Origin: a virus
Strand: one strand, 5' to 3'
IMG/VR virus record: IMGVR_UViG_3300045988_167732
Coordinates: 32,001-96,000 of that record
Length of the DNA: 64,000 nucleotides
This document shows positions 1-64,000 of the stretch, piece after piece (positions within the stretch are counted from its first letter, which is position 1; each line of letters opens with the position of its first letter). Under the pieces are notes generated by a model. It did no database searches. It worked only from the letters and a program-made list of their open reading frames with translations, and was not told the DNA's origin. Position numbers and translations under genes: made by a program.

Positions 1-2
1 GT

Positions 3-662
3 GAAGATTCAGGTCATATGAGTGGTTCTCGTTGTGAATATATTAAGTTTGAAATTGAAGCAGATAGAGGCACTTTAGAACAGATGATGCGCTCTGAAAT
101 TGGAGTGCGTTATGACAATCAGGACAAGTATGCTTATATGGATTTGATTGAAGCAATTCCTCGTGTAAGTCCTGATGAGATTGTTAAGAATCTTGCTTCA
201 TTTAGATATATTGATAAAAACAATTTTACTTATATTATACCAAGTAATATTGAAAAAAATGAGAAAGCTAAAGCTTTGTATCAAAACCTCATGAGTAATA
301 TTGATACAACTCGTAGGCTTATTCGTGATATCCTTACTGAGAATGGTGTTAAAATTAATGCCGCAGTAGAAGATGCTAATTTTGTTTTGCCAAGAGCAAC
401 TAATACCACTTTAGCGATAGGTTTTACTCCTGAAGCTTTAATTACATTTATGCATAAGCGTTTATGTACTCGTGCTCAAGAACCTATTCGTAAGATTGCT
501 GTTGAAATGAAAAGACAAATTGCAGGAATTAATCCAGTGTTTGCTAAAGAACTTGTCCCTCATTGTCAATATCTTCTTTGGTGTCCAGAGGGCGATAAGT
601 GTTGTGGTAGATATCCTACTCGTGAAGAATTGAGGGATAAATTATGGAAGCAAGAATTATAA
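3..662 (+). CDS. thyX: ThyX-like flavin-dependent thymidylate synthase family protein, 5'-partial (open to window edge)
   Basis: C-terminal segment LPRATNTT..FMHKRLCTRAQEPIRKIA resembles the ThyX core. The N-terminal RHR motif is not clearly seen. Confidence 0.55.
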   Translation, partial: EDSGHMSGSRCEYIKFEIEADRGTLEQMMRSEIGVRYDNQDKYAYMDLIEAIPRVSPDEIVKNLASFRYIDKNNFTYIIPSNIEKNEKAKALYQNLMSNIDTTRRLIRDILTENGVKINAAVEDANFVLPRATNTTLAIGFTPEALITFMHKRLCTRAQEPIRKIAVEMKRQIAGINPVFAKELVPHCQYLLWCPEGDKCCGRYPTREELRDKLWKQEL

Positions 663-1207
663 TAATTAATGGTTCTGGTGGAAGTGGAAAGTCTACCTTT
701 GTAAAACTTTGTCAAGAAATTTTAGAGGACAATATTAGCTGGGAAAATAATTGGGAAGCATTAGAATTGTCTACAGTTGATTGGGTAAAAGCTGTTGCTC
801 AATTTGCTGGTTGGGATGGAAAAAAAGATGAAAAAGATAGGAGATTCCTTTATCAGTTAAAAATGGCTTTGGAAGAATGGGATAATTCTCCTAACCAAAA
901 AGTTTTTGACCAAATTAATTTTGTTATAAATAACGAAATGCTAAACAAAAAAAATTGGTTGTTTTTTGTAAATATTAGAGAACCAAAATGCATTGAAAAT
1001 TTTATTAAACAGAACGAAATAGCGACAGGATTACCTTGCAGTACTATGTTAGTAAAAAATGCAAATGTGGCTCCTATTATTTCCAATCCTGCCGATGGAG
1101 AGGTTCATTATTATCATTACGATACAATAATTAGTAATAGCTCTGATTTAGAAAATCTAAAAAAATGGGCGCATAATTATTTAAAATATGTTCAAAAAAT
1201 AATTTAA
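644..1207 (+). CDS. P-loop NTPase / nucleotide kinase-like protein
   Basis: Walker A motif IIINGSGGSGKSTF near the N-terminus. Overlaps the upstream stop. Confidence 0.7.
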   Translation: MEARIIIINGSGGSGKSTFVKLCQEILEDNISWENNWEALELSTVDWVKAVAQFAGWDGKKDEKDRRFLYQLKMALEEWDNSPNQKVFDQINFVINNEMLNKKNWLFFVNIREPKCIENFIKQNEIATGLPCSTMLVKNANVAPIISNPADGEVHYYHYDTIISNSSDLENLKKWAHNYLKYVQKII

Positions 1208-1213
1208 AAAGTA

Positions 1214-1243
1214 TTGACAATATGGTTCTACTTATGATATACT
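1214..1243 (+). promoter_or_regulatory. sigma70-type promoter with extended -10
   Basis: TTGACA 1214-1219, TGaTATACT about 18 nt downstream. The spacer (1224-1238) is complementary to 1248-1262. Confidence 0.6.
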
Positions 1244-1271
1244 TACTCATAGGTAGAATCATATTTTTAAT

Positions 1272-1544
1272 ATGGAGCATATTATGAAGAGAAAATTAAG
1301 TTTCATTGCTTTACAAAACATGGATGGTCATACAGTATGGGTTCATGATTTAGCAAATGATTGTTATGACCAAGAATGTATTGTAAAAGTTAATGTTGTT
1401 AGGACTATTAATCCTTTTAAGAATCAAAAAAAGAAAATTGTTGAATTTGTAGAATCTATTGAATTAACTAATGAAGAGTTTAGATTCGTGTATGGTCTAA
1501 ATGGAAAATGTTTAGATGGAGAATTTGAGGTGTATGTAAAATGA
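1272..1544 (+). CDS. hypothetical protein
   Basis: ORF in the + strand gene train, TGA stop overlapping the next start. Confidence 0.65.
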   Translation: MEHIMKRKLSFIALQNMDGHTVWVHDLANDCYDQECIVKVNVVRTINPFKNQKKKIVEFVESIELTNEEFRFVYGLNGKCLDGEFEVYVK

Positions 1545-1804
1545 TTTGTCAAGTTAATGCTTACCATTATGAAAAGGGTAATAAAGTTGTTGTTCCTCTT
1601 GGGCGTGTAGAAGAAAAAGGGACTGATATTATTTTTGAAGCTCAATATCCAGAATGTTTTAAGATTATTAAAAAATATATTGACAACAAAGGATTTAAGA
1701 GCTATTATTATAATTGTCATGTTACTCCAGAAGGAGTTTATAATGTAGATTATGGTAGTTACTCGGATTTTTGTGAATTTTATAAGGTGAATGATGATGA
1801 GTAA
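1541..1804 (+). CDS. hypothetical protein
   Basis: ATGA overlap with the upstream gene; packed operon. Confidence 0.65.
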   Translation: MICQVNAYHYEKGNKVVVPLGRVEEKGTDIIFEAQYPECFKIIKKYIDNKGFKSYYYNCHVTPEGVYNVDYGSYSDFCEFYKVNDDE

Positions 1805-2387
1805 AAAGAATTATAGTTGGCTTAATCTGAGCTATTTAAATAAATCTTATAAAGGATTGTCTTTTTTGCATCCAAAAAATTTAAAAGACCTTTATCCTAT
1901 ACATAAGCAGAGAAAAGATAGAGTTTTTAGGGGTTGGTGTAATATGGACATTTGGAGTTTTGATAGTTGGTTTCAACAAGTAGTCCCTGAAATGTTAGAA
2001 GAATTGGCTAAGACTCACGTTGGCTACCCAATGATTGATTTTGATAAAACTCGTCAAACGGGTAAACGAGAATATCGTGATTGGAGAGAGCTTACAAGAG
2101 AAAAGTTTAATTCTGATGAAGAATATAAAACCGCAGAAGAGGCTCAGTGTAAGGCATGGGAAGATTACCTGAAAGAAATTGCAACTCATATTCGTAATTC
2201 TACTGAAGAGACTTGTCCTAAGAAAAACTCTGTCCTTGAAAAGTATGACGGATGGGCAAATAAGATTCCCGAAGAAGAAAAAGAACAGTACTATCAAGAA
2301 GATGCTGAAATTGACAAGTATAGGCAATCTGAAATTGAAAAAGCTTTAGATATGATGAAGCCAATTTTCTTTGATTTGTGGGATTAA
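1791..2387 (+). CDS. hypothetical protein
   Basis: 198-aa ORF overlapping its neighbours. Confidence 0.7.
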   Translation: MMMSKKNYSWLNLSYLNKSYKGLSFLHPKNLKDLYPIHKQRKDRVFRGWCNMDIWSFDSWFQQVVPEMLEELAKTHVGYPMIDFDKTRQTGKREYRDWRELTREKFNSDEEYKTAEEAQCKAWEDYLKEIATHIRNSTEETCPKKNSVLEKYDGWANKIPEEEKEQYYQEDAEIDKYRQSEIEKALDMMKPIFFDLWD

Positions 2388-2388
2388 T

Positions 2389-2568
2389 ATGAGTAAAAAA
2401 AGAGTTAAAATTTTAACATATGATTCATTAATTTTTGAATCTCGTTTAAATATGTGGCTTAGTAGTTCTAAAAAGAATATTATAGATATTCAATTTACTA
2501 CAAGATATGATGAAGTGTTGGGCAGGGAAAGATATACAGCTTTTATTAAATATGAGGTAGATAAATGA
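2389..2568 (+). CDS. hypothetical small protein
   Basis: ATG at 2389, in frame with track ORF 2371..2568. Start choice is uncertain. Confidence 0.5.
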   Translation: MSKKRVKILTYDSLIFESRLNMWLSSSKKNIIDIQFTTRYDEVLGRERYTAFIKYEVDK

Positions 2569-3683
2569 TTTATTTAGACCATGCGGCTACAACTTTTGTA
2601 TCGCCTGAAATCATTGATATTATTAAAGATGATTTAGCTGAATATTGGGGTAATGCAAGCACGACCTATGGTTTAGGGCGCAAGAGTAAAAATTTAATTG
2701 AGGAAAGTCGTGCAAAAATTGCACATGTTATAGGTGCTTTTCCAGAAGAAATTTATTTTACTTCTGGTAGTAGCGAAGGTAATGCGTGGGCTTTAGCTCA
2801 AAAAAGCAAATGTTTATGTAGTCCTTATGAGCATCATAATATCACAGAAAATCCCAAGTCAATAATTATTGATAAGAATTATCTTATTGATGCTGTTAAA
2901 GTTACAGAGAAAAGTGAAGAGTTGGGTTTTCTGTGGGGAGATTATAGTGGATTTCTTTTGTCTTGGATGTATGTAAATAATGAGACAGGAGAAATTTTTA
3001 ATCCTCGTGAACATATGGATTTAGCTCATAGACTTAATATGTATTATCATTGTGATATGACACAGGCTTTAGGTAATGTTCCTATTGATATTAGACACAT
3101 GGCTGACATTGCTACTTTTAGTGGACATAAGGTGCATTCTCCTAAAGGTGTTGGCTTTATTTATTTTTCAAAAGACACTTTTCCTGTTGAGAAGATTAAG
3201 CCTTTAATTTATGGTGGGGACCAAGAAAGTAATCGTAGAGCTGGTACTGAAAATATTCCTTATATTCATGCTTTAGCTTTAACTGTTGATAAAGCTGTTG
3301 CACATCAAAAAGAAAAAGATTTAGCTTGTAAGAAAATGAAGAAAGCTTTCCTTGAAGAGCTTGGTAAATTATTTGAACCAAATGATTATATGATTGTTTC
3401 TCCTGCAAATAGTATTAATTCTACAGTGTGTGTTTGCTTCCACAATGTAGAGGGAGAAATTCTTCAATCTATGTTAGATGAAAAGGAAATTTATGTAGGG
3501 ACAGGAAGTGCATGTAATACAGGAGATATGAAAGCATCTGCTGTGTTAGAAGCTATGAAGATTCCAGAAGATTATATTCGTGGAGAAATTAGAATTTCTA
3601 TGAATGAAACTCAGAATACAGTTGAAGATGTAATTGAGACTGCAAGAGTATTACATGAATGTTATAAAATGGTTAGGAGTTGA
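2565..3683 (+). CDS. cysteine desulfurase (class V aminotransferase, NifS/IscS-like)
   Basis: N-terminal IYLDHAATT, PLP-lysine context SGHKVHSPKGVG, C-terminal GTGSACN active-site Cys loop. Confidence 0.85.
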   Translation: MIYLDHAATTFVSPEIIDIIKDDLAEYWGNASTTYGLGRKSKNLIEESRAKIAHVIGAFPEEIYFTSGSSEGNAWALAQKSKCLCSPYEHHNITENPKSIIIDKNYLIDAVKVTEKSEELGFLWGDYSGFLLSWMYVNNETGEIFNPREHMDLAHRLNMYYHCDMTQALGNVPIDIRHMADIATFSGHKVHSPKGVGFIYFSKDTFPVEKIKPLIYGGDQESNRRAGTENIPYIHALALTVDKAVAHQKEKDLACKKMKKAFLEELGKLFEPNDYMIVSPANSINSTVCVCFHNVEGEILQSMLDEKEIYVGTGSACNTGDMKASAVLEAMKIPEDYIRGEIRISMNETQNTVEDVIETARVLHECYKMVRS

Positions 3684-3688
3684 TTATA

Positions 3689-6388
3689 ATGAACTTTAAG
3701 CCAAGTACATATCAACAAGATATTTTAGATTTTTTTCTTAACAATCCTCAAAGTAACATGCTTGTAAATGCTTTGGCTGGAAGTGGTAAGTCAACAACTG
3801 CTTGTATGCTTTCTGAACATTCAAAAACTTCTGATTTATATATTGCATTTAATGCAAGCGTAGTTGAAGAGTTTAAGAAAAAAATTAAGAATCCTAAGAC
3901 TAAGGTTATGACGATGCATTCTTTAGCATATTCTATTATGCTTTATAATGTAGAACAAGAATCCAAGGATTCAGGAGAAAAGCCAAAAGGTTTTGGTTCT
4001 CAGCGCTCTAAAAGAACTGTGAGTTTAGATAATTTTAAGCCACATAAAATTCTTGATGAAGAAATTACAAAACGTTATGGTAGATATATTGAATTTGCCA
4101 AACGAGTTTTCTTGAAAGATAATTATGTAAATCTTTATAATTTATGCAGATTAACTCTTACAGATATGTCTTCAAATAAAGATGTATCTCGTTTAATTGA
4201 TGACCATGTGTTATTTTTATATTATGGTGATGAAGGTTATTCTGCACCCGATATTAGTGAAATTACTTCCACTTTGAAGATTCTTGATACTAAAAGTAGA
4301 CAGCAATTTGAAACTCAAGGTGTAATTGATTTTACTGACATGCTTTGGATTACTTTTAATAAACTTAAATATGATAATTGGGAAGTTCCTTATTGGGCTT
4401 TGTATACAAATATTTATTGTGATGAATGTCAAGATTTTAGTAATATCCAATTAAATTTCTTAAAGTTTATTAAAAGAGCTAAAGGAAGATATATTTTCAT
4501 TGGAGATTATCATCAATGTCAACCAGCAGGGACTAAAATTAAACTGATTGATGGAAAAGAAAAAAATATTGAAGATATTCAATATGGAGATAGAGTTGTA
4601 GAATATAGTACAAGTAGAGGTAGTTTTCTTTGTACTGAACGAGAGCGAGTGGGTGGCGGATTCGACAACTGTTTTTGTGGAGTAAAAAGTAAAGGTCTAT
4701 CTACCCCTAAATATTATACAGTATTAGACAAACAAGAATTTTTTACGGATTGTTTAATTAAAGTTACTCTTGAAAACGACTTTACGTCTCGTTATACAAC
4801 AAATCATAATTGTTATGTGAGATTTAATAGAGAAGCCACACAAAATGCCACTTGTCTTTATTTAATGGAAAGAAATGATGGTTATTTTAGAATTGGTACT
4901 GTAAAAATGTATGCTTCTCAAGCAACATTGGGAGTTAAGTATCGCGCAAGAGCAGAAAAGTTTGACCGTTGTTGGATTTTAGATGTTTTTGATAATGAAA
5001 CTTCTGCTTGGATGGCAGAGCAAACATATTCATTAAAATATCAAATTCCACAATTAATTTTTCAATTTGATAAAACTAAATATACTGAACAAGACTTAAT
5101 TACTTTATATAATGAGCTTCCTGAAATGAGAAGTAGAGCCATTGCTTTGTTAGAGTATTTTGGAAGAGATATTAATTATCCTTTGTGGTCAAGAGGAGAT
5201 ATTAATAATCATACTGCAAGAGACCATTGTTTTATTACACAATCGTGTAATATTATTCCTAAATATATGGATGCAATGATTTTTGATTCGACAAATACAA
5301 GGAAAAATAAAACAAGTATTGTTGCTACTTATAAAAATATTCAAAAAGTAGAAAAAGAGATTGGGGTTCAAAAAGTATATGGAATTACAACATCTTCTTA
5401 TCATAACTATATAGCTGATGGAATTTTAACTCATAATAGTATCTATAATTTTGCTGGTGCTAATGCTCAAGCTTTTAATCAAATTCCTAAGATGTTTGCT
5501 CCTGTAGAAACTTTTGATTTACCTATTTGTTATCGTTGTGCCAAATCTCATCTTAGTAGAGTAAATAGAGAATACGGAATTCCTATTCTTCCTCGTGATG
5601 GTGCTCCATTAGGATTCGTTAAAACTATTGACAAAAACAAAATTTCAGAGTATGCTAAAGCAGGAGACATGGTAATTTCCAGAAAAAACAAATGGATAGC
5701 TGAAGTAGTACTTGATTTAGCTCGAAATGGAACTCCCATTTTTATTGAAGATAAAGAGATGGTAGGGGCAATTAAAAGACAGATTTTATCATCCAAATGT
5801 ACCTCGGTTGGCGCACTCAAAAAATTTCTCCAGAAAGTAATAAGTAATTATAATAAAAAACTCTTTGAAATCGTTTCAAAAAATGTCCGTGAGGGGGGAC
5901 ACGAGGAAGAGCATTTGGAAGCCGTGACGGAGACAAATTCTAAGATAGATAACACGAGCTTTTTGTTGGAGATTTTGGAGGGTTATCTTGAACATCATGC
6001 TTCTTCTGACAGTGTTTCTAAATTCTCTAATTTTATTGATAAACTGTTAAATACGACTCCTTCTCCTAATTGTGTTAGACTTTGTAGTATCCATAAAGCT
6101 AAAGGTCTTGAAGCTACAAATGTTTTTGTTTTGAATGAAGCTAAAATTAATTACGATTTTAGGAATAGTAAAGAACAAAATATTCAGGAAAAGAATTTAA
6201 GTTATATTGCAACTACTCGTGCAAAAGAAGGTTTGTATCTTGTTAAAGAACCTTCTAAGACAATAACTACTAGAAATACTGATTATCTTCTTTCAGATAA
6301 CTATCTTCTTCCAGATAACGATGTCTTAAAGAAAAGGGAACAGGATTTTAAGAAAGCTATTGTACGAGAAACTATGGGTTGTTTTTAA
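3689..6388 (+). CDS. UvrD/PcrA-like SF1 helicase interrupted by an intein
   Basis: Walker A ALAGSGKST, DECQD, motif III GDYHQ/SIYNFAGA split by a Hint domain, C-terminal HKAKGLEA and TTRAKEGLY motifs. Confidence 0.85.
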   Translation: MNFKPSTYQQDILDFFLNNPQSNMLVNALAGSGKSTTACMLSEHSKTSDLYIAFNASVVEEFKKKIKNPKTKVMTMHSLAYSIMLYNVEQESKDSGEKPKGFGSQRSKRTVSLDNFKPHKILDEEITKRYGRYIEFAKRVFLKDNYVNLYNLCRLTLTDMSSNKDVSRLIDDHVLFLYYGDEGYSAPDISEITSTLKILDTKSRQQFETQGVIDFTDMLWITFNKLKYDNWEVPYWALYTNIYCDECQDFSNIQLNFLKFIKRAKGRYIFIGDYHQCQPAGTKIKLIDGKEKNIEDIQYGDRVVEYSTSRGSFLCTERERVGGGFDNCFCGVKSKGLSTPKYYTVLDKQEFFTDCLIKVTLENDFTSRYTTNHNCYVRFNREATQNATCLYLMERNDGYFRIGTVKMYASQATLGVKYRARAEKFDRCWILDVFDNETSAWMAEQTYSLKYQIPQLIFQFDKTKYTEQDLITLYNELPEMRSRAIALLEYFGRDINYPLWSRGDINNHTARDHCFITQSCNIIPKYMDAMIFDSTNTRKNKTSIVATYKNIQKVEKEIGVQKVYGITTSSYHNYIADGILTHNSIYNFAGANAQAFNQIPKMFAPVETFDLPICYRCAKSHLSRVNREYGIPILPRDGAPLGFVKTIDKNKISEYAKAGDMVISRKNKWIAEVVLDLARNGTPIFIEDKEMVGAIKRQILSSKCTSVGALKKFLQKVISNYNKKLFEIVSKNVREGGHEEEHLEAVTETNSKIDNTSFLLEILEGYLEHHASSDSVSKFSNFIDKLLNTTPSPNCVRLCSIHKAKGLEATNVFVLNEAKINYDFRNSKEQNIQEKNLSYIATTRAKEGLYLVKEPSKTITTRNTDYLLSDNYLLPDNDVLKKREQDFKKAIVRETMGCF
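4517..5437 (+). mobile_element. intein (307 aa) inside helicase motif III
   Basis: Starts with Cys (CQPAGTKIKLIDG). Has block B TTNHNCYV and ends ..GILTHN followed by Ser. Removal rejoins GDYHQ-SIYNFAGA. Confidence 0.8.
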
Positions 6389-6402
6389 GAAAGGATAATT
6401 TG

Positions 6403-6615
6403 ATGGCTAAGATTGAATGTAAAGGTTGTACTCCTAATTGTCCTTATTTTCCATATATGGATGGAACAGTTGATTGGGAATATAATGAGGAAGGATTGAA
6501 AGTCAGAAAGAAGAAAAAGATTTTTGTGTGTTCTTATGACGGTCATCAAATTACAAATTGGACTGATGCGTGTCCAAAAGAATTAGATAGAATACTTAGT
6601 GAAAAAATTAATTAA
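6403..6615 (+). CDS. small Cys-rich protein
   Basis: ATG after AAAGGA; several CxxC-like cysteines. Confidence 0.6.
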   Translation: MAKIECKGCTPNCPYFPYMDGTVDWEYNEEGLKVRKKKKIFVCSYDGHQITNWTDACPKELDRILSEKIN

Positions 6616-6635
6616 TTATAAAAGGAGTATTTAAA

Positions 6636-7355
6636 ATGGCTAATATTTTTAGTCGCAATTACAAGTTTGATGAGCCAAAGGTAACTTCTACTCAGAATAA
6701 GGATTATTTTACTACCGCAGTTGCTTCTACTGATGAAGATGGTAAGATTGTTTCTACTTCTGGTTATGTTTCTGTTTTGAAGCCCAAGGTAATGCATTGT
6801 CCTGACTGTGGTTGTCCTCTTGTGGTGCGTGATGGTAAGCTTGAATTTGCCGATGAAGATGATGAAGTCGATGATAACAGTTATGAAAATCCTGTTGAGT
6901 ACGAAGAAGTAAATAAGGATATGTTCGACCTTCCTCCTTATTACAATATCTGTTATGGTATCCCCGCTGACCTCTCTTTAGGTAGCGATACTGCTCGTAG
7001 ACTTGACAATTATTATCATATTGTTGATAAGATTCCTAATAAGTTTGATGAGCGTTGTGCTGGTGAAGCTATTTGGATTCGGAATTTATTTTTACTTATG
7101 ATTGCTAATAAGAAGTATGAACCAATTACTATGACTAATCTTGAACATTGTGTTGAAGACCTTGCTCAATATTGTATTAATGAAGAGATTTCTTATCTTG
7201 CTATGCCTTTTATTGGGTGTGGTAAGGGTAATCTTGATTGGGAAGATGTTCGTGAAATGATTCTTCGTGTTTTTACTGAAACGATTGAAGATGCTAAAAA
7301 GTTTGACGAGGTAAGCAAGAATTATAAGATTCATCTTACTTTCTGCTACCAGTAA
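6636..7355 (+). CDS. zinc-ribbon protein with possible C-terminal macro-like domain
   Basis: HCPDCGCP ribbon. C-terminal LAMPFIGCGKGNLDWEDV resembles the macro-domain IGcGxgGL loop. AAG/CTT-type codon usage. Confidence 0.5.
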   Translation: MANIFSRNYKFDEPKVTSTQNKDYFTTAVASTDEDGKIVSTSGYVSVLKPKVMHCPDCGCPLVVRDGKLEFADEDDEVDDNSYENPVEYEEVNKDMFDLPPYYNICYGIPADLSLGSDTARRLDNYYHIVDKIPNKFDERCAGEAIWIRNLFLLMIANKKYEPITMTNLEHCVEDLAQYCINEEISYLAMPFIGCGKGNLDWEDVREMILRVFTETIEDAKKFDEVSKNYKIHLTFCYQ

Positions 7356-7395
7356 TTTAACTGATTGGATTAGTAAAAAATAACTGAATAAACCC

Positions 7396-7424
7396 TTGAC
7401 AAAAGTAAATCTCTATGGTAATCT
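7396..7424 (+). promoter_or_regulatory. sigma70-type promoter
   Basis: TTGACA 7396-7401, N17, TAATCT. The spacer (7404-7417) is a 14-bp inverted repeat of 7428-7441. Confidence 0.6.
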
Positions 7425-7462
7425 AATCATAGAGATTTACTTATTAAGAAAGGAAGTGGAAA

Positions 7463-8389
7463 ATGCCCTATAAAAAAAGAAAAGATAATTTGTGGTGTGT
7501 TTATAAGCATACAAGCCCTTCTGGTGGAGTATATATAGGAATAACAAGTGATTATCCTTTAGCAAGGTGGAGAAATGGTCGAGGATATGATTGTTGTGAA
7601 ATTATGAATAAAGCTATAAAAAAATACGGTTGGGAAAATTTTACTCATGAAATATTATTTGATAATTTAACAAAAGAAGAAGCTTGTTAGAAAGAAATAG
7701 AATTAATAGCCTTTTACAAAAATTAGGGACATTGTTATAATTTAGCTGAACGGGGAACTAATGGATTAGCTTCAGAAGAAACTAAAAAGAAAATGTCTTC
7801 AAATAGACAACGGAAAAACGCTCATGGTTGGCGGCATGTTGTTTCTTTAGAAACTAAACAAACGGTAGCTAAAAAAATAAAAGGAATTAAAAGAAATTCA
7901 AAGACAAAAGAAAAATTAAGTAGCACGCATAGCAAAAAAGTTTACTAGTATAATTTAGATGGAGAATTAATTCAGGAATGGGACAGCGTATATCAAGCAT
8001 CTAATATATTAGGATTAGCTCGAAGTCCAATTACACGTTGTAGATTATATTAGCAAAAAACTTATTAGAACTGTTTATGGCTGCTTGATTATATTGATGC
8101 CGTATTAATATAGAAATATTTAAACGATGAAATCATTATTCCTCCGATTAAAAATAAGTCTTTATTACAAAAGAAAGTAAGTTGTTTTTAGGATGAGAAA
8201 AAAATTAAAACTTTTGATTCTATAAAAGAAGCTTCAAAATGGTCAAAAATTACTGAACAGCAAATTCGGTATGCTTGTAAAAATAATAAAATTGCAGGAG
8301 AATATTATTGGAAATATGAAGAAGATTATTTTGGTGACAATTATTTTCTTTATTGGGCCAATAATTAGGACAAAATAAAATAGGAGTAA
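7463..8389 (+). CDS. GIY-YIG homing endonuclease with NUMOD/IENR-like C-terminal repeats; needs read-through of 9 in-frame TAG codons
   Basis: N-terminal GVYIGIT..Y..R motif. Beyond the first TAG the same frame gives typical VYxYNLDGELIQEWDSVYQAS and IKTFDSIKEASKW..GEYYWKY repeats. The first TAA is at 8387. Confidence 0.8.
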
Positions 8390-8390
8390 T

Positions 8391-9650
8391 ATGGAATATT
8401 GTAAATATCTTATTTTAGTAGACCCTAATAATAATGGGGTTGATTCAAACAAATTCTACAAAATGGCTGGAAATGGTGATAATACGTTTACTGTAGAATA
8501 TGGTCGTGTTGGTGCTGCTCCTCAAACTAAAACTTATCCTATGTCTAAATGGAATTCTACTCTTTCTTCTAAGTTGAAGAAGGGATATGTTGACCGTTCT
8601 GATTTAATGCAGGAAGTTATTGCTGATTCTAAAGTTGAAGACAAGTCTAATGGTGTAGATGAATTTGGTTTGGTTCAAAACCTATCTGTCCGAGAGATTA
8701 TCAAGCGTCTTTGGGATTATGCTAATAAGACTATTCAATCTGCTTATTCTGTTCGTGCTGAAGCTGTTACTCAGGCTATGATTGATGCCGCTCAGGAAAA
8801 GATTGACTATATTGCAGCGAATTACAAAAACTGGTCTGTTGAGGAATTTAATAAGAATTTAAATGAGTTGTTCATTATTGTTCCTCGTAAGATGAAGCGT
8901 GTTTCTGATTGTCTTGTTTCTGATTCTTCCGAATATGATAAAAAGCTTTCCGAGGAACAGAGCTTGCTTGATACTATGGCTGGTCAAGTTTATAAACCCA
9001 AGGCAAAAATTGCTGACACTGATTCTGAGATTAAGGCTTCTGAAAGCATTTTGCAGAAGATGGGTATTACCATGGAAGAAGCTACTCAGGAAGATGTTGC
9101 TAAAATTAAAAAGGCAATGGGCGATTCTGCTGGGAAGTTTTACAAGGCTTGGCGTGTCACTAATCTTGAGACAGAAAAGAATTATCAGAAGTTTACAACT
9201 GAAAATAATATCGGTAATGTAAAACTTCTTTGCCATGGTAGTCGCAATCAGAATTGGTTTAACATTCTTAAGATGGGCTTGAAAATTCGTCCTGCTGGTG
9301 CAATTGCAACAGGAAGTATGTTTGGCCTTGGAATCTATTGGTCCAACCCTGAAAAGTACAAAGGAGGAGTAGCTAAGTCTATTGGGTACACTTCTTTGGG
9401 TGGATATTGGACTCGTGATTATCAGAATTGTGGCTTCCTTGCCTTCTTTGATGTAGCTATCGGAGATAGTGTTGATGCCTATTCTTTTGATTCCAAGTAT
9501 TATTCTTATAATCTTGAGAGACTAAAAAAGGACAATCCTAAAGCTTGGAGTTTGTGGGCTCATGGCAATACTTCTATGCTTCGCAACGATGAAATTATCG
9601 TTTACGATGACAGACAGATGACTATTCGATATTTAGTGGAGATTAGATAA
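8391..9650 (+). CDS. PARP-like ADP-ribosyltransferase with N-terminal WGR domain
   Basis: WGR-like FYKM..TVEYGRVG. C-terminal H-Y-E pattern: LLCHGS, GLGIYWS, NDEIIVY. Confidence 0.8.
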   Translation: MEYCKYLILVDPNNNGVDSNKFYKMAGNGDNTFTVEYGRVGAAPQTKTYPMSKWNSTLSSKLKKGYVDRSDLMQEVIADSKVEDKSNGVDEFGLVQNLSVREIIKRLWDYANKTIQSAYSVRAEAVTQAMIDAAQEKIDYIAANYKNWSVEEFNKNLNELFIIVPRKMKRVSDCLVSDSSEYDKKLSEEQSLLDTMAGQVYKPKAKIADTDSEIKASESILQKMGITMEEATQEDVAKIKKAMGDSAGKFYKAWRVTNLETEKNYQKFTTENNIGNVKLLCHGSRNQNWFNILKMGLKIRPAGAIATGSMFGLGIYWSNPEKYKGGVAKSIGYTSLGGYWTRDYQNCGFLAFFDVAIGDSVDAYSFDSKYYSYNLERLKKDNPKAWSLWAHGNTSMLRNDEIIVYDDRQMTIRYLVEIR

Positions 9651-9651
9651 A

Positions 9652-10143
9652 ATGATTGGTGAAATGCAGACTGCTTCTAGTGTAACTTTTGGTATTCCTT
9701 CTGATTTTCCTTCTCTTGTAGACTCTGTTGTGGGTTCTCTTAAAAAGGGATATAGAGATTATTGTTTTACAAATAAGCAACTAAAAGAAATTATTGAGAA
9801 ATGCCATGAGGCAAATGTAAGTTTTGCTTATCGTAAGCAGTTAGATGAAGATTGCAAGATTGAATATATTGAACTTATTCCTTGTACTTTTTATTTTGCA
9901 GAAACAGTTGAGGAAAATAAGGTAGAAAACATTCAAGTAGCAATGGAAAATCTTCCTGTGGCATTGATTTTCTGTCCTAAAAATAATAAGACTGATATTA
10001 CTATTGATGCTGATTATCAGGAAAAGAACGAAAAAAGAGTGAAGAGTTATAAGAAGCTTGCATATTTCGATGATGATGGTTATCCAGTATATATTGAAGA
10101 CCTTACGAGAATGAAAGAAGAAAAAGAAAATGGAACTTTCTAA
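9652..10143 (+). CDS. hypothetical protein
   Basis: 163-aa ORF starting 1 nt after the upstream stop. Confidence 0.7.
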   Translation: MIGEMQTASSVTFGIPSDFPSLVDSVVGSLKKGYRDYCFTNKQLKEIIEKCHEANVSFAYRKQLDEDCKIEYIELIPCTFYFAETVEENKVENIQVAMENLPVALIFCPKNNKTDITIDADYQEKNEKRVKSYKKLAYFDDDGYPVYIEDLTRMKEEKENGTF

Positions 10144-11020
10144 TGAATAGAAAGAAGTTTTATATGGATGCCTTTTGGGGGATGGAAATTTAAATATTCA
10201 CAAAAGCGCTAAAAATGCTACTTTTTCTTATACTTGTATTGATAAAGAAACGGTAGAAAAAGTTGCTTCTTATTTTACCAAAGATTTTTTCGGTAAGGTA
10301 TCTTTTTGTTAGTATTTTGACAAAAGAACCAATAAGGTTTATAGTCGTTATACTTATAGAACTTTATCATCTCCTGTTTTAACTGAAGAATATTATAATT
10401 GGTATCCCGATAAAAAGAAAATCATACCAAAAATAAATTTTACTCCCTTGATATGTTATTGGTGGTATATAGGTGACGGATGTTTAGATAAAAGACGTAT
10501 TTTTTTAGCGACAGATTGTTTTCCTAAAAGTAATCTGGAAGAAATCGTTTTGCCTAAATTAAACGATTTTTCACCAAGATTAATTAAAAATGGGAAAGAA
10601 ACTCATTTTAGGACTTGTTTTTCAGTTGAACGGTCTCAAAAATTTTTAGAGTATATTGGTGAATGTACTTTACCACATTTTTCTTATAAATGGGATTTTG
10701 TTCCTTTTGTAAATAATAAATATAATTTTTCAGAAAAAGAATAGAAAAATATTCTTTATTTAGCCAATCAAAATTTATCTCCTTTTTAGATTTCTAAAAT
10801 CATTTAGAAATATAATGTAGATACAATACGTTATTTTTTAAAGCAAAAAGGATTATATTCTCCTAAAGGCAACAAAGGCGCTCATTTGAAAACATTAATT
10901 AAAGAAAAAATTAATTCTCGGTTATCAGTGGAATTGATTTTAAAAGATTTAAATATTACTTTAGAACAATATTAGTATTTTTAGGATTTTGAAAAATTGA
11001 GGAATAAATATGGAATATAA
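10130..11020 (+). CDS. LAGLIDADG homing endonuclease with C-terminal HTH-like tail; needs read-through of 7 in-frame TAG codons
   Basis: Two LAGLIDADG-type motifs (LLGDGNL, WYIGDGCL) lie in one frame interrupted only by TAG. The frame continues past 10744 into LSPFxISKII..DTIRYFLK and ends at TAA 11018. Confidence 0.8.
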
Positions 11021-11834
11021 GACATTAGGTGACAGGATGAAGGGGGCTTATGAAAACAAATATCGTAATTATCTTCCTGAGAATCTTCCTGTTATCATAA
11101 GAGAAGACGGTGCTCATTTTCACAATTTCTGCCGTGGCATGAAGAAACCTTTCGACCCTATTTTTGTTAAAACCATGCAACAGACTATGCTTAAGCTCTG
11201 TGAACTTATTCCTAATGTTAAGTTTGGTTATGTTGAGTCTGATGAAATTTCTCTTGTCATGATTCAAAGTGAAAGAAATTCTCAGCCTTGGTTTGATAAT
11301 AATATTCAAAAGATTGTTAGTACATCTGCGGCTCTTTGCACTCTTTGGTTTAACAATTATTTTGCTGAGAATACTATTATTGATACAACCTTGGATATCT
11401 TTAATATAGACAAAGATTCTTACGATTGGAAAATGGTTCGTAAAGGACAAGAAATGCCTACTTTTGATAGTAGAGTATTTGTGGTCCCTGCCTTTGAAGT
11501 GCATAATTATTTTGTTTGGAGACAGCAGGATTGTACTCGAAATTCTATTCAGGCAGTTGCTCAATCTTTGTATTCTCAAAAAGAACTTCATGGTATTAAT
11601 ACTACCAAATTACAGGATAAGATGTTTACTGAAAAGGGTGTAAACTGGAACGATTATACGACAGTAGAGAAACGTGGTACTTGTGCTTATCGTATTCCTA
11701 CTACTGTTATTGGTAAAGATGGTCAAGAGACTATTCGTTATAAATGGATTCTTGATTATGAAATGCCAATTTTAACAAGTGAAGAAGGTAAAGACTTTAT
11801 TAGTCAGAAGGTATTTACCAATGAGTCTGTTTAA
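11010..11834 (+). CDS. Thg1-like protein (tRNA-His guanylyltransferase / 3'-5' polymerase family)
   Basis: GDRMKxYE, IREDGAHFHNF and FGYVESDEISLV match the Thg1 N-terminal catalytic motifs. Confidence 0.8.
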   Translation: MEYKTLGDRMKGAYENKYRNYLPENLPVIIREDGAHFHNFCRGMKKPFDPIFVKTMQQTMLKLCELIPNVKFGYVESDEISLVMIQSERNSQPWFDNNIQKIVSTSAALCTLWFNNYFAENTIIDTTLDIFNIDKDSYDWKMVRKGQEMPTFDSRVFVVPAFEVHNYFVWRQQDCTRNSIQAVAQSLYSQKELHGINTTKLQDKMFTEKGVNWNDYTTVEKRGTCAYRIPTTVIGKDGQETIRYKWILDYEMPILTSEEGKDFISQKVFTNESV

Positions 11835-12261
11835 AAATATTGCAAGAGCAAAACAATTAATTGATTTTAGTGGTTTGAATGTAAGAGGCACTAAAATTTA
11901 TCCTACAGATACAGATTACTATATGGAATTATGGGATTAGGGCTGTGCTTTAGGAGAGTTTAAATATAATAATAAGCCCATTGAAAAAGGTCAATATCTT
12001 TGTTTATCAAGACATGTCAAAACTTATACAATGGCAGGAAAATTTGCAATGGGGTTTATAGCCGACCACTATGTAAAAGACCCAGAAGATATGGTTCCTG
12101 CGGCAGAATGTTATGTTAGAGAATATTGTTATACAGGTATGTCTTTAAATGATAAAGGAGAGTATGAATTAATTTCTCCTAAGAAACCAACCACTGTAAA
12201 AGAATTACAGGATTGGTTTGTCAGAGAATGTCGATATAGGCGTAGAGTAAGTTTAGATTAA
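11821..12261 (+). CDS. hypothetical protein (1 in-frame TAG)
   Basis: ATG 11821 is in frame with track ORF 12031..12261; only a TAG near 11938 separates them. Confidence 0.7.
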
Positions 12262-12291
12262 ATTATATAAATAAGAAAGGAGATAAGTCCA

Positions 12292-12819
12292 ATGCAGTTT
12301 CAAGTTATGAGTCGTAGAGATTGTGTTAAGTATAGTTATGGTTCTCATGAAGAATCTTCTATTGTAATTAGCATTAACGATTCTGCCGATATTGGAGTGC
12401 GTCAACTTCCTAATAAATTTAATAACATTAAAGCGCAATTATCTCTCTTTTTTGATGACATTCAGCCATATAGAGGTATGAAATACTGGAAGAAAGATGA
12501 AGGCGTAATTATAGAAAATTATACAAACGCAGAGGGGTTTGTATATGAGTCTCGCATGTATCAGCTTATGACTGAAAAAGATGCTAAGAAAATTATTGAT
12601 TTTGTCAATAAATGGTATAATAAAGTAGACAAAATTATTGTACATTGCAATGCTGGAATTAGTCGTTCTTCTGGTGTTTGCGCTGGTATTATGAAATGTT
12701 TTACAGGTGATGATAGTCAGATTTATGATAATCCATATTATCATCCCAATACCTTGTGTTATAATTTAATTTTAAATGAATATTATAAGGAAGGAGGAAA
12801 AAGTAATGGAGACGCTTAA
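12292..12819 (+). CDS. Cys-based phosphatase (PTP/dual-specificity, CX5R)
   Basis: Active-site signature VHCNAGISRSSG. Confidence 0.75.
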   Translation: MQFQVMSRRDCVKYSYGSHEESSIVISINDSADIGVRQLPNKFNNIKAQLSLFFDDIQPYRGMKYWKKDEGVIIENYTNAEGFVYESRMYQLMTEKDAKKIIDFVNKWYNKVDKIIVHCNAGISRSSGVCAGIMKCFTGDDSQIYDNPYYHPNTLCYNLILNEYYKEGGKSNGDA

Positions 12820-13102
12820 TGCAGGTCGAGGAGTATGCGGTATTTGTTCAGGATGTGAAAACGAATTGATTTGCAAATACACAGATGATGTGTTCGAAGC
12901 AGAGAAGGCTTTTAATGAACTCAAGAAAAGTATTAAAGATTATCCTGAGTGCCTTTCTGTAAAACTTTCTTGCAAATATAAGAAGTATGTTACTACCAAG
13001 GCTGACATCTGGGGGTCAGATTGGGCTGGTTCTACTTATACTCGTACAAGTGCAAATTCTAATTTAGATATTACTCCTACATTGAAAAAGTCAGAATTTT
13101 AG
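12806..13102 (+). CDS. hypothetical Cys-rich protein
   Basis: ATG 12806 follows GGAGG; in frame with track ORF 12776. Confidence 0.65.
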   Translation: METLNAGRGVCGICSGCENELICKYTDDVFEAEKAFNELKKSIKDYPECLSVKLSCKYKKYVTTKADIWGSDWAGSTYTRTSANSNLDITPTLKKSEF

Positions 13103-13112
13103 TATTAAACTA

Positions 13113-13141
13113 TTGACAAAATAGTGTTTGTGTGGTAATAT
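13113..13141 (+). promoter_or_regulatory. sigma70-type promoter
   Basis: TTGACA-N17-TAATAT with an upstream TG. Confidence 0.6.
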
Positions 13142-13361
13142 AAATATACAGTTGGTTAATCGGCAGTTACGAGAAGACAAGATAACTCGTAAAGAAATGT
13201 GGTGCAACAGCTTTCTTGTCAAAGTGCCTAATATGTTGCCAAAAGACACCTTGCATCCAACTATAAAATCAAAAGGTAGCGAGTGTATCATTTTAACGGT
13301 TTTGGGTACACATCTAAATAAAACCTTGAGAAAAAAATAAAAAGAAAGTTTTATTAAAGCC

Positions 13362-13390
13362 TTGACAATTTGATGATTGCATGTTATGAT
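13362..13390 (+). promoter_or_regulatory. sigma70-type promoter upstream of tRNA-Leu/Pro
   Basis: TTGACA 13362-13367, N17, TATGAT. Confidence 0.65.
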
Positions 13391-13430
13391 TATCATGTCG
13401 AAAGGGAAAAAGACAAACAATAAAAAATAT

Positions 13431-13516
13431 GCGGGTATGGTGGAATTGGTAGACACACTTGATTTAAGTTCAAATGTCTTGCAGACGTGAGGGTTCGAGT
13501 CCCTCTACCCGTACCA
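13431..13516 (+). tRNA. tRNA-Leu(TAA), class II, CCA encoded
   Basis: Manual cloverleaf: 7-bp acceptor, anticodon loop TTTAAGT, long variable arm, T-loop TTCGAGT. Confidence 0.85.
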
Positions 13517-13606
13517 TTCGCTTTTGCGGAACAAACTTGAGGCGAGGGAAGTTAGAAAACAGTAGTACCTGTACTATGAATTGATTTATAACTCGCCCAC
13601 ATATTT

Positions 13607-13682
13607 CGGGGATTAGCGCAGTTGATAGCGCGCGTGGTTTGGGACCATGAGGCCGGGGGTTTGAGTCCCACATCTCCGACCA
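13607..13682 (+). tRNA. tRNA-Pro(TGG), CCA encoded
   Basis: Manual cloverleaf: anticodon loop TTTGGGA, T-loop TTTGAGT. Confidence 0.8.
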
Positions 13683-13722
13683 TATTTTTTCGAATTTATC
13701 ATAAAAAGTGAGGAAATTAATC

Positions 13723-14034
13723 ATGCAGAAGAGTTGGAATAAGTTTGTAGCTGGTATTCTTGTCGTTGTAATTTTTGTTGTTACGCTGGCATTGTCTGGT
13801 TGTAATAATAGCAAGAATAGTATCGGGGCTGATGTGGATAATGTTCCTGTTGGTTTTACTGATACTGGTTATATGGTAAAGAATGAACAGAATCGTGTTT
13901 ATCATATTGTTTCTGATATGAATGGCTGGCTTTATTATTGTTCTGATGTTGAAGGTAATCTTACTCCTGTTCTAAATGCCTTTGGTACTCCTACTAAGGA
14001 TACTACTCCTTTTGAGGAACTTAATAATGGTTGA
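13723..14034 (+). CDS. putative lipoprotein
   Basis: Signal peptide ending in the lipobox LALSGC. ATG 13723 follows GAGGAA. Confidence 0.7.
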   Translation: MQKSWNKFVAGILVVVIFVVTLALSGCNNSKNSIGADVDNVPVGFTDTGYMVKNEQNRVYHIVSDMNGWLYYCSDVEGNLTPVLNAFGTPTKDTTPFEELNNG

Positions 14035-14389
14035 AAATTATTCTCCTGATGAAAAGTTCCTTACTCAAGAATTTACTCTAAAGAGAGATGAGTTAGGAGA
14101 CTGGCTTACAGACGCAATGTGGGAAGGTCTAAAAGATTGCTTTAGAACTCCTATTTGTGAAGAAATGATTTGTGAGAAAGATGTTGTCTATGAAAGAGTC
14201 GTTGGGCTTGTAAGAACTCTTTATGTTGACCCTGAAAATAATTTTGTAACATTTGAGGGGCTTTTTTGGCCCAAGTATTCTTCTAAAACTAAGGAAGAGT
14301 GGAATAATATTAAGCTTTCAAATGTTTCTTTTTATGTTATAGAAGAAGAAAATCCTACAAAGATTCCTGTGTCTTGTTTTACAGTGTGA
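14027..14389 (+). CDS. hypothetical protein
   Basis: ATG 14027 is in frame with track ORF 13976. The earlier part looks like out-of-frame overlap with the upstream gene. Confidence 0.65.
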   Translation: MVENYSPDEKFLTQEFTLKRDELGDWLTDAMWEGLKDCFRTPICEEMICEKDVVYERVVGLVRTLYVDPENNFVTFEGLFWPKYSSKTKEEWNNIKLSNVSFYVIEEENPTKIPVSCFTV

Positions 14390-14397
14390 GGTAAATT

Positions 14398-14832
14398 ATG
14401 TCTAAGAAGAGTTTTAGATATCGTAATTAGGTTACTTGTCCTCGTTGTCATCAAAGGTATTCAATTAACTCTAATTATGAATGTCCATATTGTCACACAA
14501 AATTCTATGATTTGAGTTTTGTTGATACAAAAACAGAAAATAGCTTACCTGTTTATGTTAGATATAAATGTAATGGGTATACTGGCTTTGCAGAAAATTC
14601 TAAAGAAGAGTATGATGTATTTATTACAGTAGCAACATTAGGGATTAATGTCGAAAACAGTTTAAGTCATAATTATGAAAATTTTTATGGTTTTCGAGAG
14701 GAACTTTGTGGAAAATATTTAAAAACTGTTTCTTTTAATGTAAAAGCTGAAATGGAAGCATTAGCTACTTTGGGAGAAAATGATGAACCTGTTCTCTTTG
14801 TAGCTGAAGCTGTTCCTAAGAAGAAAAAATAA
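14398..14832 (+). CDS. zinc-ribbon protein (1 in-frame TAG)
   Basis: ATG 14398 follows GAGG. CPRC..CPYC lies upstream of track ORF 14512 in the same frame, separated only by TAG. Confidence 0.7.
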
Positions 14833-14837
14833 GGTAT

Positions 14838-14913
14838 GCGTCTATAGTCTAACTGGATAAAACAAATCTCTCCTAAAGATTAGTTCTGAGTTCGAGTCTC
14901 GGTAGGCGTGCCA
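14838..14913 (+). tRNA. tRNA-Arg(CCT), CCA encoded
   Basis: Manual cloverleaf: anticodon loop CTCCTAA. Backbone is similar to tRNA-Arg(TCT) at 26998. Confidence 0.75.
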
Positions 14914-14926
14914 GAAAGGAAAAGAT

Positions 14927-15163
14927 ATGCCTAAGTGGTTGATTATTGCAATTATTTTAATCCTTAATCATATTTTGTGGATTTTCTTTGCTCGTGTAAT
15001 GAAGTGTATCGCAGAAGAAGATGAAGATTATTGGGACTATTCTGACCTACTTGACTCTTTTGGAGCATTTTTCTTTCCCTTATTCGTATTTATTTTTTCT
15101 GCTGCTAAGTTTGTCAGTAGGAAAGCTATTTATTCTGGCAAATTTGATGATAATAAAAAGTAA
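14927..15163 (+). CDS. small membrane protein
   Basis: Two hydrophobic segments. Confidence 0.65.
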   Translation: MPKWLIIAIILILNHILWIFFARVMKCIAEEDEDYWDYSDLLDSFGAFFFPLFVFIFSAAKFVSRKAIYSGKFDDNKK

Positions 15164-15245
15164 AGAAAATAAAAAATTTCTTTTATTAAACACTTGACAG
15201 ATTTAAATATCTGTGTTACCCTATAAGAGAAGTGAGGAACACAAT

Positions 15246-15533
15246 TTGGAACTTTCTAAGAATCCTTCAATTAGATTCCTAACAGTTGTAAATGGTAAGG
15301 CTTGGTGTGATAATGATACCGAAACTAAAAAGTTTAAGTTGACTAATACACCTCCTGAACCTTTAAAAAAAGCTGTAGATATTATTGCAGAAGATTTGGG
15401 GATTGATTTTCCTGTAAGTTCTGCTAACTATGTTGCTAAAGCATATAAAGATTTTCTTGTAAAACATTTTGATTCGTATCATCAGTATTATAAGAAGCTA
15501 CAGGAAAATTCGCAAGAAACAGATAAAGAATAA
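15246..15533 (+). CDS. hypothetical protein
   Basis: TTG start follows GAGGAA. The track start at 15213 falls inside the predicted promoter, so the start is uncertain. Confidence 0.5.
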   Translation: MELSKNPSIRFLTVVNGKAWCDNDTETKKFKLTNTPPEPLKKAVDIIAEDLGIDFPVSSANYVAKAYKDFLVKHFDSYHQYYKKLQENSQETDKE

Positions 15534-15544
15534 AGGAGAAGGTT

Positions 15545-16018
15545 ATGTCAGTGTCTATTATTCAAGGCGATGTCCTTAAGACTTCGGCAAAGTATATTTG
15601 TCATCAGGTTAATACCTTTGGCGTAATGGGCGCTGGTGTTGCTCTTCAAATTAAGAAGAATTATCCTCATGTTTATTTGGAGTATAATAAATTTTGTAGT
15701 TATCATGCTCCTGAAGAGCTTTATGGCAAAGTTCTTCGAATTGAAGAAAATAAAGATAAAGTTTTTCTTAATATGTTTTCTCAGATTGGTATTGGCGGAC
15801 CAAACGTAAACACCAATTATGAATATTTTCATGAATGTCTTCTTAAGATTCGTGAAATGATTCCTATTGGAGAAGAGATTGCTATGCCTTATATGATTGG
15901 ATGTGGTCTTGCTGGTGGAGATTGGTCTATTATTAGCGCAGATATTTCTGACACTTTAGGACTAAGCCATATTGTACGTTTGTATGATTTTAATGGCGTG
16001 ACTTCGGTGAAAAAGTAA
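15545..16018 (+). CDS. macro domain protein (ADP-ribose binding/hydrolase)
   Basis: IQGDVL..ICHQVNTFGVMGAGVA and IGCGLAGGDW are classic macro-domain motifs. Confidence 0.85.
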   Translation: MSVSIIQGDVLKTSAKYICHQVNTFGVMGAGVALQIKKNYPHVYLEYNKFCSYHAPEELYGKVLRIEENKDKVFLNMFSQIGIGGPNVNTNYEYFHECLLKIREMIPIGEEIAMPYMIGCGLAGGDWSIISADISDTLGLSHIVRLYDFNGVTSVKK

Positions 16019-16020
16019 TT

Positions 16021-16494
16021 ATGAAAGTTTGGCTTAAATATATAGATTGTTGGTATGAAGATTGTTCTCTTGATGCTGTAATGACAGAAGAGGCTATGCT
16101 TAAAGATAAACAGAGCTATTATCTTGAAGCGACTGTTAAACTTTCTGAGGATATTAAATATCTTACAAATAAAGTGGAAATTGCTAAAAAAGAAAGACAG
16201 CCTTATATTGAACAGCATAAAGAATATTGTCAGAGAAAGAATGAATTAATTGAATCTTTAGATTCATTAGCAACTCTTTCTGATGACCAGCAAAAGCATC
16301 TTTATATTTTACTTAAAGATGTAAAAGCAAAGTTGCGCAAATATACAAAAGAGATTGAAAGAAAAAGTTTTTATATCAAAGACTTAGAGCGAAAGATTGA
16401 AAAACTCAGAAACCAAACTGAGGAAGAAATTCTTGATTCTTATTTAAGAGAAAATCATATTACTTACGAGAGTTGGGAAGTTCTTGAGCATTAA
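16021..16494 (+). CDS. hypothetical coiled-coil protein
   Basis: 157-aa ORF, charged and helical in composition. Confidence 0.7.
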   Translation: MKVWLKYIDCWYEDCSLDAVMTEEAMLKDKQSYYLEATVKLSEDIKYLTNKVEIAKKERQPYIEQHKEYCQRKNELIESLDSLATLSDDQQKHLYILLKDVKAKLRKYTKEIERKSFYIKDLERKIEKLRNQTEEEILDSYLRENHITYESWEVLEH

Positions 16495-16559
16495 ATATTA
16501 ATGTAGTCTTTGCGAAATGTAGAGCTTGATACCATTCATGCGTGAGTGGTATCATATAT

Positions 16560-16704
16560 GCAGGATTAGTGTTAGCGGTTAGCACGACGGTCTTCCCCTT
16601 TAATAGTTTAATGTAAAACCAATATGAAAATATTGATGTAAGTTCAAATCTTATTTAAAGGTCCAAAACCGTAAGGGCGAGTTCGAATCTCGTATCTTGC
16701 TCCA
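16560..16704 (+). tRNA. tRNA-Gly(TCC) interrupted in the anticodon loop by a 69-nt tRNA-like element
   Basis: Acceptor GCAGGAT/ATCTTGC, D-stem GTGT/GCAC, anticodon stem ACGGT/ACCGT, T-arm GCGAG-TTCGAAT-CTCGT, discriminator T plus CCA. Removing 16597-16665 leaves the loop CTTCCAA. Confidence 0.75.
16597..16665 (+). ncRNA. nested tRNA-like element (acceptor, D-arm, GAAA hairpin, T-arm, TCCA end)
   Basis: CCTTTAA/TTAAAGG acceptor, GTTT/AAAC D-stem, CAATAT-GAAA-ATATTG hairpin, GTAAG-TTCAAAT-CTTAT T-arm, then T-CCA. Confidence 0.7.
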
Positions 16705-16726
16705 TCAAATTTTATTTAATAAACAC

Positions 16727-16755
16727 TTGACAAAGCGTTTGTTAGATGTTATAAT
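16727..16755 (+). promoter_or_regulatory. sigma70-type promoter
   Basis: TTTAATAAACAC upstream, then TTGACA-N17-TATAAT. Confidence 0.7.
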
Positions 16756-16782
16756 TCAAAATGTAAAAAGGAAGTACGAAAA

Positions 16783-17229
16783 ATGACTGATATTACCCCT
16801 ATCGTAGTTGCTGTAATTGGTTTGTGCTCTTTGATTTTTACAGTTGTCCTTATCCCTTATCTCAAGAAGAAGGGTAAGTTGGACGATGTTAATCATGCTC
16901 TTACTCAAGCAGAACTTATTCGTAAGTATGCTTTAATTGCAGTTAAGGCTGCTGAACAGATGTTCCCTCGGGAAATTGAAAAGCGTTTGCAGGAAGCAAC
17001 AAAGTATTTTAATCAGCAGATGGAAGCTCTTGGTATTACTCTTGATGCAGATGAAGTTCGTAAGGCTATTGAAGCCGCTGTTTATGAGGTGAATCGTGAA
17101 CTTCATGATGAAAAGTTGAAGGAGAGCCAGCTTCAGAATAGCAATCCTGTTCCTTCAAATGACAAGATTGATAACACTGGTAATGTTATCCCTGATGAAG
17201 ATACTGTAACTGAAGAAGCAGTAGGCTAA
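16783..17229 (+). CDS. membrane-anchored protein (possible LL-H-type holin)
   Basis: Single N-terminal TM helix, then a long helical charged region. The family assignment is tentative. Confidence 0.45.
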   Translation: MTDITPIVVAVIGLCSLIFTVVLIPYLKKKGKLDDVNHALTQAELIRKYALIAVKAAEQMFPREIEKRLQEATKYFNQQMEALGITLDADEVRKAIEAAVYEVNRELHDEKLKESQLQNSNPVPSNDKIDNTGNVIPDEDTVTEEAVG

Positions 17230-17365
17230 GATAATTTTCCTTTCTTATCTTAATAAATGTGTTGTTGAGACGCAATTACTCAGCGTCTATAAATAAGTTA
17301 AGTAACGTGAGGTTTGTTGGTAAAATACGAAAGTCCTTTTTGGAATGGAAAAACCAATATTATAT

Positions 17366-17443
17366 GGGAGTATAGTTCAACTGGTTAGAATGCCGCCTTT
17401 ACACGGCGGAGGCTTACAGGTTCGAGTCCTGTTATTCCCACCA
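17366..17443 (+). tRNA. tRNA-Val(TAC), CCA encoded
   Basis: Manual cloverleaf: anticodon loop TTTACAC, T-loop TTCGAGT. Confidence 0.8.
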
Positions 17444-17466
17444 TCAGACTTAAATTTAAACAAAAG

Positions 17467-17589
17467 TTGACACTCACAGCAAATTTATTTTATGTTTTTG
17501 GAATAACGTCGTGTAAGGTTCGACTCCTTATTAACAAATCCCTTGAGCAAGGAATAGTTAACCGTAGATGGCTAGAAAAAAAGTGTTAA
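17467..17589 (+). ncRNA. P1/ACAGCAA structured RNA, copy 1 (contains T-arm-like hairpin)
   Basis: TTGACACT..AGTGTTAA closing stem, CACAGCAA after the 5' arm, internal TAAGG-TTCGACT-CCTTA, A-run before the 3' arm. Confidence 0.65.
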
Positions 17590-17602
17590 GATTGCTCATT
17601 AT

Positions 17603-17688
17603 GCAGATATGGAGTAATGGTATCTCACGGCTCTGCTACAGCCGCTTACCGCAAGGTAATACAGGTTCGAATCCTGTTATCTGCGCCA
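17603..17688 (+). tRNA. tRNA-Ser(GCT), class II, CCA encoded
   Basis: Anticodon loop CTGCTAC, long variable arm, T-loop TTCGAAT. Confidence 0.8.
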
Positions 17689-17809
17689 CAGAATTTATTA
17701 TAGCTGCTCGTAATAAATTCGTAGTATTAGAAGCAGTAAAGGTACGAGTATGGTATCCGGCACGGGAATGGTCGTTAAGGGCGAGATAAAGCTGAGCTCC
17801 CTTTTATAT

Positions 17810-17928
17810 CCTCATTAGTGTAATGGTGCATTCTCGTTAACTGATGTTGAGTAAACACTAAGGTAGCTCCTTAGCGATAACAGCCACATTGGGAGAGGAA
17901 GTTGGTTCGAATCCAATTATGGGGTCCA
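17810..17928 (+). tRNA. tRNA-like gene with a ~45-nt insertion in the anticodon region; isotype unresolved
   Basis: Acceptor CCTCATT/TATGGGG (6 of 7 pairs), T-arm GTTGG-TTCGAAT-CCAAT, T-CCA end, candidate anticodon stem TCTCG/TGGGA flanking a 52-nt segment. Confidence 0.4.
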
Positions 17929-18530
17929 GTAACTACGATACCGTCTTATAAAGATGGAAGTTCGCCTAACAGATGGAGTATCGCTTAATGTTAGGATGTG
18001 TATATGGCGCAACTAAGTTCAGACCGTCCAGAACCTACAACCATATTAGCGGTGACAGCTTGGAGAGACAGCAAATATGCGGAACTGGTGTAGTAATAAA
18101 AATAGCCATGGACAATATTTTTATTATGTTTGGAGTTCGATTCTTCTCTGCCGCTCCAAAAGACAGAATGGTTAGATATTTCTTGATGTCTTTTCAAAAA
18201 ACAAGAAATCCGTAAGATATAGTACGAAACTTATCTTGGAATACAGTTTAGCTGGTTACAATGTATTCGACACTGAACCGCCCTCCAAGTCTGATGGACT
18301 GGTAACAATAGAAAGACCGCTGTTTATTCAATCGGGTGCGTTAAGCCCTTATACAATAACAAGACTGATGATGAAAATGACCAAGATAATTGGGTGCAAG
18401 TTTGCTGAAATATTTCTGTAGACCTCTCCCTAATCGAACCGAGGGCAGATAAGTGGAAAGCTGGTCTGTCAGTAGTCATTAGTTTTTGTTTTGTGTACCT
18501 TTAATAAAATAAAAATAAAAGGGTGTTTTT

Positions 18531-18851
18531 ATGGATTACATTGATAAGCAGTTTGCTAAACGTGGATATAAATTAGTACGTCAAAATGAATATGGCGCTT
18601 ATTATGAAAGAAAAGATAATAAGTTTAATTATACAAGTGAGCTTTGTATTATAGCTAAAGCAAATGGTAAACATCTTATTCAGTGTTATGATGCCCAAGT
18701 AGTTTATGGTCATCCTGAAAAGGATTCTAATAACTATCGTGTTATGAATCAAGTTGATGGAATTGATGCTTCTCTTTCTTTTTGGATTTGGTTAAAGTTT
18801 CATCAGCTTAAACACAAATATAAGTGGGATAAGGTGAAGAAACATGATTAA
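18531..18851 (+). CDS. hypothetical protein
   Basis: ORF after the SD-like AAAGGGTG. Confidence 0.7.
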   Translation: MDYIDKQFAKRGYKLVRQNEYGAYYERKDNKFNYTSELCIIAKANGKHLIQCYDAQVVYGHPEKDSNNYRVMNQVDGIDASLSFWIWLKFHQLKHKYKWDKVKKHD

Positions 18852-19116
18852 GAAATATATTAAGAAGCCAGTTACCATTGAAGCTATTATTTGGGATGGT
18901 GCTAATGAAGCTGAAATTATGGAATTCGTTGGTGCTCATTGCTGTGTTACTACTCAGCATACTATTAATGGTACTGTAACTAATCTTATCATTAATACTC
19001 TTGAGGGAGACCATTATGCTTCTGTTGGCGATTATATCGTTAAGGGAATTAAAGGTGAGTTTTATCCTGTTAAGCCTGATATTATGAAATTGACTTATGA
19101 TGAGGTTACGGAGTAA
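18844..19116 (+). CDS. conserved phage small protein (GDYIV..GE.YP.KPDI..TY motif)
   Basis: Overlapping start. The motif is recalled from other phage proteins of unknown function. Confidence 0.65.
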   Translation: MIKKYIKKPVTIEAIIWDGANEAEIMEFVGAHCCVTTQHTINGTVTNLIINTLEGDHYASVGDYIVKGIKGEFYPVKPDIMKLTYDEVTE

Positions 19117-19553
19117 TGGATACTTCTTTGTTTGAAATTGTAGGTCATTATTATATTTGGACTGGTGAAATTACTAAATTCCGAGTTGATGATATTCTAA
19201 GAGATAAAGAATTTAATTATTGGTATAAGATAGATTCTGAAACTATTGAATATCCTTGGGAAGTTCGCATTTTAGATGCTACTCAAGTTTGGACTAATGC
19301 TGATTGTTATCAAGATAGTACATCGGGTAAATGGATTTATAGATGTATTCCTTATGATGGTTTAATCTTTAGTCTCGAAGCTAATTCTATGACAGAATTA
19401 GTAGACCTTATTAGAGATTTTGTTACTCCTCCTGAAGACAAAGAAGAAGAACTTGTTGCAAGTTCTAATCATAGTTGCTTTACTAATCAGGTTTCGATGT
19501 GCGTAAGAAAAAATTCTGATAAAAATTCTAATAAAGACTTGACAAAGATTTAA
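19116..19553 (+). CDS. hypothetical protein
   Basis: TAATG overlap with the upstream gene. Confidence 0.7.
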   Translation: MDTSLFEIVGHYYIWTGEITKFRVDDILRDKEFNYWYKIDSETIEYPWEVRILDATQVWTNADCYQDSTSGKWIYRCIPYDGLIFSLEANSMTELVDLIRDFVTPPEDKEEELVASSNHSCFTNQVSMCVRKNSDKNSNKDLTKI

Positions 19554-19651
19554 AAGTGTGGTAAGATAAATATATCTTAAGAGAAGAGAAAAATAAAAAC
19601 TTCTCAAAAAGATAAAAAGTAAAAAAGCAAAAAGAAAATTTTAATAAGTGG

Positions 19652-19680
19652 TTGACATCTTAAAGATGATATGCTATAAT
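19652..19680 (+). promoter_or_regulatory. consensus sigma70 promoter driving a P1 element and tRNA-Glu
   Basis: TTGACA-N17-TATAAT, exact consensus. Confidence 0.75.
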
Positions 19681-19716
19681 AAGTGCATAAGTAAAACCTC
19701 CTGATTCATTAAAAAG

Positions 19717-19832
19717 TAGACTCTTACAGCAAATTCCTAAAAAGGTTAACACAATTGTCTGCAAAACAATCATTAGCGAGTTCGATTCTCGTCAGAGGGC
19801 GCTCTGTGGTGAATAATACGCAAAAGAGTCTA
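19717..19832 (+). ncRNA. P1/ACAGCAA structured RNA, copy 2 (T-arm plus closed acceptor-like hairpin)
   Basis: TAGACTCT..AGAGTCTA stem, TACAGCAA, GCGAG-TTCGATT-CTCGT followed by the CAGAG-GGCG-CTCTG hairpin. Confidence 0.7.
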
Positions 19833-19841
19833 GGTTAATAT

Positions 19842-19917
19842 GCTCGGTTAGTCAAGTGGTCTAAGACGGCGGGTTTTCATCCCGTAAACAAGAGTTCGAT
19901 TCTCTTACCGAGTACCA
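19842..19917 (+). tRNA. tRNA-Glu(TTC), CCA encoded
   Basis: Anticodon loop TTTTCAT, T-loop TTCGATT. Confidence 0.8.
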
Positions 19918-20092
19918 TTATTCAAATCAGAAATCCGTTCTTATGATAGTGAGAGTAAGTTTTATCGGATTTAAATGAGGGGAACTTAAATCTATCGAAG
20001 GGTTAAGAAATAATTGTTTGACGAAAAGTTGTTTCTCCTTTCTCTCTATCTGATATGAATAATTTCCTTTCTGTAAGATGATATTTATAAAG

Positions 20093-20224
20093 TAGAGACT
20101 AACAGCAATTTTGAAAATATGTTAAAAAGCCAAGCTCCCATTCTTCGGTTCGAATCCGAACGTCTTCAGTTGAAGTATGTAGCCAAGTGGTTTAAGGCAG
20201 GAGTCCATAACAACAATGTCTCTA
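20093..20224 (+). ncRNA. P1/ACAGCAA structured RNA, copy 3 (circularly permuted tRNA-like fold)
   Basis: TAGAGAC..GTCTCTA stem. Order of parts: GCTCC, T-arm TTCGG-TTCGAAT-CCGAA, short closed acceptor hairpin CTTC-AGTT-GAAG, D-arm-like AGCCAAGTGGTTTAAGGC, then GGAGT pairing back to GCTCC. Confidence 0.7.
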
Positions 20225-20232
20225 GTATTTAT

Positions 20233-20375
20233 GCCCGTGTAGCTCAGTAGGAAGAGCACTTGCCTTGATGGAGTAGTATAAGAAATACATCCTATAAAGG
20301 AAGGTGTGAGTTCAAATCTCATTTTCATCACCGTTAAGCAAGGAGTCGAGAGTTCGAGCCTCTCCACGAGCACCA
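20233..20375 (+). tRNA. tRNA-Lys(TTT) (alternative reading Asn-GTT) interrupted by a 67-nt tRNA-like element
   Basis: Canonical D and T arms, anticodon stem CTTGC/GCAAG, discriminator A plus CCA, one C-A mismatch in the acceptor. Removing 20267-20333 leaves CTTTTAA. Confidence 0.65.
20267..20333 (+). ncRNA. nested tRNA-like element (ACCG end)
   Basis: GATGGAG/TTTCATC acceptor, GTAT-AAGAA-ATAC D-arm, GTGAG-TTCAAAT-CTCAT T-arm. Confidence 0.65.
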
Positions 20376-20411
20376 ATAGCAGAAATGCTAATTTTGTAAT
20401 GACTTCAATAG

Positions 20412-20474
20412 TAGACGCTTGCAGCAATTTTAATTGTACTTATCTGTTAAATAAGAATGCATAAAAAGCGTCTA
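20412..20474 (+). ncRNA. P1/ACAGCAA structured RNA, copy 4 (minimal, 63 nt)
   Basis: TAGACGCT..AGCGTCTA 8-bp stem, TGCAGCAA, A-run before the 3' arm. Confidence 0.6.
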
Positions 20475-20503
20475 GCCCCTTTCTAAAAGGAGAAATTAAA
20501 AAT

Positions 20504-20588
20504 GGGTGAGTAGTGAATCGGCAAACACGGGAGTCTGTAAAACTCTTTCTTAACGGAGTAGAAGGGTCGGCACCTTCCTCACCCACCA
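20504..20588 (+). tRNA. tRNA-Tyr(GTA), class II, CCA encoded
   Basis: Anticodon loop CTGTAAA, long variable arm, unusual T-loop GTCGGCA. Confidence 0.8.
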
Positions 20589-20607
20589 CTTTAAAGGAGA
20601 AAATATT

Positions 20608-20778
20608 ATGGGTTTCATGGGAGAAATTTCAGAAGATATTGGTTGGAATGATTGTATTAATTATCTTCTAAAGAATGTTGATAAATTTCAAGAGACTTTA
20701 GATGGTGGAGCTTATGATTATTTTCCCGACGAAGAAATCAAAGAAGCTTTAAAGAAGCTAATTAGACCAGAAATCTAA
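20608..20778 (+). CDS. hypothetical small protein (56 aa)
   Basis: AAAGGAG SD 7 nt upstream of the ATG, TAA stop. Below the ORF-track size cutoff. Confidence 0.55.
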   Translation: MGFMGEISEDIGWNDCINYLLKNVDKFQETLDGGAYDYFPDEEIKEALKKLIRPEI

Positions 20779-20800
20779 TAAAATTTTTGTTTTAAAACTC

Positions 20801-20829
20801 TTGACAAAATGAAAATTTTGCGCTATAGT
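20801..20829 (+). promoter_or_regulatory. sigma70-type promoter
   Basis: TTGACA-N17-TATAGT. Confidence 0.7.
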
Positions 20830-20907
20830 AAAAATATGATAAAGATACAAATTTATTTGTAAGCTAATTGTTCATTTTTTATTGTTCATAAAAGCATTCC
20901 TTTCAGG

Positions 20908-21036
20908 TAGACTCTAACAGCAACTTTACAATCACAAATGCTATGGGCCTGTTTGTTGGAGGTTCGAATCCTTCACTCCCGACCATCGGGAGTTAGCTCA
21001 ACGGATAGAGCAACAGATTTTGTAAAAATGAGTCTA
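20908..21036 (+). ncRNA. P1/ACAGCAA structured RNA, copy 5: circularly permuted tRNA (3' half-ACCA-T-5' half)
   Basis: TAGACTC..GAGTCTA stem. GGAGG-TTCGAAT-CCTTC T-arm, ACTCCCG-A-CCA, one T, then CGGGAGT-TA-GCTC..GAGC D-arm and a U-rich anticodon-like segment. The acceptor is a perfect 7 bp. Confidence 0.7.
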
Positions 21037-21099
21037 GTCAATAAATTAATAAATTGACGCTCCTATTTTTCTAATAGGCAAATATAAATTCCTTTCAAG

Positions 21100-21215
21100 T
21101 AGACACGTACAGCAAAATTACTTGATGCTTTAATATGGAAAATTAACGATAAGGTTCGACTCCTTAATCTTCTTTTGAAGATGCGTGGTTGCTGGAAATC
21201 AAAAAAACGTGTCTA
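21100..21215 (+). ncRNA. P1/ACAGCAA structured RNA, copy 6 (T-arm plus closed acceptor-like hairpin)
   Basis: TAGACACG..CGTGTCTA stem, CAGCAA pairs with TTGCTG, TAAGG-TTCGACT-CCTTA followed by ATCTTC-TTTT-GAAGAT. Confidence 0.7.
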
Positions 21216-21225
21216 GGTTAAGTAT

Positions 21226-21310
21226 GGCTGAGTGGCGAAATTGGCAGACGCAGTTGCTTCAAGTACAACCCTCGAAAGAGATGTGGGTTCAAGTCCCACC
21301 TCAGCTACCA
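21226..21310 (+). tRNA. tRNA-Leu(CAA), class II, CCA encoded
   Basis: Anticodon loop TTCAAGT, long variable arm, T-loop TTCAAGT. Confidence 0.75.
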
Positions 21311-21852
21311 AAGTTACAGTTCAATTGGCAGATAGCGAATGTAACTTATATTAAACTGCCCGATTCAGCAAGGATGGCTAAAGCCTTGTCGGTGTTCCAT
21401 ATATTTGAACTCATCTTTAGTCCGTTAAGCTAAAGCCCCAACGCCCGTCCGAAGTCTTGGAGTAGAGAACAAGTGAATGGTTCTCGAACGCAAAGTAAGC
21501 TGTCACAAGCTGAAAAAGGCTATAAGCCGCACATGGGTAGAACACAGATATATGGTGAGAGATGTTAGGGTGCGAATGTAACATCAAAAACCTACAGCGA
21601 AAAGCTATACGGAGAAGTCTGTGCCGTGTTTACGGGAATAGGTAGTTGCGTACCTATTCAAACAAAAACTCTGATTACTGCAACTAAATCGGGGTAGGTA
21701 TTGAGGTTATGGGTCATGTAACCTTAAAACACAATAAGCCGAGCATACTGCTTATTGCTCCTAACAGGTGGTGCTGAGGATGAACAACAAAAGCCAAGTT
21801 ATAGAGTTCTTGTAAAAAACTCTGTTGCTATTTGAAAGAATAGCTCAATTAT

Positions 21853-21928
21853 GGGCCTGTAACTCAGTTGGGAGAGTGTCTGCTTTGCACGCAGGAAGTC
21901 GCAAGTTCAAGTCTTGTCAGGTCCACCA
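21853..21928 (+). tRNA. tRNA-Ala(TGC), CCA encoded
   Basis: G3-U70 pair present, anticodon loop TTTGCAC. Confidence 0.85.
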
Positions 21929-22384
21929 TAAGAGTTAGTTGCTCTCTTAGGATAAAAAAAGCACCGTATTAACACGAGTTTACGATAATTAACTGGCCCT
22001 CGTCTGCGGGTAAACAGCAGTTTTAGGCTACTATAAGCCGAAGTTTTAAGGGCAGTTTCTTTAAAAAACATGCATATGGTTTTTCTTGTTATCTCTTTTT
22101 TATCCTAAAAATAGACGTAGCAGCATGACTTGAGGCTATACATCAAGCTCCTGAGACCGAAGAAAAAAAGCTCCCTGTATCGTCAATGGGAAAATAATCT
22201 ATCTGTTCCGTAATAACAGGTGGGAGGGAGTATTTTAGGTCGGCAAGACCACGAGAGGATAGCGCTGTTCTCTCAACCCTTTGCAAAGGTTGCTGATGGG
22301 TTTTCCAAACGGATGTGGAAATTAAATGAATGGAAGGGTATAATTCAGCCCAAAATCAGCTCTAAAATTCAAGAAAATATATTT

Positions 22385-22462
22385 GGGTGTGTAGTTCAGT
22401 CTGGTCAGAACACTTGACCGTTAATCAAGGAGTCGAAGGTTCAAATCCTTCCATACCCGCCA
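22385..22462 (+). tRNA. tRNA-Asn(GTT), CCA encoded
   Basis: Anticodon loop CCGTTAA, discriminator G. Confidence 0.8.
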
Positions 22463-22815
22463 AAAGTGGAGAGTGTAGGTTCGAGTCCTGCCCCGCTCGT
22501 GGGAAACCCTTGCAGGAAGCTGTTAGGTACAGCGCCACTTAGAATTTCTTTCACCTTATTACGCGAAATATGGGATTGAGATGTTGCTTTAGTCGGGTTC
22601 TTTTACAGCAGAAAATAAGAACGCACCTGTTTAATTGGGTTTTTCAGCACAGTAAAAACAAGAAAAACCTCGGTTGTTTAGAAATTTTCTTCTGATATTG
22701 AACGAAAACAAATAGAGAATTCTCTCATTGCAATGCCGAAAGGTAGTAAGTTACGAATTTACCCATGATAAATTACGAACTTGCTACCGAGTAGGGATAA
22801 GAGAGAATTAAACAT

Positions 22816-22891
22816 GCTTTGGTAGCTCAATTGGTAGAGCAGTGGACTGAAAATCCACGTGTAGCTAGTTCGATTCTGGCCTAAAGCACCA
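22816..22891 (+). tRNA. tRNA-Phe(GAA), CCA encoded
   Basis: Anticodon loop CTGAAAA. Confidence 0.85.
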
Positions 22892-22892
22892 T

Positions 22893-22976
22893 TGCTGGCG
22901 AGTGAAACGGATATATAAATCACGCTTGGCTCATACCCAAGTAATAGTGGGTTCGACTCCCATGCTTCAGCAACCA
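22893..22976 (+). tRNA. tRNA(CAT) (Met or Ile2 type) with extended acceptor stem and large D-loop
   Basis: Anticodon arm CTTGG-CTCATAC-CCAAG, T-arm GTGGG-TTCGACT-CCCAT. Two extra nucleotides between the T-stem and acceptor imply an 8-9 bp acceptor. Confidence 0.55.
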
Positions 22977-23000
22977 AAAAACAAAAGGAAGTAAATTCTA

Positions 23001-23306
23001 ATGACTGATTTTAAGACTTACATTTATTAGACAGCAAGTAATAAAAAGTTTGTTTATAGATGTCCTCATTGTAATAAAGGGATAATGCAAGTAGTAGAAA
23101 CAAAAATTGCTAAAAATGAAACTAATATTTTATCTTGGAATTATACTTGCCCAGTTTGTAAGAAAACGATTGTCTCTATTGAAAAAGATGGTTGTTCTTG
23201 CTTTAAGAGTGTGTTCCCTCCAATGACTCAAATTAGTGATAAAGAATTTGCTGATATTAAAAAGAATGTAGGAGAGAAAGATATTTATCTGTTCTCTGAA
23301 ACATAA
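23001..23306 (+). CDS. zinc-ribbon protein (1 in-frame TAG)
   Basis: ATG 23001 follows AAAGGAAG. In frame with track ORF 23085 across a single TAG. CPHC..CPVC. Confidence 0.7.
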
Positions 23307-23313
23307 AATAAAT

Positions 23314-23408
23314 GCTAGCGTACAGAAGTGGTCATAACTGCCATCACTTGAAATGATGTGTGACGGCTTGTATCCGTCTCGTGAGTTCGAATCTTACCGC
23401 TAGTGCCA
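23314..23408 (+). tRNA. tRNA-Ser(TGA), class II, CCA encoded
   Basis: Anticodon loop CTTGAAA, long variable arm. Confidence 0.8.
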
Positions 23409-23427
23409 TGGAAAAAGGAGATTAAAA

Positions 23428-23943
23428 ATGAGCAATAATAATTCAATCGAAATCGAACGTAAGTTTTTAATCTCTGGTTTTCCTAAAGTCGATTTTGATG
23501 AAGTCGGAATTGTTAAAACTATCTATATTAATATCAAATATAATTCTGATGGAAAAATTTTACAGGAAATTCGTATAAGACGTTGGTTTGAAAGTGGCAA
23601 AGGTTATCGTCCAGATGCTCTTACTTTTAAATCTGGTGGTACTTTAATTCGTACCGAAATTGAAACAAATCTTACAGATAATTCTTTGTTTGACTGTTTT
23701 AATGAACTTGGTTATAATCCTATTGTAAAAGATTATAGAGGTCTTTACAATAATGGTTGTTTAATTGAATTTAATCTTGTAGATGGCGGAACTGATACTG
23801 CTTTCTACTATGCCGAAGTTGAATTCAATTCTGAGGAAGAAGCTAATAGTTTTGTTTGGCCTTTTCCTGAAGTATTTATTGAGGAAGTTACTAATAAGCT
23901 TGAATATAAGATGGCAAATTATTGGAAACGTACTCGTGGATAA
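23428..23943 (+). CDS. CYTH-domain protein (triphosphate tunnel metalloenzyme)
   Basis: N-terminal IEIERKF carries the ExExK signature. Confidence 0.75.
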   Translation: MSNNNSIEIERKFLISGFPKVDFDEVGIVKTIYINIKYNSDGKILQEIRIRRWFESGKGYRPDALTFKSGGTLIRTEIETNLTDNSLFDCFNELGYNPIVKDYRGLYNNGCLIEFNLVDGGTDTAFYYAEVEFNSEEEANSFVWPFPEVFIEEVTNKLEYKMANYWKRTRG

Positions 23944-23966
23944 GGACTTTTATTAGTCCTTTATTT

Positions 23967-24098
23967 GCTTTCGTGGCTCAATCGGTAGAGCGCCTGATTT
24001 GATAGAGTGACAGAATGTATTGTCTTAGTTTGCAAGTTCAAGTCTTGCCTTTATCACCAGTAATCAGGATGTTGCAGGTTCGAGTCCTGTCGGAAGCT
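23967..24098 (+). tRNA. tRNA-Thr(TGT) interrupted by a 59-nt tRNA-like element; host CCA not encoded
   Basis: Acceptor GCTTTCG/CGGAAGC, anticodon stem CCTGA/TCAGG. Removing 24001-24059 leaves TTTGTAA. Confidence 0.75.
24001..24059 (+). ncRNA. nested tRNA-like element (ACCA end)
   Basis: GATAGAG/CTTTATC acceptor, GACA/TGTC D-stem, 7-nt linker, GCAAG-TTCAAGT-CTTGC T-arm, A-CCA. Confidence 0.7.
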
Positions 24099-24161
24099 GG
24101 GAACAAGGTCAAGCCTTCACGTTGGCGTTCCTGTTTAAACTAATTGACTAAAAGAGGTTTT

Positions 24162-25037
24162 ATGAAATATTGTCTCAATTGTGGTAAAGAATTAAATAAA
24201 CAAGTAAAAAAATTTTGTGATAATAAATGTTTTGTTGAATATTAGTATCACAAATATATTAAAAACTGGAAGCTTGGTAAAATTACAGGGGTCGTTGGTT
24301 TTGGGGTTAGTAAATATATAAGAAGATATTTATTAGAAAAGTATAATTATTCTTGCCAAGAATGTGGTTGGAATAAAATTAATCCTTATACTAATAAAAC
24401 ACCTTTGGAAATTCACCATAAAGATGGAAATTATTTAAATTGTTCAGAAGAGAATTTAGCTTTGCTTTGCCCCAACTGTCATTCTTTAACAGATACTTAT
24501 AAATCTTTGAATAGACCAGAAATGAGAAGAGATAGAACAAGATACAATCAAAGACCCAATCCTTTTTTTGATGAATTAAATTGTGATAAGAAAGAAAAGA
24601 AAAAATATTTTTGTCCGGTTTGTGGCAATGAAATAACCCGCAAGGCAAAATTATGTCTTAATTGCAGAAAAAAGGAAAATTTGAAAAACTCTAATAAACC
24701 CTCTAAAGAAATTTTAATGGAAGAATCTAAAAATTTTGTCTCTTATGTAAAATTAGGGGAAAAATATGGGGTATCTGACAATACTATTAGGAAGTGGTTC
24801 TCAAGTTACGATTTGCCTCTTCCTAAAAGGGAAAAAGCAGAATATAAACCAAAAGTCTACCATCCAGAATATTAGGTTTATACAACAAGAAAAACAGCTA
24901 CAGGATGGGAAAAATACTTAAAATTGGGTCAGCATAAAATTGCTCGATATGTTCCCAACCATACTGTTTCTCAAATAGAAGATTACATAAAAATTTTTTA
25001 TGATGAAGCTGTGAAAAAAGGAATTATTAATAAATAA
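24162..25037 (+). CDS. HNH homing endonuclease (2 in-frame TAG)
   Basis: N-terminal CLNCG..C..C ribbon, HHKDGN..N..NL..LCPNCH HNH core. The frame continues through TAG at 24873 to TAA 25035. Confidence 0.8.
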
Positions 25038-25068
25038 TAACAAACAAAAAAGAAATTTTAAAAAGTAC

Positions 25069-25097
25069 TTGACAAGATGAAAAGTATATGTTATACT
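25069..25097 (+). promoter_or_regulatory. sigma70-type promoter
   Basis: TTGACA-N17-TATACT. Confidence 0.7.
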
Positions 25098-25129
25098 TAA
25101 GATGTGGTTGAGAGATACAACCTAAAAAT

Positions 25130-25205
25130 GCGGCAGTGTGGAAGCGCTATCCAGCCTACGCACCGAACGTGGGAGTCGCCAGTTGGAATCTGGTCTGCCG
25201 CTCCA
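25130..25205 (+). tRNA. tRNA-Arg(CCG)-like, non-canonical (A33, 6-bp anticodon stem)
   Basis: Acceptor GCGGCAG/CTGCCGC, D-arm TGGA/TCCA, CCTACG-CACCGAA-CGTGGG, T-loop TTGGAAT, T-CCA. Confidence 0.5.
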
Positions 25206-25341
25206 ATTCCTTAGTAGTTTAAAAGACGATAAACAAATTAAAATACCCTTCAGTCGGAAAGCCTCTAATGAGTATAGAATGGCACTCAAGTAGGGAGTTC
25301 TGGATGGGCGAATCGGAACCACCAGCTAAGGAAAAATATAT

Positions 25342-25416
25342 AGGGGTATAGCCAAATGGTGAAGGCAGCGGTCTTTGACGCCGCCATTAAAGGTTCGAAT
25401 CCTTTTATCCCTGCCA
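25342..25416 (+). tRNA. tRNA-Gln(TTG), CCA encoded
   Basis: Anticodon loop CTTTGAC, T-loop TTCGAAT. Confidence 0.8.
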
Positions 25417-25445
25417 TAAGCAACAATTCAAATTATCGTTTAACG

Positions 25446-25564
25446 TAGACGCTTACAGCAAACAATAATAAAATCAAATTCTATAAAAAAGATTTATGGT
25501 ATTGTTCCTTGCTAATTAGTTTATGATGCTTTCATGATTCTCCTTTGTTAGTATTATGCGTCTA
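25446..25564 (+). ncRNA. P1/ACAGCAA structured RNA, copy 7
   Basis: TAGACGC..GCGTCTA stem, TTACAGCAA. AGCAAACAATA can pair with TATTGTTCCTTGCT. Confidence 0.6.
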
Positions 25565-25572
25565 GTTTATAA

Positions 25573-25639
25573 GTGCCGTACCAAGGTTGGAGCTACTCGA
25601 CGGAGAACTTAAGAAGGGGTTCGAATCCCCCACGGTGCA
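25573..25639 (+). ncRNA. tRNA-like minihelix RNA (acceptor plus T-arm, no clear anticodon arm)
   Basis: GTGCCGT/ACGGTGC acceptor, T-loop TTCGAAT. The central 35 nt does not fold as D and anticodon arms. Confidence 0.45.
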
Positions 25640-25696
25640 AGATTGAATTGTTTGGAGTACTACAAACAAGATGGTAAGTTATTGATGATTTAAAAG

Positions 25697-25759
25697 TAAA
25701 CCCTTACAGCAATTTAATTATTTAATTTTTGCTTGAAAAAAGATTAAGGATAGGGTTTA
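25697..25759 (+). ncRNA. P1/ACAGCAA structured RNA, copy 8 (minimal)
   Basis: TAAACCCT..AGGGTTTA stem, TACAGCAA. Confidence 0.6.
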
Positions 25760-25779
25760 GTCCTGTAATGTTGAAAAAG

Positions 25780-25865
25780 TAGACACATACAGCAATTAAA
25801 ATAAAAATACTGGGAAATATATTTAATTGGAATAAATACTTTTTTTAGATTTTTTATTGTGTCTA
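25780..25865 (+). ncRNA. P1/ACAGCAA structured RNA, copy 9
   Basis: TAGACACA..TGTGTCTA stem, TACAGCAA. Confidence 0.6.
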
Positions 25866-25876
25866 GGATTTTATAT

Positions 25877-26010
25877 GCTGATATAGCTCAATAGGTTAGA
25901 GCTTCCGACCACGAAATAGCTTAAGAAAAGCAAAGGATGTAAGTTCAAATCTTACTTTCGTGACCATTATAATCGGAGGGTTGAGTGTTCGAGCCACTCT
26001 ATCAGCACCA
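25877..26010 (+). tRNA. tRNA-Ile(TAT) interrupted by a 57-nt tRNA-like element
   Basis: Canonical arms, anticodon stem TCCGA/TCGGA, A-CCA end. Removing 25910-25966 leaves CTTATAA. Confidence 0.75.
25910..25966 (+). ncRNA. nested tRNA-like element (ACCA end, no anticodon arm)
   Basis: CACGAAA/TTTCGTG acceptor, GCTT-AAGAA-AAGC D-arm, 7-nt linker, GTAAG-TTCAAAT-CTTAC T-arm, A-CCA. Confidence 0.75.
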
Positions 26011-26107
26011 TTTAAATACAGGTAGCATTGGAGTAATTAACCAATGAGAAAATAATGCCCAAACATTAAGCTGTATTTTTTAAAAATTCTTTTGGGAGGA
26101 TTAAAAA

Positions 26108-26905
26108 ATGATTGAGTTAACTGAAGAACAGAAAAAATTAGAATTGTCAAATGATAATTGGAAAATTGTTCCAAATTGGTCAAGATATGAAGTAAATTAG
26201 TATCGGATTCTACGAAACAAAAAAACCAAACATATTTTAACATCAAAAGATAATAAGAGAGGATATTTAATTTATCTTGTTCTTAGAGATGATGATAACA
26301 GAATTCACATTTTGTCAAAACATAAAGCTGTAGCTTTGGCATGGGTTCCCAACCCCTAGAATTTACCTATTATAAATCACAAAGACGAAGACAAATTAAA
26401 TTGCTTTTATTAGAATTTAGAATGGTGTACAAGCAGTTATAATAACAGTTACAACGGGACAGGTAAAAAGAGAAGTGAAAAATTTAAAAAGACTTTTTTT
26501 GTTTATGATTCTGAGCGGAATTTAATAGAAAAAAGAAAAGGCATAAATGAATTTTGCGCAGAAAATAATTTATCTTCTCGGTGTGCTAGTTCTATTTTAA
26601 AAAAGAATAGTGAAGAAGAAAAATGTTATAGTATAAAAGGATTTTATCTTTTTTACGAACAAATAACAAAAGAAGATTTTTTATAGAGAAAGCAAAAAGT
26701 TTTTAATATAGGGAATTTAGGCAAAAAGAAATTTTCTAAAAAAGTTTATCAATATGATTTACAAAACAATCTTCTTCAAATTTATTCTAGTGTACATGAA
26801 GTTAAAGAGAAAAATGATTTAGCTACAACGTCAGTAATAAGTGCTTGTTGTAGAAATAAAATAAAAACTGCTTATGGATATAAATGGAGTTATGTTCCAT
26901 TATAA
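26108..26905 (+). CDS. HNH/NUMOD-type homing endonuclease (4 in-frame TAG)
   Basis: W..VPNWSRYEV, GY..YL, VHR-like KHKAVALAWVPNP, NHKDEDKLN..NLEW, C-terminal AYGYKWSY. All lie in one frame broken only by TAG. Confidence 0.8.
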
Positions 26906-26919
26906 ACAAAAAAATAAAG

Positions 26920-26987
26920 TAGACTCTTACAGCAATTACTTAGAGACTTGTGATTTGGGATTACATATGTTTTGAAAAATGAGTCTA
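26920..26987 (+). ncRNA. P1/ACAGCAA structured RNA, copy 10 (minimal)
   Basis: TAGACTC..GAGTCTA stem, TTACAGCAA, A-run before the 3' arm. Confidence 0.6.
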
Positions 26988-26997
26988 GCTTTATTAA

Positions 26998-27078
26998 GCG
27001 CCTGTAGTCTAATTGGATAAAACAGCACTCTTCTAAAGTGTATTTTTTATACGAGTTCGAATCTCGTCAGGCGTACCA
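26998..27078 (+). tRNA. tRNA-Arg(TCT), CCA encoded
   Basis: Anticodon loop CTTCTAA, T-loop TTCGAAT. Confidence 0.8.
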
Positions 27079-27153
27079 TGAGGAGTAGCATAGCGGCAAA
27101 TGCACTAGTCTCTAAAACTAGGTAAACAGGGTCGGCACCTGTCTCCTCTGCCA
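27079..27153 (+). tRNA. suppressor tRNA, anticodon CTA (reads UAG)
   Basis: Anticodon arm CTAGT-CTCTAAA-ACTAG, T-arm ACAGG-GTCGGCA-CCTGT, G-CCA end. D-loop, anticodon arm and T-loop closely resemble the phage tRNA-Tyr, but the long variable arm is missing. Positions 1:72 form a T-T mismatch. Confidence 0.75.
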
Positions 27154-27159
27154 GATATT

Positions 27160-27196
27160 GAGGGAATTAAATAAAAAATCTTAATTCCCTCTTTTA
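27160..27196 (+). terminator. intrinsic terminator closing the tRNA array
   Basis: GAGGGAATTAA..TTAATTCCCTC 11-bp stem followed by TTTT. Confidence 0.8.
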
Positions 27197-27278
27197 TATA
27201 AAAACAAAAACAAAGCAAACAAAAAACTAAAGTAAAACAAACAAAGTAAAACAAAGAAATTAAAGGAGACAAAAAATT

Positions 27279-27734
27279 ATGTGTGACAACTGCAAGAATG
27301 ACATTTCCCGACCGTCTAACTCTTCCATTGCTTATGGTGTTTATGAGAGTGGTGGCGTAGTCAAGGCTGAGGTAACTGATACTGCATTTGATGCAATGCA
27401 TGTTATTACTCGTCTTTGTGAAAAGGCTGATATGAAGACTATTTCTCTTGAAGGTATTTGGGAGAACACTCTTCTTGAAAACAGCTATCGTGGTAAGGCT
27501 AAGGTAAACCATGCTGATGGTGATAAGTTCGTTGAGGACATTGGTAAGGAGTTTGCTCGTGGCAAGGCTCTTGAAAAGTATCATCGAGCATTTGACCGTA
27601 AGATTCTTGCAATGCTTCTTGATGCACGAGTTTTGGTTGCAACCATTGAACACTATTGTGCTAAGAAGAGCATCAACACTGAAAAGATTCCTTCGATTGA
27701 AGCGATTTCTAAGAAGCGCTTTGGTTGTAAGTAA
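27279..27734 (+). CDS. hypothetical protein
   Basis: AAAGGAG SD; AAG/CTT-type codon usage. Confidence 0.75.
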   Translation: MCDNCKNDISRPSNSSIAYGVYESGGVVKAEVTDTAFDAMHVITRLCEKADMKTISLEGIWENTLLENSYRGKAKVNHADGDKFVEDIGKEFARGKALEKYHRAFDRKILAMLLDARVLVATIEHYCAKKSINTEKIPSIEAISKKRFGCK

Positions 27735-27905
27735 TTAAAAACAAAAGTAATTTATCCAAAATTTTCATAAATTCACTCCAAAAAGAGGAAGAGGTCGAAT
27801 GGCTTCTTCCTTTTTTTACACATTTTTTTGTAGAATTCTTTAATAAATGCTTGACAAGAAAAGATATCTATGGTAATATCTAAACAAATAGAAAGGAGAG
27901 TTGTT

Positions 27906-28319
27906 ATGGCAATTAACAATGCAATTACATACGGAGAAGTCGAGGAATTTTTCTCTACTCTTATGTCTTCTGAGACTCCTAAGATTCGTAAGTATCATGT
28001 TTATGGAATGTATCAGCGCGAACAAGAGAATGAAAAGAAAGTTGCTGAGTTTGAAAAAGCCGCAGGAGCAACTAAGGGTCCTTGGCGTTATTTTGGCACG
28101 ATGATTGGAGAGGACATGTGTGTTCTTACCCTTACTCAGCGTGAAGATACAGAATATTATTTTCCTGCTTATAAAGACAAAGACGGGAAAATTCATGTTG
28201 GTCTTGAAGGCTACAAAGAATTTGATTTTGCAGTTCTTGCTTGTGTAGCTTATAAGTATACAAATTCTACAAATTCAATTCCTTGGATTTGCAAATTAAT
28301 TGATAAAGAGGTAAAATAA
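27906..28319 (+). CDS. hypothetical protein
   Basis: ATG 27906 follows AAAGGAGAG. The track start at 27870 lies inside the promoter. Confidence 0.7.
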   Translation: MAINNAITYGEVEEFFSTLMSSETPKIRKYHVYGMYQREQENEKKVAEFEKAAGATKGPWRYFGTMIGEDMCVLTLTQREDTEYYFPAYKDKDGKIHVGLEGYKEFDFAVLACVAYKYTNSTNSIPWICKLIDKEVK

Positions 28320-28320
28320 A

Positions 28321-28686
28321 ATGCGTAAGCTTAATACGATTCAGAAGAGAAACAACCTTAATACTGTGTACGCAGTTGATGAAAAGGGCATTGGTAATGC
28401 CAACCATGTTTACAATGTTATTGTAACTGATGGTCAGGGTAATGAGACTCCATACTCTATTGCTTTCCAGAATGGTCCTCGCAAGGAAATGAATTCAATT
28501 CATGGACTTCTTGACACAGACCTTCTTGAGATTGTTCGTGACCGTATTCAGGGTTTCCAGTCTGGCGAGTTTGCTTGCCGTGAGAATGCGATTGCACTTA
28601 CTCATCTCGAAGAGTGTTTGCTCTGGATGAATCTTCGTGTTGAAAATCGTGCAGAACGTGGAGTACTTGGTACTTCTAATAAGTAA
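28321..28686 (+). CDS. conserved phage protein of unknown function
   Basis: The QNGPRKE..NG..D..LL.IV.DR..GFQSG.F.CREN..AL.HLEE..LW...R pattern is recalled from many phage genomes. Confidence 0.7.
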   Translation: MRKLNTIQKRNNLNTVYAVDEKGIGNANHVYNVIVTDGQGNETPYSIAFQNGPRKEMNSIHGLLDTDLLEIVRDRIQGFQSGEFACRENAIALTHLEECLLWMNLRVENRAERGVLGTSNK

Positions 28687-28691
28687 TTAAG

Positions 28692-29132
28692 ATGGATAGA
28701 AATAATCTTACTGTAATTAAAGGGGGGAAGGATGAAAATTCTTCTCCTTCTTTAGAAAATAGACCAATTCCAAAGTGCAAATTCTGTTCTCAGCCAATGA
28801 TTGCTGGAGAGAAAGATACCTATTATTGCACTTGTAAGAATTATTTGTCTTATTTACGTTTATTAGAGCAAATGCAAAAGTTAGAAGAGACTTATAAAAC
28901 CAATATGGCTACTTATCAATCTATTGCTCAAAAGCTTTTGCAGGATTCTGATTACTACAAAAAGGTAATTGCTCTTACAAGAAAGAGACAGGAAGAAGAA
29001 AAAGAAGAAAAAAGCAATCCTAAGAAGCCAGTAAAGGTAATTGATTTTACAGAAATAAACAATAATAAAAACAAGACAAAAGCTGAGAACGATGATATTT
29101 TAGGATATTATTGGTTCCCTCCAATTAACTAA
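28692..29132 (+). CDS. hypothetical protein
   Basis: 146-aa ORF with a CxxC..CxC ribbon and a coiled coil. Confidence 0.7.
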   Translation: MDRNNLTVIKGGKDENSSPSLENRPIPKCKFCSQPMIAGEKDTYYCTCKNYLSYLRLLEQMQKLEETYKTNMATYQSIAQKLLQDSDYYKKVIALTRKRQEEEKEEKSNPKKPVKVIDFTEINNNKNKTKAENDDILGYYWFPPIN

Positions 29133-29174
29133 ATTATTAATAAAATAAAACAAAAAGAAAGGAGACAAAGAAAT

Positions 29175-29456
29175 ATGCCACAGTGGGAAAGATGGCAAGG
29201 AGAATTACTTCACAGTCTCCAAGATATTATAACATATAGTCATTTAGGACTTGTATTTACTTTAATTCCAAACGATGAAATTTCTATAGACCAAGAAGAA
29301 AAAGAATTGCATTTGTCAATCAAAGCAATGGTTTATAAGAAATATTATAATTCTATTTCGCCCCCAAGATGGACTTGGAATGATTCTTTAGCATCTGCCA
29401 AAAATAATTTGATGGTATTTATTAATGAATGGTTAAAGAGAAAGGGGTTGTTATAA
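29175..29456 (+). CDS. hypothetical protein
   Basis: AAAGGAGA SD. Confidence 0.7.
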   Translation: MPQWERWQGELLHSLQDIITYSHLGLVFTLIPNDEISIDQEEKELHLSIKAMVYKKYYNSISPPRWTWNDSLASAKNNLMVFINEWLKRKGLL

Positions 29457-29464
29457 TATAAACG

Positions 29465-29827
29465 ATGGAAAATAATAATAAAAAGTTGCATGGTATTTTA
29501 GGATTAATTCTTAATGCTTTTTACTTTTTTATTGGAGCACATTATTTAACTACTTGTCATACGACAAGTATATTATCGTATATTGTTTTAGTAGTAGCCT
29601 TCTCTGTTTATATTGGATATTGTTATACTTTTGGTGTTAAATGGGAGATTAAGCATATTCAATACGATAAAGAAAAAATTGAAAACATAGAAAAGAAGAT
29701 TGAAAGCATGGAGAAAAGTATTAATTATCTCATGGAACACTCTCCTTTAGATGAGGAAAAATATAATAGATATTTAGATATTTCTGAACAAGAGGGTTTT
29801 GACCCAATTACACATCAGAGACTTTAA
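29465..29827 (+). CDS. membrane protein
   Basis: Two TM segments, then a coiled coil. Confidence 0.7.
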   Translation: MENNNKKLHGILGLILNAFYFFIGAHYLTTCHTTSILSYIVLVVAFSVYIGYCYTFGVKWEIKHIQYDKEKIENIEKKIESMEKSINYLMEHSPLDEEKYNRYLDISEQEGFDPITHQRL

Positions 29828-29892
29828 AAAAAATTTTTAAAAAGTATGTAATAAGTACTTGACAAAATAAAAGTTAAGTGCTATTATATAAC

Positions 29893-30168
29893 CAAGCTAA
29901 AGGTAACACTTTAGCGAACTAGAAAAGGCTTAAGACAAGATGTAGCAAGCATTATTTAATTGATTTGGTTGTAAAGCGTTTCACCAACGCAGATTGCTAC
30001 GACGAACTAAACTTGCTTAAAGGTAGTGGGAGCAATCCTCTAAAAGATTTCCGATGGTGGCTTGGAACTTCTCTATTTGACGTAAGAAGGTAAATGGATA
30101 AGGCAACATTCGTGTTAGCGTTTATCGTGTAGGAAATTTTAGAGCAGATAAAAAGAAAGGGAAATACA
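29893..30168 (+). ncRNA. long structured 5' leader or ncRNA downstream of a consensus promoter
   Basis: Promoter TTGACA-N17-TATTAT at about 29858-29886. The following 275 nt have no ORF and contain several nested helices (GCTAAAG/CTTTAGC, GTAGCAA/TTGCTAC, GGTTG/CCAAC). Confidence 0.5.
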
Positions 30169-30531
30169 ATGTCTACTAAAATTTACGAAATTATTCCTTA
30201 TGAAGTAGAAGCTTTAAAGTGGGAAAAAGACAATTGGAACGAAGTGGTAGAATTTTTTAAAGTCCATAATACTGAAATTAAGAATATTGTTAAATATTCT
30301 GAAAAGGAACTTGAAAGTTTTAAGAAGCTTAATAAGACTTGGTTTGAAAAGAAATTTGATAATGAGGGTAGAAATTCTTTTATTGCTTATAGACCAGAAA
30401 ATGATTCTTATGATGAATATGAAGAATTTGTTTTACTTGGAGATTATTTTGTAATTGGAAAAGATGGTTTAGTTTATGTAAAACACGGGCTCAATTTTGA
30501 GAGTATGTTTAGGGAGAAAGAAAATGTTTGA
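30169..30531 (+). CDS. hypothetical protein
   Basis: AAAGGGAAA SD-like motif. Confidence 0.7.
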   Translation: MSTKIYEIIPYEVEALKWEKDNWNEVVEFFKVHNTEIKNIVKYSEKELESFKKLNKTWFEKKFDNEGRNSFIAYRPENDSYDEYEEFVLLGDYFVIGKDGLVYVKHGLNFESMFREKENV

Positions 30532-30901
30532 AGTTAAGTTTCTTCGTCATAATAAAGCAAAATACAGAAGTAATGTTTCTCAAGAGTATTCTTTCAAGAA
30601 AACTTTTAATACTGTAACAGAACTTATGCAGTATTTGGATAAAGCTCCCAGACTTTCTATTTCAGTAGTTAATTATAGTGGTCTTAGCCATTCTGAATGG
30701 TATGCTTTTTGTCAAAAGAGGCATCAGAAAATTTGGAATGAGAGACTTAAATATAAAAAAGACCATCCTGAAATTTCTTGGATTGACCAATATCTTACGC
30801 CTGAACACAAGAAAAGAGAATTCCATAATTTGTTAAAAGGTGGCAAGTTTGAGCCCTCTCATAATCTTCCAAAAAATTATTATAAGAAGCATGATTTGTA
30901 A
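30524..30901 (+). CDS. hypothetical protein
   Basis: ATG 30524 follows GGGAGAAAG. Confidence 0.65.
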   Translation: MFEVKFLRHNKAKYRSNVSQEYSFKKTFNTVTELMQYLDKAPRLSISVVNYSGLSHSEWYAFCQKRHQKIWNERLKYKKDHPEISWIDQYLTPEHKKREFHNLLKGGKFEPSHNLPKNYYKKHDL

Positions 30902-30919
30902 CTTAAATTGATTTAATAT

Positions 30920-30969
30920 AAAGTTGTCAAGAAAAAGTTTTTAGAACTTCTTGACAACTTTATTTTTTT
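30920..30969 (+). terminator. intrinsic terminator whose 3' arm contains the next promoter's -35
   Basis: AAAGTTGTCAAGAA..TTCTTGACAACTTT 14-bp stem plus a T-tract. Confidence 0.7.
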
Positions 30970-30979
30970 GTGGTATACT
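30951..30979 (+). promoter_or_regulatory. sigma70-type promoter embedded in the terminator arm
   Basis: TTGACA-N17-TATACT with a TG extension. Confidence 0.65.
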
Positions 30980-31011
30980 TTATTTACAAAAATATTCAAG
31001 GAGTTTTTGAA

Positions 31012-31257
31012 ATGGAAAAAACTTTTAATATTAAGTGTACGATGGAAGAAAGATGGATTGATTCTTTTCTTTCTATGTTACGTTATATGGAAGCCTGTGG
31101 AAAGATTGGACATTCTACTTTAATTGGTTTCTATAGTGATGGTGATGGAGATTTTAGACCTCTGTTTGAACCTGATGTACAATTTAATAGAGATGACGGC
31201 TATGTTCCTGAAAAGGATAGTGGCAAAATCCCTTCGAGGATTTATGATGCTGGCTAA
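31012..31257 (+). CDS. hypothetical protein
   Basis: ATG 31012 follows AAGGAG. Confidence 0.65.
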   Translation: MEKTFNIKCTMEERWIDSFLSMLRYMEACGKIGHSTLIGFYSDGDGDFRPLFEPDVQFNRDDGYVPEKDSGKIPSRIYDAG

Positions 31258-31286
31258 AAGTTAGCCAAGATTGGAGACTTTGATGA

Positions 31287-31502
31287 TTGGAAGTATTGGA
31301 AAGTAAAACAGTTGTTCCTTTTACGCCAGAAGAATTTGCTGAAAGAGCACAAGAGATTGTAGATTTATGTCAAGGTGATGCAACTCTTTTAAATGGATGG
31401 GGACATAGAGCAATGGATAGTTTAATGGAAGATGTGTTATGGTCTTTAGGTTTTGATAAACGGATTGAAATTTTTGACCAGTTACGTCGGGTAAGGTATT
31501 AA
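31287..31502 (+). CDS. hypothetical protein
   Basis: TTG start follows GGAGA. Start is uncertain. Confidence 0.5.
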   Translation: MEVLESKTVVPFTPEEFAERAQEIVDLCQGDATLLNGWGHRAMDSLMEDVLWSLGFDKRIEIFDQLRRVRY

Positions 31503-31503
31503 T

Positions 31504-32052
31504 ATGAAACAAATTAGAAAAAATGTTTTTGAGACTAATTCTTCAAGTGTTCATTCATTGAGTATTAGTAGTAAAGATAATTATGATTATACTCAATTAG
31601 ATGATTATATTGAAGAAGATTATGGTCACAATGGTTACGGCAAGTATCTAAAATTAAATTTTGAAGCCTTTGGATGGGGTTGGGATTCTGATTTAGATGA
31701 CAATAGCGCAATAGCTAAACTTGAATATATTTTAACTGCTATAACTTGTTTCCAAGGTTATAATGTTAATTGGAGCAGCAAAGAAGATAAAGAAGAAGCT
31801 ATTAAAGAAGTTATGGAATCTGATGATTTCCAAAAGTTTGAAGATGATGTAAAGTACGCTCTTTCTAAACATGATATTCACATTACAGGAATTGAAATTA
31901 GTCCTGATGAAGATGGTTATGTAGACCATCAAAGTCTTGATTATTATGTTTCTGATGGAATGTATTATATTTTTGCAAGAGATGGAATTACATTAGAAGA
32001 TTATATTTTTAATAAATGTTATAGTTTGATTATCGACAATGACAATCACTAA
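31504..32052 (+). CDS. FETNSSS-family protein, paralog 1
   Basis: N-terminus MKQIRKNVFETNSSSVHS is shared with 33301, 34340 and 37840. The C-terminus is acidic. Confidence 0.75.
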   Translation: MKQIRKNVFETNSSSVHSLSISSKDNYDYTQLDDYIEEDYGHNGYGKYLKLNFEAFGWGWDSDLDDNSAIAKLEYILTAITCFQGYNVNWSSKEDKEEAIKEVMESDDFQKFEDDVKYALSKHDIHITGIEISPDEDGYVDHQSLDYYVSDGMYYIFARDGITLEDYIFNKCYSLIIDNDNH

Positions 32053-32192
32053 CGCAAAAATAAAAGAAAACAAGATAGAATAAAAGTGAAATTTTATCGT
32101 ATTAATTTTTATTAAAAAATTAACAATTTTCCTTGTTTTTTACTAAAAAAGTTGCAAAAACAGGGTGAAAAAGCAATTAAGGAGTAATTAAA

Positions 32193-32399
32193 ATGTCTAA
32201 TAATAATAGTTGTATGTTTAAGTGTAAGAAGAAGAACTCAATTGATGGAAAGATTTATCGTGTATATCAGATTATGCCTCTTCCTAATCAGTTTGGTGCT
32301 CTTGGCCTTGTGGGTATTATGTATTGTGAGCAGGATAAGAAGTTTGACGCTAATGATTTGAGCCAGTTTGAAATTATTGAAGAGATTTCCCTTCAGTAA
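32193..32399 (+). CDS. hypothetical small protein
   Basis: AAGGAG SD. Confidence 0.65.
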   Translation: MSNNNSCMFKCKKKNSIDGKIYRVYQIMPLPNQFGALGLVGIMYCEQDKKFDANDLSQFEIIEEISLQ

Positions 32400-32436
32400 T
32401 TAAATCAAAAAACTAACGAAATAATTTAATAAACAC

Positions 32437-32465
32437 TTGACATTTACCTCTCCTTATGATATTCT
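32437..32465 (+). promoter_or_regulatory. sigma70-type promoter with the spacer complementary to the downstream RBS
   Basis: TTGACA-N17-TATTCT (TG extended). ACCTCTCCTTA (32446-32456) is complementary to TAAGGAGAGGT (32480-32490). Confidence 0.65.
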
Positions 32466-32496
32466 TTTATTAGAAAAAATAAGGAGAGGTGTTTTT

Positions 32497-33291
32497 ATGA
32501 ACCTTTGCAATCAGTATAATCGTTTCGTTCGTTTTGTTGGTGATATTCTCATTACTGACCCTTGTTATATTATCCGTGAAGACCGTAAGATGAATTACAA
32601 TACTTATCCTAAGATGGAAGATTATTATTCCAAATACAAGATTATTGGGAATGGACATAAAGGTTATCCTACTCCTGATATGTACGAAGATGTTATTTAT
32701 ATTGAAATGAAGAAACCTCTTCGTATCTACGACCTTCCTGAAAGTCATCGTACTCCTGAGAGAGAAGCGAAGCTTGTTGATGCTTATGAAACGTGGATTA
32801 GAGGGACAAGAACAAAAGACCCTAATATTCACGTGATTCCTCTTTCTCCCACTTACGAAACTGAAAATGAAGCTTACAACAAAGCTGTAGCAAAGTGGGA
32901 TTCTGAACAGGAAGATGACTGGGGAAAGTGCTGCTGCGGAGAAGCCATGGAAAAGCTTGGCCTTAATACTTTTATCGTCTGCGACACTATTTATGGTGAT
33001 TGGTCTTGCACTACTTATAATAGTTTGACTAAAGAAAAGCTTGGAGAGTTCTGTGCTGATTCTGGTCAGGTTGGTATCTTCCTTATGGATGAAGTACTTA
33101 AGTATAATCCTGACCTTGACCTTCCTAAGCATTGTGCTACTATTATTAAAAACTTTGATGGACATGTTCGTGTCAATAAAAAGAATAATGGCAAGTACAC
33201 TTATGATAGCAAAGAATATGATGATATTGTTGCAGAGGTTGAAGGTGTCAGCAATACCTTGAATTTTAAAAGTGCTCAAACTGGATTTTAA
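32497..33291 (+). CDS. hypothetical protein
   Basis: ATG 32497 follows AAGGAGAGG. The track start at 32437 is the promoter -35. Confidence 0.75.
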   Translation: MNLCNQYNRFVRFVGDILITDPCYIIREDRKMNYNTYPKMEDYYSKYKIIGNGHKGYPTPDMYEDVIYIEMKKPLRIYDLPESHRTPEREAKLVDAYETWIRGTRTKDPNIHVIPLSPTYETENEAYNKAVAKWDSEQEDDWGKCCCGEAMEKLGLNTFIVCDTIYGDWSCTTYNSLTKEKLGEFCADSGQVGIFLMDEVLKYNPDLDLPKHCATIIKNFDGHVRVNKKNNGKYTYDSKEYDDIVAEVEGVSNTLNFKSAQTGF

Positions 33292-33300
33292 GGAGATAAT

Positions 33301-41926: not shown

Positions 41927-42867
41927 TGAGAGTTTTATCTTTGTTTGATGGTATTTGTTGCGGTCATCTTGCACTTGAAAGAGCTGGAATTAAGATTGAT
42001 TCTTATGATGCTTATGAAATTGAAAAGAACGCCATTAAAGCTACAGAAACAAATTTCCCTGATGTAGTTCATCATGGAGATGTAACTAAAGAAGATTTTA
42101 CAAAATATAAAGGGAAACTTGATTTAATTATCGGAGGTTCGCCCTGCCAAGGCTTTTCTTCTTCGGGTAAACAACTTAATTTCAATGACCCTCGAAGCAA
42201 ACTCTTCTTTGAATATGTGAGAGCAATTAAGGAATGTCAACCTAAATACTTTCTCCTTGAAAATGTTGTAATGAAAAAGGAATGGCAAGATATTATTTCT
42301 TCTTATCTTGGAGTAGAACCTATTGAGATTAATTCTTCTCTTGTTTCAGCACAAAATAGACGTAGACTTTATTGGACTAATATCCCTAATGTAACACTTC
42401 CCGAAGATAAAAACATTACTCTGGAAGATATTCTTGAAGATATTGAATTTCCTAATCCTGCGGCGATTAGAGGACGTAGATTAAACAAAGCTACTATTGT
42501 TGGTCGCAGATTAGATGAAAATGGCCATAGAAAAGATACTGATAAAACAATTCCTATTACACAATGTCTTGAAGTCCGCGCTACAAATACAGACAAATCA
42601 AATTGTCTCACTACTGTAGACAAGGATAATGTTCTTACACCACTTCCTATTGGTAGACATCCAGATGCTTTTAAAAATAATTTGCCTTTTAGATATTACA
42701 CTACAAAAGAAATGTGTCGTTTACAGACTGTTCCTGATGATTTTCTTAACATGATTCCAGATAGTGCAGCAAGAAAAGCTTTAGGTAACGGATGGACTGT
42801 AGATGTAATTGCTCATATTTTTAGTTTTCTTCCAGATGAATATAAAGAGGACAAAATAAATGATTAA
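41926..42867 (+). CDS. DNA (cytosine-5)-methyltransferase
   Basis: Motif I LSLFDGI, motif IV GGSPCQGFS, ENV, QTVPDDF, GNGWTVDV. Confidence 0.9.
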   Translation: MRVLSLFDGICCGHLALERAGIKIDSYDAYEIEKNAIKATETNFPDVVHHGDVTKEDFTKYKGKLDLIIGGSPCQGFSSSGKQLNFNDPRSKLFFEYVRAIKECQPKYFLLENVVMKKEWQDIISSYLGVEPIEINSSLVSAQNRRRLYWTNIPNVTLPEDKNITLEDILEDIEFPNPAAIRGRRLNKATIVGRRLDENGHRKDTDKTIPITQCLEVRATNTDKSNCLTTVDKDNVLTPLPIGRHPDAFKNNLPFRYYTTKEMCRLQTVPDDFLNMIPDSAARKALGNGWTVDVIAHIFSFLPDEYKEDKIND

Positions 42868-43045
42868 GATTGGTGAAAAAGAATTTGTTAATGGAGATAT
42901 CTATTACAATCCTTTTTTTGGGGATTTGTGGATAATTCAAAATAACACCGAGATACGCAAAATCAATGACACTTATACTACTGATGTTAACGATGTTGTT
43001 GGTTTTATATATGTCGGACATGTTGATTTGGAGGTAATACAATGA
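42860..43045 (+). CDS. hypothetical small protein
   Basis: 61-aa ORF overlapping its neighbours. Confidence 0.55.
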   Translation: MIKIGEKEFVNGDIYYNPFFGDLWIIQNNTEIRKINDTYTTDVNDVVGFIYVGHVDLEVIQ

Positions 43046-43407
43046 GTTATGATATTAGTTATAGAGTTCAATGTAAAGATGACCCTAAACTTTGGGCTGA
43101 TGTTGGAAACTGTGAAGCAAATATTACTTACAATTTGCGTGAAATGATTTAGAAATCTACAGGCTTAGAATGGAAAAATGAAGAAGATAATGGTCTTGTA
43201 AAAGATGTTATTCCTTTTATCATTCATGGTTTAGAAGAGCTTGAAAGATTTCCAAATAAATATAAACAATATGAATCTCCTAATGGATGGGGAACAATTA
43301 GTGGATGCAAGAGTTTTTTTACTCGATGTATTTTAGATTGGACTAATTTTACAGAAGATAGTTGGACTTCTCCTTATAAAGACATTGTTCATTTTTGGAT
43401 TGTATGA
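43042..43407 (+). CDS. hypothetical protein (1 in-frame TAG)
   Basis: ATG 43042 follows GGAGGT. Open to TGA 43405 with one TAG. Confidence 0.7.
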
Positions 43408-43604
43408 AATCAAATCAACATTTAATAAATCTAAATTTGGCAAATTGTTTGTTTTATTTATATTATTTTATTTTAATTGGAATAGCAGGATTAGATAATT
43501 CAACTGGAGAAATATTAACTCCTTTTTGTTTATTTATAAGTGGTTGTTTATTTATGATTGCTGTTCATTTTTTCAAACTTTATTTAAAGGACAAAGAAAA
43601 ATGA
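43404..43604 (+). CDS. small membrane protein
   Basis: Two hydrophobic helices. Confidence 0.6.
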   Translation: MKSNQHLINLNLANCLFYLYYFILIGIAGLDNSTGEILTPFCLFISGCLFMIAVHFFKLYLKDKEK

Positions 43605-43828
43605 CGATTGAAAGACTAAGAGATATTCTCAATGATGTAGCAAACGGTGCAAATTGGGAACTATACAAAAACTCATTAGTAGTAATTAGCGTAGAAGATT
43701 CTAGAAACACTGTGGGAAGTAGACCTTACACAAAAGTTCGCTCAGTAGGCATGGGCTTTGATTGGGAAGCAGGTCAATTTAGAATTGAACCTGAAAATAA
43801 ATTAATGGAGGTTAGTAAAAGAAAATGA
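43601..43828 (+). CDS. hypothetical protein
   Basis: ATG 43601 (ATGA overlap). Confidence 0.65.
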   Translation: MTIERLRDILNDVANGANWELYKNSLVVISVEDSRNTVGSRPYTKVRSVGMGFDWEAGQFRIEPENKLMEVSKRK

Positions 43829-44097
43829 ACACTACTCAAGTTGCTTTGTGCATCATCCTTGCTATCGGAGTTTTAACAATTTTCTTTTTAGCAGGAACTA
43901 TTATTGGTGGTATCCATGCTTATTCAAAAGCTTTTGCAGAAGCCGAAGAAACCCATAAAAATTTAGATGAGGCTAAAGAAAGTCTTATTAAATCTTTAGA
44001 AGGGAAAGCAGAAGCACAAAAAGAACTTATTGAATCCTATGAAGAGCTGGTAAAAACTCTTCAAGAAAAAAATAATAAACCCTTGACAGAAAATTAA
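43825..44097 (+). CDS. membrane-anchored coiled-coil protein
   Basis: N-terminal TM helix. Confidence 0.7.
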   Translation: MNTTQVALCIILAIGVLTIFFLAGTIIGGIHAYSKAFAEAEETHKNLDEAKESLIKSLEGKAEAQKELIESYEELVKTLQEKNNKPLTEN

Positions 44098-44111
44098 TCT
44101 TATGGTATATT
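44083..44111 (+). promoter_or_regulatory. sigma70-type promoter of a large ncRNA
   Basis: TTGACA-N17-TATATT with a TG extension. Confidence 0.7.
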
Positions 44112-44117
44112 AAGATT

Positions 44118-44746
44118 GTCCCAAGGGAAAGGGCGAAAAAAGTGCGGAAGAGATTCCCATTGGTTTGCACTACTCGGGCCTGATAGACAAATCACGTTCT
44201 TACCTGTAAGACATACAATTGAATATTCAATAATAGCTGAGATGCAATGACTTCGAAAGAAGCACCCTTCATAGGAATAGGAACTATGAAGATACTAAGA
44301 GCGTCAAGCTCTCCACCTGAAAGTTAATGGTGGAAATTCTTGCAAGAATCACGAAATCCTACCTTCCGAATTCTTGCTCGGTAGTGTAGGTTGATTGCCA
44401 ACTGAAGGATGTTGGACGAAGAGCGTCGCATTTCTTTAAATGCTAGGACCAGTGGCTCATAGTGAGGTGAACGTCGTCTATTCCTCACCTTTAATAAGAA
44501 TCCGATGGGGGTCGGAGCGCTTGTTATCGTATTTGAATAACCTACGGGTAGGTTGTTCGCAGTTTTACAGAAGACTTGTAAGCACTTGTCCGTCAAAATG
44601 GATAGCCGCAAACGGGAAAGTTTCAATGAGTGTAGGAAGTAATGTAACGGGGAATAACTTCTAAGTCTTTACAATTTATTGAATTAGCTAATTTAATAAA
44701 AGGTCTCATAATTAATTTAATATTGATTATGAGACTATTATTTTTA
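44118..44746 (+). ncRNA. large (~0.6 kb) structured ncRNA candidate, class unknown
   Basis: Own promoter, no credible ORF in any frame, visibly higher GC than the flanks, many local helices. Ends at the terminator hairpin GGTCTCATAAT..ATTATGAGACT plus a T-tract. Confidence 0.6.
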
Positions 44747-44761
44747 TAATAGAGGTGTAAC

Positions 44762-45247
44762 ATGGATAATTTCTGGAAGACATCATTGGAAAACAAGAAG
44801 AAAGAACTTTCTGAAATTAATAAAGATTTAAACAAACTTACAAAAAAATCTTATGATGAATATATTATGAAAGAACTCGCTCCAAAGCTGATTGGAAAAT
44901 GTTACATTCATCGGGGACATTATATTATGATTGTTCAACCTCCCAAATTGTTAGAAGGAAGATGTGAGGTTAACTATTCTTCTTCATGGGGTTGTATTGA
45001 GATTAACAATTTTGAAAATGAAACACCTTATGGTTGCTATACAGATTCAGAAATTGATTTAGCTCCTTATTATAATGAGGACATTGATTTGTTTTTCCTT
45101 TTAAATTATCCGAAAAATTTTACCCGTTTTCAGCCTATTTCTTGTGACGAGTTTTACGCCAAAATGGATGAAGCGATTTGCGAGTCTAAAAAGAGGATTG
45201 AAAATATGCTGAAAAAGGTAAATCCACGCAAATTTTACAGGTTTTAA
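44762..45247 (+). CDS. hypothetical protein
   Basis: AGAGGTG SD. Confidence 0.7.
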   Translation: MDNFWKTSLENKKKELSEINKDLNKLTKKSYDEYIMKELAPKLIGKCYIHRGHYIMIVQPPKLLEGRCEVNYSSSWGCIEINNFENETPYGCYTDSEIDLAPYYNEDIDLFFLLNYPKNFTRFQPISCDEFYAKMDEAICESKKRIENMLKKVNPRKFYRF

Positions 45248-45290
45248 TGTCAAAAATAGGTCAAAACGAGTAAAAAGAGGTAAATAAAAT

Positions 45291-46310
45291 ATGTTTTTTA
45301 AGAAGCCCGAAAAAAAGGTTGTTCTCGAATATGAATCTTACCCTGCATCTGGTGTAGATTTTGAAGAATCTTCCAGCGAATCTTACACGAATAATCTTCC
45401 TAATCACACAGTTCTCAGCAGAAATACTTGGGAATATGAAAAAATGGAAGATGTACCTTTTCCTATCGGAGAAGATTGGGAATGGATTGATTGTTACAAA
45501 GCTCTTTATAAGGTCTATTACCTTACTAATAAAGAAGTAAAATATATAGGTCCTAGTCGAAACTTTGCATACGAACTGAACAAAATCTATTCTTTACCAG
45601 AAGGAGAAGAAGAATTTAGCAAAGTGGATTACTGTGGCAATGGTTTTCATGCTTGTTTAACTGTAAAAGATGCTTTAACTTGGTATAATTACATTTCTTA
45701 TGATGCATTCATTGCTGATTATAATTATAGTTATAGTGTTGCTATTAAACTAACTGTTGTTGCTAAAGCAAAACTTTTGGTTAACAAAAAAGATTTGGCA
45801 AATTGCTATGGTAATACTAAACTTGACAACGGTAAAGTTGTAGGGAAAGCTATTATCTTAACTGGTTTTGTTAATCCAAAAGAAGTTTATGATAACCGAA
45901 AAGAAGACGTATATTGGAGAATTGACGTTCTTAATGATTACGGTTGTGATTATTTAAAAGCCATCTGCAAAAAAGAAGGCATTAATCTCAATGTTTTAAA
46001 TAAGTTAATCAAAAAGCTTGAAATTACTTTTCCCTACTATGAGAAAATACTTGACTTTATTGATGATAAAAATATCTCTACAACGGCTTATATCAACGCT
46101 ATGTTAGATGCATACCGTATTAATAGTAAAGAAATTTATCAATGCTTAAACATGAGTTATGGTCAAGTATTGACGGAAGAAATCGTAAACAACCTTGACT
46201 ATCAATTTGCAATGCGTTTAGCTGACAATGATGATGCTTATAACAGAAGCTTATCTGTAGCTGAAAAAATGCAGATTCTTTATTCTCATCAGATGATTTC
46301 TAAAAAGTAA
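45291..46310 (+). CDS. hypothetical protein
   Basis: 339-aa ORF, AAGAGGT SD. Confidence 0.75.
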   Translation: MFFKKPEKKVVLEYESYPASGVDFEESSSESYTNNLPNHTVLSRNTWEYEKMEDVPFPIGEDWEWIDCYKALYKVYYLTNKEVKYIGPSRNFAYELNKIYSLPEGEEEFSKVDYCGNGFHACLTVKDALTWYNYISYDAFIADYNYSYSVAIKLTVVAKAKLLVNKKDLANCYGNTKLDNGKVVGKAIILTGFVNPKEVYDNRKEDVYWRIDVLNDYGCDYLKAICKKEGINLNVLNKLIKKLEITFPYYEKILDFIDDKNISTTAYINAMLDAYRINSKEIYQCLNMSYGQVLTEEIVNNLDYQFAMRLADNDDAYNRSLSVAEKMQILYSHQMISKK

Positions 46311-46322
46311 ATTAATAAGTGG

Positions 46323-46351
46323 TTGACAAACTCGAAAGAGTATGTTAATAT
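46323..46351 (+). promoter_or_regulatory. sigma70-type promoter
   Basis: TTGACA-N17-TAATAT. Confidence 0.65.
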
Positions 46352-46357
46352 AATAAT

Positions 46358-46485
46358 AAGAACTGTGGTACAATTTACCTCCTTATAATAGACTGGATTT
46401 GCTAATAAGGCCACCTCCTTTTTCGTATTTTGTTCATGTTTGTTTCCTCCAAAAACAAATTTTGTACCACAGTTCTTTTTTATTC
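46358..46485 (+). ncRNA. sRNA or leader candidate with three CCUCC motifs, closed by a 16-bp stem and U-tract
   Basis: AAGAACTGTGGTACAA (46358-46373) pairs with TTGTACCACAGTTCTT (46462-46477), followed by TTTTTATT. ACCTCC, CACCTCC and TTCCTCC lie in the enclosed region. Confidence 0.5.
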
Positions 46486-46505
46486 CTTTGCAAAGGAGTT
46501 TACTA

Positions 46506-46730
46506 ATGAGATTGAATGATGTATCTCTAATAGGTTTTGCTCTTTATCTCTTATGCGGGTTTGCCGTAACATATAATGTTTATAATTGTCCTGCTAATAA
46601 AAATGATAAAGAAGTAACCTTGTTGCATTATTTAACTTTGATTTTTTGCTGGCCTATTGCTCTTGTTATGGCAGCAATTTATTGGTTTAAGATTCAAAGT
46701 GAAATAAGAAAACAAAAGAAAATTAAATAA
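46506..46730 (+). CDS. small membrane protein
   Basis: ATG 46506 follows AAAGGAG; two TM helices. Confidence 0.65.
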   Translation: MRLNDVSLIGFALYLLCGFAVTYNVYNCPANKNDKEVTLLHYLTLIFCWPIALVMAAIYWFKIQSEIRKQKKIK

Positions 46731-46801
46731 AACTCTTGACAACAGACTCTTTTTGGTTTATACTATTGATAGTAAATTAGACTGAAAGGAGTCTTTTCTA
46801 T

Positions 46802-47623
46802 ATGTGCAAATGGTGTGAGAATTATAGATTCACTATTAACGCTACAAGTAAAAAGAATCTTATTGACCATGGGGATTTTTATGTTCCTGCTAATTATTGT
46901 CCTGTATGTGGTACTTTACTAAATGAAAATCTCAAAAAGGATAATGATTTAAACAAACGCTATATTATTCGTGTTAAGCCTAATGTAACAGGATTGGGGG
47001 TCCCTGTAAATGGACAAAACTATTATTATACTGCGGAAGGTATGACCCGTGAAGAGGTCATTTTTGAAACAAAAAATGAAGCTTGTCCTTTTAAGACTTA
47101 CTTCGAAGCAAAATGCACGGCTGATTGGTTTTTCAATGAAGAAGATTATGAAATTGAAGAAATTGTAAGCCCTAATACGCCAAAAGAATCCTCAACAAAA
47201 AAAAGCAAAGAGCGAGTTTGTTTTGCTAAAATTAAAGTTCCTATTGGAAGCAAAGAAGACCAAGAAAGAAAAGTTTTTTATAAGGGGGCTACTCCTTTTG
47301 GTGATAAACCTATCCTTACAGATGAAGATGGAGCAAAATATTTTAGCTCTACTAAAGCTCTTAAAGAAGAATTGGACTGGTTTTATAAACCAGAAGATTA
47401 TATTGTTATTTTCAAAGATATTGTCAAAATGGCATTGCCTGACCATAAAGATGAAAAGAAAGAAAAACTTCCTCATTTTACGAAGGAAGATTTTTACTAT
47501 AAGTCTGATTCTGGTAGTGTAATTAGTACAATTTATGATAGAAATACGAACAAAAAATACGAATTTTCTTCTAAGACAATTGATAAATTTAATCAAATCA
47601 TAGATAAACTTAACAGTTTATAA
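46802..47623 (+). CDS. hypothetical protein with N-terminal zinc ribbon
   Basis: CKWC..CPVC; AAAGGAG SD. Confidence 0.75.
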   Translation: MCKWCENYRFTINATSKKNLIDHGDFYVPANYCPVCGTLLNENLKKDNDLNKRYIIRVKPNVTGLGVPVNGQNYYYTAEGMTREEVIFETKNEACPFKTYFEAKCTADWFFNEEDYEIEEIVSPNTPKESSTKKSKERVCFAKIKVPIGSKEDQERKVFYKGATPFGDKPILTDEDGAKYFSSTKALKEELDWFYKPEDYIVIFKDIVKMALPDHKDEKKEKLPHFTKEDFYYKSDSGSVISTIYDRNTNKKYEFSSKTIDKFNQIIDKLNSL

Positions 47624-47649
47624 TTAAAACAAAGTAAAGGAATGATAAT

Positions 47650-48144
47650 ATGATTAGTCCGACATATGGACGAGTAAATATGAAACAAATAGCCAAAATT
47701 ATTTTTGACTATATTAGAGAACGTACAGATGTAGCAGAACATAATCATATTGTCATTGGTACTGATAGTCAAAATCACAAAGATGAAACAAAAGCCGTCA
47801 TTGTCATTGCTGTCTATACCGATGGCAAAGGTGGTAAGTTCTTCTATGAGATTCAAAAACTACCCATTATCTTAAATTTGAAAGTTAAAATTCACAAAGA
47901 AACTGAATTAAGCATTGCTTATGCTGACCAGTTAATTGATGAATTAACAACTTTGTCTATTCAAGAAAATTTTGACTATGAAAAGTATACTAGCATTGGG
48001 ATTCATGTAGATGCTGGATATGCTGGACCAAGTGGTCAAGTAATTCCAGAAATTGTTGGATGGTTGAAAGGTGCTGGTTACGAACCAACTGTTAAACCAG
48101 ATAGTTTTGTAGCAAGTACGATTGCAGACAGGATTAGTAAATGA
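47650..48144 (+). CDS. DUF458/YkuK-like RNase H-fold protein
   Basis: The IVIGTDSQN...KAVIVIAVYTDGKGGKFFY pattern is typical of the YkuK family. Confidence 0.65.
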   Translation: MISPTYGRVNMKQIAKIIFDYIRERTDVAEHNHIVIGTDSQNHKDETKAVIVIAVYTDGKGGKFFYEIQKLPIILNLKVKIHKETELSIAYADQLIDELTTLSIQENFDYEKYTSIGIHVDAGYAGPSGQVIPEIVGWLKGAGYEPTVKPDSFVASTIADRISK

Positions 48145-48443
48145 AAAGTTCAAAAGATTTTTATTCTAATTGTTTACTTGAAGCTATTAAAGCTAAAATA
48201 AAAAATCCTAAAATTAAAATAATGTATCTTCCTGCTTTCTTGAATGAAGTTCCTTGCCCACATTGGATGTGGCTTGATGAGGAAGGAGAACATGATTTTC
48301 ATTACAAGGGATGCTTACCTTGGTATAAATGGGTTTGGCATAAAGGTCATATAAGAACAGTTCATCGAGGTTGTTATAAAGGCTGTATTGACCAGATGAT
48401 TGAAAAGAAATACTACAAAGGAGAAAAACAAAATGGCAACTAA
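48141..48443 (+). CDS. hypothetical protein
   Basis: ATGA overlap. Confidence 0.65.
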   Translation: MKSSKDFYSNCLLEAIKAKIKNPKIKIMYLPAFLNEVPCPHWMWLDEEGEHDFHYKGCLPWYKWVWHKGHIRTVHRGCYKGCIDQMIEKKYYKGEKQNGN

Positions 48444-48663
48444 ATGTTTTTGTGATAGATGCGGAATGCCTATTTCAAATCTTTTCAATATGAAGGTTTT
48501 GAAAATTAAAAGACATTTTGAACGTGGCGGCGAAATTTGGGATGATTATCAATCTTATGATTTATGTAGTAATTGTTTAAAGAATGTGGAAGAATTTCTT
48601 CAAAAAAAACAATTCTTAAAAATACTTTCAAATAATGGGAAAAGAAGCCATGAAAAATTTTAA
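48433..48663 (+). CDS. zinc-ribbon protein
   Basis: ATG 48433 follows AAAGGAG. CDRCG..CSNC. Confidence 0.65.
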   Translation: MATKCFCDRCGMPISNLFNMKVLKIKRHFERGGEIWDDYQSYDLCSNCLKNVEEFLQKKQFLKILSNNGKRSHEKF

Positions 48664-48952
48664 AAATAAACTTCTTGGTTTTTGGTATTATATTAAATTC
48701 TATTATATTCATCCTAATAAACCTTATATGGATAAATTAAAACGAGCAAGTGAAGTAATGAAAGCAAGTCCTTATTCATATAAGCAGTGGGCTGAAATTT
48801 TAAATAGGTCAGAAAAAGATGTAAGAAAGATTTTTCATAAGAGATTTTTCTTAACATGGAGAGATTACCAAATTATTGCAAATAAAACTAATACTACAGT
48901 AGCATATTTAATGCAAGGGACTACTGATAGTATATATATTAAAAGGAGTTAA
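48635..48952 (+). CDS. hypothetical protein
   Basis: 105-aa ORF. Start is uncertain (alternative ATG at 48650). Confidence 0.6.
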   Translation: MGKEAMKNFKNKLLGFWYYIKFYYIHPNKPYMDKLKRASEVMKASPYSYKQWAEILNRSEKDVRKIFHKRFFLTWRDYQIIANKTNTTVAYLMQGTTDSIYIKRS

Positions 48953-48958
48953 TTTAAA

Positions 48959-49339
48959 GTGAATTTGAAGAAAAGCTATACTTATTATATTGTATATATG
49001 GGCTTGAAACCTGAAGCAACTATTACAACTTATGGTAATGAAGAACGCACTCTTGATAAAGAGATTGACAGCATGGATGATATTGTTGCAATTCAAACAA
49101 AGCTCAATGAAGAATACGGCTTTGCTGATTGCGTAATTATGTTTTATAAACTCCTTAGAACTTCTTATAATACCGTTCAGAATAATCCTAGTGGTATGGC
49201 TGATATGATGAGCGCTATGGCAGGAATGATGGGTAGTGGACTTCCTCAGACTACTACAGAAGTTTCTGCTGATGAAGTAAAGGATGAAAAAAATGTCGAA
49301 GAAGCAAAGGAAGAAGATACGACAAGCAAAATTCAGTGA
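48959..49339 (+). CDS. hypothetical protein
   Basis: GTG start follows AAGGAG. Confidence 0.6.
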   Translation: MNLKKSYTYYIVYMGLKPEATITTYGNEERTLDKEIDSMDDIVAIQTKLNEEYGFADCVIMFYKLLRTSYNTVQNNPSGMADMMSAMAGMMGSGLPQTTTEVSADEVKDEKNVEEAKEEDTTSKIQ

Positions 49340-49682
49340 TTATCAATATAATGATAATGACCCTCGTTTTAAAGTTCTATTCCGTAATGGAGACTGGCTT
49401 GTAATTAAATTTATCAATGATGGAGCTTTTTATTCTTACTGCTTAAATTGTAGAGAATATCTTCATGCTACCTCCACTTTGTCTAATCCAGAATTTATTA
49501 CAAGATACTCTCTTGAAAGAGAATTTACTTATTGCCCTTATTGCGGAAGTAAAAATCTTAAAGATAAAAAATCAGCAAAAAAGAAAAATTATTCTTATCT
49601 AATTGAAGAAAAAGCTATCCAATACAAAGACTTACCAGAAGAATTAAAATTATATCCTTATAAAATTGGTAAGAAAACTTAA
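49293..49682 (+). CDS. zinc-ribbon protein
   Basis: CLNC..CPYCG. Start is uncertain (49284 or 49293). Confidence 0.6.
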   Translation: MSKKQRKKIRQAKFSDYQYNDNDPRFKVLFRNGDWLVIKFINDGAFYSYCLNCREYLHATSTLSNPEFITRYSLEREFTYCPYCGSKNLKDKKSAKKKNYSYLIEEKAIQYKDLPEELKLYPYKIGKKT

Positions 49683-49689
49683 TAACCAC

Positions 49690-49718
49690 TTGACAACTCT
49701 CTTTGCTTGTAGTATTAT
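49690..49718 (+). promoter_or_regulatory. sigma70-type promoter with the spacer complementary to the downstream RBS
   Basis: TTGACA-N17-TATTAT. CAACTCTC (49694-49701) is complementary to GAGAGTTG (49743-49750). Confidence 0.65.
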
Positions 49719-49757
49719 ATAAATACAAATCGAAAAAGTAAGGAGAGTTGTTAAATT

Positions 49758-50294
49758 ATGTTTACTAAACAGGAATATCTTGAAGAATATAAGAACTATA
49801 ATAAAAACGCTAACATTACTAAGCTTCTTGGTTATATTGAGGAACGTCTTGACCACAATGCCAATTTAGGATGTAGTGTTGCTCATTTTGAAAATTTTCA
49901 GCTCAGGCCGACTTTGTGGAAAATTTTAACCAATGATAAGCGATTTAAAGAAATTTGTAAATGTAGAGGATACGACATTACTTTTCAGAAGAATGAAGAT
50001 GGTTCTTGGGTTGATATTACCAGCGCCAAAGCAAAAGAAGATGCAGAAGATTGGAATCAGTTTTTTAAAGATAATGATGTAAGTTTTTTCTTTAATATTA
50101 TTATGGGGCGTCTTTTCGCTCTTGGCCTTGAAAAGAATATTAAGCATCCTTATTATACTATTCATAAAGATTGCTGTAGTTCTATTGTTTGGGAATTGGC
50201 AAACAATAAAACTTTTCTTGAAAAGATTGTTGAAAATGGATGGGACTTTGATTGTGGTCCTGACTCTATCCCTTATATTCAAATTAAGGGATAA
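49758..50294 (+). CDS. hypothetical protein
   Basis: AAGGAGAG SD. Confidence 0.75.
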   Translation: MFTKQEYLEEYKNYNKNANITKLLGYIEERLDHNANLGCSVAHFENFQLRPTLWKILTNDKRFKEICKCRGYDITFQKNEDGSWVDITSAKAKEDAEDWNQFFKDNDVSFFFNIIMGRLFALGLEKNIKHPYYTIHKDCCSSIVWELANNKTFLEKIVENGWDFDCGPDSIPYIQIKG

Positions 50295-50320
50295 TTAAAT
50301 AATATGTGTAGGAGAGAAAA

Positions 50321-50536
50321 ATGTATATTCCAAAAGATGACAGATAGGTATCTTTACTTTCTTTTACTGGCTGTGATGAAAAGAAATGTCCATGGAAGGA
50401 TTGTGTAAGGCATCCCGAAAGTGGATTTACCTATAATTCTATAGGGCATTTATCTTATCTTTGTAAAAAATTTAAAGAAGTCCCGAAAGAAGTTGAAGAA
50501 ACGAAGGAGAAAGAAACAAAGACAAATGATTCTTAA
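50321..50536 (+). CDS. hypothetical small protein (1 in-frame TAG)
   Basis: ATG 50321 follows AGGAGAG. Open to TAA 50534 with one TAG. Confidence 0.6.
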
Positions 50537-50882
50537 AATTATTATTAACCTTTGGCGATTTGTTTTTATTCTGGATGTTTTAGTTTTCTTTTATCTTGTC
50601 AGAGAAGTTACAAAATATGTAAACGATTTCTTTGACGCGAGAAATGTTAAGATTAAAGTATCCAGTACTGGTTCTGCAATTCCAATCATTCAAATTCTTA
50701 TTCTAAGTGCTCTTCCAATCATTAATATTATTTTAGGTTGGACATGGATATTTAATTACCAAAAATTTATGAAATTAACTTGCATTAAGCTAAATAAATA
50801 TCTTTATAAGATGGGCATCATTTCTGATGAATTAAAAGATGAATTTTATCATAAAGTCATTAAAGATTTTGAAGGGGTTTAA
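50526..50882 (+). CDS. membrane protein
   Basis: ATG 50526; TM helices. Confidence 0.65.
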   Translation: MILKIIINLWRFVFILDVLVFFYLVREVTKYVNDFFDARNVKIKVSSTGSAIPIIQILILSALPIINIILGWTWIFNYQKFMKLTCIKLNKYLYKMGIISDELKDEFYHKVIKDFEGV

Positions 50883-50887
50883 TTGAT

Positions 50888-51376
50888 ATGAAAATTGAAA
50901 AAGAAGTAATTCCTGCTCAAGAAAAAACATATTGGGTTGCAGATGATGGTCGTAGATTTTCTACCGAAGAAGAATGTTTCGCTTATGAAAAAAGAGCAAG
51001 TATTCGTGATGTGATGAATAAGCGTGCCTTTTGTGTTCCCAATCTTTATGAAGATAAAACAGAGTTTTGGTTCATTTTAGGTGAAGAAGCTACTCCTACT
51101 TATCTTATTAGTTATATTGAATATTTTTTAAGAGTTTATATTAGCTCTTGGCAAAAAAAGACTTTGACTTTAGCTTGTTCAGAACAGAAAAAAGACCAGA
51201 AGTATTATCTTATTGGATTAAGAATTGACAATAGTGGAGATAATGCTACTTTTGAAGTTCTTAATATTGATTCCGCAGAAGAAGAAACAAAAGAAGCTAT
51301 CACTGATTATAAAAAAATCTTGAAAGAATACTCGGCTCTTAGAAAAAGACTGTCTATTTTTCCCGAAACAAATTAA
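50888..51376 (+). CDS. hypothetical protein
   Basis: 162-aa ORF. Confidence 0.7.
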   Translation: MKIEKEVIPAQEKTYWVADDGRRFSTEEECFAYEKRASIRDVMNKRAFCVPNLYEDKTEFWFILGEEATPTYLISYIEYFLRVYISSWQKKTLTLACSEQKKDQKYYLIGLRIDNSGDNATFEVLNIDSAEEETKEAITDYKKILKEYSALRKRLSIFPETN

Positions 51377-51451
51377 TAAATACTTGACAACTCTTTTTAG
51401 GTCTGGTATACTTTGAATATAAAGTAAATCATTCCTGAAAGGGGTTGTTTA

Positions 51452-51790
51452 ATGTATAATCGTAATTTTCATAATAAAATTGGTTCGGACAAAATCAAGC
51501 TCACTTTCCATTCTCGTGACCGTGGTTTGGAAAGATTGGGTATTAAGAATGAAAGAGAGCTTCGTCAATTAGCTTGCAATGCTCGTAACAAAGGTATCAA
51601 TCTTGATGCTGTAACTATTTACAACTACGAAAAGATTGGACTAACCAATGAAGAAATGTACGCTTTTAAGCGTCGTTTCCGTACCAAGTCCAACAGCGAG
51701 CGTATTTATTACCACAAAGGTTTTGTTTTTGTATTTGCTGGTAAAAATGCTTGTACACTTAAAACTGTAATCGAACTAAAAAATATTTGA
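51452..51790 (+). CDS. hypothetical protein
   Basis: Promoter TTGACA at about 51386, SD AAAGGGG. Confidence 0.7.
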   Translation: MYNRNFHNKIGSDKIKLTFHSRDRGLERLGIKNERELRQLACNARNKGINLDAVTIYNYEKIGLTNEEMYAFKRRFRTKSNSERIYYHKGFVFVFAGKNACTLKTVIELKNI

Positions 51791-51799
51791 GGTGAAATT

Positions 51800-52204
51800 A
51801 TGAATTATAAAACTGGAAATAATGTAGTAGAAAATAAAATTGTTACTTATTATCCTGTTCTTGTGGTTAAGTTTAATGAATACAAATGTGCTTATTATAT
51901 TAAACGTGACCTTTTGTATTCTGTTCCTAATTATTTTTTCACTCAAGACATAGAAGAAGATAACATTCTTTGCGCAAATTCTGAGGGAGAGGCTTTAGCA
52001 TTGGTTGGAGAATTTAAATCTGACCCAAACAGCGAAAGTTTAATTAACACTTTCGTTAAAGCAGTTAAATCTTATAATAATCCCATCCATCTCCCAGAGG
52101 CTCCTCAATATATTGAACATTACTTTTCTGTTATTTGCAAAAAGCACGTTTTTACTACTTCTCTAATGGACAATAAATATCACACTTCCCCTGAAAACTT
52201 TTAA
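51800..52204 (+). CDS. hypothetical protein
   Basis: GAGGTG SD. Confidence 0.7.
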   Translation: MNYKTGNNVVENKIVTYYPVLVVKFNEYKCAYYIKRDLLYSVPNYFFTQDIEEDNILCANSEGEALALVGEFKSDPNSESLINTFVKAVKSYNNPIHLPEAPQYIEHYFSVICKKHVFTTSLMDNKYHTSPENF

Positions 52205-52215
52205 GGAGGTTTTAT

Positions 52216-52725
52216 ATGGATAACTATGAAGCTATGAAGCCTTGGGAGCACGGAAAGATTGTTGAAATTCATCATGATATTAAGTCTATTTCTGTGTATC
52301 CTGTCGTTTATGAAAACAAAGATTTTTATGTCTGTCGAGTATCAGGTTCTACAGAAATAATTACAATTAGAAAAAATTCTTGTCAAAATTACGTCTTTGA
52401 ATCTTACGAAAAGTATATGAGTTGGAGACGAAACAACCCTCTTGCTAGTCTTAATAGCAGACATTTCTTTGTATATATCCCCAAGGATGGGAAAATTTCT
52501 TTCGCTGACAATTTTCCTGTTAGAGATTCTCTTGATGAAGCATTGGCTAAAGCTGAACACGCTTATGATGAAGAGGAGAAATCTTTTAAGCGTTTGCAAA
52601 CCAGCTTTGAATATTATGCCAATAGAATTGAAGACACAAAAGAAACTTTAAGACAGAAAATGTCACGTATTGAAAATATTAAGGCTCAAATTGCGGAAAG
52701 GGACAAGAATAAAAATGGTATTTAA
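52216..52725 (+). CDS. hypothetical protein
   Basis: AAGGAGG SD. Confidence 0.75.
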   Translation: MDNYEAMKPWEHGKIVEIHHDIKSISVYPVVYENKDFYVCRVSGSTEIITIRKNSCQNYVFESYEKYMSWRRNNPLASLNSRHFFVYIPKDGKISFADNFPVRDSLDEALAKAEHAYDEEEKSFKRLQTSFEYYANRIEDTKETLRQKMSRIENIKAQIAERDKNKNGI

Positions 52726-53047
52726 TCTTACAGATAACGGTCTTACTCATTCTAATATGGAGACTTATTATTGTATTGGTATTCCCCGAAAGAAACTTCC
52801 TCTTAACTATGGTGAATCACCTTCTTATGGTTTTGCTAATAGAGGTTGGTCTAATATACCGTATCTCATTGCAGAGAATTTCACTCTTTCCTGTTTTTCT
52901 TTTGACAATGAAAAGTGTGCTAAAGAATGGTGGAGTAAGAATAAGAAGTTTTTCCTTGAAAACAAAACTTATACCAAGGAATATGACTTTAATTATGCAA
53001 AGATTATCAAGGTAGAAATTGGTAGTAAGTATACTATTATGCGTTAA
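52715..53047 (+). CDS. hypothetical protein
   Basis: ATG 52715, in frame with track ORF 52670. Confidence 0.65.
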   Translation: MVFNLTDNGLTHSNMETYYCIGIPRKKLPLNYGESPSYGFANRGWSNIPYLIAENFTLSCFSFDNEKCAKEWWSKNKKFFLENKTYTKEYDFNYAKIIKVEIGSKYTIMR

Positions 53048-53058
53048 AGGAGAATACT

Positions 53059-53451
53059 ATGGTTAACCTTAAAAATCAGCCTGTGTATTATATTACCATT
53101 AAAGCAAACCGAGACTCTGAAATTAAGACTCTTTATGCTGGTGAACACTTTGGTGAAGGTGGTTTTTTCATCAATTTCGATTCAGCAAAGCGTTTTAGTT
53201 GTCCTCTTTCTGCTGAAAAGTGGTTTAAGTTTAATTTCGATGAAACTAATCTTCCTCCTGAATATTATGACTGGACAAGCATTACCATTGAAGAGCTTAA
53301 GCTTGTTCCTGTTATGAATATCTATCTTTCTAAGGAAGAGACGATTTCAAATTCTAAAACTCTTGAAACCACCACAAGGCAAGAAAAGCCTAAGCGTACT
53401 TACAAAAAGAAAAAGGTAGAAGACAAAATCGACACCATTCCAGATACTTAA
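53059..53451 (+). CDS. hypothetical protein
   Basis: AAAGGAGA SD. Confidence 0.7.
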   Translation: MVNLKNQPVYYITIKANRDSEIKTLYAGEHFGEGGFFINFDSAKRFSCPLSAEKWFKFNFDETNLPPEYYDWTSITIEELKLVPVMNIYLSKEETISNSKTLETTTRQEKPKRTYKKKKVEDKIDTIPDT

Positions 53452-53582
53452 TTCATAAAAATTTAACAGTTTATCTATTGACAGATATTCTTTTTTATGC
53501 TAAACTAGTTATAGAAAAGGATATCTGTCCTTTATTTTAATTTAAATAAATCTGTTGAAATACACAGAAGAATGGAGATAAT

Positions 53583-54614
53583 ATGGCAACTGTTTAGTAT
53601 CATTATGGTAAAAATAATTCTTTGCTTCGTTGGTATCATCCTATTGTAAGAGGCGTGACTTATAATAATGTGGTGGTAATTGATTGGCCTAAGAGTGAAC
53701 TAAAGAGCGCAAGTATAGATATGTGTACGCAACCAAAGCTTAGTCCTGAAAAAATGTATAACCTTTATGGTTATAAACCTGATGTTGTAACAAACGCTTT
53801 CTTCTTTGATACTGCAAGCGGAACTTCTATCTGGAATTTGAAAAGTAATAATACTGTTTATGCCAAAGATGGTAATTTCTCTAATGGCTGGGGTATTACA
53901 AATTCTGGAAAGATTATGAATGGCGTATTTAACAATGGTGTTGGTTGGAGAGACTTTGGCACAGAATATCCTGCTTTATTTAAAAATAAACAGCCTCAAT
54001 CTGTAAAAAACTATGCTGACATTGATTATGAAGCCAAAAGACAGATGTTCGGTTGGACAAAGACAGATGGTAATCCTAAAAACGAAAAGTATTTTATTGT
54101 TTCTGTTGTATCTGGTGGTATGAAACTTTCCACTGCTCAGAATCTTATTAAATCTCTTTTTCCTGATGTAGATTATTGTTGCAATCAAGATGGCGGAAAT
54201 TCTACTTATACAAACTTTGAAGGAAAGCGTCTTTCTGCGTCTGGTTGGTTAAGACCTGTTGATTCTATTCTTGCTTTCTGGCTTCGTTCTAATGCTGAAA
54301 GAGAAAAAGCAGAAACAGAAGAAAAGAAACAAGACAAGGCTAACAAAAAAGAAGAAAACCGTCCTAAGAAAACTGGCTACCGTTGTCAGTTAGGAGCTTT
54401 TAGCAATTCTACTCGTGCAATTACTTACAGAAATGAAATTAGAACTCTTACTGGTGTAATTGATTATTCAACGGCTTTCTGTGTTCAAGACCCCAAAACA
54501 AAGCTCTATAAGGTCCAAGTAGGTTTTTTTGCTAAAAAGTCTGGTGCTGAAAAGGTTAAGGCAGATTTGGCTGAAAAGGGATATAATTGTTATATTTGCT
54601 ATGTGGAGGAATAA
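53583..54614 (+). CDS. cell-wall hydrolase-like protein: phosphodiester glycosidase-like domain plus C-terminal SPOR domain (1 in-frame TAG)
   Basis: NQDGGNST motif. C-terminal YRCQLGAFSN..YKVQVGFFAKK..A is SPOR-like. ATG 53583 follows GGAGA; a TAG is the fifth codon. Confidence 0.65.
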
Positions 54615-54979
54615 TGAAAATTTTTGATACTTGTCTTAAAATTGAAGAAATTTTAAAAGGTTATCTTATAGCTTCTAATAAAACAAGCGACAAAAAGAAA
54701 TCTGAATATTATAAGCATGAAGCTTACAGATTAAATTTTGCTACGAGAGAACTTGATTTATTTTATAACTGGGGCTTTTCTAATCTTGTTTATGTACCCA
54801 ATCTAAATCATTGGGCTTGTGTAATGCCTAAAGACTATGAATATCTTAATTCTACTTCTTATCCCTATTCCAAAGAAGACCCTCCTATTATCTTTGTAAG
54901 TGGTAATGTTGATAGTGTATTAGATGAATATTTAAGCGAATTAGATGAATATTTAAATGAGGAAAAAGGTAATGAATGA
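54614..54979 (+). CDS. hypothetical protein
   Basis: ATG 54614 follows GGAGGA. Confidence 0.65.
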   Translation: MKIFDTCLKIEEILKGYLIASNKTSDKKKSEYYKHEAYRLNFATRELDLFYNWGFSNLVYVPNLNHWACVMPKDYEYLNSTSYPYSKEDPPIIFVSGNVDSVLDEYLSELDEYLNEEKGNE

Positions 54980-55277
54980 GAAGAAGTATGAAGTGATTTC
55001 TGATATTACCTCTCCTATTGATTAGGAAATTGCAGATTTTGTTCAGCGTATTATTGACCAAGACGAAACTCTGGCTTCTTTGACTGATACTTTTTTTATC
55101 AGTTATGATTATGAGTATGAAAATGTTTATATTTGCACTACCTATCCACAGTATTTAATTGTAATTAATCACCAACTTTTTAAAGATTTGTGTGATATAA
55201 TTAATGAGTATTATGGATTTTCTGTCTTTGTTAGAAAAGTTGATTCAATTATTAGCATTAAATCCAAGGAAAGCTAA
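54972..55277 (+). CDS. hypothetical protein (1 in-frame TAG)
   Basis: ATG 54972 is in frame with track ORF 55080 across one TAG. Confidence 0.65.
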
Positions 55278-55297
55278 CAATTTAATTTAATAAATAG

Positions 55298-55326
55298 TTG
55301 ACAACACCTCTCCTTTATGGTATATT
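55298..55326 (+). promoter_or_regulatory. sigma70-type promoter with the spacer complementary to the downstream RBS
   Basis: TTGACA-N17-TATATT. ACACCTCTC (55304-55312) is complementary to GAGAGGTGT (55341-55349), followed by TTTTT and the ATG. Confidence 0.7.
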
Positions 55327-55353
55327 AAATGTACTAAAAAGAGAGGTGTTTTT

Positions 55354-55914
55354 ATGCTTGGAATTTTATGTGCTATTGGTGGATTTTTCGTTGTTGTATT
55401 TATTATATTTGTTTGTTGTTTTGCGTATATCATTTATAAAGATGGAGATGATGGATATAAAAACACAATAATTGATTGGATTAAAGAATATCGCAAAGAT
55501 TGGCGTAATTGGGCGCGTTTAAAGTTTAACGAATGGAAAAAATATTATATTTTAGCTCCTGATGAATGGAGACTGGCATGGTTTGCTCCTATGCGATTTA
55601 TTACAGATAAACACGGAACTAGGGATACAGTTCATATTAATTTTGGCTTTATTGGAAATATTAGATATATCCTTTTTAAGCATAACATGGATAACAAGTA
55701 TGAAAAGAATAAATCTGCTCAACGCTCTCAAGATAATTTAAGATATGTTCTCGAAGCTGTTCAAGGAGATATTGATAAAATCCAAAAGAAAACCGAAGAG
55801 GAAATCAATAAAGCCAAAGAAGAGACAGATAAGATTCGAAAGTCTTATTTAAACGAAGAATCTTATTTAAATAAAGAAATTGAATTAAAATCTACTGATA
55901 AATGGGAGAATTGA
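55354..55914 (+). CDS. membrane-anchored protein, tandem paralog A
   Basis: N-terminal TM helix. INFGFIGNIRY.. and a C-terminal coiled coil are shared with the 55916 gene. Confidence 0.75.
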   Translation: MLGILCAIGGFFVVVFIIFVCCFAYIIYKDGDDGYKNTIIDWIKEYRKDWRNWARLKFNEWKKYYILAPDEWRLAWFAPMRFITDKHGTRDTVHINFGFIGNIRYILFKHNMDNKYEKNKSAQRSQDNLRYVLEAVQGDIDKIQKKTEEEINKAKEETDKIRKSYLNEESYLNKEIELKSTDKWEN

Positions 55915-55915
55915 T

Positions 55916-56545
55916 ATGCTGACATTAAAAATTTTTATGATTTTTCTTCTTGTTGCTTTGGCAGGATTTTGTTTTTGGCTTTCTTGGTCTCTTTTTCTTG
56001 GTCCACTTATTTTAAAAGGAATCTTTGATGCTGATTTAGATAATATCAATGAAAAGCGCAAAGGCGAAGAATGTACCAAGATGGATTTTGATAAGTGGTA
56101 CGACATTTTTTGTTTAAACAATGAGAAATGGAATTTGGGTTGTCTTCCGTATTGTCGTGTTGATACAACAAGACAAAGATTTGGAGAAATTATTCTTACT
56201 TCAAATTATTGGAATTATAATTATGGTGTTAAAAATATTTATGTGGATTTTGGTTTTATTGGCAATCTAAAATATTCTCGTTGGCGTCATAAATATCTTA
56301 AAAATAAAAAGACCAAAGAAATTCAAGAAAGAGAAGTAAAAAATCTTAAATTTATTCTTGAAAGCGCTCAGGAAGATATTGAAATTCTCAAAAAGCAATC
56401 CAAAGAAGAAATTAACAAAGCAGCAGAAACCACTAAAAAAGTCAAAGAGAATCTTGACAAACAAAAGTTACGAAAGATGAAAACAGGGTATGATAATGAC
56501 CCTCCAATGTACTCCATCTTTAGATATGATGACGTAGAGTTTTAA
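55916..56545 (+). CDS. membrane-anchored protein, tandem paralog B
   Basis: VDFGFIGNLKY.., LKFILESAQEDIEILKKQSKEEINKA parallels paralog A. Confidence 0.75.
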   Translation: MLTLKIFMIFLLVALAGFCFWLSWSLFLGPLILKGIFDADLDNINEKRKGEECTKMDFDKWYDIFCLNNEKWNLGCLPYCRVDTTRQRFGEIILTSNYWNYNYGVKNIYVDFGFIGNLKYSRWRHKYLKNKKTKEIQEREVKNLKFILESAQEDIEILKKQSKEEINKAAETTKKVKENLDKQKLRKMKTGYDNDPPMYSIFRYDDVEF

Positions 56546-56591
56546 ATAAAAGATTTCTTTTATTTGATTAAAATGCTAAGGAGAATATTTA

Positions 56592-56813
56592 ATGTTTATT
56601 TGTTATGATAATTGTTTATTTAATTCCGATAATATTAATTTTATGAGAGTTAATGAAAGAGATGTCATAATTGGCTTGATGGGTGAAAATCATATTTTGA
56701 AGTATGAAAATAAAGACCTTGTAAAAAAGGCTTACTCTAAAATTCGTGTTGCTATTACAAAGAATTCTTCTATTGTAGATATCTCTGAAAGCAAACTTAA
56801 GGAGACAACTTAA
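56592..56813 (+). CDS. hypothetical small protein, paralog pair member
   Basis: MFICYDNCLFN, compared with MIICYDNQIIN in the next gene. Confidence 0.65.
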   Translation: MFICYDNCLFNSDNINFMRVNERDVIIGLMGENHILKYENKDLVKKAYSKIRVAITKNSSIVDISESKLKETT

Positions 56814-57119
56814 ATGATTATTTGTTATGATAATCAAATTATTAATTTAGATATGGGATGGAGAGCTATTCACATTACTGCCTGTAGAGATTTTGGCTGG
56901 GAAATTTCTCCCCCTGTTTATTCTCTTACTATTGAGCTTAATGATAAATCTTCTTGTAGTTTAGGAGTTTTTAGCGAAGATGAGTATTGTTTGGCAAAAA
57001 TAATGATGGACAAAATTAAAGAAGGGTTAGCGAACAATATTTCTTTCCTTGACCTTGATGATTACTTGAAAATGTGGAAGAAGAAATTAGAAAAAGAAAA
57101 GGAAACTAAGAATGGATAA
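56814..57119 (+). CDS. hypothetical small protein, paralog pair member
   Basis: Shares its N-terminus with the 56592 gene. Confidence 0.65.
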   Translation: MIICYDNQIINLDMGWRAIHITACRDFGWEISPPVYSLTIELNDKSSCSLGVFSEDEYCLAKIMMDKIKEGLANNISFLDLDDYLKMWKKKLEKEKETKNG

Positions 57120-57801
57120 TGGATTTAATTTAAAAGAGGATAGAATTACTTTTGACTGTATGCCAGAAGATATGCAAATGAGTGATGCAGGATTTAATGC
57201 CCTCATGGGATGTACTATTCTTTGGGGATTGATTTGTAATTTCTTCATCTGCATGTTCCTTGAAACACAGGTTTTTAACTTTGTATCGTCTCATCCTCTT
57301 CTCTTTATTCTAGGCTATTTTGCTCTGGCTTTTCTTGGAGCTATTATTATTAGTGGTACAGAAAACGCTGTAGTTGCTTTCCTTGGATTTAATCTTATTT
57401 GTTTGCCTATTGGAGCGCTTCTAAGCGTTTATGTAAGCCAGTATACAACATTGAGTATTAGCTATGTATGTCTTCTTACTGCTATTATTGTAGTAATTAT
57501 GATTGTTGTTAGCACAGTATTTCCAGAGTATTTTTGTTCTCTTGGACATATTCTTTTAGTATCTTTAATTAGTATTATTTTTATTGAGGGGACTTTGATT
57601 TTCTTCCTTGGATATACTGGTCATGTAATTGACTATGCAGTTGTAGCGTTGTTCTCTCTTTACATTGGGTACGATTGGTATTGTTCTCAGAGATATGCTG
57701 CAACACCTTATAATGCCATTAGTTGTGCAACAGACCTTTATCTTGATATTATTAATATCTTTGTTCGTTTACTTGCAATTCTTGGTAAGAAAAAAGATTA
57801 A
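57112..57801 (+). CDS. Bax inhibitor-1/YccA family membrane protein
   Basis: About 7 TM helices and the C-terminal DLYLDIINIFVRLLAILG motif. Confidence 0.75.
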   Translation: MDNGFNLKEDRITFDCMPEDMQMSDAGFNALMGCTILWGLICNFFICMFLETQVFNFVSSHPLLFILGYFALAFLGAIIISGTENAVVAFLGFNLICLPIGALLSVYVSQYTTLSISYVCLLTAIIVVIMIVVSTVFPEYFCSLGHILLVSLISIIFIEGTLIFFLGYTGHVIDYAVVALFSLYIGYDWYCSQRYAATPYNAISCATDLYLDIINIFVRLLAILGKKKD

Positions 57802-57805
57802 ATAC

Positions 57806-57834
57806 TTGACAACTCCTTATTTTTTTGGTATTAT
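57806..57834 (+). promoter_or_regulatory. sigma70-type promoter with the spacer complementary to the downstream RBS
   Basis: TTGACA-N17-TATTAT. CAACTCCTTA (57810-57819) is complementary to TAAGGAGTTG (57849-57858). Confidence 0.7.
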
Positions 57835-57864
57835 TTAAGTATCAAAGATAAGGAGTTGAATTTT

Positions 57865-58134
57865 ATGGAAAAGAAAAAGTACACTTATGATTTAACTTTT
57901 GCGGAAGTTCTGGAAGAGATTTGGTATAAAAATTGTTGGTATCAGGGTAACAATTTTGCTGATGGTTCTGTTCTCGAAGTTACGCCTGATAAGGACATTT
58001 ATATAAAGACCTTTGTACGTACCGTTTCTCATTCTACTCGTGTATATAGCTCCCCTCTCATTCTTACTGAGGGAGTTTATGAACAAATGTATCGTCGTGT
58101 ATATACACAGCCTGACGCTGAAAGGAGAGTTTGA
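57865..58134 (+). CDS. hypothetical protein
   Basis: ATG 57865 follows AAGGAG. Confidence 0.7.
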
Positions 58135-58529
58135 TGTTATATCATCTTTCTCGTAATCCTAATCTTACCACTTTAACTCCACAAATTCCAGAGACAGCAA
58201 TTCCTTATAATGAGGATGTATCTATTCCAAGAGTTTGCTTTGCTCCTACTATTGAAGGTTGTCTTTCAGCTTTAGGAGATATTAGTATGGAGTATTATGT
58301 TTATACTCCTGTTAATCAAAAACTCAAAGGATACTCTTGCAGAAGCCATGTTTGTGACGCTCCCGCTACAGGAGAAAGATGGATTAGAAAACCTGTTGCG
58401 GTTAAAAAGATTGGGAAAATCAAATCTTGTAACACAGGTACTTCTAAACCTATGACGATTAAATACAAAGGTCGTACAGAACAGATTTGGTATCTTAAAT
58501 ATACCTATAAATGGAAGGAGCGCTATTGA
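58134..58529 (+). CDS. hypothetical protein
   Basis: ATG 58134 follows AAAGGAGAG. Confidence 0.7.
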
Positions 58530-58843
58530 TGGAGCGTATTAAAAAGGGACGTAAACCCCCTACTCGTGATAAGAGAGAGAACTGTGGTATTGTAACTTCT
58601 CTTCTTGATGCCAATGGTAATAATATTATCACTGGTAATCTTTATGAGTTTAAAAGTCAGAAGTATCATTATATGGGAAAGGTTTTTTATAATAGATATC
58701 AGAAGGCTTTTGGTATTTTTATGGGGTGTTGGTATGGAGATAGGAATCCTAACAATCCCGAAAACTATGGCAAGTTTATTGCTATCCCTAAAGATAACGG
58801 TATGAAGAATCAAATTTTCCCTATTGAAGAAATGGAGCTTTGA
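58529..58843 (+). CDS. hypothetical protein
   Basis: ATG 58529 follows AAGGAG. Confidence 0.65.
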   Translation: MERIKKGRKPPTRDKRENCGIVTSLLDANGNNIITGNLYEFKSQKYHYMGKVFYNRYQKAFGIFMGCWYGDRNPNNPENYGKFIAIPKDNGMKNQIFPIEEMEL

Positions 58844-58844
58844 T

Positions 58845-59051
58845 ATGAAAATTAAATATATTAAATCTAAAGTTGTCTTACCAGAAGAAAATTACTGGTA
58901 TGACATTAATTATAATACAGAAATTGCAACTTGTTCTCGTTGTAAACGTAGAGGAAAAATTAGAACCACAATTACTAAATGGGGTGGTTACGCAATCAGT
59001 AATCCTTATTGTCCCGCTTGTGGTGCTTTTATGAAAAACGGCTGTAATTGA
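58845..59051 (+). CDS. zinc-ribbon protein
   Basis: CSRC..CPAC; ATG 58845. Confidence 0.65.
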   Translation: MKIKYIKSKVVLPEENYWYDINYNTEIATCSRCKRRGKIRTTITKWGGYAISNPYCPACGAFMKNGCN

Positions 59052-59059
59052 GGTATAAT

Positions 59060-59362
59060 ATGTCAAAAATTGTTTGTGCTGCTATTAAATTTACAAGCAA
59101 AGCAGATGAAGATAACATTATTGTTCTTCCTTGTATTCGTCATGGTGATGGATACAAGCAGTTTGCCTATCTTAACTTTGTATTAGCTGGAAATTATTCT
59201 CGCTCTGATTGGAATATAGAAGAAGGTTTTGTTGATAGCTATGGAAAATTTCATTCCAGAGAAAAGGCTTTCGACATTATGAAAGGTTCTTTTCCTGCTT
59301 CTCTTATTTATTTTAAAGACCAGCGTAATGAAACAGAGTTATATTCGGAGGACTTGTACTAA
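59060..59362 (+). CDS. hypothetical protein
   Basis: ATG 59060 follows GAGGT. Confidence 0.65.
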   Translation: MSKIVCAAIKFTSKADEDNIIVLPCIRHGDGYKQFAYLNFVLAGNYSRSDWNIEEGFVDSYGKFHSREKAFDIMKGSFPASLIYFKDQRNETELYSEDLY

Positions 59363-59631
59363 TGAATAATAAAGAACATCCTGATACTGTATCTTATGGT
59401 GTTTATGAACAAGTTGCATGGGAGAGAGACCTTGTAGAAGACCAATTGAATACACTTGGCTTTGGAGTGGGTAGTAAAGTAACATGCAGGAAGAAACTTG
59501 TAACTACATATCAAAAAGATGGACGCTATAATATTGCTCGAACCTTTGAAGTTTGTTCTGAATGTGGAGAACAGTTACATTCAGATATGAATTTCTGTCC
59601 TTATTGCGGAAGGAAAATTTTAGATGAATAA
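59362..59631 (+). CDS. zinc-ribbon protein
   Basis: CSECG..CPYCG; TAATG overlap. Confidence 0.7.
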   Translation: MNNKEHPDTVSYGVYEQVAWERDLVEDQLNTLGFGVGSKVTCRKKLVTTYQKDGRYNIARTFEVCSECGEQLHSDMNFCPYCGRKILDE

Positions 59632-60004
59632 TATTTTTGCTATACCTATTGGTCTTAGAGGGACAAGTACTGTTTGGCATAACGATACTAAAATTGGTAT
59701 TTGTCTAACTTCTAGTAATTCTCCTTTGCTTGGAAACTTTGTTCCTTTGAATGAAATTTCTGTTATGGATAATAAAGGTGATAATCCTTTGTCTGAAAAT
59801 GAACTCAAAACCATTACAGAAATTAGAACAGATATTTACGAAATTAAACCAGAATACGAAAACTTTATGTTACTTTGTACAGATGAAGAAGAAGTAACAT
59901 ATCTTGGAGAAAGAATAATTCATTTGTTTTATCTTTCTCATCGTGATGAATTCCTTGTAACTGGAATTAATTATTCTATTGCTGACCCCGAAAAAATTTC
60001 TTAA
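59624..60004 (+). CDS. hypothetical protein
   Basis: 126-aa ORF. Confidence 0.65.
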   Translation: MNNIFAIPIGLRGTSTVWHNDTKIGICLTSSNSPLLGNFVPLNEISVMDNKGDNPLSENELKTITEIRTDIYEIKPEYENFMLLCTDEEEVTYLGERIIHLFYLSHRDEFLVTGINYSIADPEKIS

Positions 60005-60074
60005 TAAACCCTTGAAATAATCCTTTTATTTTGTTATAATTACTGTATCAAAATTGAAAGGAGATAAAGCTGAT

Positions 60075-60899
60075 ATGAGCTTTTATCTGAAAGAAACCAC
60101 AACTAACTCTTATGTTCAGTTTGTTGGTAATCAGTACAGCTATATTTCAAATCCTGACAAGAAACATTTGTTTAAGGATGTTGACAAAGCTGCCAACATT
60201 GTTCTCAATCATTCTCTTGTTGACAAGTTTTTGTCAAATCGCGTATTTTCCATCTATCACGCCGAAACTGGCAATCTGGTATATGATAAACTTGTCTCTA
60301 ATGTGGCAAATAAAGGATTGATTCTCTCAAGTGTTTCTAAAGCGGTTCTTAACTTGCAAGAAAGTTTAGGTGAAGCACCTGTCACAAATGGGAATACTAT
60401 CGAAATGAAATTTAAAGATTCGGTTTTGCCCGTTGTTTCTCATTCCAATTGCGCAAAAGCAATGATTGATGGTGATGAACTTCCTGTCAAAGATTCAACC
60501 AAAAGATATCAAGCAAGCGAATATTCCAGAAACAAGACTCTTCCTCCTTTGGAAGCTATGTCAAAAACTTTTGAAAATATCACTTCTGCTATTAATTCCC
60601 TTCCATCTAATGAAGATTTAGCAACACAACTGGGTGATTACAATGCTCAGGTAGTTGATATTCTTCATTATATCGAGTTCTCTCACCTTGATGCTTGCAA
60701 TGGTTATCTTATCTTTAAAAAGCTTCAAGATGTCCTTATTGCAAGACGTACTGTTAAGGAACAGATGGAAATTATCAATAAGCTTGAAAATTGCGGTTTG
60801 ATTGTTGAAAAAATTAATGCCGCTAACAATCGAGCTAAGAAAACACTTGAAGAATCTCGTTCCTATTGTCCTCGTAGTGACATTGATATTTTTGATTAA
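60075..60899 (+). CDS. hypothetical protein
   Basis: ATG 60075 follows AAAGGAGA, downstream of a TTGAAA..TATAAT promoter. Confidence 0.7.
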   Translation: MSFYLKETTTNSYVQFVGNQYSYISNPDKKHLFKDVDKAANIVLNHSLVDKFLSNRVFSIYHAETGNLVYDKLVSNVANKGLILSSVSKAVLNLQESLGEAPVTNGNTIEMKFKDSVLPVVSHSNCAKAMIDGDELPVKDSTKRYQASEYSRNKTLPPLEAMSKTFENITSAINSLPSNEDLATQLGDYNAQVVDILHYIEFSHLDACNGYLIFKKLQDVLIARRTVKEQMEIINKLENCGLIVEKINAANNRAKKTLEESRSYCPRSDIDIFD

Positions 60900-60926
60900 A
60901 GTTTTTGACTAAAATTTAATAAACAC

Positions 60927-60955
60927 TTGACAGCTTCTTTCTTACTTGTTATAAT
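60927..60955 (+). promoter_or_regulatory. sigma70-type promoter with the spacer complementary to the downstream RBS
   Basis: TTGACA-N17-TATAAT. CAGCTTCTTTCTTA (60931-60944) is complementary to TAAAGAAAGGAGCTG (60966-60980). Confidence 0.7.
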
Positions 60956-60987
60956 GTAACTACAGTAAAGAAAGGAGCTGTTATTTT

Positions 60988-61212
60988 ATGAAAAAGGTTG
61001 ATAAAGTTCTGTGGTATCATCAGGAAGATTTAAGAAAAGATATCATTAAGGCTCTCTTTGGTGAGTATGCCATTCTCCACGAGGATTATATCGACTTCCA
61101 TTATGATGATGATAATCGCGCTGGACTTTTTGTTAAGGTGCAAGATAAAGACCAGCCTAATCTTACTAAGACTTTTTGTATTATGATTGATGAAGTTAAG
61201 GATGCGTTCTAA
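60988..61212 (+). CDS. hypothetical small protein, tandem paralog A
   Basis: QEDLRKDIIKALFGEYAIL..DYIDFHY is shared with the next gene. Confidence 0.7.
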   Translation: MKKVDKVLWYHQEDLRKDIIKALFGEYAILHEDYIDFHYDDDNRAGLFVKVQDKDQPNLTKTFCIMIDEVKDAF

Positions 61213-61233
61213 AAAGAAAGGAACTGTTATTTT

Positions 61234-61476
61234 ATGAAACGAATTGAAAATATTACCGCATACACTCAGGAAGATTTGAGAAAAGATATTGTCAAAGCTC
61301 TCTTTGGTGAGAATGCAATTCTTGGCGGAGACTATGTTGATTTTCATTACAAACCTGAAAATGATGCTGGTCTTGTTGTTAAATTTTATGATAAAGACTC
61401 GCCTTTTATATCTAAGACCTTTATTATTAGACTTGAAGATGCCGACAACAAGGAAGTTACAAAGGAGGAAATCTAA
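61234..61476 (+). CDS. hypothetical small protein, tandem paralog B
   Basis: QEDLRKDIVKALFGENAIL..DYVDFHY. Confidence 0.7.
   Translation: MKRIENITAYTQEDLRKDIVKALFGENAILGGDYVDFHYKPENDAGLVVKFYDKDSPFISKTFIIRLEDADNKEVTKEEI

Positions 61477-64000: not shown

What the first reader, a model, noticed from the sequence alone, without database searches (positions are those of the whole stretch)
7463..55277. TAG is a sense codon in this genome (stop-codon recoding)
Twelve genes are intact only if in-frame TAG is translated. TAG counts per gene: 7463 (9), 10130 (7), 11821 (1), 14398 (1), 23001 (1), 24162 (2), 26108 (4), 38833 (5), 43042 (1), 50321 (1), 53583 (1), 54972 (1). Conserved domain motifs continue in the same frame on both sides of the TAGs: GIY-YIG with NUMOD repeats, two LAGLIDADG motifs, the HNH core, and zinc ribbons. 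No frameshifts are needed. Every confidently called gene ends in TAA or TGA. A CTA-anticodon tRNA is encoded at 27079. TAG-to-Gln recoding (code 15) is established for some gut phages. The amino acid inserted here cannot be read from the sequence alone.
Basis: partly seen in the sequence, partly recalled or inferred. Interest (0 to 1): 0.65.

Follow-up and report, generated by a model that had tools for sequence, protein, structure and literature searches.

The report
Gut jumbo phage reads TAG as glutamine
This piece of a 221-kb uncultured human-gut phage uses the stop codon TAG as a glutamine codon in a small set of genes, mostly selfish homing endonucleases, and carries its own suppressor tRNA; this kind of recoding is already documented for gut phages, so it is a new example and not a new principle.

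Summary
All twelve genes have exactly the stated number of in-frame TAGs (34 in total), no in-frame TAA or TGA, and no frameshifts. Coding signal and Pfam/PHROG domains run through the TAGs. None of 103 gene models has to end in TAG. A cloverleaf tRNA with anticodon CTA lies at 27079-27153.

In 16 related assemblies, TAG swaps mainly with CAA or CAG (12 of 25 variable sites). A NUMOD1 column has Q in 90 of 105 homologues. NrdD, just upstream on the same contig, has TAG where relatives have CAG and Thermotoga has Q. All suppressor alleles keep U1:U72, G73 and a CUA anticodon.

Recoding is sparse (about 0.2% of codons; coding density rises from 75% to 80%). Four mobile homing-endonuclease genes hold 22 of the 34 TAGs. 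One transposon gene (TnpB) still has TAG at its true stop position.

The suppressor tRNA locus is hypervariable among relatives. In some of them a group I intron splits the anticodon.

This is a new member of the known code-15 gut phages. No release factor or synthetase gene was seen in about 94 kb, and the host is unknown.

The parts
27079..27153 (+). Amber-suppressor tRNA with anticodon CTA, 75 nt with encoded CCA. It directly abuts tRNA-Arg(tct) at 26998-27078.
   Evidence: ARAGORN and Rfam tRNA model at 45.5 bits. Eight different alleles from relatives fold into one cloverleaf, and 12 of 20 pairs show compensatory changes. All alleles keep the U1:U72 mismatch, G73 and the loop CUCUAA.
7463..8389 (+). 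GIY-YIG/NUMOD1 homing endonuclease, 308 aa, 9 in-frame TAGs.
   Evidence: Codon 162 aligns with Q in 90 of 105 homologues. All nine TAGs are conserved in L006, and codon 116 is CAA here versus TAG in L006. Codon 302 is TAG here versus CAG in 3 relatives.
10130..11020 (+). LAGLIDADG_2 homing endonuclease, 296 aa, 7 in-frame TAGs. It is a free-standing insertion between the 163-aa ORF and the Thg1-like gene.
   Evidence: Pfam hit over residues 8-172 spans the TAG at codon 61. The gene is absent from relative L006, where the neighbouring genes abut.
11821..12261 (+). 146-aa protein of unknown function, TAG at codon 40.
   Evidence: The TAG is conserved in L006.
14398..14832 (+). 144-aa zinc-ribbon protein, TAG at codon 11.
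   Evidence: The ATG has GAGG at -10. The next possible start is a TTG at codon 39 with no Shine-Dalgarno motif.
23001..23306 (+). 101-aa double zinc-ribbon protein, TAG at codon 10.
   Evidence: The TAG is conserved in 15 of 15 relatives. The first CxxC (codons 21-24) lies upstream of the only alternative ATG, at codon 29.
24162..25037 (+). HNH homing endonuclease, 291 aa, 2 in-frame TAGs.
   Evidence: Pfam HNH. Present in full in only 1 of 15 relatives. Codon 238 is TAG here versus CAG in 2 relatives.
26108..26905 (+). HNH_3 + NUMOD1 homing endonuclease, 265 aa, 4 in-frame TAGs.
   Evidence: The Pfam HNH_3 hit over residues 88-113 spans the TAG at codon 102. Present in 1 of 15 relatives, with all four TAGs kept.
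38833..39303 (+). 156-aa protein of unknown function, 5 in-frame TAGs.
   Evidence: TAGs at codons 8, 17 and 44 are conserved in 15 of 15 relatives. Codon 114 is TAG here versus CAA in 11, CAG in 2 and GAG in 1. Codon 133 is CAG here versus TAG in 1 relative.
43042..43407 (+). 121-aa PHROG 4019 protein, TAG at codon 37.
   Evidence: The PHROG hit over residues 1-93 spans the TAG. The TAG sits inside the conserved block NLREMI-X-KSTGLEWKN in 120 full-length homologues. Relatives carry TAG in 7, CAA in 3, CAG in 2 and CGA in 3.
50321..50536 (+). 71-aa protein, TAG at codon 9.
   Evidence: The ATG has AGGAG at -11 and there is no downstream start. The TAG is kept in 9 relatives and is GAA in 1.
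53583..54614 (+). 343-aa SPOR-domain protein, TAG at codon 5. Whether the TAG lies inside the gene is uncertain.
   Evidence: Pfam SPOR. The ATG has GGAG at -9, but a public gene call starts at the TTG at codon 14.
54972..55277 (+). 101-aa protein, TAG at codon 18.
   Evidence: A Shine-Dalgarno-supported ATG lies upstream. The only downstream start is a TTG at codon 37 with no Shine-Dalgarno motif.
30094..30531 (+). It has a TAG at codon 13 and a CAG/TAG polymorphism at codon 18.
   Evidence: Relatives carry CAG in 10 and TAG in 5 at codon 18. The start is ambiguous: ATG at codon 1 or at codon 26.
62183..63514 (+). IS605-type TnpB gene whose TAG (63500-63502) lies at the natural stop position. 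If the TAG is read through, the protein gains 4 residues before a TAA.
   Evidence: Pfam OrfB_IS605 and Cas12f1-like_TNB. Two relatives have TAA at this codon.
12776..13108 (+). 110-aa ORF with a TAG one codon before a TAA. It cannot be decided whether the TAG acts as terminator or sense codon.
   Evidence: The TAG is conserved in L006.
25342..25416 (+). The phage's ordinary tRNA-Gln(UUG), included for comparison. It has G73 and a weak A1-U72 pair.

Best explanation
The window comes from a roughly 221-kb uncultured human-gut jumbo phage that has reassigned TAG from stop to glutamine (genetic code 15).

Shown:
- TAG has been removed from gene ends.
- TAG occurs inside about a dozen conserved reading frames in the window, and also in NrdD, an exonuclease and other genes just outside it.
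- TAG interchanges with CAA and CAG among relatives.
- The phage encodes a tRNA(CUA) in its tRNA cluster.

Inferred mechanism:
- The phage suppressor tRNA is transcribed with the tRNA cluster. A host enzyme charges it with Gln, and it outcompetes host release factor 1 at UAG. GlnRS-type recognition is suggested by the open 1:72 pair, G73 and U35.
- Most phage genes contain no TAG, so they can be read in either code from the moment of entry.
- Full-length product of the TAG-bearing genes appears only once the suppressor tRNA is abundant. This ties their amount and timing to the suppressor.
- This applies above all to the four homing endonucleases, in which TAG makes up about half of all Gln codons.
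For: Reading through TAG:
- TAG counts and the absence of in-frame TAA or TGA.
- Frame-0 coding score on both sides of the TAGs.
- Domains spanning TAGs.
- Binomial tests giving 1e-22 and 7e-6.
- Coding density 75.1% with code 11, 80.5% with TAG as sense, and 69.5% with TGA as sense.
- TAG is conserved or replaced by sense codons in L006 and 15 IMG/VR relatives.

Glutamine:
- The majority partner is Gln at 12 of 25 variable TAG sites, although Gln is only about 2.5% of codons. At several of these sites the partner is CAA, which is two mutations from TAG.
- The NUMOD1 column has Q in 90 of 105 homologues. One of them is P0002, whose DNA translates to its recorded sequence under the standard code and so carries no TAG.
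- NrdD on the same contig has TAG at codons 36, 107 and 462. Relatives have TAG/CAG/GAA and CAG/CAG/GAA at these codons. Thermotoga NrdD has Q at the codon-36 position.

The tRNA:
- Present right after tRNA-Arg(tct) in the window and in all 15 IMG/VR relatives examined there, as at least 6 different sequences, four of them (in L022, L023, L035, L036) interrupted by an insert.
- All alleles have CUA, the U1:U72 mismatch and G73.
- The cloverleaf has 12 covarying pairs.
- One allele of the phage's tRNA-Gln(UUG) shares the U1-G2-A3-G4 ... G73 acceptor end.

Bias towards homing endonucleases: TAG is 22 of 45 Gln-type codons in the four homing-endonuclease genes, against 19 of 404 elsewhere.

Literature: code 15 with CTA tRNAs is described in gut and jumbo phages. 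A preferentially recoded intron endonuclease is described in TGA-recoded Agate phages.
Against: - There is no protein-level evidence.
- About half of the variable sites have non-Gln partners (Glu, Lys, Tyr, Ser, His, Trp). Several of these come from poorly aligned endonuclease paralogues.
- Most TAG-aligned columns in distant homologues are variable.
- The window's suppressor allele resembles the phage tRNA-Tyr (68% identity, shared odd T loop) more than its tRNA-Gln (57%).
- Phage genes carry Shine-Dalgarno motifs. From general knowledge, this suggests a host outside Bacteroidota, possibly a Firmicute. Many Firmicutes lack GlnRS, so the charging route is uncertain.
- No RF2, RF1 inhibitor or synthetase gene was seen in about 94 kb.
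- The timing model could not be tested. No structural-gene module was reached in about 40 kb of walking outside the window.
Confidence: 0.85

Rival explanations
1. TAG is a sense codon but codes for an amino acid other than glutamine. Tyrosine is the main candidate, through a tRNA-Tyr-derived suppressor. Glu and Lys are others.
For: The window's suppressor allele is 68% identical to the phage tRNA-Tyr(GTA). It shares that tRNA's unusual T loop GUCGGCA and its D loop. A Tyr codon precedes 9 of 34 TAGs and follows 6 of 34. A few sites show TAG against TAT/TAC, GAG/GAA or AAG.
Against: The suppressor lacks the long variable arm and A73 that the phage's own bacterial-type tRNA-Tyr has, and it has G73 instead. 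The other suppressor alleles at the same locus have canonical T loops (TTCGA) rather than the tRNA-Tyr loop, yet keep U1:U72, G73 and CUA. The Tyr partners come only from divergent endonuclease paralogues or from one hypervariable site, while Gln partners occur at 12 sites in well-aligned orthologues. The column with Q in 90 of 105 homologues and NrdD Q36 also argue for Gln.
Confidence: 0.07
2. TAG is still a stop codon. On this view the TAG-bearing homing endonucleases and small ORFs are decaying pseudogenes or truncated products, and the CTA tRNA gives only occasional read-through.
For: Homing-endonuclease genes often decay. Most TAGs sit in mobile genes that many relatives lack. TnpB has TAG at its real stop position. 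Suppression competing with RF1 would make a 9-TAG protein rare unless it is very efficient (inference).
Against: All 27 in-frame stops of the five multi-TAG genes are TAG, with none TAA or TGA and no frameshifts (p about 1e-22). The TAGs are conserved between diverged relatives while neighbouring codons change. An essential-type enzyme, NrdD, carries three TAGs and still aligns over residues 4-634 with a solved NrdD. TAG is purged from terminators. The suppressor tRNA is retained in every relative examined despite rapid sequence turnover.
Confidence: 0.05
3. TAG encodes pyrrolysine, which is the label ARAGORN gives to any CTA tRNA.
For: The ARAGORN label 'tRNA-Pyl'. A radical-SAM gene lies at 36897-37856.
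Against: The tRNA is an ordinary cloverleaf with an 8-nt D loop, a 5-bp anticodon stem and a 5-nt variable loop. From general knowledge, this is not the compact pylT shape. The radical-SAM protein scores far below every NCBIfam cut-off and matches no PylB model. No PylS, PylC or PylD-like ORF appears among the large ORFs. TAG exchanges with Gln codons and not with Lys codons.
Confidence: 0.01

Closest known systems
Code-15 (TAG to Gln) gut phages: crAss-like, Lak and other jumbo phages (Borges et al., bioRxiv 10.1101/2021.08.26.457843; Peters et al., PMC9523058; jumbo-phage survey PMC13037316)
   Same: In-frame TAG aligns with Gln. The phage encodes tRNA(CUA). TAG is not used as a terminator. 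Many genes remain compatible with the standard code. The source is the human gut. tRNA introns are reported in recoded jumbo phages.
   Different: Recoding here is much sparser: about 0.2% of codons and +5.4 points of coding density. That is below the 10% gain used as a detection threshold in PMC13037316. No RF2 was seen in the part examined. Within the window, TAG is concentrated in homing endonucleases. Enrichment in structural or lysis genes could not be tested.
Preferentially recoded group I intron endonuclease of TGA-recoded Agate phages (Borges et al.)
   Same: A homing endonuclease uses the reassigned stop codon in preference to the standard codon. The authors proposed that this delays endonuclease production until the code switch.
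   Different: The codon here is TAG (Gln), not TGA (Trp). Here four endonucleases of three different families (GIY-YIG, LAGLIDADG, HNH) show the bias, and all four lie between genes rather than inside one. A fifth, a GIY-YIG ORF inside the NrdD insert, has only one TAG.
Escherichia coli supE-type amber suppressor tRNA-Gln and GlnRS identity rules (established knowledge: weak 1:72 pair, G73, U35)
   Same: CUA anticodon, G73, G10 and an unpaired first base pair (U1:U72) in all alleles.
   Different: This is a phage gene with many unrelated-looking alleles. The third acceptor pair is A3:U70, not G3:C70. The host and its charging enzyme are unknown.
phAss-1 group of TAG-recoded human-gut phages (PMC10607447, abstract seen)
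   Same: Human-gut virome genomes with in-frame TAG in many ORFs.
   Different: phAss-1 is 136 kb, with TAG in 41 ORFs. No sequence relationship was tested here.

Membership tests
Genetic code 15 phage (TAG reassigned to Gln) | Conserved genes contain in-frame TAG but no other in-frame stop, and homology continues across the TAG. | tested here: met
Genetic code 15 phage (TAG reassigned to Gln) | TAG positions align with glutamine in homologues or orthologues. | tested here: met
   Gln is the majority partner at 12 of 25 variable sites. Q in 90 of 105 homologues at the NUMOD1 column. NrdD codons 36 and 107 are CAG in relatives, and Thermotoga has Q at the codon-36 position. Other columns are variable.
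Genetic code 15 phage (TAG reassigned to Gln) | TAG is not used, or hardly used, as a terminator. | tested here: met
   103 gene models end in TAA (83) or TGA (20). Two genes have a TAG 1-3 codons before a TAA. The expected TAG share is 15%.
Genetic code 15 phage (TAG reassigned to Gln) | Coding density rises when TAG is treated as sense. | tested here: met
   75.1% rises to 80.5% on the + strand with my own ORF model, while treating TGA as sense lowers it to 69.5%. The gain is below the 10% cut-off used in some surveys.
Genetic code 15 phage (TAG reassigned to Gln) | A suppressor tRNA with anticodon CUA is encoded. This is common but not universal in the family. | tested here: met
Genetic code 15 phage (TAG reassigned to Gln) | Peptides show Gln at UAG. 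| not testable with these tools
   Needs proteomics of samples such as SAMEA2467028.
Pyrrolysine decoding system | A pylT-type tRNA together with pylS and pylBCD genes. | tested here: not met
   The tRNA is an ordinary cloverleaf. No Pyl genes appear among the window's large ORFs. The rest of the 221-kb contig was not seen.
Homing endonucleases (GIY-YIG, LAGLIDADG, HNH) | Catalytic or DNA-binding domains are present, and the gene is present in some closely related genomes and absent from others. | tested here: met
   Pfam NUMOD1, LAGLIDADG_2, HNH and HNH_3. Homologues of the 7463 gene carry GIY-YIG PF01541. The 10130, 24162 and 26108 genes are absent from most relatives. Cleavage activity was not tested.

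The most novel reading that the evidence does not exclude
Sparse TAG recoding in this lineage may serve mainly as a translational leash on selfish elements, and less as a general late-gene switch. On this reading, homing endonucleases of three unrelated families have each accumulated TAG as their main Gln codon, so they are made only when and as far as the phage's own suppressor tRNA allows. The suppressor tRNA gene is itself a hot spot: at least six alleles, some chimeric with tRNA-Tyr, and in some relatives the anticodon is split by a group I intron. That pattern would suggest a conflict among phage, mobile elements and host over control of UAG decoding.
Probability: 0.25. Interest if true: 0.65.

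Novelty: new member of a known kind. Interest (0 to 1): 0.4.

Why it matters
For annotation: this phage and its many relatives in public gut metagenomes are mis-annotated under code 11. In the public gene calls, NrdD and the endonucleases appear as fragments. The recoding is light enough to escape detectors based on coding-density gain.

For biology: the lineage offers a compact natural case for asking what a small number of reassigned stop codons is for. It has a dozen or so TAG-bearing genes and a strong bias towards homing endonucleases. More distant relatives have no TAG at all in the stretches seen. The suppressor tRNA gene turns over rapidly and sometimes carries an intron in its anticodon. 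Together these features make the 'code switch as regulator' idea directly testable by proteomics or reporter assays.

Tried and rejected
- A megablast of 7 kb of the window against INPHARED phages found nothing. A tblastn with the DUF2828 protein found only matches of 37% identity or less, to Bacillus and other phages, so there is no cultured relative.
- Host prediction through the TnpB gene failed. The best genomic match was 33% identity, to Flavonifractor, with hits scattered over many phyla.
- PHROGs gave no function for 9 of 10 proteins searched, 9 of which were TAG-bearing.
- Distant homologues of the 43042 protein are variable at the TAG column (V, R, T and others), which says nothing about the amino acid.
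- Rfam found no intron model in the roughly 330-nt insert of the L022/L035 suppressor allele.
- I walked about 10 kb upstream and about 30 kb downstream of the window in relatives to reach structural genes and test for late-gene enrichment. Only replication, nucleotide-metabolism and unknown genes turned up, so that test could not be made.
- The nucleotide after TAG shows no special context. It is A or G in 27 of 34 cases, which matches ordinary codon starts.
- The in-frame TAGs upstream of 46802 and 41495, and the one inside tRNA-Ser (23401), were rejected as non-coding.

Full report
**Source and setting**

The window has 32.9% G+C and nearly all genes lie on the + strand. It is bases 124508-188507 (reverse strand) of a 220,795-bp metagenomic contig, ENA ERZ28659889, ZELL14-1_SAMEA2467028 scaffold_22.

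Its genes point to a large phage: thymidylate synthase Thy1, a UvrD helicase with an intein, PARP/WGR, Macro, a Thg1-like protein, a radical-SAM protein, a DUF2828 protein, a C5 methylase, a TnpB, and a cluster of 16 tRNAs. No cultured phage is close.

Sixteen related assemblies were retrieved, some as several loci each:
- L006, at 91-97% nucleotide identity.
- Fifteen IMG/VR contigs of 108-216 kb.

Two more distant relatives, L146 and L160, were also retrieved.

**Check of the observation**

There is no other in-frame stop and no frameshift.

A codon log-odds score trained on 35 long TAG-free ORFs stays positive in frame 0 and negative in frames 1 and 2 in nearly every segment between TAGs; two very short segments score near zero.

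Domains run across TAGs:
- LAGLIDADG_2 over residues 8-172 of the 10130 gene.
- NUMOD1 over residues 158-193 of the 7463 gene.
- HNH_3 over residues 88-113 of the 26108 gene.
- PHROG 4019 over residues 1-93 of the 43042 gene.

Off-frame stop triplets are 15% TAG. The chance that all 27 in-frame stops of the five multi-TAG genes are TAG is about 1e-22. The chance that at most 2 of 103 genes end in TAG is 7e-6. With one ORF model, + strand coding density is 75.1% under code 11, 80.5% with TAG as sense, and 69.5% with TGA as sense.

Five single-TAG genes have the TAG within the first 18 codons. In four of them the upstream ATG carries a Shine-Dalgarno motif, and no credible downstream start exists. 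The fifth, 53583, stays ambiguous.

Three in-frame TAGs that my ORF list produced are upstream of the real start or inside a tRNA, and they do not count. They lie in the ORFs starting at 46736, 41468 and 23353.

**Is TAG really read?**

In L006 all nine TAGs of the GIY-YIG gene are conserved, while 587 other codons differ across the aligned region. In the 15 IMG/VR relatives, TAGs in the 38833, 23001, 43042 and 50321 genes are kept or exchanged for sense codons.

The 43042 TAG sits inside the conserved block NLREMI-X-KSTGLEWKN of a 121-aa family with 120 full-length homologues.

On the same contig, about 7 kb upstream of the window, the anaerobic ribonucleotide reductase NrdD has three in-frame TAGs. 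The uninterrupted copy in relative L129 aligns over residues 4-634 with the solved Thermotoga enzyme (E = 2e-153). Beyond the 3' end of the window, a 475-aa gene has seven TAGs.

Pseudogene decay or truncation at TAG cannot explain these facts.

**Which amino acid?**

There are four lines of evidence.

1. Codon exchange among orthologues. Across all relatives, 47 codon positions hold TAG in the window or in a relative, and 25 of these vary. The majority partner is Gln at 12 sites. The others are Tyr 3, Lys 2, Ser 2, Glu 2, Phe 1, His 1, Trp 1 and stop 1. Gln is only about 2.5% of codons. At several sites the partner is CAA, two mutations from TAG. Examples are position 39172 (CAA in 11 relatives, CAG in 2), 7808 and 43150. 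This indicates selection for Gln and not mere mutational proximity. Most Tyr, Phe, Lys and Ser partners come from poorly aligned endonuclease paralogues.

2. A conserved homologue column. Codon 162 of the GIY-YIG gene (motif KVY-X-YNL of NUMOD1) aligns with Q in 90 of 105 homologues. Codon 76 aligns with Q in 31 of 119, against a background of 3%. One of these homologues, P0002, is the syntenic endonuclease of a distant relative. Its DNA translates to the recorded protein under the standard code, so it carries no TAG and its Q is a real Gln codon. The window's own paralogue at 26108 reads KVYQYDL.

3. NrdD. Codons 36, 107 and 462 are TAG/TAG/TAG in this phage, TAG/CAG/GAA in a 95% relative, and CAG/CAG/GAA in an 85% relative. 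Thermotoga has Q at the position of codon 36.

4. A caution. The public protein P0001 shows Q at all nine positions, but its DNA has TAG there. The gene caller simply used code 15, so this is not evidence.

**The suppressor tRNA**

The tRNA at 27079-27153 abuts tRNA-Arg(tct). A CUA tRNA occupies the same slot in the window and in all 15 IMG/VR relatives examined there, but as at least six very different sequences. Together they fold into one cloverleaf, with compensatory changes in 12 of 20 pairs and an invariant CUCUAA in the anticodon loop.

All alleles keep a U1:U72 mismatch (U1:C72 in one) and G73. From established knowledge of E. coli tRNA-Gln identity (an open 1:72 pair, G73, U35), this fits charging by a GlnRS-type enzyme. 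One allele of the phage's ordinary tRNA-Gln(UUG) shares the acceptor end U1-G2-A3-G4 ... G73.

The window's allele is unusual because its D loop and T arm match the phage tRNA-Tyr, which has an odd GUCGGCA T loop in every relative. It lacks that tRNA's long variable arm and A73. I read it as a chimeric allele and not as a Tyr suppressor.

In L023 and L036 the suppressor is split after U35 by an insert of about 230 nt. The insert matches the Rfam group I intron model end to end (34.9 bits, E = 4e-7, below the gathering score). In L022 and L035 a different insert of about 330 nt lies after U33 and has no Rfam match.

**Distribution of TAG**

Recoding is sparse and uneven. Four homing-endonuclease genes make up 1,166 codons and hold 22 TAGs, against 23 CAA or CAG codons. 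The other 99 gene models (16,144 codons) hold 19 TAGs against 385 CAA or CAG codons, and several of those 19 are not real.

Three of the four endonuclease genes are missing from most relatives, so they are mobile.

About 40 kb outside the window was examined in relatives or on the same contig. TAG turned up there in:
- NrdD.
- A DnaQ-like exonuclease.
- The intron-borne GIY-YIG gene.
- An 89-aa zinc-finger protein.
- The 475-aa gene.
- A 712-aa gene with one TAG near its end.

It appears in nothing else.

The more distant relatives L146 and L160 have no TAG at all in confidently called genes, either as stop or as sense codon, in 22 kb and 13 kb. That is what an intermediate, TAG-free stage would look like.

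TnpB at 62183 is the one gene whose TAG sits where relatives have TAA. It is a leftover terminator in a mobile gene, backed up by a TAA three codons later.

**Mechanism**

The shown steps are that TAG is sense, that it most probably means Gln, and that the phage encodes the decoding tRNA.

The inferred steps are these. A host enzyme charges the tRNA. The tRNA competes with RF1. Proteins from TAG-bearing genes therefore depend on suppressor abundance, which limits or delays them.

For a gene with nine TAGs, either read-through must be very efficient or the protein is deliberately kept rare. This fits the idea, proposed by Borges et al. for a TGA-recoded intron endonuclease in Agate phages, that recoding holds homing endonucleases back.

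I could not test timing, and I found no RF2, synthetase or RF1-directed gene. Phage genes use Shine-Dalgarno sites. From general knowledge, this suggests a host outside Bacteroidota, so whether GlnRS is available remains open.

**Comparison with known systems and novelty**

TAG-to-Gln recoding with CTA tRNAs is established for gut phages, including jumbo phages, and has been confirmed by metaproteomics for two crAss-like phages. All defining features that could be tested are met here. Pyrrolysine is excluded as far as the window allows.

The finding is therefore a new member of a known kind. It has three features of moderate interest:
- Very light recoding that density-based screens would miss.
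- An extreme bias of TAG towards homing endonucleases of three families.
- A hypervariable suppressor locus that is sometimes interrupted by an intron.

Noticed in passing
window 16597-16662, 20267-20330, 25910-25963: Three tRNA-like RNAs are found by the Rfam tRNA model (41-43 bits) but not by ARAGORN. Acceptor, D and T arms are intact. The anticodon arm is closed by a 4-nt loop in the first two and missing altogether in the third (54 nt). All three are conserved in relatives, and a Thg1-like gene lies at 11010-11834. They could be decoys or substrates for tRNA-targeting or tRNA-repair enzymes.
   Followed up: partly
L023 9578-9870 and L036 8586-8880 (relatives; same slot as window 27079-27153): In these relatives the suppressor tRNA(CUA) is split inside the anticodon, after U35, by an insert of about 230 nt. 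The insert matches the Rfam group I intron model end to end at 34.9 bits, E = 4e-7, below the gathering score. Joining the exons restores the intron-less allele seen in L032.
   Followed up: partly
L022 8580-8990 and L035 8565-8975 (relatives): Another suppressor allele is interrupted after U33 by a different insert of about 330 nt with no Rfam match. About 1 kb of extra DNA follows before the conserved 151-aa gene.
   Followed up: partly
L143 453-3512 (same contig, about 7-9 kb upstream of window start): NrdD is split by an intron-like insert that carries a 316-aa GIY-YIG ORF. Relatives L129 and L146 have an uninterrupted 642-aa gene. The NrdD exons hold three in-frame TAGs.
   Followed up: partly
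window 3680-6388: The UvrD-type helicase of 902 aa contains an intein (faint Pfam Intein_splicing hit over residues 294-586). The orthologue in the distant relative L146 is 552 aa and lacks it.
   Followed up: no
window 20504-20588 and 27079-27153: The phage tRNA-Tyr has an unusual T loop, GUCGGCA in place of TTCGAAT, in all relatives. The window-type suppressor allele shares this T arm and the D loop, which suggests recombination between the two tRNA genes.
   Followed up: partly
window 62183-63514: An IS605-family TnpB gene (OrfB_IS605 + Cas12f1-like_TNB) lies in the phage. The closest genomic homologue is only 33% identical (Flavonifractor). Its TAG at 63500 corresponds to TAA in two relatives.
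   Followed up: partly
34 in-frame TAGs of the window: A Tyr codon (TAT 8 times, TAC once) directly precedes 9 of the 34 TAGs, and TAT follows 6 of them. Tyr is about 6-7% of codons. No explanation was found.
   Followed up: no
L026 6772-6844, L028 8039-8111, L034 7085-7157 (relatives): ARAGORN calls a tRNA with a four-base anticodon (ggta) directly after tRNA-Thr. In L027 the same slot is read as tRNA-Pro(ggg). Several relatives also have Rfam tRNA hits of 122-138 nt, which implies inserts of 50-60 nt.
   Followed up: no
L146 and L160 (distant relatives): In 22 kb and 13 kb of syntenic sequence, TAG occurs neither as a terminator nor in frame in confidently called genes. The orthologous GIY-YIG endonuclease in L160 has no TAG. 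This looks like a TAG-free state next to the recoded clade.
   Followed up: partly
window 6636-9650 and 11010-11834; L143 7235-7669: There is a cluster of genes for ADP-ribose and RNA-end chemistry: a Macro-domain protein, PARP+WGR, NADAR, a Thg1-like 3'-5' polymerase, and further on a DUF2828/DUF7788 (Ro-like) protein at 39375-41144.
   Followed up: no

What the first reader, a model, noticed from the sequence alone, without database searches (positions are those of the whole stretch)
16560..16704. tRNA-in-tRNA: tRNA-Gly(UCC) carries a complete small tRNA-like element ending in CCA inside its anticodon loop
The host has a clean cloverleaf: acceptor GCAGGAT/ATCTTGC, D and T arms, anticodon stem ACGGT/ACCGT, T-CCA end. 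Between the anticodon-stem strands lie CTTCC, then 69 nt, then AA. The 69 nt fold as a mini-tRNA: 7-bp acceptor CCTTTAA/TTAAAGG, D-arm, a GAAA-capped hairpin where the anticodon arm would be, T-arm with TTCAAAT loop, discriminator T and CCA. Deleting exactly that unit gives the canonical 7-nt loop CTTCCAA. The same design recurs at 20233, 23967 and 25877. In all four cases the restored anticodon has U34 (UCC, UUU, UGU, UAU) and reads an A-ending codon. The insertion point within the loop differs between hosts (36/37, about 34/35, about 34/35, 32/33). The four inserts are paralogous, sharing a TTCAAAT or TTCAAGT T-loop, and three of the four an AAGAA D-loop. This does not look like a group I intron or an archaeal BHB intron. 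I do not recall this architecture being described. One model is excision by tRNA end-processing enzymes (RNase P at the insert 5' end plus a 3' cut after CCA) followed by ligation. Another is deliberate production of tRNA halves.
Basis: partly seen in the sequence, partly recalled or inferred. Interest (0 to 1): 0.92.

Follow-up and report, generated by a model that had tools for sequence, protein, structure and literature searches.

The report
tRNA-shaped introns inside phage tRNAs
Four transfer-RNA genes of a 220-kb gut phage are each split in the anticodon loop by a 57-69-base insert that is itself a miniature tRNA; sister phages carry the same genes without the insert, so these are precise, mobile introns, and their ends fall exactly where tRNA end-processing enzymes cut, which points to a splicing route not yet demonstrated in bacteria or phages.

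Summary
tRNA-Gly(UCC), Lys(UUU), Thr(UGU) and Ile(UAU) at 16560, 20233, 23967 and 25877 each carry a 57-69-nt insert in the anticodon loop. Each insert is an anticodon-less mini-tRNA: 7-bp acceptor stem, D arm, 5-bp T stem with a 7-nt T loop, discriminator, then CCA (CCG in the Lys insert). Removing the insert from acceptor nt 1 to nt 76 restores a canonical 7-nt loop.

Related jumbo-phage contigs have syntenic tRNA arrays. Their uninterrupted Gly gene is 76/76 identical to the window's joined exons. The family covers at least 11 anticodons, at loop positions 32, 34, 35 and 36. Insert helices covary fully. The always-interrupted Ile host keeps its cloverleaf through compensatory changes, so the genes must be spliced.

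CCA tails mark nested copies (24/28) but not free-standing mini-tRNA genes (2/36).

Most likely mechanism, inferred only: RNase P cuts the 5' splice site, an RNase Z/BN-type cut follows CCA, and an Rnl-type ligase seals the nicked tRNA. No ligase was found in the 84 kb visible.

It is not wholly new. Lak megaphage "enigmatic" tRNA introns that may encode a tRNA were noted in 2019, without a mechanism. The U34 rule fails (Asp-GUC, Asn-GUU hosts).

The parts
16560..16596 (+). tRNA-Gly(UCC) 5' exon, ending in loop nucleotides CTTCC (nt 32-36)
   Evidence: Joined to the 3' exon it is 76/76 identical to the plain Gly genes of L019 and L021.
16597..16665 (+). 69-nt mini-tRNA intron: acceptor CCTTTAA/TTAAAGG, D arm GTTT-AATGTA-AAAC, GAAA-capped hairpin, T arm GTAAG-TTCAAAT-CTTAT, discriminator T, CCA
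   Evidence: Rfam tRNA 41 bits; covariance model R1 70.5 bits; minimum-free-energy fold.
16666..16704 (+). tRNA-Gly(UCC) 3' exon, starting AA (nt 37-38) and ending TCCA
20233..20266 (+). tRNA-Lys(UUU) 5' exon, ending in loop nucleotides CTT (nt 32-34)
   Evidence: The uninterrupted orthologue L001 5985-6061 has the loop CTTTTAA.
20267..20333 (+). 67-nt mini-tRNA intron: acceptor GATGGAG/TTTCATC, D arm GTAT-AAGAA-ATAC, short hairpin, T arm GTGAG-TTCAAAT-CTCAT, discriminator A, CCG
   Evidence: Rfam tRNA 41 bits; R1 67 bits; fold.
20334..20375 (+). tRNA-Lys(UUU) 3' exon, starting TTAA and ending ACCA
23967..24000 (+). tRNA-Thr(UGU) 5' exon, ending in loop nucleotides TTT (nt 32-34; the junction may lie one G further on)
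24001..24059 (+). 59-nt mini-tRNA intron: acceptor GATAGAG/CTTTATC, D arm ACAG-AATGTA-TTGT, no anticodon arm, T arm GCAAG-TTCAAGT-CTTGC, discriminator A, CCA
   Evidence: R1 57.2 bits; fold; Rfam 27.1 bits, below threshold, for a hit spanning 23967-24056.
24060..24098 (+). tRNA-Thr(UGU) 3' exon, starting GTAA and ending at discriminator T, with no encoded CCA
25877..25909 (+). tRNA-Ile(UAU) 5' exon, ending in loop nucleotide C32
25910..25966 (+). 57-nt mini-tRNA intron: acceptor CACGAAA/TTTCGTG, D arm GCTT-AAGAA-AAGC, no anticodon arm, T arm GTAAG-TTCAAAT-CTTAC, discriminator A, CCA
   Evidence: Rfam tRNA 43.2 bits; R1 66.1 bits; fold.
25967..26010 (+). tRNA-Ile(UAU) 3' exon, starting TTATAA and ending ACCA
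   Evidence: The host cloverleaf covaries across six alleles that are all interrupted.

Best explanation
These are true introns in phage tRNA genes, and they are mobile. Each intron is a miniature tRNA without an anticodon arm, placed inside the anticodon loop of a normal tRNA.

Shown:
- Removing the insert from nt 1 of its own acceptor stem through the third nucleotide after its discriminator restores a canonical tRNA.
- Intron-less alleles with identical exons exist in sister phages.
- Both the intron fold and the host fold are under selection.

Inferred mechanism:
1. The precursor folds as two nested cloverleaves.
2. RNase P treats the 5' exon as a leader and cuts at the intron's nt +1, leaving a 3'-OH on the 5' exon.
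3. A tRNA 3'-end endonuclease of the RNase Z/BN type cuts after the intron's CCA and treats the 3' exon as a trailer, leaving a 5'-phosphate on it.
4. The two exons stay paired through the host's acceptor and anticodon stems, as a tRNA nicked in its anticodon loop.
5. An ATP-dependent RNA ligase of the Rnl1/Rnl2 tRNA-repair kind, encoded by the phage or the host, seals the nick.
6. The intron is released as a mature-looking mini-tRNA.

Spread among phages is at least partly by recombination between alleles. How a mini-tRNA first enters a new tRNA is unknown.
For: Boundaries:
- In 35 distinct nested inserts from IMG/VR, the window and MAG contigs, and in 28 more from metagenome contigs, the insert starts at its acceptor nt 1 and ends 3 nt after its discriminator. 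Its place in the host loop varies: after nt 32, 34, 35 or 36.
- Intron-plus and intron-minus alleles have identical exons for Gly, Gln and Thr. For Lys there is a plain orthologue with the same acceptor stem.

What is conserved is what RNase P, RNase Z and the CCA-adding enzyme read:
- A contiguous 7+5-bp acceptor/T stack, the T loop T-[T/G]-C-R-A-R-N, a first nucleotide of G or C only, and a discriminator that is mostly A.
- The anticodon arm is dispensable. The Gly intron exists in a 69-nt form and a 58-nt form without the hairpin.

Covariation:
- In the inserts, 100% of cells pair and 7 of 7 acceptor pairs show changes on both sides. The covariation score is 0.82, against 0.31 for shuffles and 0.13-0.24 for slid partners.
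- RNAalifold recovers the same helices de novo.
- G-U pairs show that the constraint acts on the sense RNA.

CCA:
- 30 of 35 and 24 of 28 nested inserts end in CCA, against 2 of 36 free-standing mini-tRNA genes (p = 2e-11).
- Some free-standing copies lack CCA even in contigs whose ordinary tRNA genes do encode it.
- All 16 ordinary tRNA genes of the window encode CCA.

The host genes are functional:
- In 14 syntenic arrays the anticodons that are ever interrupted occur at most once each, so the interrupted gene fills the slot.
- Ile-UAU is interrupted in all 14 arrays, yet its cloverleaf is 100% paired, with 12 of 21 pairs compensated.

Context:
- RNase P and RNase Z leave 3'-OH and 5'-P ends, which are the substrate of Rnl-type ligases (established enzymology).
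- Jumbo phages commonly carry Rnl1, Rnl2 or RtcB repair suites (PMC7824862).
- The window has other RNA-repair-associated genes: Thg1, and Ro60/TROVE with a YrlA-like RNA.
- A polynucleotide-kinase-like gene lies 3.5 kb from a nested Leu tRNA in L138.
- In the Lak phage Thr, Phe and Gly introns, the 3' boundary falls at the discriminator of the embedded tRNA-like element, which is the other natural tRNA 3' processing site (my reading of Table S6).
Against: - There are no RNA data. No spliced junction, free intron or end chemistry has been observed.
- No RNA ligase, RtcB or polynucleotide kinase was found in any tested ORF of the window or in the 10-kb flanks. About 137 kb of the 220.8-kb genome could not be read.
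- The 3' cut is the weak step. CCA blocks most bacterial RNase Z enzymes. Cutting after CCA is known to me only for Thermotoga maritima RNase Z and E. coli RNase BN (from memory).
- Tail variants CCG, TCA and CAA persist in several phages, so the cut cannot depend strictly on CCA.
- The Lak introns carry a 5' hairpin and linker ahead of the tRNA-like part. RNase P alone cannot define their 5' splice site, so a different shared machinery is possible.
- The parser that collected the instances required the pairing, which inflates the percentage of paired cells. It does not inflate the allele identities or the Rfam hits.
Confidence: 0.5

Rival explanations
1. A dedicated splicing endonuclease, encoded by the phage or the host, recognises the nested junction or a feature of the mini-tRNA and cuts both sites. 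It leaves 2',3'-cyclic phosphate and 5'-OH ends, which are joined by RtcB or by a polynucleotide kinase plus an Rnl ligase. RNase P and RNase Z play no part.
For: The Lak introns have a 5' extension that RNase P cannot explain. A polynucleotide-kinase-like gene lies near a nested tRNA in L138. Macro-domain, PARP and NADAR genes lie near the array. Tail variants are tolerated. Many ORFs in and near the tRNA array have no recognisable family.
Against: No EndA/Sen-like, HEPN or RtcB gene was seen in the 84 kb examined. It does not explain why exactly the RNase P/Z recognition half of a tRNA, together with CCA, is conserved while the position within the host loop is free. Any tRNA-shaped RNA in a bacterium is expected to be cut by RNase P in any case.
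Confidence: 0.22
2. The host tRNAs are not rejoined. The locus exists to express the mini-tRNA, or to yield tRNA halves, and the flanking tRNA serves only as a carrier or is a dead gene.
For: Free-standing mini-tRNA-like genes exist in phage and MAG contigs, so the small RNA may have a function of its own. The bacterial host supplies its own tRNAs, so the loss of a phage tRNA could be tolerated.
Against: The exons are identical to intact alleles. In 14 syntenic arrays no second copy of the interrupted gene's anticodon is present. The host Ile cloverleaf shows 12 compensated pairs although it is interrupted in all 14 phages. Every restored loop in this phage clade and in L004, L048, L060 and L138 has U33 and a purine at 37; a few calls from MAG and metagenome contigs depart from this (CTGTCTA, CCTTCAA).
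Confidence: 0.08
3. The inserts are small DNA transposons (of MITE or IS200/IS605 PATE type, perhaps moved by the TnpB/TnpA system of the phage) that happened to land in tRNA genes.
For: A TnpB gene lies at 62183-63502. The inserts have 7-bp terminal inverted repeats and are polymorphic between genomes.
Against: There is no target-site duplication, and empty sites are exactly the joined exons. There is no common target motif. The stems use G-U pairs on the sense strand only. The tRNA T-loop consensus is conserved and Rfam scores the inserts as tRNA. All insertions are in anticodon loops and in the sense orientation.
Confidence: 0.03
4. The intron is self-splicing, that is, a new small ribozyme.
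For: Bacterial tRNA introns known so far are self-splicing group I introns (established knowledge).
Against: The introns are 50-123 nt long. There is no Rfam ribozyme or group I hit. Apart from the generic tRNA T loop nothing is conserved in sequence, and the acceptor stems differ completely between lineages.
Confidence: 0.03

Closest known systems
Lak megaphage 'enigmatic' tRNA introns (Devoto et al. 2019, Nat Microbiol, PMC6784885)
   Same: They are introns in the anticodon loop of phage-encoded tRNAs in gut phages. One intron (Thr-UGU) was noted to 'itself encode a possible tRNA' with an Rfam tRNA hit. Intron-plus and intron-minus alleles were seen. No mechanism is known.
   Different: By my reading of their Table S6, the Lak introns have a 5' hairpin, an A-rich linker and then the tRNA-like part. 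They end at or 1 nt after its discriminator, have no CCA, and all sit at about 36/37, in Tyr-GUA, Phe-GAA, Thr-UGU and Gly-UCC. Here the intron is only the mini-tRNA, both boundaries are its own ends including CCA, and the position varies from 32 to 36. The phages are unrelated: about 220 kb here against 540 kb for Lak.
Archaeal and eukaryal tRNA introns cut at a bulge-helix-bulge motif by the splicing endonuclease
   Same: The intron is removed by proteins and the exons are then ligated. Non-canonical positions are known in Crenarchaeota. An intron can encode a functional small RNA, as with the C/D box RNA in archaeal tRNA-Trp.
   Different: There is no BHB geometry here, and the intron is a tRNA mimic. 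Cleavage would give 5'-P/3'-OH ends if RNase P and RNase Z act, whereas the BHB endonuclease gives 2',3'-cyclic phosphate and 5'-OH. The setting is a bacterial virus.
Group I introns in bacterial tRNA anticodon loops (for example cyanobacterial tRNA-Leu(UAA))
   Same: The location in the anticodon loop of a bacterial-type tRNA, the mobility, and the patchy distribution.
   Different: The inserts are 50-123 nt long rather than 200 nt or more, have no catalytic core, no terminal G and no Rfam hit.
tRNA-like processing signals cut by RNase P and RNase Z (mitochondrial tRNA punctuation; MALAT1 mascRNA; engineered tRNA-gRNA arrays)
   Same: A tRNA-shaped element inside a longer transcript marks where RNase P and RNase Z cut, and the element is released as a small RNA.
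   Different: In those cases the flanking RNAs are separate products and are never rejoined. Here the flanks must be ligated to make a tRNA.
Phage T4 tRNA repair (PrrC anticodon nuclease; Pnkp; Rnl1)
   Same: The proposed last step is the same reaction: sealing a tRNA that is nicked in the anticodon loop. tRNA-Lys(UUU) is the T4 case.
   Different: In T4 the break is damage inflicted by the host, not programmed processing. No Rnl gene has yet been found in this phage.
YrlA-type bacterial Y RNAs (tRNA-like module bound by Ro60)
   Same: It is an anticodon-less tRNA mimic with acceptor, D and T arms. One such RNA, together with a Ro60/TROVE gene, is present in this same window.
   Different: YrlA is free-standing and permuted, with its acceptor stem closed by a loop, and it carries a Ro-binding stem. 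The introns have none of this.

Membership tests
Lak-type phage tRNA introns (Devoto 2019) | Intron inside the anticodon loop of a phage-encoded tRNA, with intron-less alleles in related phages | tested here: met
Lak-type phage tRNA introns (Devoto 2019) | The intron contains a tRNA-like element that the Rfam tRNA model detects | tested here: met
   41-43 bits for three of the four inserts, above the gathering score of 29.
Lak-type phage tRNA introns (Devoto 2019) | Architecture of 5' hairpin, A-rich linker and tRNA-like part, ending at the discriminator, at position about 36/37 | tested here: not met
   Table S6 compared. Here there is no 5' extension, the end is N73 plus 3 nt, and the positions are 32-36.
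Group I intron | Conserved P3-P9 catalytic core (Rfam RF00028) and a length of about 200 nt or more | tested here: not met
   No hit. The inserts are 50-123 nt long.
Group I intron | Terminal G at the intron's 3' end | tested here: not met
   33 of 35 inserts end in A (30 of them CCA) and 2 in G.
BHB (archaeal/eukaryal) tRNA intron | Two 3-nt bulges carrying the splice sites, separated by a 4-bp helix | tested here: not met
   The folds show the splice sites flanking a 7-bp helix, with 1-5 nt unpaired on the 5' side and 6-10 nt on the 3' side.
BHB (archaeal/eukaryal) tRNA intron | A splicing endonuclease (EndA/Sen) is encoded or available | tested here: inconclusive
   None was found among the tested ORFs and flanks. 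About 137 kb of the genome and the host genome were not seen.
tRNA (decoding) | Acceptor, D and T arms | tested here: met
tRNA (decoding) | Anticodon arm with a 7-nt loop | tested here: not met
   It is absent in the Thr and Ile inserts, a GAAA tetraloop hairpin in Gly, and a short hairpin in Lys.
Bacterial RNase P / RNase Z substrate | 12-bp acceptor/T-stem stack, T loop and 3' RCCA | tested here: met
   CCA is present in 30 of 35 inserts.
Bacterial RNase P / RNase Z substrate | Actual cleavage at nt +1 and after nt 76 | not testable with these tools
   This needs an enzyme assay or RNA end mapping.
MITE / IS200-IS605 PATE DNA element | Target-site duplication or a fixed target motif, with strand-neutral terminal structure | tested here: not met
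   Empty sites equal the joined exons. G-U pairs occur on the sense strand only. The flanking nucleotides differ between sites.
T4-type tRNA repair / ligation pathway | An Rnl1/Rnl2 or RtcB gene in the phage genome | tested here: inconclusive
   It was not found in the 64-kb window or the 20 kb of flanks.

The most novel reading that the evidence does not exclude
This would be a third route of tRNA splicing, alongside self-splicing group I introns and BHB-endonuclease splicing. The intron is a tRNA mimic, and its two splice sites are simply the 5' and 3' maturation sites cut by the universal tRNA end-processing enzymes (RNase P and an RNase Z/BN-type nuclease). The nicked anticodon loop is then sealed by a tRNA-repair ligase.

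The same chemistry run backwards would be the route by which these introns colonise new tRNAs. A repair ligase would join a mature mini-tRNA, with its 5'-P and CCA-3'-OH ends, into an anticodon loop broken by a nuclease, and the product would then be copied back into DNA. That would explain why nested copies carry CCA and free-standing genes do not.
Probability: 0.35. Interest if true: 0.92.

Novelty: new variant of a known kind. Interest (0 to 1): 0.8.

Why it matters
Outside self-splicing group I introns, bacteria and their viruses are thought to lack tRNA introns.

- The phenomenon is common. This scan shows many gut jumbo phages carrying up to five interrupted tRNA genes per genome in the arrays tabulated. 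Default bacterial tRNA finders miss them, and intron modes assign the wrong anticodon (Gly is called Trp). Phage tRNA repertoires and codon-usage inferences are therefore biased.
- The architecture gives a sharp, cheap-to-test hypothesis for a new splicing pathway built only from housekeeping tRNA enzymes and a repair ligase. It may also explain the 'enigmatic' Lak megaphage introns.
- It links phage tRNA repair, anticodon-nuclease defence and intron mobility.
- tRNA-Ile(UAU) is always interrupted. This parallels eukaryotic tRNA-Ile(UAU), whose intron is needed for anticodon pseudouridylation (from memory), and hints at a function beyond selfishness.
- A tRNA-shaped, self-excising cassette could also be useful in synthetic biology.

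Tried and rejected
1. U34-only rule. It holds for the 8 host anticodons found in IMG/VR (all 7 interrupted slots of the array are among its 12 U34 slots of 20, hypergeometric p about 0.01). It is broken by Asp-GUC (L148, L154, L265) and Asn-GUU (L247, L262), and by Lak Tyr and Phe.
2. Insert subfamily dictates insertion position. The ACAG/TTGT D-arm subfamily is always after nt 34 (Thr, Pro), but the GTTT/AAAC subfamily occurs after nt 34, 35 and 36. There is no strict rule.
3. HNH homing endonucleases as drivers. HNH genes and remnants are scattered through the tRNA arrays, and one lies just 3' of the interrupted Thr gene. They are not significantly closer to interrupted than to plain tRNAs (8/42 against 22/228, p = 0.10).
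4. Search for an RNA ligase, RtcB or polynucleotide kinase. Pfam, PHROGs and NCBIfam searches on about 45 window ORFs, plus precomputed Pfam on the 10-kb flanks, found nothing. Comparison with PDB sequences for two unknown ORFs also found nothing. The remaining 137 kb could not be fetched with these tools.
5. Cultured relatives. blastn of the locus against the INPHARED collection gave no match. The best protein matches are to Bacillus phages at about 40% identity.
6. ARAGORN's alternative reading of Gly as Trp(CCA). It is rejected because the joined exons are identical to plain Gly(UCC) genes and the discriminator is U73.
7. Literature. Eight searches found no description of a tRNA-shaped intron or of RNase P-dependent splicing, other than the Lak note.
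Full report
**What is in the window**

The window is part of a 220,795-bp contig from a metagenome assembly, ENA ERZ28659889 scaffold_22. The ZELL14 label and related contigs titled 'human gut metagenome' suggest a human gut origin. The ORFs with recognisable families all lie on the + strand.

- Between 13.4 and 27.2 kb lies an array of 16 ordinary tRNA genes, all with an encoded CCA.
- Nearby genes include Thg1, a Ro60/TROVE protein, PARP, macro-domain proteins, a UvrD helicase with an intein, and TnpB.

**The four interrupted genes**

Default ARAGORN misses four further tRNA genes, and ARAGORN in intron mode finds them:
- Gly(UCC) at 16560-16704
- Lys(UUU) at 20233-20375
- Thr(UGU) at 23967-24098
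- Ile(UAU) at 25877-26010

Each has a normal acceptor stem, D arm, anticodon stem and T arm. Each carries 69, 67, 59 or 57 extra nucleotides inside the anticodon loop.

- The Rfam tRNA model scores three of the inserts themselves at 41-43 bits, against a gathering score of 29.
- Each insert folds on its own into a 7-bp acceptor stem, a D arm, a 5-bp T stem with a 7-nt T loop, and a 4-nt tail.
- The anticodon arm is missing (Thr, Ile) or replaced by a small hairpin (Gly, Lys).
- Random shuffles almost never give 7/7 plus 5/5 pairs at the fixed ends: 0-10 in 200,000.

**The boundary rule and its independent confirmation**

Deleting the insert from nt 1 of its acceptor stem to the third nucleotide after its discriminator gives the loops CTTCCAA, CTTTTAA, TTTGTAA and CTTATAA. 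All have U33 and A37.

A protein from the array retrieved 13 related IMG/VR contigs of 116-216 kb. Their tRNA arrays are syntenic, and the anticodons that are ever interrupted occur at most once per array.

- The slots for Pro-UGG, Gly-UCC, Glu-UUC, Lys-UUU, Thr-UGU and Gln-UUG are interrupted in some phages and plain in others.
- The Ile-UAU slot is interrupted in all 14 arrays, after nt 32 in some and after nt 36 in others.
- The window's joined Gly exons are 76/76 identical to the plain Gly genes of L019 and L021.
- The same exact identity holds for Gln (L015 against L019; L018 against L021, L023 and L024) and for Thr (L016 against L019).
- A plain Lys orthologue with the same acceptor stem has the loop CTTTTAA.

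The boundaries are therefore real, there is no target-site duplication, and the elements are gained or lost precisely. They behave as introns.

**Selection on both folds**

*Inserts.*
- Fourteen diverse inserts align with 100% of cells paired in the acceptor and T stems.
- All seven acceptor pairs show changes on both sides.
- The covariation score is 0.82, against 0.31 for shuffles and at most 0.24 for slid partners.
- RNAalifold recovers the same helices unprompted.
- Frequent G-U pairs show that the constraint acts on the sense RNA.
- A caveat is that my parser required near-complete pairing when it collected instances. This inflates the paired percentage but not the diversity of pair types, the Rfam scores or the allele identities.

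*Host.* Six alleles of tRNA-Ile(UAU), all interrupted, keep a perfect cloverleaf with 12 of 21 pairs compensated. A gene that is never uninterrupted yet keeps its cloverleaf must yield a functional tRNA, so the insert must be removed from the RNA.

**How wide the family is**

- A covariance model of the inserts (R1) scores the four window copies at 57-70 bits and ordinary tRNAs at 31 bits or less. The window has no further copies.
- Pattern scans of IMG/VR, GTDB genomes and metagenome contigs, followed by the boundary-rule parser, found the same architecture in other phage lineages. Examples are L060 (233 kb), L048 (219 kb), L138, and L004 (which also has a ROOL RNA).
- It also occurs in MAG contigs binned as gut Clostridia.
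- Hosts now include Leu-UAA, Arg-UCU, Asp-GUC and Asn-GUU.
- Insert lengths run from 50 to 123 nt, with all the extra sequence in the place of the anticodon arm.
- Free-standing mini-tRNA-like genes also exist. Some lie 3 nt after a tmRNA gene in Mycoplasmataceae MAGs.

**The CCA tail**

- Of 35 distinct nested inserts, 30 end in CCA. The rest end in CCG, TCA or CAA.
- In the metagenome set, 24 of 28 nested copies end in CCA, against 2 of 36 free-standing copies (p = 2e-11).
- Some free-standing copies lack CCA even in contigs whose ordinary tRNA genes encode it.

CCA is thus tied to the nested state. It could be a requirement for splicing, a mark of origin from a mature RNA, or both.

**Mechanism (inferred)**

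The conserved part is exactly the half of a tRNA that RNase P, RNase Z and the CCA-adding enzyme read. It comprises the 12-bp acceptor/T stack, the T loop and elbow, G or C at +1, and the discriminator plus CCA. The position within the host loop is free.

The simplest reading has four steps:
1. The 5' exon is a leader removed by RNase P.
2. The 3' exon is a trailer released by a cut after CCA.
3. The exons remain paired as a tRNA nicked in the anticodon loop, with 3'-OH and 5'-P ends.
4. An Rnl-type repair ligase seals the nick, as T4 Rnl1 does after PrrC damage.

Jumbo phages often encode such ligases (PMC7824862). In the Lak introns the 3' boundary sits at the discriminator of the embedded tRNA-like element, which is the other natural 3' processing site. 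That fits the same logic.

Weak points:
- No ligase was found in the 84 kb I could read.
- An endonuclease that cuts after CCA is known only in a few bacteria (from memory).
- Tail variants persist in several phages.
- The Lak introns have a 5' extension that RNase P cannot account for.

I put the full model at about 0.5. I put the narrower claim, that these are precisely spliced mobile introns whose ends are defined by the mini-tRNA, at about 0.9.

**Comparison with what is known**

- Group I: excluded by size, by the lack of a core, by the lack of a terminal G and by the lack of Rfam hits.
- BHB: excluded because there is no bulge-helix-bulge geometry.
- DNA transposons: excluded because there is no duplication, the G-U pairs are strand-specific and the T-loop consensus is that of a tRNA.

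The closest precedent is one section of Devoto et al. 2019. It reports 'enigmatic' introns in Lak megaphage tRNAs, one of which may itself encode a tRNA, with intron-less alleles and no mechanism. No follow-up was found in eight literature searches.

The present family differs from the Lak introns in three ways:
- The intron is only the mini-tRNA.
- Both ends are the mini-tRNA's own ends, including CCA.
- The position in the loop varies.

It also adds the evidence of selection and of breadth. I therefore rate it a new variant of a barely described kind, with a mechanism that would be new if confirmed.

Noticed in passing
window 20931-21029 and 39375-41144: A YrlA-like Y RNA (Rfam RF02553, 41.4 bits, below the gathering score of 69). 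It has a permuted tRNA-like module: a T arm, an acceptor hairpin closed by CCA, and a D arm. A Ro60/TROVE-family gene lies in the same window, so this looks like a phage-encoded Ro/Y-RNA pair. ARAGORN's intron mode miscalls the equivalent RNA in relatives as 'Thr tgt' with an intron of about 100 nt.
   Followed up: partly
window 17810-17928: A conserved 119-nt tRNA-like RNA with an acceptor stem, a canonical T arm and a TCCA end. About 55 nt sit where the anticodon loop should be, including the hairpin CTAAGG-TAGCT-CCTTAG. Its length is constant across 9 alleles in relatives. It is not of the mini-tRNA intron class. The same GGTAGCTCC hairpin occurs inside the 87-nt Thr intron of L016.
   Followed up: partly
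window 24162-24875 and 27079-27153: An HNH endonuclease gene just 3' of the interrupted Thr gene has an in-frame TAG at 24243. The phage encodes a suppressor tRNA(CUA) at 27079-27153, which abuts tRNA-Arg(UCU) (26998-27078) with no spacer. Either TAG is read through or the gene is decaying.
   Followed up: no
window 11010-11834; L022 18850-19142 (also L010, L021): The window has a Thg1-family 3'-5' nucleotidyltransferase gene but no tRNA-His. Relatives carry a His-like tRNA with an insert of about 196 nt and a T:C mismatch at pair 1:72. This may be a substrate for 5'-end repair.
   Followed up: partly
window 3680-6388, 8391-9650, 6636-7355, 15545-16018, 62183-63502: A UvrD-like helicase interrupted by an intein, a PARP catalytic domain with a WGR domain, two macro-domain proteins, and a TnpB (IS605 OrfB) gene. 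Just upstream of the window lie NADAR, an NAD-dependent DNA ligase and what appear to be two adjacent NrdD gene fragments (L029).
   Followed up: no
L004 5326-5903: A ROOL RNA (Rfam, 322 bits) next to tRNA genes, in a 131-kb phage contig that also carries a nested tRNA-Glu(UUC) with a 106-nt mini-tRNA intron.
   Followed up: no
L151, L159, L161 (Mycoplasmataceae MAG contigs); L066, L105, L078 and L006 (phage contigs): Free-standing mini-tRNA-like genes that lack an anticodon arm and an encoded CCA. In the Mycoplasmataceae MAGs they lie 3 nt after the 3' end of tmRNA. They are possible ancestors of the introns, or relatives with a function of their own.
   Followed up: partly
L001 9411-9483, L008 8384-8456, L011 4933-5005 (also L017, L023, L024, L027): A tRNA with an 8-nt anticodon loop and a four-base anticodon GGTA lies directly after tRNA-Thr(UGU) in several relatives. 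It is absent from the window.
   Followed up: no
L138 4124-5056: A polynucleotide-kinase-like gene (Pfam AAA_33, PHROG phrog_505) lies 3.5 kb upstream of a nested tRNA-Leu(UAA). It is followed by a conserved 679-aa protein of unknown function, which is 79% identical to an ORF in L060.
   Followed up: partly

What the first reader, a model, noticed from the sequence alone, without database searches (positions are those of the whole stretch)
17467..26987. Family of 10 structured RNAs in the tRNA array: covarying stem TAGAC-NNN / NNN-GTCTA with an invariant ACAGCAA
Copies lie at 17467, 19717, 20093, 20412, 20908, 21100, 25446, 25697, 25780 and 26920, with an 11th at 39340. All begin (A/G)G-T(A/T)(G/A)AC-NNN-(T/C/A)(A/G)CAGCAA and end NNN-GT(C/T)TA(G/A). 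The NNN positions covary to keep a 7-8 bp helix: ACT/AGT, TCT/AGA, GCT/AGC, ACG/CGT, CCC/GGG, ACA/TGT. That argues for selection on RNA structure. An A-run often precedes the 3' arm. Interiors range from 45 to 115 nt. Five copies contain a T-arm (GGTTCGANTCC type) stacked on a loop-closed acceptor-like hairpin. That is a tRNA-like domain whose ends exit through the anticodon-stem side, the same topology as bacterial YrlA-type Y RNAs. Most copies sit 7-12 nt upstream of a tRNA gene. The motif does not match any RNA family I can name.
Basis: partly seen in the sequence, partly recalled or inferred. Interest (0 to 1): 0.88.

Follow-up and report, generated by a model that had tools for sequence, protein, structure and literature searches.

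The report
Phage Y-like RNAs with Ro partner
Eleven copies of a small structured RNA module in this phage's tRNA gene cluster look like the RNA partners of the phage's own Ro60-like ring protein, which would make them an uncatalogued, widespread phage counterpart of the Ro-Y RNA particles of animals and bacteria.

Summary
Eleven + strand copies share a 7-9 bp closing helix (TAGAC-N-C-N / N-G-N-GTCTA), an unpaired A-CAGCAA after the 5' arm, an A-rich 3' side and an unpaired G after the 3' arm.

The same signature (CAGCAA invariant, helix covarying) lies next to homologues of window ORF 39423-41144 in dozens of uncultured phages. It also occurs in Felixounavirus (HY02, Bas63), Mycobacterium phage Samty, Listeria Pecentumvirus, Enterococcus EF1, Campylobacter PC14 and Bacillus Thrax4.

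That ORF (Pfam DUF2828+DUF7788) models as a Ro60/TROVE ring plus vWA domain. The link is reciprocal. Loci found by RNA pattern alone encode the protein. A covariance model trained only on other phages ranks the five short window copies as its top five hits.

Interiors are empty or carry tRNA parts: YrlA-like T arm, closed acceptor and D arm, or anticodon-loop look-alikes.

Best reading: Y-RNA-like ligands of a Ro60-like protein, co-transcribed with tRNAs. Copy 11 is a leader operator of the protein's own gene. Binding and function are inferred, not shown.

They are not Rfam YrlA members (41 bits against a cut-off of 69; no GNCGAA motif). I rate this a new variant of a known kind.

The parts
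17467..17589 (+). Copy 1. Closing helix TTGACACT/AGTGTTAA, then CA-CAGCAA. The interior has a T arm and a closed hairpin. It lies 23 nt after tRNA-Val and 13 nt before tRNA-Ser(GCU).
19717..19832 (+). Copy 2. Helix TAGACTCT(T)/(A)AGAGTCTA. The interior has an anticodon-arm look-alike (AUUGU-CUGCAAA-ACAAU), a T arm and a GGCG-closed hairpin. It lies 9 nt before tRNA-Glu and about 37 nt after a 12/12 sigma-70-type promoter (19652-19680).
20093..20224 (+). Copy 3. Helix TAGAGAC/GTCTCTA. The interior has YrlA-like topology: an inner stem, a T arm, a closed acceptor-like hairpin and a D arm (GCC-AAGUGGUUUAA-GGC). It lies 8 nt before the interrupted tRNA gene 20233-20375.
20412..20474 (+). Copy 4 (short). 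Helix TAGACGCTT/AAGCGTCTA, with G-CAGCAA. The interior hairpin CUUAU-CUGUUAA-AUAAG looks like an Asn anticodon loop. It is followed by a CCTTT...AAAGGAG leader and tRNA-Tyr.
   Evidence: model R1 hit 42.8 bits, E 7.6e-8
20908..21036 (+). Copy 5. Helix TAGACTC/GAGTCTA. The interior has a T arm, a 7-bp acceptor-like stem closed by a loop that contains ACCA, and a D arm. This is the best YrlA look-alike.
   Evidence: Rfam YrlA 20931-21029, 41.4 bits, cut-off 69, E 1.6e-6; fold z = -3.4
21100..21215 (+). Copy 6. Helix TAGACACGT/ACGTGTCTA. The interior has a T arm and a UUUU-closed 6-bp hairpin. It lies 10 nt before tRNA-Leu(CAA).
25446..25564 (+). Copy 7. Helix TAGACGC/GCGTCTA. The AT-rich interior has no tRNA-like part. 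It lies 29 nt after tRNA-Gln.
25697..25759 (+). Copy 8 (short). Helix TAAACCCT/AGGGTTTA. It lies 20 nt before copy 9.
   Evidence: R1 36.9 bits, E 2e-6
25780..25865 (+). Copy 9. Helix TAGACACA/TGTGTCTA. In relatives the innermost pair is T:A or T:G instead of A:T. It lies 11 nt before the interrupted tRNA gene 25877-26010.
   Evidence: R1 31 bits, E 5.5e-5
26920..26987 (+). Copy 10 (short). Helix TAGACTC/GAGTCTA. The interior hairpin UGUGA-UUUGGGA-UUACA looks like a Pro anticodon loop. It lies 10 nt before tRNA-Arg(UCU).
   Evidence: R1 36.8 bits, E 2.2e-6
39340..39399 (+). Copy 11 (short). Helix TAGACTCT/AGAGTCTA. It sits in the leader of the Ro60-like gene, about 12 nt after the predicted transcription start and 10 nt before the Shine-Dalgarno sequence.
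   Evidence: R1 39.1 bits, E 6e-7
39293..39321 (+). Promoter-like TTGACA-17 nt-TATAGT in front of copy 11 and the Ro60-like gene.
   Evidence: read from the sequence; it has the same form as the array promoters listed
39401..39415 (+). Possible hairpin UCCUUU-AGA-AAAGGA that would sequester the Shine-Dalgarno sequence. Its 5' arm region (GUCCUUU, 39400-39406) can instead pair with AAAGGAC (39381-39387) inside copy 11. That pairing is incompatible with the closing helix.
   Evidence: read from the sequence; inference only, not tested in other lineages
39423..41144 (+). Ro60-like protein, 573 aa: an N-terminal helical-repeat region (DUF2828) plus a vWA domain (DUF7788) with an invariant DxSxS motif.
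   Evidence: Pfam; PHROG 850 'RNA-binding protein'; AlphaFold2 model with pLDDT 67; Foldseek top 11 hits all Ro60/TROVE, E 5e-8 to 3e-5; invariant D348, S350, S352

Best explanation
Each element is an RNA module with a fixed platform and a variable cargo.

The platform has four parts:
- a 7-9 bp closing helix;
- an unpaired A-CAGCAA on the 5' strand, directly after the helix;
- an A-rich 3' strand;
- an unpaired G directly after the 3' arm.

I propose that the platform is the recognition site of the phage's own Ro60-like ring protein (ORF 39423-41144). The modules would then be that protein's Y-RNA-like partners.

The cargo varies. It can be nothing. It can be a YrlA-type tRNA-like domain (T arm, loop-closed acceptor stem, with or without a D arm). 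It can be a hairpin with the shape and loop sequence of a tRNA anticodon arm.

Ten modules are co-transcribed with tRNAs from sigma-70-type promoters. They would be freed by the tRNA-processing enzymes. RNase P cutting at the 5' end of the tRNA 8-13 nt downstream would leave a short single-stranded 3' tail.

The eleventh module lies between the promoter and the ribosome-binding site of the protein's own gene. It most likely acts as an autoregulatory operator that mimics the free RNAs.

The resulting particle would act like bacterial Rsr-YrlA. It would be a tRNA-mimicking scaffold or gate for RNA surveillance or repair during infection, or a counter to host defences.

Shown here: the RNA family, its helix covariation, its strand specificity, its reciprocal genomic linkage to the protein, and the protein's Ro60-like fold. 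Inferred: direct binding, processing, autoregulation and the downstream function.
For: 1. The family is real.
- There are 11 copies against 1.9 expected by chance.
- In 83 distinct copies from many phages, all 9 helix positions show double changes.
- 88% of cells are paired, and 188 cells carry a change on both sides against 60 +/- 5.5 in shuffles.
- The covariation score is 0.69, against 0.23 in shuffles and 0.09-0.19 when the partner is slid by 1-3 columns.
- CAGCAA is invariant by construction, since the copies were found by that word. The A before it and the G after the helix are conserved at 90% or more.

2. The elements are strand-specific. In 610 kb there are 230 on the gene strand, 39 on the other strand and 28 in shuffled sequence.

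3. The elements are linked to the protein.
- In 65 IMG/VR loci and 3 ENA loci whose DUF2828 homologues are 44-57% identical, one to four tandem elements sit just upstream of the gene in all but four.
- Three of those four exceptions have elements elsewhere in the locus, and the fourth has one weak candidate.
- Lineages with no tRNA within 3-10 kb of the gene (L134, L136, L154-L160, L162) still keep a CAGCAA hairpin in the gene's leader.

4. The same arrangement occurs in cultured phages of three bacterial phyla: HY02, Samty, EF1, LP-066, PC14, Thrax4 and Bas63. It also occurs in contigs binned with metagenome-assembled genomes.

5. The link is reciprocal.
- Distant loci found by the RNA pattern alone (L010/L109, L031, L096) each encode the protein.
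- Among 102 other pattern-hit loci (854 kb), model R1 hits 4 and the protein is encoded in 3. All 3 are among those 4.

6. Cross-validation. R1 was trained without any window sequence. It ranks the five short window copies as its top five hits, with E from 8e-8 to 5.5e-5.

7. The protein has a Ro60-like fold and an invariant DxSxS motif. Homologues are annotated 'Ro-like RNA binding protein' in GenBank records.

8. The tRNA-like cargo matches Rfam YrlA at sub-threshold level: window copy 5 at 41.4 bits and Samty at 37.9 bits. tRNA-type hairpins occur in 73 of 222 elements against 6 expected.

9. RNA-repair genes lie nearby in relatives: RtcB 1.3 kb downstream in LP-066 and an RNA ligase upstream in CBB. 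This parallels the bacterial rsr-yrlA-rtcBA neighbourhood.

10. Published work on homologues fits.
- Bas63 gp130 is described as Ro60-like and counters the ppl defence (PMC11482910). I confirmed that gp130 is a DUF2828 homologue with four elements in the tRNA array downstream of it.
- Listeria CKA15_055 matches Rsr by HHpred and lies downstream of highly transcribed non-coding regions (PMC12282133).
Against: - No binding, expression or processing data exist for this phage.
- The protein has no Pfam TROVE hit and no sequence-level match to solved Ro60 structures. The model is of moderate quality (pLDDT 67; TM-score 0.3-0.55).
- The RNAs lack the GNCGAA motif that marks known Ro60-binding Y RNAs.
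- Ten of the 11 copies lie 12-22 kb from the gene. This exceeds the 4-kb rule used to define YrlA.
- Bas63 gp130 alone, expressed from a plasmid or from T7, restored growth on the ppl strain (PMC11482910). At least that activity may not need the phage's RNAs.
- No element was found within 3 kb of the gene in the T4-like Aeromonas and Vibrio phages or in CBB.
- The covariation set was chosen by requiring a stem, which inflates the percentage paired.
Confidence: 0.68

Rival explanations
1. The modules are cis-acting operators or processing marks, not free Y-like RNAs. The Ro60-like protein, or another factor, binds them within precursor transcripts. It would control translation of downstream ORFs or set cleavage and trimming boundaries in front of tRNAs, and the module would not accumulate as a separate particle.
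For: - Modules sit directly 5' of functional units: 8-29 nt before tRNAs and 1-35 nt before the Shine-Dalgarno sequence of the Ro-like gene in many lineages.
- In relative L058 the orthologue of copy 4 directly precedes a Shine-Dalgarno sequence and ATG.
- The unpaired G at the 3' foot of the helix is conserved at 90% or more. That would suit a cleavage or contact site.
Against: - In Felixounavirus and Samty the modules lie downstream of the gene.
- Tandem runs of 2-4 modules are hard to explain as operators.
- tRNA-like cargo conserved with its own stem covariation points to a function for the released RNA.
- This reading overlaps with the main one for copy 11.
Confidence: 0.15
2. The modules are signals for host RNases or stabilising leader hairpins of tRNA precursors. 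They would be unrelated to the DUF2828 protein, and the co-occurrence would only reflect shared residence in tRNA regions.
For: - Most copies lie inside tRNA arrays.
Against: - The motif follows the gene even where no tRNA lies within 3-10 kb. In the window, copy 11 is 12 kb from the tRNA array.
- In the blind set, all three loci that encode the protein are hit by the RNA model.
- The window tRNAs at 13.4-14.9 kb and at 21.8-25.4 kb have no module in front of them.
Confidence: 0.07
3. The modules are a new class of small self-cleaving ribozyme that trims tRNA precursors. This would resemble the HDV-like theta ribozymes or hammerheads reported next to phage tRNAs.
For: - Invariant unpaired nucleotides sit next to a covarying helix, and the peripheral domain varies.
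- The elements are adjacent to tRNAs.
Against: - No Rfam ribozyme family matches, even at E up to 10.
- The only invariant block is one 6-7 nt strand, with no second conserved strand.
- Minimal members are 33-nt hairpins with a 19-nt loop (L134, L154).
- The tight linkage to a protein gene is not expected of a ribozyme.
Confidence: 0.04
4. The repeats act at the DNA level, as miniature inverted-repeat mobile elements, homing-site repeats or protein-binding palindromes. Alternatively they are decayed or circularly permuted tRNA genes.
For: - The ends are inverted repeats and the elements occur in many copies.
- HNH endonuclease genes and a TnpB gene are present in the window.
- Some interiors hold tRNA halves in permuted order, as in copy 5.
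Against: - Arm sequences differ between copies with compensating changes. Transposition would give identical arms.
- The elements are strictly on one strand.
- Orthologous copies keep their positions across relatives.
- G:U pairs are tolerated, which suits RNA and not DNA.
- Most copies have no tRNA parts, and no copy can rebuild a complete anticodon arm from its ends.
Confidence: 0.03

Closest known systems
Bacterial and phage YrlA-type Y RNAs with Rsr/Ro60 (Rfam RF02553; Chen et al. 2014, PMC4201824)
   Same: - The 5' and 3' ends pair to form a stem.
- A short conserved single-stranded motif sits on the 5' strand next to that stem.
- An internal tRNA-like domain has a T arm, a D arm and a loop-closed acceptor stem (copies 3 and 5).
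- The RNA is encoded on the same strand as, and often next to, a Ro60-fold protein gene.
- RNA-repair genes lie nearby in relatives.
   Different: - The conserved motif is A-CAGCAA, not GNCGAAN0-1G.
- The best Rfam score is 41 bits against a cut-off of 69.
- The protein partner belongs to Pfam DUF2828/DUF7788, not TROVE.
- There are up to 11 copies per genome, spread through tRNA arrays 12-22 kb from the gene.
- Over half of the copies have no tRNA-like domain, or carry an anticodon-arm look-alike instead.
Thermus phage phiLo Ro60 with Yrl1 and Yrl2 (PMC12135203; PDB 9KOP, 9L5Y)
   Same: - It is a phage-encoded Ro60-fold protein with Y-like RNAs encoded just upstream of its gene.
- 9KOP and 9L5Y are among the top Foldseek hits for the window protein.
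   Different: - The phiLo RNAs were picked by a CGAA motif in a large internal bulge.
- They are two copies and are not embedded in a tRNA array.
- Binding and a ternary complex with host PNPase were shown in vitro for phiLo. Nothing of the kind has been shown here.
Autoregulatory mRNA leaders that mimic a protein's main RNA ligand (ribosomal-protein operators, T4 RegA and gp32, MS2 coat protein operator)
   Same: Copy 11 carries the same platform as the dispersed copies. It lies between the promoter and the Shine-Dalgarno sequence of the protein's own gene. In other lineages the equivalent copy ends 1-35 nt before the Shine-Dalgarno sequence.
   Different: This is purely inferred. Repression has not been tested. 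In some phages the modules lie downstream of the gene instead.
   Same: They are small structured RNAs interspersed with tRNA genes of gut phages, including phages that reassign stop codons.
   Different: - Those ribozymes have a defined catalytic core, and theta ribozymes lie 3' of tRNAs.
- The elements here lie 5' of tRNAs and match no ribozyme model.
- The elements here track a protein gene.

Membership tests
YrlA / Y RNA-like (Rfam RF02553) | Scores at or above the curated gathering threshold (69 bits) of the family's covariance model | tested here: not met
   No hit at the gathering threshold. At the E-value threshold only copy 5 hits, at 41.4 bits. The Samty element scores 37.9 bits.
YrlA / Y RNA-like (Rfam RF02553) | GNCGAAN0-1G motif near the 5' end, the proposed Ro60/Rsr contact (PMC4201824) | tested here: not met
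   The regular expression G.CGAA.?G finds nothing in any of the 11 copies. CGAA occurs only inside the T loops of copies 3 and 5. A-CAGCAA occupies the equivalent position.
YrlA / Y RNA-like (Rfam RF02553) | The 5' and 3' ends pair into a stem that encloses the rest of the RNA | tested here: met
   The closing helix appears in all 11 folds and covaries across 83 copies.
YrlA / Y RNA-like (Rfam RF02553) | Internal tRNA-like domain with a T arm, a D arm and a loop-closed acceptor stem | tested here: inconclusive
   Complete in copies 3 and 5. Copies 1, 2 and 6 have only the T arm and closed hairpin. Copies 4 and 7-11 have none.
YrlA / Y RNA-like (Rfam RF02553) | Encoded within about 4 kb of a Ro60 orthologue and on the same strand | tested here: inconclusive
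   Copy 11 ends 23 nt before the gene. The other ten are on the same strand but 12-22 kb upstream. In other phages the modules lie within 0-3 kb.
YrlA / Y RNA-like (Rfam RF02553) | Physically bound by the Ro60 orthologue | not testable with these tools
   This needs immunoprecipitation or gel-shift experiments.
Ro60 / TROVE proteins (for ORF 39423-41144) | Sequence-level match to the TROVE domain or to solved Ro60 structures | tested here: not met
   Pfam returns only DUF2828, DUF7788 and a sub-threshold VWA_2 match (19.9 bits against a cut-off of 27). A profile search of PDB sequences finds no Ro60.
Ro60 / TROVE proteins (for ORF 39423-41144) | Fold: a helical-repeat ring followed by a vWA domain with a metal-ion site | tested here: met
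   The top 11 Foldseek hits are Ro60/TROVE chains aligned over 536-616 columns, with E from 5e-8 to 3e-5. The model is of moderate quality. DxSxS is invariant in 25 homologues.
Known self-cleaving ribozyme classes (hammerhead, HDV-like, twister, twister-sister, pistol, hatchet, hairpin) | Match to the class's covariance model or catalytic core | tested here: not met
   No such family appears among Rfam matches at E up to 5-10 over 16500-27300 and 19700-21230.
Circularly permuted or split tRNA genes | The two halves together rebuild a full cloverleaf, including an anticodon arm, with processing signals at the junction | tested here: not met
   In copies 3 and 5 the ends leave through the position of the anticodon stem, and no anticodon loop can be formed from them. 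Six copies have no tRNA halves at all.
Miniature inverted-repeat transposable elements | Near-identical terminal inverted repeats among copies, target-site duplications, and either orientation | tested here: not met
   The arms differ between copies with compensating changes. All copies lie on one strand. No flanking duplications are visible in the flanks shown.

The most novel reading that the evidence does not exclude
The platform plus Ro60-like ring may be a display system for isolated tRNA parts.

Many short modules carry 5-bp hairpins whose 7-nt loops copy real anticodon loops: CUUUUAA (Lys), CUGUUAA (Asn), CUGCAAA (Cys), UUUGGGA (Pro) and CUGCUAA (Ser). Their stems covary between lineages. 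Other modules carry T-arm and acceptor minihelices.

The particle could act as a decoy, a sensor or a repair scaffold against host nucleases that cut tRNA anticodon loops. That would explain three things: why the system lives in phage tRNA arrays, why RNA ligases lie nearby, and why the Felixounavirus homologue gp130 scores as an anti-defence gene.
Probability: 0.2. Interest if true: 0.9.

Novelty: new variant of a known kind. Interest (0 to 1): 0.78.

Why it matters
Ro60-Y RNA particles are known from animals and from about 5% of bacteria. Their purpose in microbes is still unclear, and so is the reason for the tRNA mimicry.

This finding would add a second, phage-borne branch of that system. 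It has its own protein family, found in 695 GenBank phage records including Felix O1-like, P100/A511-like, mycobacterial and Campylobacter phages. It also has its own RNA signature, which no curated RNA family captures.

Two recent papers guessed that Y RNAs must exist near these genes but did not find them (PMC11482910, PMC12282133). The modules described here are concrete candidates.

They occur in genetically tractable phages, one of which already has a phenotype (Bas63 gp130 against the ppl defence). That makes the function of a Ro-type particle directly testable.

The finding also flags probable mis-annotated short ORFs in deposited genomes. It offers a simple search rule for the family: a helix, then A-CAGCAA, then the return strand of the helix, then G.

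Tried and rejected
- **Known RNA family.** The Rfam gathering scan of the window found only tRNAs. The E-value scans added a sub-threshold YrlA hit and chance-level matches (snoR09, freshwater-2, Dicty class I).
- **Ribozyme, permuted tRNA, mobile element, promoter.** Each was considered and set aside for the reasons given under rival explanations. The sigma-70 scan flags copies 1, 7 and 9 only because TAGACA/TTGACA resembles a -35 box. Other lineages use arms that do not resemble one.
- **CAGCAA pairing with a partner.** UUGCUG occurs in copy 6, and partial complements occur in copies 7 and 8. It is absent from the orthologue of copy 6 in L113 and from most copies.
- **Sequence search of the protein against PDB.** It found nothing.
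- **Literature search for 'DUF2828'.** It returned only incidental mentions.
- **Supplement tables of Chen et al. 2014.** They are not held, so I could not check which 22 phages were listed there.
- **Megablast of the region against GenBank phages.** No match.
- **Relaxed one-mismatch motif scan of the window.** It was too noisy in this AT-rich genome to add copies.
- **Model R1 on long copies.** R1 scores only the 5' halves of the six long copies (E 0.04-1.3), so it is a detector for short forms only.
- **CKA15 transcription.** I first thought the most highly transcribed region of Listeria phage CKA15 was the module array. Mapping shows it is a ROOL-like RNA about 0.7 kb further upstream. Whether the module array is one of the two other highly transcribed regions could not be settled from the text.

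Full report
**1. The observation**

The window is an AT-rich phage segment with at least 16 tRNA genes on the + strand between 13.4 and 27.2 kb. The pattern TRRACNNNNRCAGCAA, with one mismatch allowed, occurs 12 times, all on the + strand, against 1.9 expected.

Each copy has the complement of its 8-nt 5' arm 60-132 nt downstream, with 0-1 mismatch. All eleven minimum-free-energy folds contain that closing helix, and ACAGCAA stays unpaired in seven of them. Five copies hold a GGTTCGANTCC-type T arm beside a loop-closed hairpin. Seven lie 8-13 nt before a tRNA gene, including two interrupted tRNA genes that ARAGORN misses, and copy 4 lies 29 nt before one.

**2. Known RNA families**

Rfam at gathering thresholds finds only tRNAs. 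With E-value thresholds the one informative extra is a full-length YrlA match over the interior of copy 5 (41.4 bits, cut-off 69, E 1.6e-6). It aligns a T arm, a closed acceptor stem and a D arm. No ribozyme family appears.

The hallmark YrlA motif GNCGAAN0-1G (PMC4201824) is absent from all copies. These RNAs resemble YrlA in layout but fail two defining tests, so I do not file them as members.

**3. The neighbouring protein**

Copy 11 ends 23 nt before ORF 39423-41144. Pfam calls this ORF DUF2828 plus DUF7788/vWA. PHROGs calls it 'RNA-binding protein'.

An AlphaFold2 model built from 25 homologues (pLDDT 67, pTM 0.58) has Ro60/TROVE structures as its top eleven Foldseek hits in the PDB. These include Xenopus Ro, Deinococcus Rsr, human Ro60 and Thermus phage phiLo Ro60. 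They align over essentially the full length with E from 5e-8 to 3e-5. A DxSxS metal-site motif is invariant in the vWA part.

There is no sequence-level match to Ro60. GenBank annotators already label some homologues 'Ro-like RNA binding protein'. The Ro-like nature of the protein is therefore supported at fold level and is not new in itself.

**4. The RNA motif follows the protein**

I fetched loci that encode homologues 44-57% identical to the window protein. I then looked only for CAGCAA preceded by a helix strand whose partner lies downstream.

In nearly every lineage the gene is directly preceded by one to four tandem elements. Their helices differ in sequence: AAGACAC/GTGTCTT, AAGGCAC/GTGCCTT, GAGACGC/GCGTCTC, TATGCCT/AGGCATA and CGACCG/CGGTCG. 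They share the same N(0-3)-CAGCAA junction.

The signal is strand-specific. There are 230 elements on the gene strand, 39 on the opposite strand and 28 in shuffled sequence, in 610 kb.

Lineages with no tRNA within 3-10 kb still keep a CAGCAA hairpin in the gene's leader. So the motif tracks the gene and not merely tRNA arrays. Three of the four apparent exceptions have elements elsewhere in the locus, and the fourth (L138) has one weak candidate (E 0.019) about 8 kb upstream.

**5. Breadth**

tblastn finds the protein in 695 GenBank phage records. Elements lie next to the gene in seven cultured phages:
- Escherichia phage HY02 and Bas63 (Felixounavirus);
- Mycobacterium phage Samty;
- Enterococcus phage EF1;
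- Listeria phage LP-066 and its relative CKA15;
- Campylobacter phage PC14;
- Bacillus phage Thrax4.

In Thrax4 and the Felixounaviruses the elements are interspersed among tRNA genes, exactly as in the window. They also occur in contigs binned with genomes of many gut taxa. A Staphylococcus phage has a variant with a longer junction. None was seen within 3 kb of the gene in the T4-like Aeromonas and Vibrio phages or in CBB.

**6. Reciprocity and cross-validation**

The first database scan used only the RNA pattern AGTAGACNNNNACAGCAA. Its distant multi-copy hits (L010/L109, L031, L096) each turned out to encode a DUF2828 homologue of 32-41% identity beside the elements.

I then built covariance model R1 from 38 short elements of other phages, with no window sequence in the training set. 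In the 64-kb window, searched on both strands with filters off, its five best hits are exactly the five short copies, with E from 7.6e-8 to 5.5e-5. The long copies score weakly through their 5' halves.

Among 102 remaining pattern-hit loci (854 kb), R1 hits four and the protein is encoded in three. All three are among those four, and the hits lie just upstream of the gene. By my own hand calculation the chance of that overlap is about 2e-5. The fourth locus sits at a contig end, so its gene may lie outside the stretch held.

**7. Architecture**

When the copies are anchored on CAGCAA, 83 distinct copies align without gaps. The consensus reads: nnA-AGACAC-nn-A-CAGCAA-nUUU ... AAAA-n-GUGUCUU-G.

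Seven helix positions pair in at least 95% of copies, an eighth pairs in about 65%, and every position shows double changes. There are 188 cells with changes on both sides against 60 +/- 5.5 in shuffles. The covariation score is 0.69 against 0.23 in shuffles and 0.09-0.19 for slid registers.

One caveat applies. Copies were selected by requiring a stem, so the percentage paired is inflated. The slid-register control, the conserved arm composition and the independent model test are not affected in the same way. Within the window's own clade, orthologous copies show compensated changes, for example copy 9: A:U, then U:A, then U:G.

**8. Cargo**

Interiors fall into three kinds:
- nearly empty (a 19-nt loop in L134 and L154);
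- a tRNA 'top half', with or without a D arm, as in YrlA;
- a 5-bp hairpin with a 7-nt loop of tRNA type.

Such hairpins occur in 73 of 222 elements, against 6 expected from shuffled interiors. About a third of those 73 are T arms. The rest copy real anticodon loops: CUUUUAA, CUGUUAA, CUGCAAA, UUUGGGA and CUGCUAA. The same loop sits on different stems in different lineages, for example UAAGA/UCUUA, AUAGA/UCUAU, UUAGA/UCUAA and ACAAA/UUUGU for CUUUUAA.

Window copies 2, 4 and 10 belong to this class. This is the basis of the decoy idea in the novel case. It is suggestive only.

**9. How it most likely works**

*Shown:* an RNA family under selection for a closing helix and an unpaired A-CAGCAA, genomically coupled across phyla to a Ro60-fold protein.

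*Inferred:*
- The protein binds the platform.
- The array copies are transcribed from the strong sigma-70-type promoters at 19652, 20801 and 25069.
- They are released by tRNA processing.
- Copy 11 lies between a TTGACA-17-TATAGT promoter and the Shine-Dalgarno sequence and serves as an autoregulatory mimic. In other lineages the gene-proximal copy ends 1-35 nt before the Shine-Dalgarno sequence.

*Possible switch in the window:* GUCCUUU (39400-39406) could pair either with the Shine-Dalgarno region or with AAAGGAC inside copy 11. This is speculative.

*Functional context:*
- RtcB or RNA ligase genes lie near the gene in LP-066 and CBB.
- A Thg1-like gene lies in the window.
- The published anti-defence phenotype of Bas63 gp130 (PMC11482910) applies to a protein I confirmed to be a homologue with four modules in its downstream tRNA array.

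That paper also shows that gp130 works when expressed alone, which cautions against assuming the RNAs are needed for every activity.

**10. Novelty**

Phage Ro60 homologues with Y-like RNAs are known: mycobacteriophages in PMC4201824 and phiLo in PMC12135203. Two papers speculated that undiscovered Y RNAs accompany DUF2828-type proteins in Bas63 and CKA15.

I found no description of the CAGCAA family in the held literature, and Rfam 15 has no model for it. I therefore rate it a new variant of a known kind. It has a distinct protein family, a distinct RNA signature, modular tRNA-part cargo, and a high copy number dispersed in tRNA arrays.

Noticed in passing
window 20233-20375, 25877-26010, 23966-24098: Three tRNA genes appear to be interrupted in the anticodon loop by a 55-65 nt insert. 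The insert itself folds like a small tRNA, with a 7-bp acceptor-like stem and a T arm. Rfam's tRNA model hits the inserts (20267-20330 at 41 bits; 25910-25963 at 43 bits; 23967-24056 at 27 bits), and ARAGORN calls none of the outer genes. If the inserts are removed by tRNA-processing enzymes, this would be an unusual kind of tRNA intron.
   Followed up: partly
window 17690-18500, 21311-21852, 21929-22384, 22463-22815: Four long non-coding stretches between tRNA genes are richer in G+C than their surroundings. None has an Rfam match at E up to 5. They are candidates for large structured RNAs.
   Followed up: no
L222 1423-1974 (Listeria phage LP-066); corresponds to CKA15 record 26,236-26,727: A ROOL-like RNA (87 bits, cut-off 99) lies 1 kb upstream of the Ro-like gene. 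By coordinate mapping it coincides with the region reported as by far the most transcribed of phage CKA15. That region was annotated there as three tiny ORFs (CKA15_059-061) and was not recognised as ROOL (PMC12282133).
   Followed up: partly
window 24162-25037 and 26108-26905; tRNA at 27079-27153: Two HNH-endonuclease-like ORFs inside the tRNA region contain two and four in-frame stop codons, which read as TAG in the sequence. A tRNA with anticodon CUA lies close by. The phage therefore probably reads TAG as a sense codon, at least in some genes.
   Followed up: partly
window 20483-20507 and 20591-20614, flanking tRNA-Tyr 20504-20588: The Shine-Dalgarno-plus-ATG segment (AAAGGAGAAA..ATGGGT) is present on both sides of tRNA-Tyr, as if the tRNA gene had been inserted into the leader of ORF 20609-20779. 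In relative L058 the orthologue of copy 4 directly precedes a Shine-Dalgarno sequence and ATG.
   Followed up: no
window 25575-25640: A tRNA-like sequence with an acceptor stem (two G:U pairs) and a good T arm, but no normal D arm, lies 10 nt after copy 7. Neither ARAGORN nor Rfam calls it.
   Followed up: no
L220 4535-4729 (Samty gp55); L230 20749-21023 (bas63_0137, bas63_0138): Short hypothetical-protein ORFs annotated in GenBank records overlap the CAGCAA modules. In Bas63 they are on the opposite strand. They are probably not genes.
   Followed up: no
window 11010-11834, 8391-9650, 3680-6388, 62183-63502: Other genes in the window are a Thg1-like 3'-5' nucleotidyltransferase (a tRNA 5'-end repair type), a PARP catalytic domain with a WGR domain, a UvrD-like helicase with a sub-threshold intein-domain match (25.9 bits against a cut-off of 35.8), and a TnpB/Cas12f-like protein.
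   Followed up: no
L231 (USDL01000001.1, 123,382 bp): A near-identical relative of this phage (protein 93% identical) is deposited as a contig of an 'uncultured Clostridium sp.' metagenome-assembled genome. This gives a weak hint of the host. The consensus TTGACA/TATAAT promoters and AAAGGAG ribosome-binding sites agree with a Firmicutes host.
   Followed up: no

What the first reader, a model, noticed from the sequence alone, without database searches (positions are those of the whole stretch)
20093..20224. Permuted tRNA-like fold with a closed acceptor (YrlA-like topology) in a P1 element
Reading 5' to 3' inside the TAGAGAC/GTCTCTA stem: GCTCC, a 5-nt variable loop, T-arm TTCGG-TTCGAAT-CCGAA, a short acceptor-like hairpin CTTC-AGTT-GAAG, a class-II-like D-arm AGCCAAGTGGTTTAAGGC, then GGAGT pairing back to GCTCC. 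All tRNA core elements are present except free acceptor ends and an anticodon loop. The RNA should therefore mimic tRNA shape but could not be charged.
Basis: seen in the sequence. Interest (0 to 1): 0.7.

Follow-up and report, generated by a model that had tools for sequence, protein, structure and literature searches.

The report
Phage tRNA-mimic RNA with Ro-protein handle
This stretch of a gut phage genome encodes a small RNA shaped like a tRNA with its usual ends sealed shut, carried inside a conserved "handle" that sits next to a Ro60-like protein gene in many phages, so it is probably that protein's RNA partner.

Summary
Window 20093-20224 (+) is a 7-bp closing stem (P1) around a complete tRNA core in permuted order: anticodon-stem 3' strand, variable loop, T arm, closed 7-bp acceptor hairpin with one bulge, U8-A9, D arm, anticodon-stem 5' strand. 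Rejoined in normal order, ARAGORN calls it a tRNA. Orthologues and four divergent metagenomic groups keep the helices through compensatory changes.

P1 is followed by a conserved (Y)ACAGCAA. This handle occurs 11 times in the window: ten in the tRNA array and one in the 5' UTR of a DUF2828+vWA gene. The ten best matches to that protein's AlphaFold model are all Ro60.

The same handle lies beside DUF2828 genes in 9 of 10 other phage loci sampled and in 40 of 46 bacterial-genome loci. It often carries a tRNA mimic, in two circular permutations.

The element therefore works like YrlA, the Ro60-bound tRNA-mimic Y RNA. It is not a member of Rfam YrlA: there is no hit, the GNCGAA motif is absent, and Pfam does not call the protein TROVE. 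Protein binding and biological role are inferred, not shown.

Verdict: new variant of a known kind; interest 0.7.

The parts
20093..20099 (+). P1 handle, 5' strand (UAGAGAC)
   Evidence: Pairs with 20218-20224. In the ten paralogues the equivalent stem changes sequence but stays complementary.
20100..20108 (+). Conserved UAACAGCAA motif directly 3' of the P1 5' strand; the invariant core is CAGCAA at 20103-20108
   Evidence: Present in all 11 P1 elements of the window. Also present in handles beside DUF2828 genes in distant phages.
20109..20133 (+). A/U-rich linker containing AUGUUAA, possibly a degenerate anticodon-arm remnant
   Evidence: Length varies among orthologues. L233 has a paired GCU-AUGUUAA-AGC hairpin at the same place. 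Homology is inferred.
20134..20138 (+). Anticodon-like stem, 3' strand (GCUCC)
   Evidence: Pairs with 20200-20204. The terminal pair toggles between G.U, A-U and G-C in orthologues; one sequence has A.C.
20139..20143 (+). Variable loop CAUUC; its last C is the C48 partner of G15
   Evidence: Read from the sequence.
20144..20160 (+). T arm UUCGG-UUCGAAU-CCGAA
   Evidence: T stem is 100% paired with covariation at three positions across 19 relatives. U-A becomes C-G in L055/L169.
20161..20179 (+). Closed acceptor-like hairpin CGUCUUC-AGUU-GAAG(U)AUG: 7 bp, bulged U at 20176, 4-nt loop
   Evidence: MFE fold. Compensatory CGU/AUG to CAC/GUG; the bulged base varies U/A/C. In other groups unrelated sequences at this position fold into 4-8 bp hairpins.
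20180..20181 (+). U8-A9 connector
   Evidence: Read from the sequence. T and G are invariant in alignment A2 at the U8 and G10 positions.
20182..20199 (+). D arm GCC-AAGUGGUUUAA-GGC plus A26 (holds A14, G15, G18, G19)
   Evidence: Read from the sequence. ARAGORN accepts it as a D arm once the halves are rejoined.
20200..20204 (+). Anticodon-like stem, 5' strand (GGAGU)
   Evidence: Pairs with 20134-20138.
20205..20217 (+). 3' linker CCAUAACAACAAU, opposite the ACAGCAA strand
   Evidence: The equivalent segment is A-rich in 8 of the 11 window handles (read).
20218..20224 (+). P1 handle, 3' strand (GUCUCUA); a conserved G follows, and the next tRNA gene starts about 8 nt later at 20233
17467..17589 (+). 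Paralogous P1 element with T arm plus hairpin
19717..19832 (+). Paralogous P1 element with T arm plus closed hairpin; precedes tRNA-Glu
20412..20474 (+). Paralogous P1 element without a tRNA-like insert; precedes tRNA-Tyr
20908..21036 (+). Paralogous P1 element with a full tRNA mimic; the acceptor hairpin loop reads ACCAU
   Evidence: Rfam YrlA 41.4 bits. ARAGORN calls the rejoined halves a tRNA.
21100..21215 (+). Paralogous P1 element with T arm plus 6-bp closed hairpin; precedes tRNA-Leu
25446..25564 (+). Paralogous P1 element, no tRNA-like insert
25697..25759 (+). Paralogous P1 element, no tRNA-like insert
25780..25865 (+). Paralogous P1 element, no tRNA-like insert
26920..26987 (+). Paralogous P1 element, no tRNA-like insert
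39340..39399 (+). P1 handle in the 5' UTR of the Ro60-like gene. It lies about 20 nt downstream of a TTGACA-17-TATAGT promoter and ends about 10 nt before the Shine-Dalgarno sequence.
39423..41144 (+). DUF2828 + DUF7788/vWA protein, Ro60-like fold (phrog_850 'RNA-binding protein')
   Evidence: Pfam, PHROGs, AF2 model. The ten best Foldseek PDB matches are all Ro60, E 7e-7 to 3e-5.
19652..19680 (+). Consensus sigma-70 promoter of the transcript that carries the finding
   Evidence: 12/12 match. The next promoter is at 20801 and there is no terminator in between.

Best explanation
The element is a Y-RNA-like non-coding RNA made of two modules.

Module 1 is a handle: a 7-10 bp helix formed by the RNA's two flanks, with (Y)ACAGCAA directly after the 5' strand and usually an A-rich run before the 3' strand. 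It is the predicted binding site for the phage's Ro60-like DUF2828 protein.

Module 2 is a circularly permuted tRNA core. It has a T arm, a loop-closed acceptor helix, a D arm and an anticodon-like stem that leads into the handle. It should fold into the tRNA L-shape and present a tRNA elbow, but it has no anticodon loop and no free CCA end.

The RNA is transcribed within a polycistronic tRNA precursor. It would be released when RNase P and 3' processing excise the neighbouring tRNAs.

By analogy with Ro60-YrlA, the RNA would tether the Ro-like ring to a factor that recognises tRNA shape, or gate access to that ring. The same handle in the protein's own 5' UTR would allow autoregulation.

Shown here: the fold, its conservation and covariation, the multi-copy handle family, the Ro60-like fold of the protein, and the genomic linkage of handle and DUF2828 across many phage lineages.

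Inferred: that the protein binds the handle, where the RNA ends lie, which factor the tRNA mimic recruits, and the biological role. The likely role is tRNA or RNA quality control, or counter-defence.
For: Fold:
- All helices are at the stated coordinates.
- The rejoined halves are called a tRNA by ARAGORN.
- Helices covary across five divergent groups retrieved with a pattern that fixed only ACAGCAA, the T loop and the D loop.

Handle family:
- Eleven copies lie on the + strand of the window, with stems that differ in sequence yet stay complementary.
- Five copies carry a T arm followed by a closed hairpin.

Protein:
- The ten best PDB matches to the DUF2828+vWA model are all Ro60: Xenopus, human, Deinococcus Rsr and Thermus phage phiLo.
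- GenBank annotators call its homologues 'Ro-like RNA binding protein'.

Linkage:
- The handle sits in the gene's 5' UTR in the window and in relatives with 55% protein identity, with entirely different stem sequences.
- It lies upstream or immediately downstream of the gene, on the same strand and often in 2-4 tandem copies, in Bacillus PJN02, Enterococcus VRE9_2, Listeria P100, Campylobacter NCTC12673, Salmonella BPS15Q2 (Felixounavirus), Mycobacterium LeBron and Staphylococcus S-CoN_Ph7.
- 40 of 46 DUF2828 loci from bacterial genomes and MAGs have one within 800 nt upstream or 600 nt downstream. Background is 0.18 per kb.
- Handles carrying a tRNA mimic lie beside the gene in BPS15Q2, LeBron (YrlA 39.8 bits), L190, L233 and others; in PJN02 the mimic lies about 2 kb upstream in the adjacent tRNA array.

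Permutation:
- In L226, L196, L228, L192 and L222 the same parts occur in standard tRNA order, with the handle as a closed hairpin after the D arm.
- The spatial pairing of handle and tRNA body is therefore what is conserved, not the strand order.

Precedent:
- Ro60 binds Y RNAs encoded next to its gene, and YrlA has this topology (PMC4201824; bioRxiv 10.1101/312249).
- Phage phiLo Ro60 binds two Y-like RNAs encoded upstream of its gene and engages host PNPase (PMC12135203).
- Felixounavirus Bas63 gp130 is Ro60-like, lies just upstream of tRNA genes and counters the Ppl defence system (PMC11482910).

Context:
- Thg1-like, phosphatase, macro and PARP-like genes flank the tRNA array.
Against: - No binding, expression or processing data exist; every functional step is inferred.
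- The finding's element is about 19 kb from the DUF2828 gene, whereas YrlA is normally within 4 kb of Ro60.
- It gives no Rfam YrlA hit, and the best related elements stay below the gathering score (32-41 bits against 69).
- The handle motif ACAGCAA differs from the GNCGAA or CGAA motif known to contact Ro60.
- The protein is not TROVE by Pfam. The structural match has only moderate TM-scores (0.35-0.45), from a model with mean pLDDT 69.
- Handles sit about 8-30 nt upstream of ordinary tRNAs, so they could be cis-acting leader elements instead.
- My handle detector requires a perfect stem, so the stems it reports are selected for pairing. Only the enrichment over background, and the stems of elements found by other criteria, count as independent evidence.
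Confidence: 0.6

Rival explanations
1. The P1 elements, including this one, are cis-acting leader or spacer modules of the polycistronic tRNA precursor. They would guide or time RNase P, RNase E or RNase Z processing, or stabilise the precursor. The tRNA-like insert would be an extra entry site for processing enzymes. Linkage to DUF2828 would then reflect a shared operon, not binding.
For: - In the window, handles end about 8-30 nt before tRNA 5' ends.
- The same arrangement is seen in the Felixounavirus tRNA array.
- The finding lies inside one transcript between tRNA-Glu and the next tRNA.
Against: - Handles also occur with no tRNA downstream, in the 5' UTR of DUF2828 mRNAs in many lineages and in tandem copies.
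- Ten tRNAs in the window have no handle.
- The 7-10 bp stems are too short for RNase III.
- The conserved single-stranded CAGCAA points to sequence-specific recognition.
Confidence: 0.18
2. The RNA is a stand-alone tRNA decoy. Independently of the Ro-like protein, it would soak up a host factor that recognises tRNA shape, such as a tRNA-targeting defence nuclease, a modification enzyme or RNase P.
For: - The tRNA core is complete but has no anticodon loop, so it could not be cut by anticodon nucleases.
- The phage invests heavily in tRNAs and in tRNA-repair-type genes such as a Thg1-like protein.
Against: - This does not explain why the mimic is always framed by, or fused to, the CAGCAA handle, in both circular permutations.
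- It does not explain why handles lacking any tRNA mimic are equally conserved.
Confidence: 0.12
3. The element is a non-functional relic of a tandem tRNA duplication: the 3' half of copy 1 fused to the 5' half of copy 2.
For: - Tandem duplication is the standard origin model for permuted tRNA genes.
- The paralogue at 20908 still reads ...ACUCCCG-A-CCA-U-CGGGAGU..., which is a 3' CCA end abutting a 5' end.
Against: - The element is conserved in 14 IMG/VR contigs and many metagenome contigs.
- Compensatory changes occur in every helix, and the architecture is kept in five groups whose stems share no sequence.
Confidence: 0.05
4. The element is a genuine circularly permuted tRNA gene that is matured into a decoding tRNA through circularisation and re-opening at the acceptor, as in Cyanidioschyzon.
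For: - The 3' half lies upstream of the 5' half, and the core is canonical.
Against: - No 7-nt anticodon loop can be assembled from the flanks: CCAUAAC... on one side and ...GCCAA on the other, with no U33 context.
- No bulge-helix-bulge motif was seen by reading the flanks. Bacteria are not known to have the splicing endonuclease this pathway needs (my own knowledge).
- The acceptor linker is only 4 nt and has no CCA.
- Related elements lack the anticodon-like stem altogether (group 3).
Confidence: 0.02

Closest known systems
YrlA (Rfam RF02553), the tRNA-mimic Y RNA bound by bacterial Ro60/Rsr (Chen et al. 2014, PMC4201824; crystal structure, bioRxiv 10.1101/312249)
   Same: - Module order is identical: an outer helix formed by the flanks, an anticodon-like stem, variable loop, T arm, loop-closed acceptor-like hairpin, U-A, D arm.
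- The same tertiary-contact nucleotides are present.
- It is encoded on the same strand as a Ro60-fold protein gene.
- A sister element scores 41 bits against the YrlA model.
   Different: - The finding itself gives no hit, and all related elements stay below the gathering score.
- The GNCGAA Ro-binding motif is absent and ACAGCAA takes its place.
- The partner protein is DUF2828, not Pfam TROVE.
- There are many copies per genome, embedded in a tRNA array, and this copy is 19 kb from the protein gene.
- The family also exists in non-permuted order.
Phage Ro60 with Y-like RNAs: Thermus phage phiLo Ro60 with Yrl1/Yrl2 (PMC12135203) and mycobacteriophage YrlA (PMC4201824)
   Same: - A phage-encoded Ro60-fold protein has small structured RNAs encoded next to its gene, each with a 5'-3' stem flanking an internal loop that holds a conserved motif.
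- phiLo Ro60 (PDB 9l5y) is among the top structural matches to the window's protein.
   Different: - Those RNAs use a CGAA motif.
- I found no mention of a tRNA-like module in Yrl1/Yrl2 in the passages of that paper I read.
- Those proteins are recognised as Ro60/TROVE, whereas the protein here belongs to the much larger phrog_850/DUF2828 family (695 GenBank phage records).
Felixounavirus Bas63 gp130 (PhageMaP preprint, PMC11482910)
   Same: - It is a Ro60-like phage protein directly upstream of a tRNA gene block.
- The authors guess that some 'tRNAs' there are Y RNAs.
- Another Felixounavirus (BPS15Q2) has four CAGCAA handles in that block, one holding a tRNA mimic.
   Different: - No RNA partner was identified in that work.
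- That gp130 is the DUF2828 orthologue is my inference from genus and synteny; I did not test it.
- Its reported role, countering the Ppl defence system, is untested for the phage in this window.
Circularly permuted tRNA genes of Cyanidioschyzon merolae
   Same: The 3' half of a tRNA is encoded upstream of the 5' half, and a tandem-duplication origin is plausible.
   Different: Those genes are processed through a circular intermediate into normal decoding tRNAs. Here there is no anticodon loop, no recognisable BHB motif on reading the flanks, and only a 4-nt closed acceptor loop.
Two-piece tmRNA from permuted ssrA genes
   Same: A permuted tRNA-like domain in which the T arm and acceptor 3' strand precede the acceptor 5' strand.
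   Different: The finding shows no tag reading frame or pseudoknots. ARAGORN finds no tmRNA in the window and Rfam tmRNA gives no hit there.

Membership tests
YrlA (Rfam RF02553) | Scores at or above the family's gathering threshold (69 bits) with the Rfam covariance model | tested here: not met
   The finding's element gives no YrlA match at E <= 10 in 19900-20520. The paralogue at 20931-21029 scores 41.4 bits.
YrlA (Rfam RF02553) | tRNA-like domain in the order T arm, closed acceptor-like stem-loop, D arm, with an anticodon-like stem leading outward | tested here: met
   Coordinates read. Supported by the MFE fold, ARAGORN on the rejoined halves and covariation.
YrlA (Rfam RF02553) | Nucleotides for the tRNA tertiary contacts: U8-A14, R15-Y48, G18/G19 with U55/C56, and the T-loop U54-A58 | tested here: met
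   U20180, A20186, G20187 with C20143, G20189/G20190, and T loop UUCGAAU at 20149-20155. The 3D fold itself was not testable.
YrlA (Rfam RF02553) | GNCGAAN0-1G motif near the 5' end, the proposed Rsr contact (PMC4201824) | tested here: not met
   The motif is absent from 20093-20133. UAACAGCAA occupies that position.
YrlA (Rfam RF02553) | Encoded within about 4 kb of a TROVE-domain Ro60 gene on the same strand | tested here: not met
   The strand is the same, but the gene is 19 kb away and Pfam calls it DUF2828/DUF7788/vWA, not TROVE. In other genomes, related handle-plus-mimic RNAs do lie within 0.1-0.7 kb of DUF2828 genes.
YrlA (Rfam RF02553) | Bound by Ro60/Rsr in vivo, and modified by TruB and DusA | not testable with these tools
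   Needs immunoprecipitation and modification mapping.
Y RNA in the broad sense (RNA partner of a Ro60-fold protein) | Helix formed by the 5' and 3' regions, carrying a conserved sequence next to an internal loop, plus a variable effector module | tested here: met
   P1 stem plus ACAGCAA, with an interior of 10-140 nt, seen in 11 window copies and in many lineages.
Y RNA in the broad sense (RNA partner of a Ro60-fold protein) | A Ro60-fold protein is encoded by the same genome and its gene is linked to the RNA genes | tested here: met
   The ten best Foldseek matches are all Ro60. The handle is in the gene's own 5' UTR. Linkage holds in 9 of 10 other phage loci sampled and in 40 of 46 bacterial-genome loci.
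Y RNA in the broad sense (RNA partner of a Ro60-fold protein) | Physical binding of the RNA to the protein | not testable with these tools
   Needs EMSA, RIP or cryo-EM.
Circularly permuted tRNA gene that yields a decoding tRNA | The flanks can be joined to give a 7-nt anticodon loop, with a processing motif at the junction | tested here: not met
   The flanks CCAUAAC... and ...GCCAA give no U33/R37 loop. I saw no BHB motif on reading the flanks, but ran no formal motif search.
tRNA (Rfam RF00005 / ARAGORN) | Detected as a tRNA in its native order | tested here: not met
   Neither ARAGORN nor Rfam tRNA gives a hit over 20093-20224.
Junction of two tandem tRNA genes (the false-positive class noted by Chen et al. 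2014) | The T arm and D arm belong to two separate complete tRNAs | tested here: not met
   Only a 4-nt loop separates the two acceptor strands, and no upstream D arm or downstream T arm partner exists.

The most novel reading that the evidence does not exclude
The stem-plus-CAGCAA handle may define a large, so far undescribed class of phage ribonucleoproteins. In this reading the DUF2828 (phrog_850) Ro60-like protein, present in roughly 700 sequenced phages including Felixounavirus, Listeria P100, cluster L mycobacteriophages, Staphylococcus and Campylobacter phages, binds handle-tagged RNAs: tRNA mimics in two natural circular permutations, tRNA leaders, and its own mRNA. These RNPs would act in tRNA surveillance or as a counter-defence device. 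They would be the missing RNA component behind the anti-Ppl activity reported for Bas63 gp130.
Probability: 0.35. Interest if true: 0.85.

Novelty: new variant of a known kind. Interest (0 to 1): 0.7.

Why it matters
Ro60-Y RNA particles are known from animals, bacteria and a few phages. The much larger phage family of Ro60-like DUF2828 proteins has no known RNA partner and no known mechanism.

One member of that family was recently reported to counter a bacterial defence system. Its authors could only guess that nearby 'tRNAs' might be Y RNAs (PMC11482910).

This finding, followed outward, supplies a concrete and testable candidate: a short handle (helix plus CAGCAA) that marks RNAs next to these genes across very distant phages. 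The handle is often fused to a tRNA mimic.

The family also offers a natural pair of circular permutations of one RNA architecture. That is useful for working out which spatial arrangement the protein reads.

If binding is confirmed, hundreds of mis-annotated or unannotated stretches in phage tRNA arrays would gain an identity.

Tried and rejected
- **DNA similarity to GenBank phages.** A distant-mode search with 19000-22000 matched only ordinary tRNAs and an unrelated dUTPase-like stretch, so there is no close cultured relative.
- **Rfam on the element at E <= 10.** Only noise came back (snoR09, rli22 and similar). No ribozyme, riboswitch, Y RNA or tmRNA family matched.
- **Permuted tRNA with a free CCA.** I first read the paralogue at 20908 this way because its loop is ACCAU. 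The YrlA alignment and the perfect 8-bp hairpin show it is a closed acceptor. RNase P opening remains possible.
- **Self-cleaving ribozyme, antitermination site or RNase III site as the identity of P1.** I dropped these. There are no Rfam hits. There are several copies per transcript and tandem copies in mRNA leaders. The stems are only 7-10 bp.
- **Sequence search of the DUF2828 protein against PDB.** It found nothing; only the fold comparison showed Ro60.
- **The IMG/VR scan with GTAGACNNNTACAGCAA.** It returned mostly chance single hits; only loci with several matches were relatives.
- **A covariance model built without the window's clade.** I abandoned it because MAFFT could not align the length-variable linkers and acceptor loops well enough (alignment A3). 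No model was built, so family membership rests on anatomy and pair counts, not on a model E-value.
- **Literature.** Searches for DUF2828, Ro-like phage proteins and permuted tRNA in phages found no description of the handle. The supplement of Chen et al. 2014 listing the 22 phages is not held. Two reviews by the Wolin laboratory are not held.
Full report
**1. The observation**

- P1 stem: UAGAGAC (20093-20099) pairs with GUCUCUA (20218-20224).
- Anticodon-like stem: GCUCC (20134-20138) pairs with GGAGU (20200-20204).
- Variable loop: CAUUC (20139-20143).
- T arm: UUCGG-UUCGAAU-CCGAA (20144-20160).
- Hairpin: 20161-20179.
- U-A connector: 20180-20181.
- D arm: GCC-AAGUGGUUUAA-GGC (20182-20198), followed by A26.

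One detail changes. The acceptor-like hairpin is not 4 bp. It is 7 bp with a bulged U: CGUCUUC-AGUU-GAAG(U)AUG.

The minimum-free-energy fold reproduces this four-way junction. Its energy is unremarkable, however (z = -1.3 against shuffles), so the single-sequence fold proves little on its own.

ARAGORN and Rfam find 16 ordinary tRNAs in the window and nothing over this element. When the two halves are rejoined in normal tRNA order around any 7-nt loop, ARAGORN calls a tRNA; in the native order it does not.

The nucleotides that make the tRNA tertiary contacts are all present: U8, A14, G15 with C48, G18, G19, and U54-U55-C56 with A58.

No credible ORF covers the region. The only candidates are a 43-aa + strand ORF and a 101-aa - strand ORF that runs across tRNA genes. 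Orthologues also differ by indels.

**2. Conservation**

A pattern scan of IMG/VR found 14 orthologues in related 116-216 kb viral contigs.
- The most divergent (L055/L169) changes the T stem from U-A to C-G.
- It changes the outer acceptor pairs from CGU/AUG to CAC/GUG.
- The bulged base varies (U, A or C).
- The terminal anticodon-stem pair toggles between G.U, A-U and G-C. One sequence has A.C.

A metagenome scan fixed only ACAGCAA, the T-loop core and the D-loop core. It returned 35 loci falling into five groups whose stems share no sequence. Among 14 distinct combinations, every T stem is fully paired. Every segment between the T arm and the D arm folds on its own into a 4-8 bp hairpin.

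On an alignment of 19 diverse cores, the pair counts were as follows.

| Measure | Real alignment | Shuffled | Partners slid |
|---|---|---|---|
| Cells paired (T stem plus three outer acceptor pairs) | 94.7% | 63.9% | 30-52% |
| Covariation score | 0.84 | 0.20 | 0.09-0.21 |

The fold is real and under selection.

**3. The frame around it**

The P1 stem belongs to a repeated element. Eleven copies lie on the + strand.
- Ten are inside the tRNA array: 17467, 19717, 20093, 20412, 20908, 21100, 25446, 25697, 25780 and 26920.
- One is at 39340-39399.

Each copy has a 7-10 bp stem whose inner bases differ between copies but stay complementary. (Y)ACAGCAA follows the 5' strand directly, and usually an A-rich run precedes the 3' strand. 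The interior ranges from about 30 to about 110 nt.

Five copies hold a T arm followed by a closed hairpin. Two of them, the finding and 20908-21036, hold a complete tRNA core.

The element at 20931-21029 matches Rfam YrlA at 41.4 bits, E = 2e-6 in a 15-kb search and below the gathering score of 69. The finding's own element gives no YrlA hit even at E <= 10.

The finding sits in one transcript. A perfect sigma-70 promoter lies at 19652-19680, with no terminator before the next promoter at 20801. The order along that transcript is: P1, tRNA-Glu, P1 (the finding), an interrupted tRNA, P1, tRNA-Tyr, a small ORF.

**4. The protein**

The eleventh handle lies in the 5' UTR of the ORF at 39423-41144. 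It is about 20 nt downstream of a TTGACA-17-TATAGT promoter and ends about 10 nt before the ribosome-binding site.
- Pfam calls the protein DUF2828 + DUF7788 + vWA, not TROVE.
- PHROGs calls it phrog_850, 'RNA-binding protein'.
- A sequence search against PDB finds nothing.
- An AlphaFold model built on 25 homologues has mean pLDDT 69.
- Its ten best PDB matches by Foldseek are all Ro60, aligned over the full length. They are Xenopus and human Ro60, Deinococcus Rsr and Thermus phage phiLo Ro60, with E from 7e-7 to 3e-5 and TM-scores of 0.35-0.45.

**5. Linkage of handle and protein beyond this phage**

Homologues of the protein occur in 695 GenBank phage records. Some are annotated 'Ro-like RNA binding protein'.

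I sampled ten loci. A handle, defined as a perfect stem of at least 7 bp plus CAGCAA on the same strand, lies in the following places.
- In the leader of the gene in two metagenomic relatives with 55% protein identity. Their stems are entirely different: UAUGCCU and CGACCG, the latter only 6 bp.
- Upstream in Bacillus phage PJN02 and Enterococcus phage VRE9_2.
- Upstream in three tandem copies in Listeria phage P100.
- Upstream in two copies in Campylobacter phage NCTC12673.
- Immediately downstream, in three or four copies, in Salmonella phage BPS15Q2 (a Felixounavirus, inside its tRNA block), Mycobacterium phage LeBron and a Staphylococcus phage.

Only Vibrio phage nt-1 lacked a clear stem.

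A scan of bacterial genomes with the protein alignment gave 46 loci, mostly Lachnospiraceae and Clostridia contigs. Forty have at least one handle within 800 nt upstream or 600 nt downstream on the same strand, often two to five. Background is 0.18 per kb.

Handles that enclose a T arm, a closed hairpin and a D arm sit next to the gene in BPS15Q2, LeBron (YrlA 39.8 bits), L190 and L233. In Bacillus PJN02 the mimic lies about 2 kb upstream, in the adjacent tRNA array.

One limit applies. My detector requires perfect stems, so the stems it reports are selected for pairing. The independent evidence is the enrichment over background. It is backed by the stems of elements that were found by other criteria.

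**6. Two circular permutations**

In L226, L196, L228, L192 and L222 the units upstream of the DUF2828 gene are in standard tRNA order. The parts run: acceptor 5' strand, D arm, A-rich run, handle strand X, tetraloop, handle strand Y, AUGCAGCAA, an anticodon-like arm, T arm, acceptor 3' strand.

The acceptor strands pair 7 of 7 across each unit. Rfam's tRNA model scores these units at 42-50 bits, aligned over about 110-125 nt against a 71-position model.

These units hold the same parts as the window's element, but the chain is broken at a different place. In them the handle is a closed hairpin and the acceptor is open. In the window the handle is open and the acceptor is closed. What is conserved is the spatial pairing of the handle with a tRNA-shaped body.

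**7. How it most likely works**

*Shown:* a conserved permuted tRNA fold; a multi-copy handle family; a Ro60-fold protein; and tight, lineage-spanning linkage of handle and protein gene.

*Established elsewhere:*
- Ro60 proteins bind Y RNAs through a helix formed by the RNA's ends. These RNAs are encoded beside the Ro60 gene.
- The YrlA subfamily carries this permuted tRNA mimic, which is modified by TruB and DusA.
- The M. smegmatis YrlA, with a 7-bp acceptor stem, is opened by RNase P and receives CCA (PMC4201824; bioRxiv 10.1101/312249).
- Thermus phage phiLo Ro60 binds two Y-like RNAs encoded upstream of its gene and forms complexes with host PNPase (PMC12135203).

*Inferred:*
- The DUF2828 protein binds the stem-plus-CAGCAA handle.
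- The handle RNAs are released from the tRNA precursor by RNase P and 3' processing of the neighbouring tRNAs.
- The tRNA mimic presents an elbow to a tRNA-recognising factor, or gates the ring.
- The handle in the gene's own leader, next to the ribosome-binding site, allows autoregulation.

Context fits a role in tRNA or RNA surveillance, or in counter-defence.
- Thg1-like, dual-specificity phosphatase, macro and PARP-like genes lie just upstream of the array.
- In Felixounavirus Bas63, a Ro60-like gp130 directly upstream of the tRNA genes was reported to counter the Ppl defence system. Its authors guessed that some of those 'tRNAs' are Y RNAs (PMC11482910).
- The gene-plus-array block is conserved in about 250 Felixounavirus-type records.
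- That gp130 is the DUF2828 orthologue is my inference.

I put 0.6 on this composite explanation. The structural part is close to certain. The binding and the role are not.

**8. Rivals**

| Rival reading | Confidence | Main point for | Main point against |
|---|---|---|---|
| cis-acting tRNA-leader or processing module | 0.18 | Handles lie 8-30 nt before tRNAs | Handles also occur in mRNA leaders and tandem arrays with no tRNA; ten window tRNAs lack one |
| Stand-alone tRNA decoy | 0.12 | Complete core with no anticodon loop to cut | Does not explain the obligatory handle |
| Relic of a tandem tRNA duplication | 0.05 | Plausible origin; the 20908 loop still reads A-CCA-U | Compensatory evolution in every helix |
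| True permuted tRNA gene | 0.02 | 3' half precedes 5' half | No anticodon loop or processing motif can be assembled |

**9. Comparison with what is known, and novelty**

The element works like YrlA, but it fails three tested membership criteria: the Rfam threshold, the GNCGAA motif, and proximity to a TROVE-annotated gene.

It is best filed as a new variant of the Ro60-Y RNA kind. It has a different handle motif and a divergent Ro60-like protein family. It occurs in many copies embedded in tRNA arrays. It exists in two natural circular permutations.

I found no description of the handle in the searchable literature. That library is incomplete, and the phage table of Chen et al. 2014 could not be read.

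**10. Verdict**

Observation confirmed. Interpretation supported, with the caveats above. Novelty: new variant of a known kind. Interest 0.7.

Noticed in passing
window 16560-16704, 20233-20375, 23967-24098, 25877-26010: Four tRNA genes have their anticodon loop interrupted by a 55-66-nt 'mini-tRNA'. The insert has a 7-bp acceptor, a D arm and a T arm, lacks a normal anticodon arm, and ends in ACCA or ACCG.

Removing the insert restores a perfect 7-nt loop in three of the four, with the insert position marked by a bar:
- CTT|TTAA, Lys-UUU;
- TTT|GTAA, Thr-UGU;
- C|TTATAA, Ile-UAU.

Three of the inner units are the extra Rfam tRNA hits at 16597-16662, 20267-20330 and 25910-25963.

Cuts by RNase P and RNase Z at the insert would leave 3'-OH and 5'-P halves, which are the ends an Rnl-type ligase joins. 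This is an idea only. One literature search found nothing similar.
   Followed up: partly
window 26108-26905 and 27079-27153: The ORF at 26108-26905 has four in-frame TAG codons and ends with TAA. A suppressor tRNA with anticodon CUA lies just downstream. The phage probably reads TAG as a sense codon, so standard ORF lists split some of its genes.
   Followed up: partly
window 17690-18480, 21310-21850, 21930-22380, 22460-22810: Long ORF-free stretches lie between tRNAs. The three I profiled (21310-22380 and part of 22460-22810's neighbourhood) are more GC-rich than their surroundings and look like large structured RNAs. None matches any Rfam family, including GOLLD and ROOL.
   Followed up: no
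window 6636-7355, 8391-9650, 11010-11834, 12292-12819, 15545-16018: A cluster of RNA-repair or ADP-ribose-type genes lies just upstream of, and inside, the tRNA array: two macro-domain proteins, a PARP-catalytic + WGR protein, a Thg1-like tRNA 5'-end polymerase and a dual-specificity phosphatase.
   Followed up: partly
window 19970-20059: The spacer between tRNA-Glu and the finding gives a weak C/D-box-like match (snoR09, 33 bits, E = 0.005 in a 621-nt search), with AUGAGG...CUGA boxes. This is probably chance; I did not examine it further.
   Followed up: no
window 3680-6388 and 62183-63502: The UvrD-type helicase gene carries an intein-like insert (Intein_splicing, residues 294-586). A TnpB/OrfB_IS605 gene lies near the end of the window.
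   Followed up: no
L141 920-1471 (Listeria phage P100): A ROOL RNA match just below threshold (86 bits against 99) lies among the tRNAs, about 1 kb upstream of the three handles and the DUF2828 gene.
   Followed up: no
L139 about 3773-3835 (Enterococcus phage VRE9_2): A tRNA-like unit without an anticodon arm (acceptor, D arm, T arm) lies immediately 5' of the handle that precedes the DUF2828 gene. In this phage the gene sits inside the tRNA array.
   Followed up: no
L154, L157, L162, L164, L165, L178, L187 (metagenome contigs): In this group the handle encloses the T arm, a closed acceptor, the D arm and also a closed anticodon-like arm (GAUGU-CUAACAA-ACAUC). The chain break therefore lies in the variable region, which makes a third permutation of the same parts.
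   Followed up: partly
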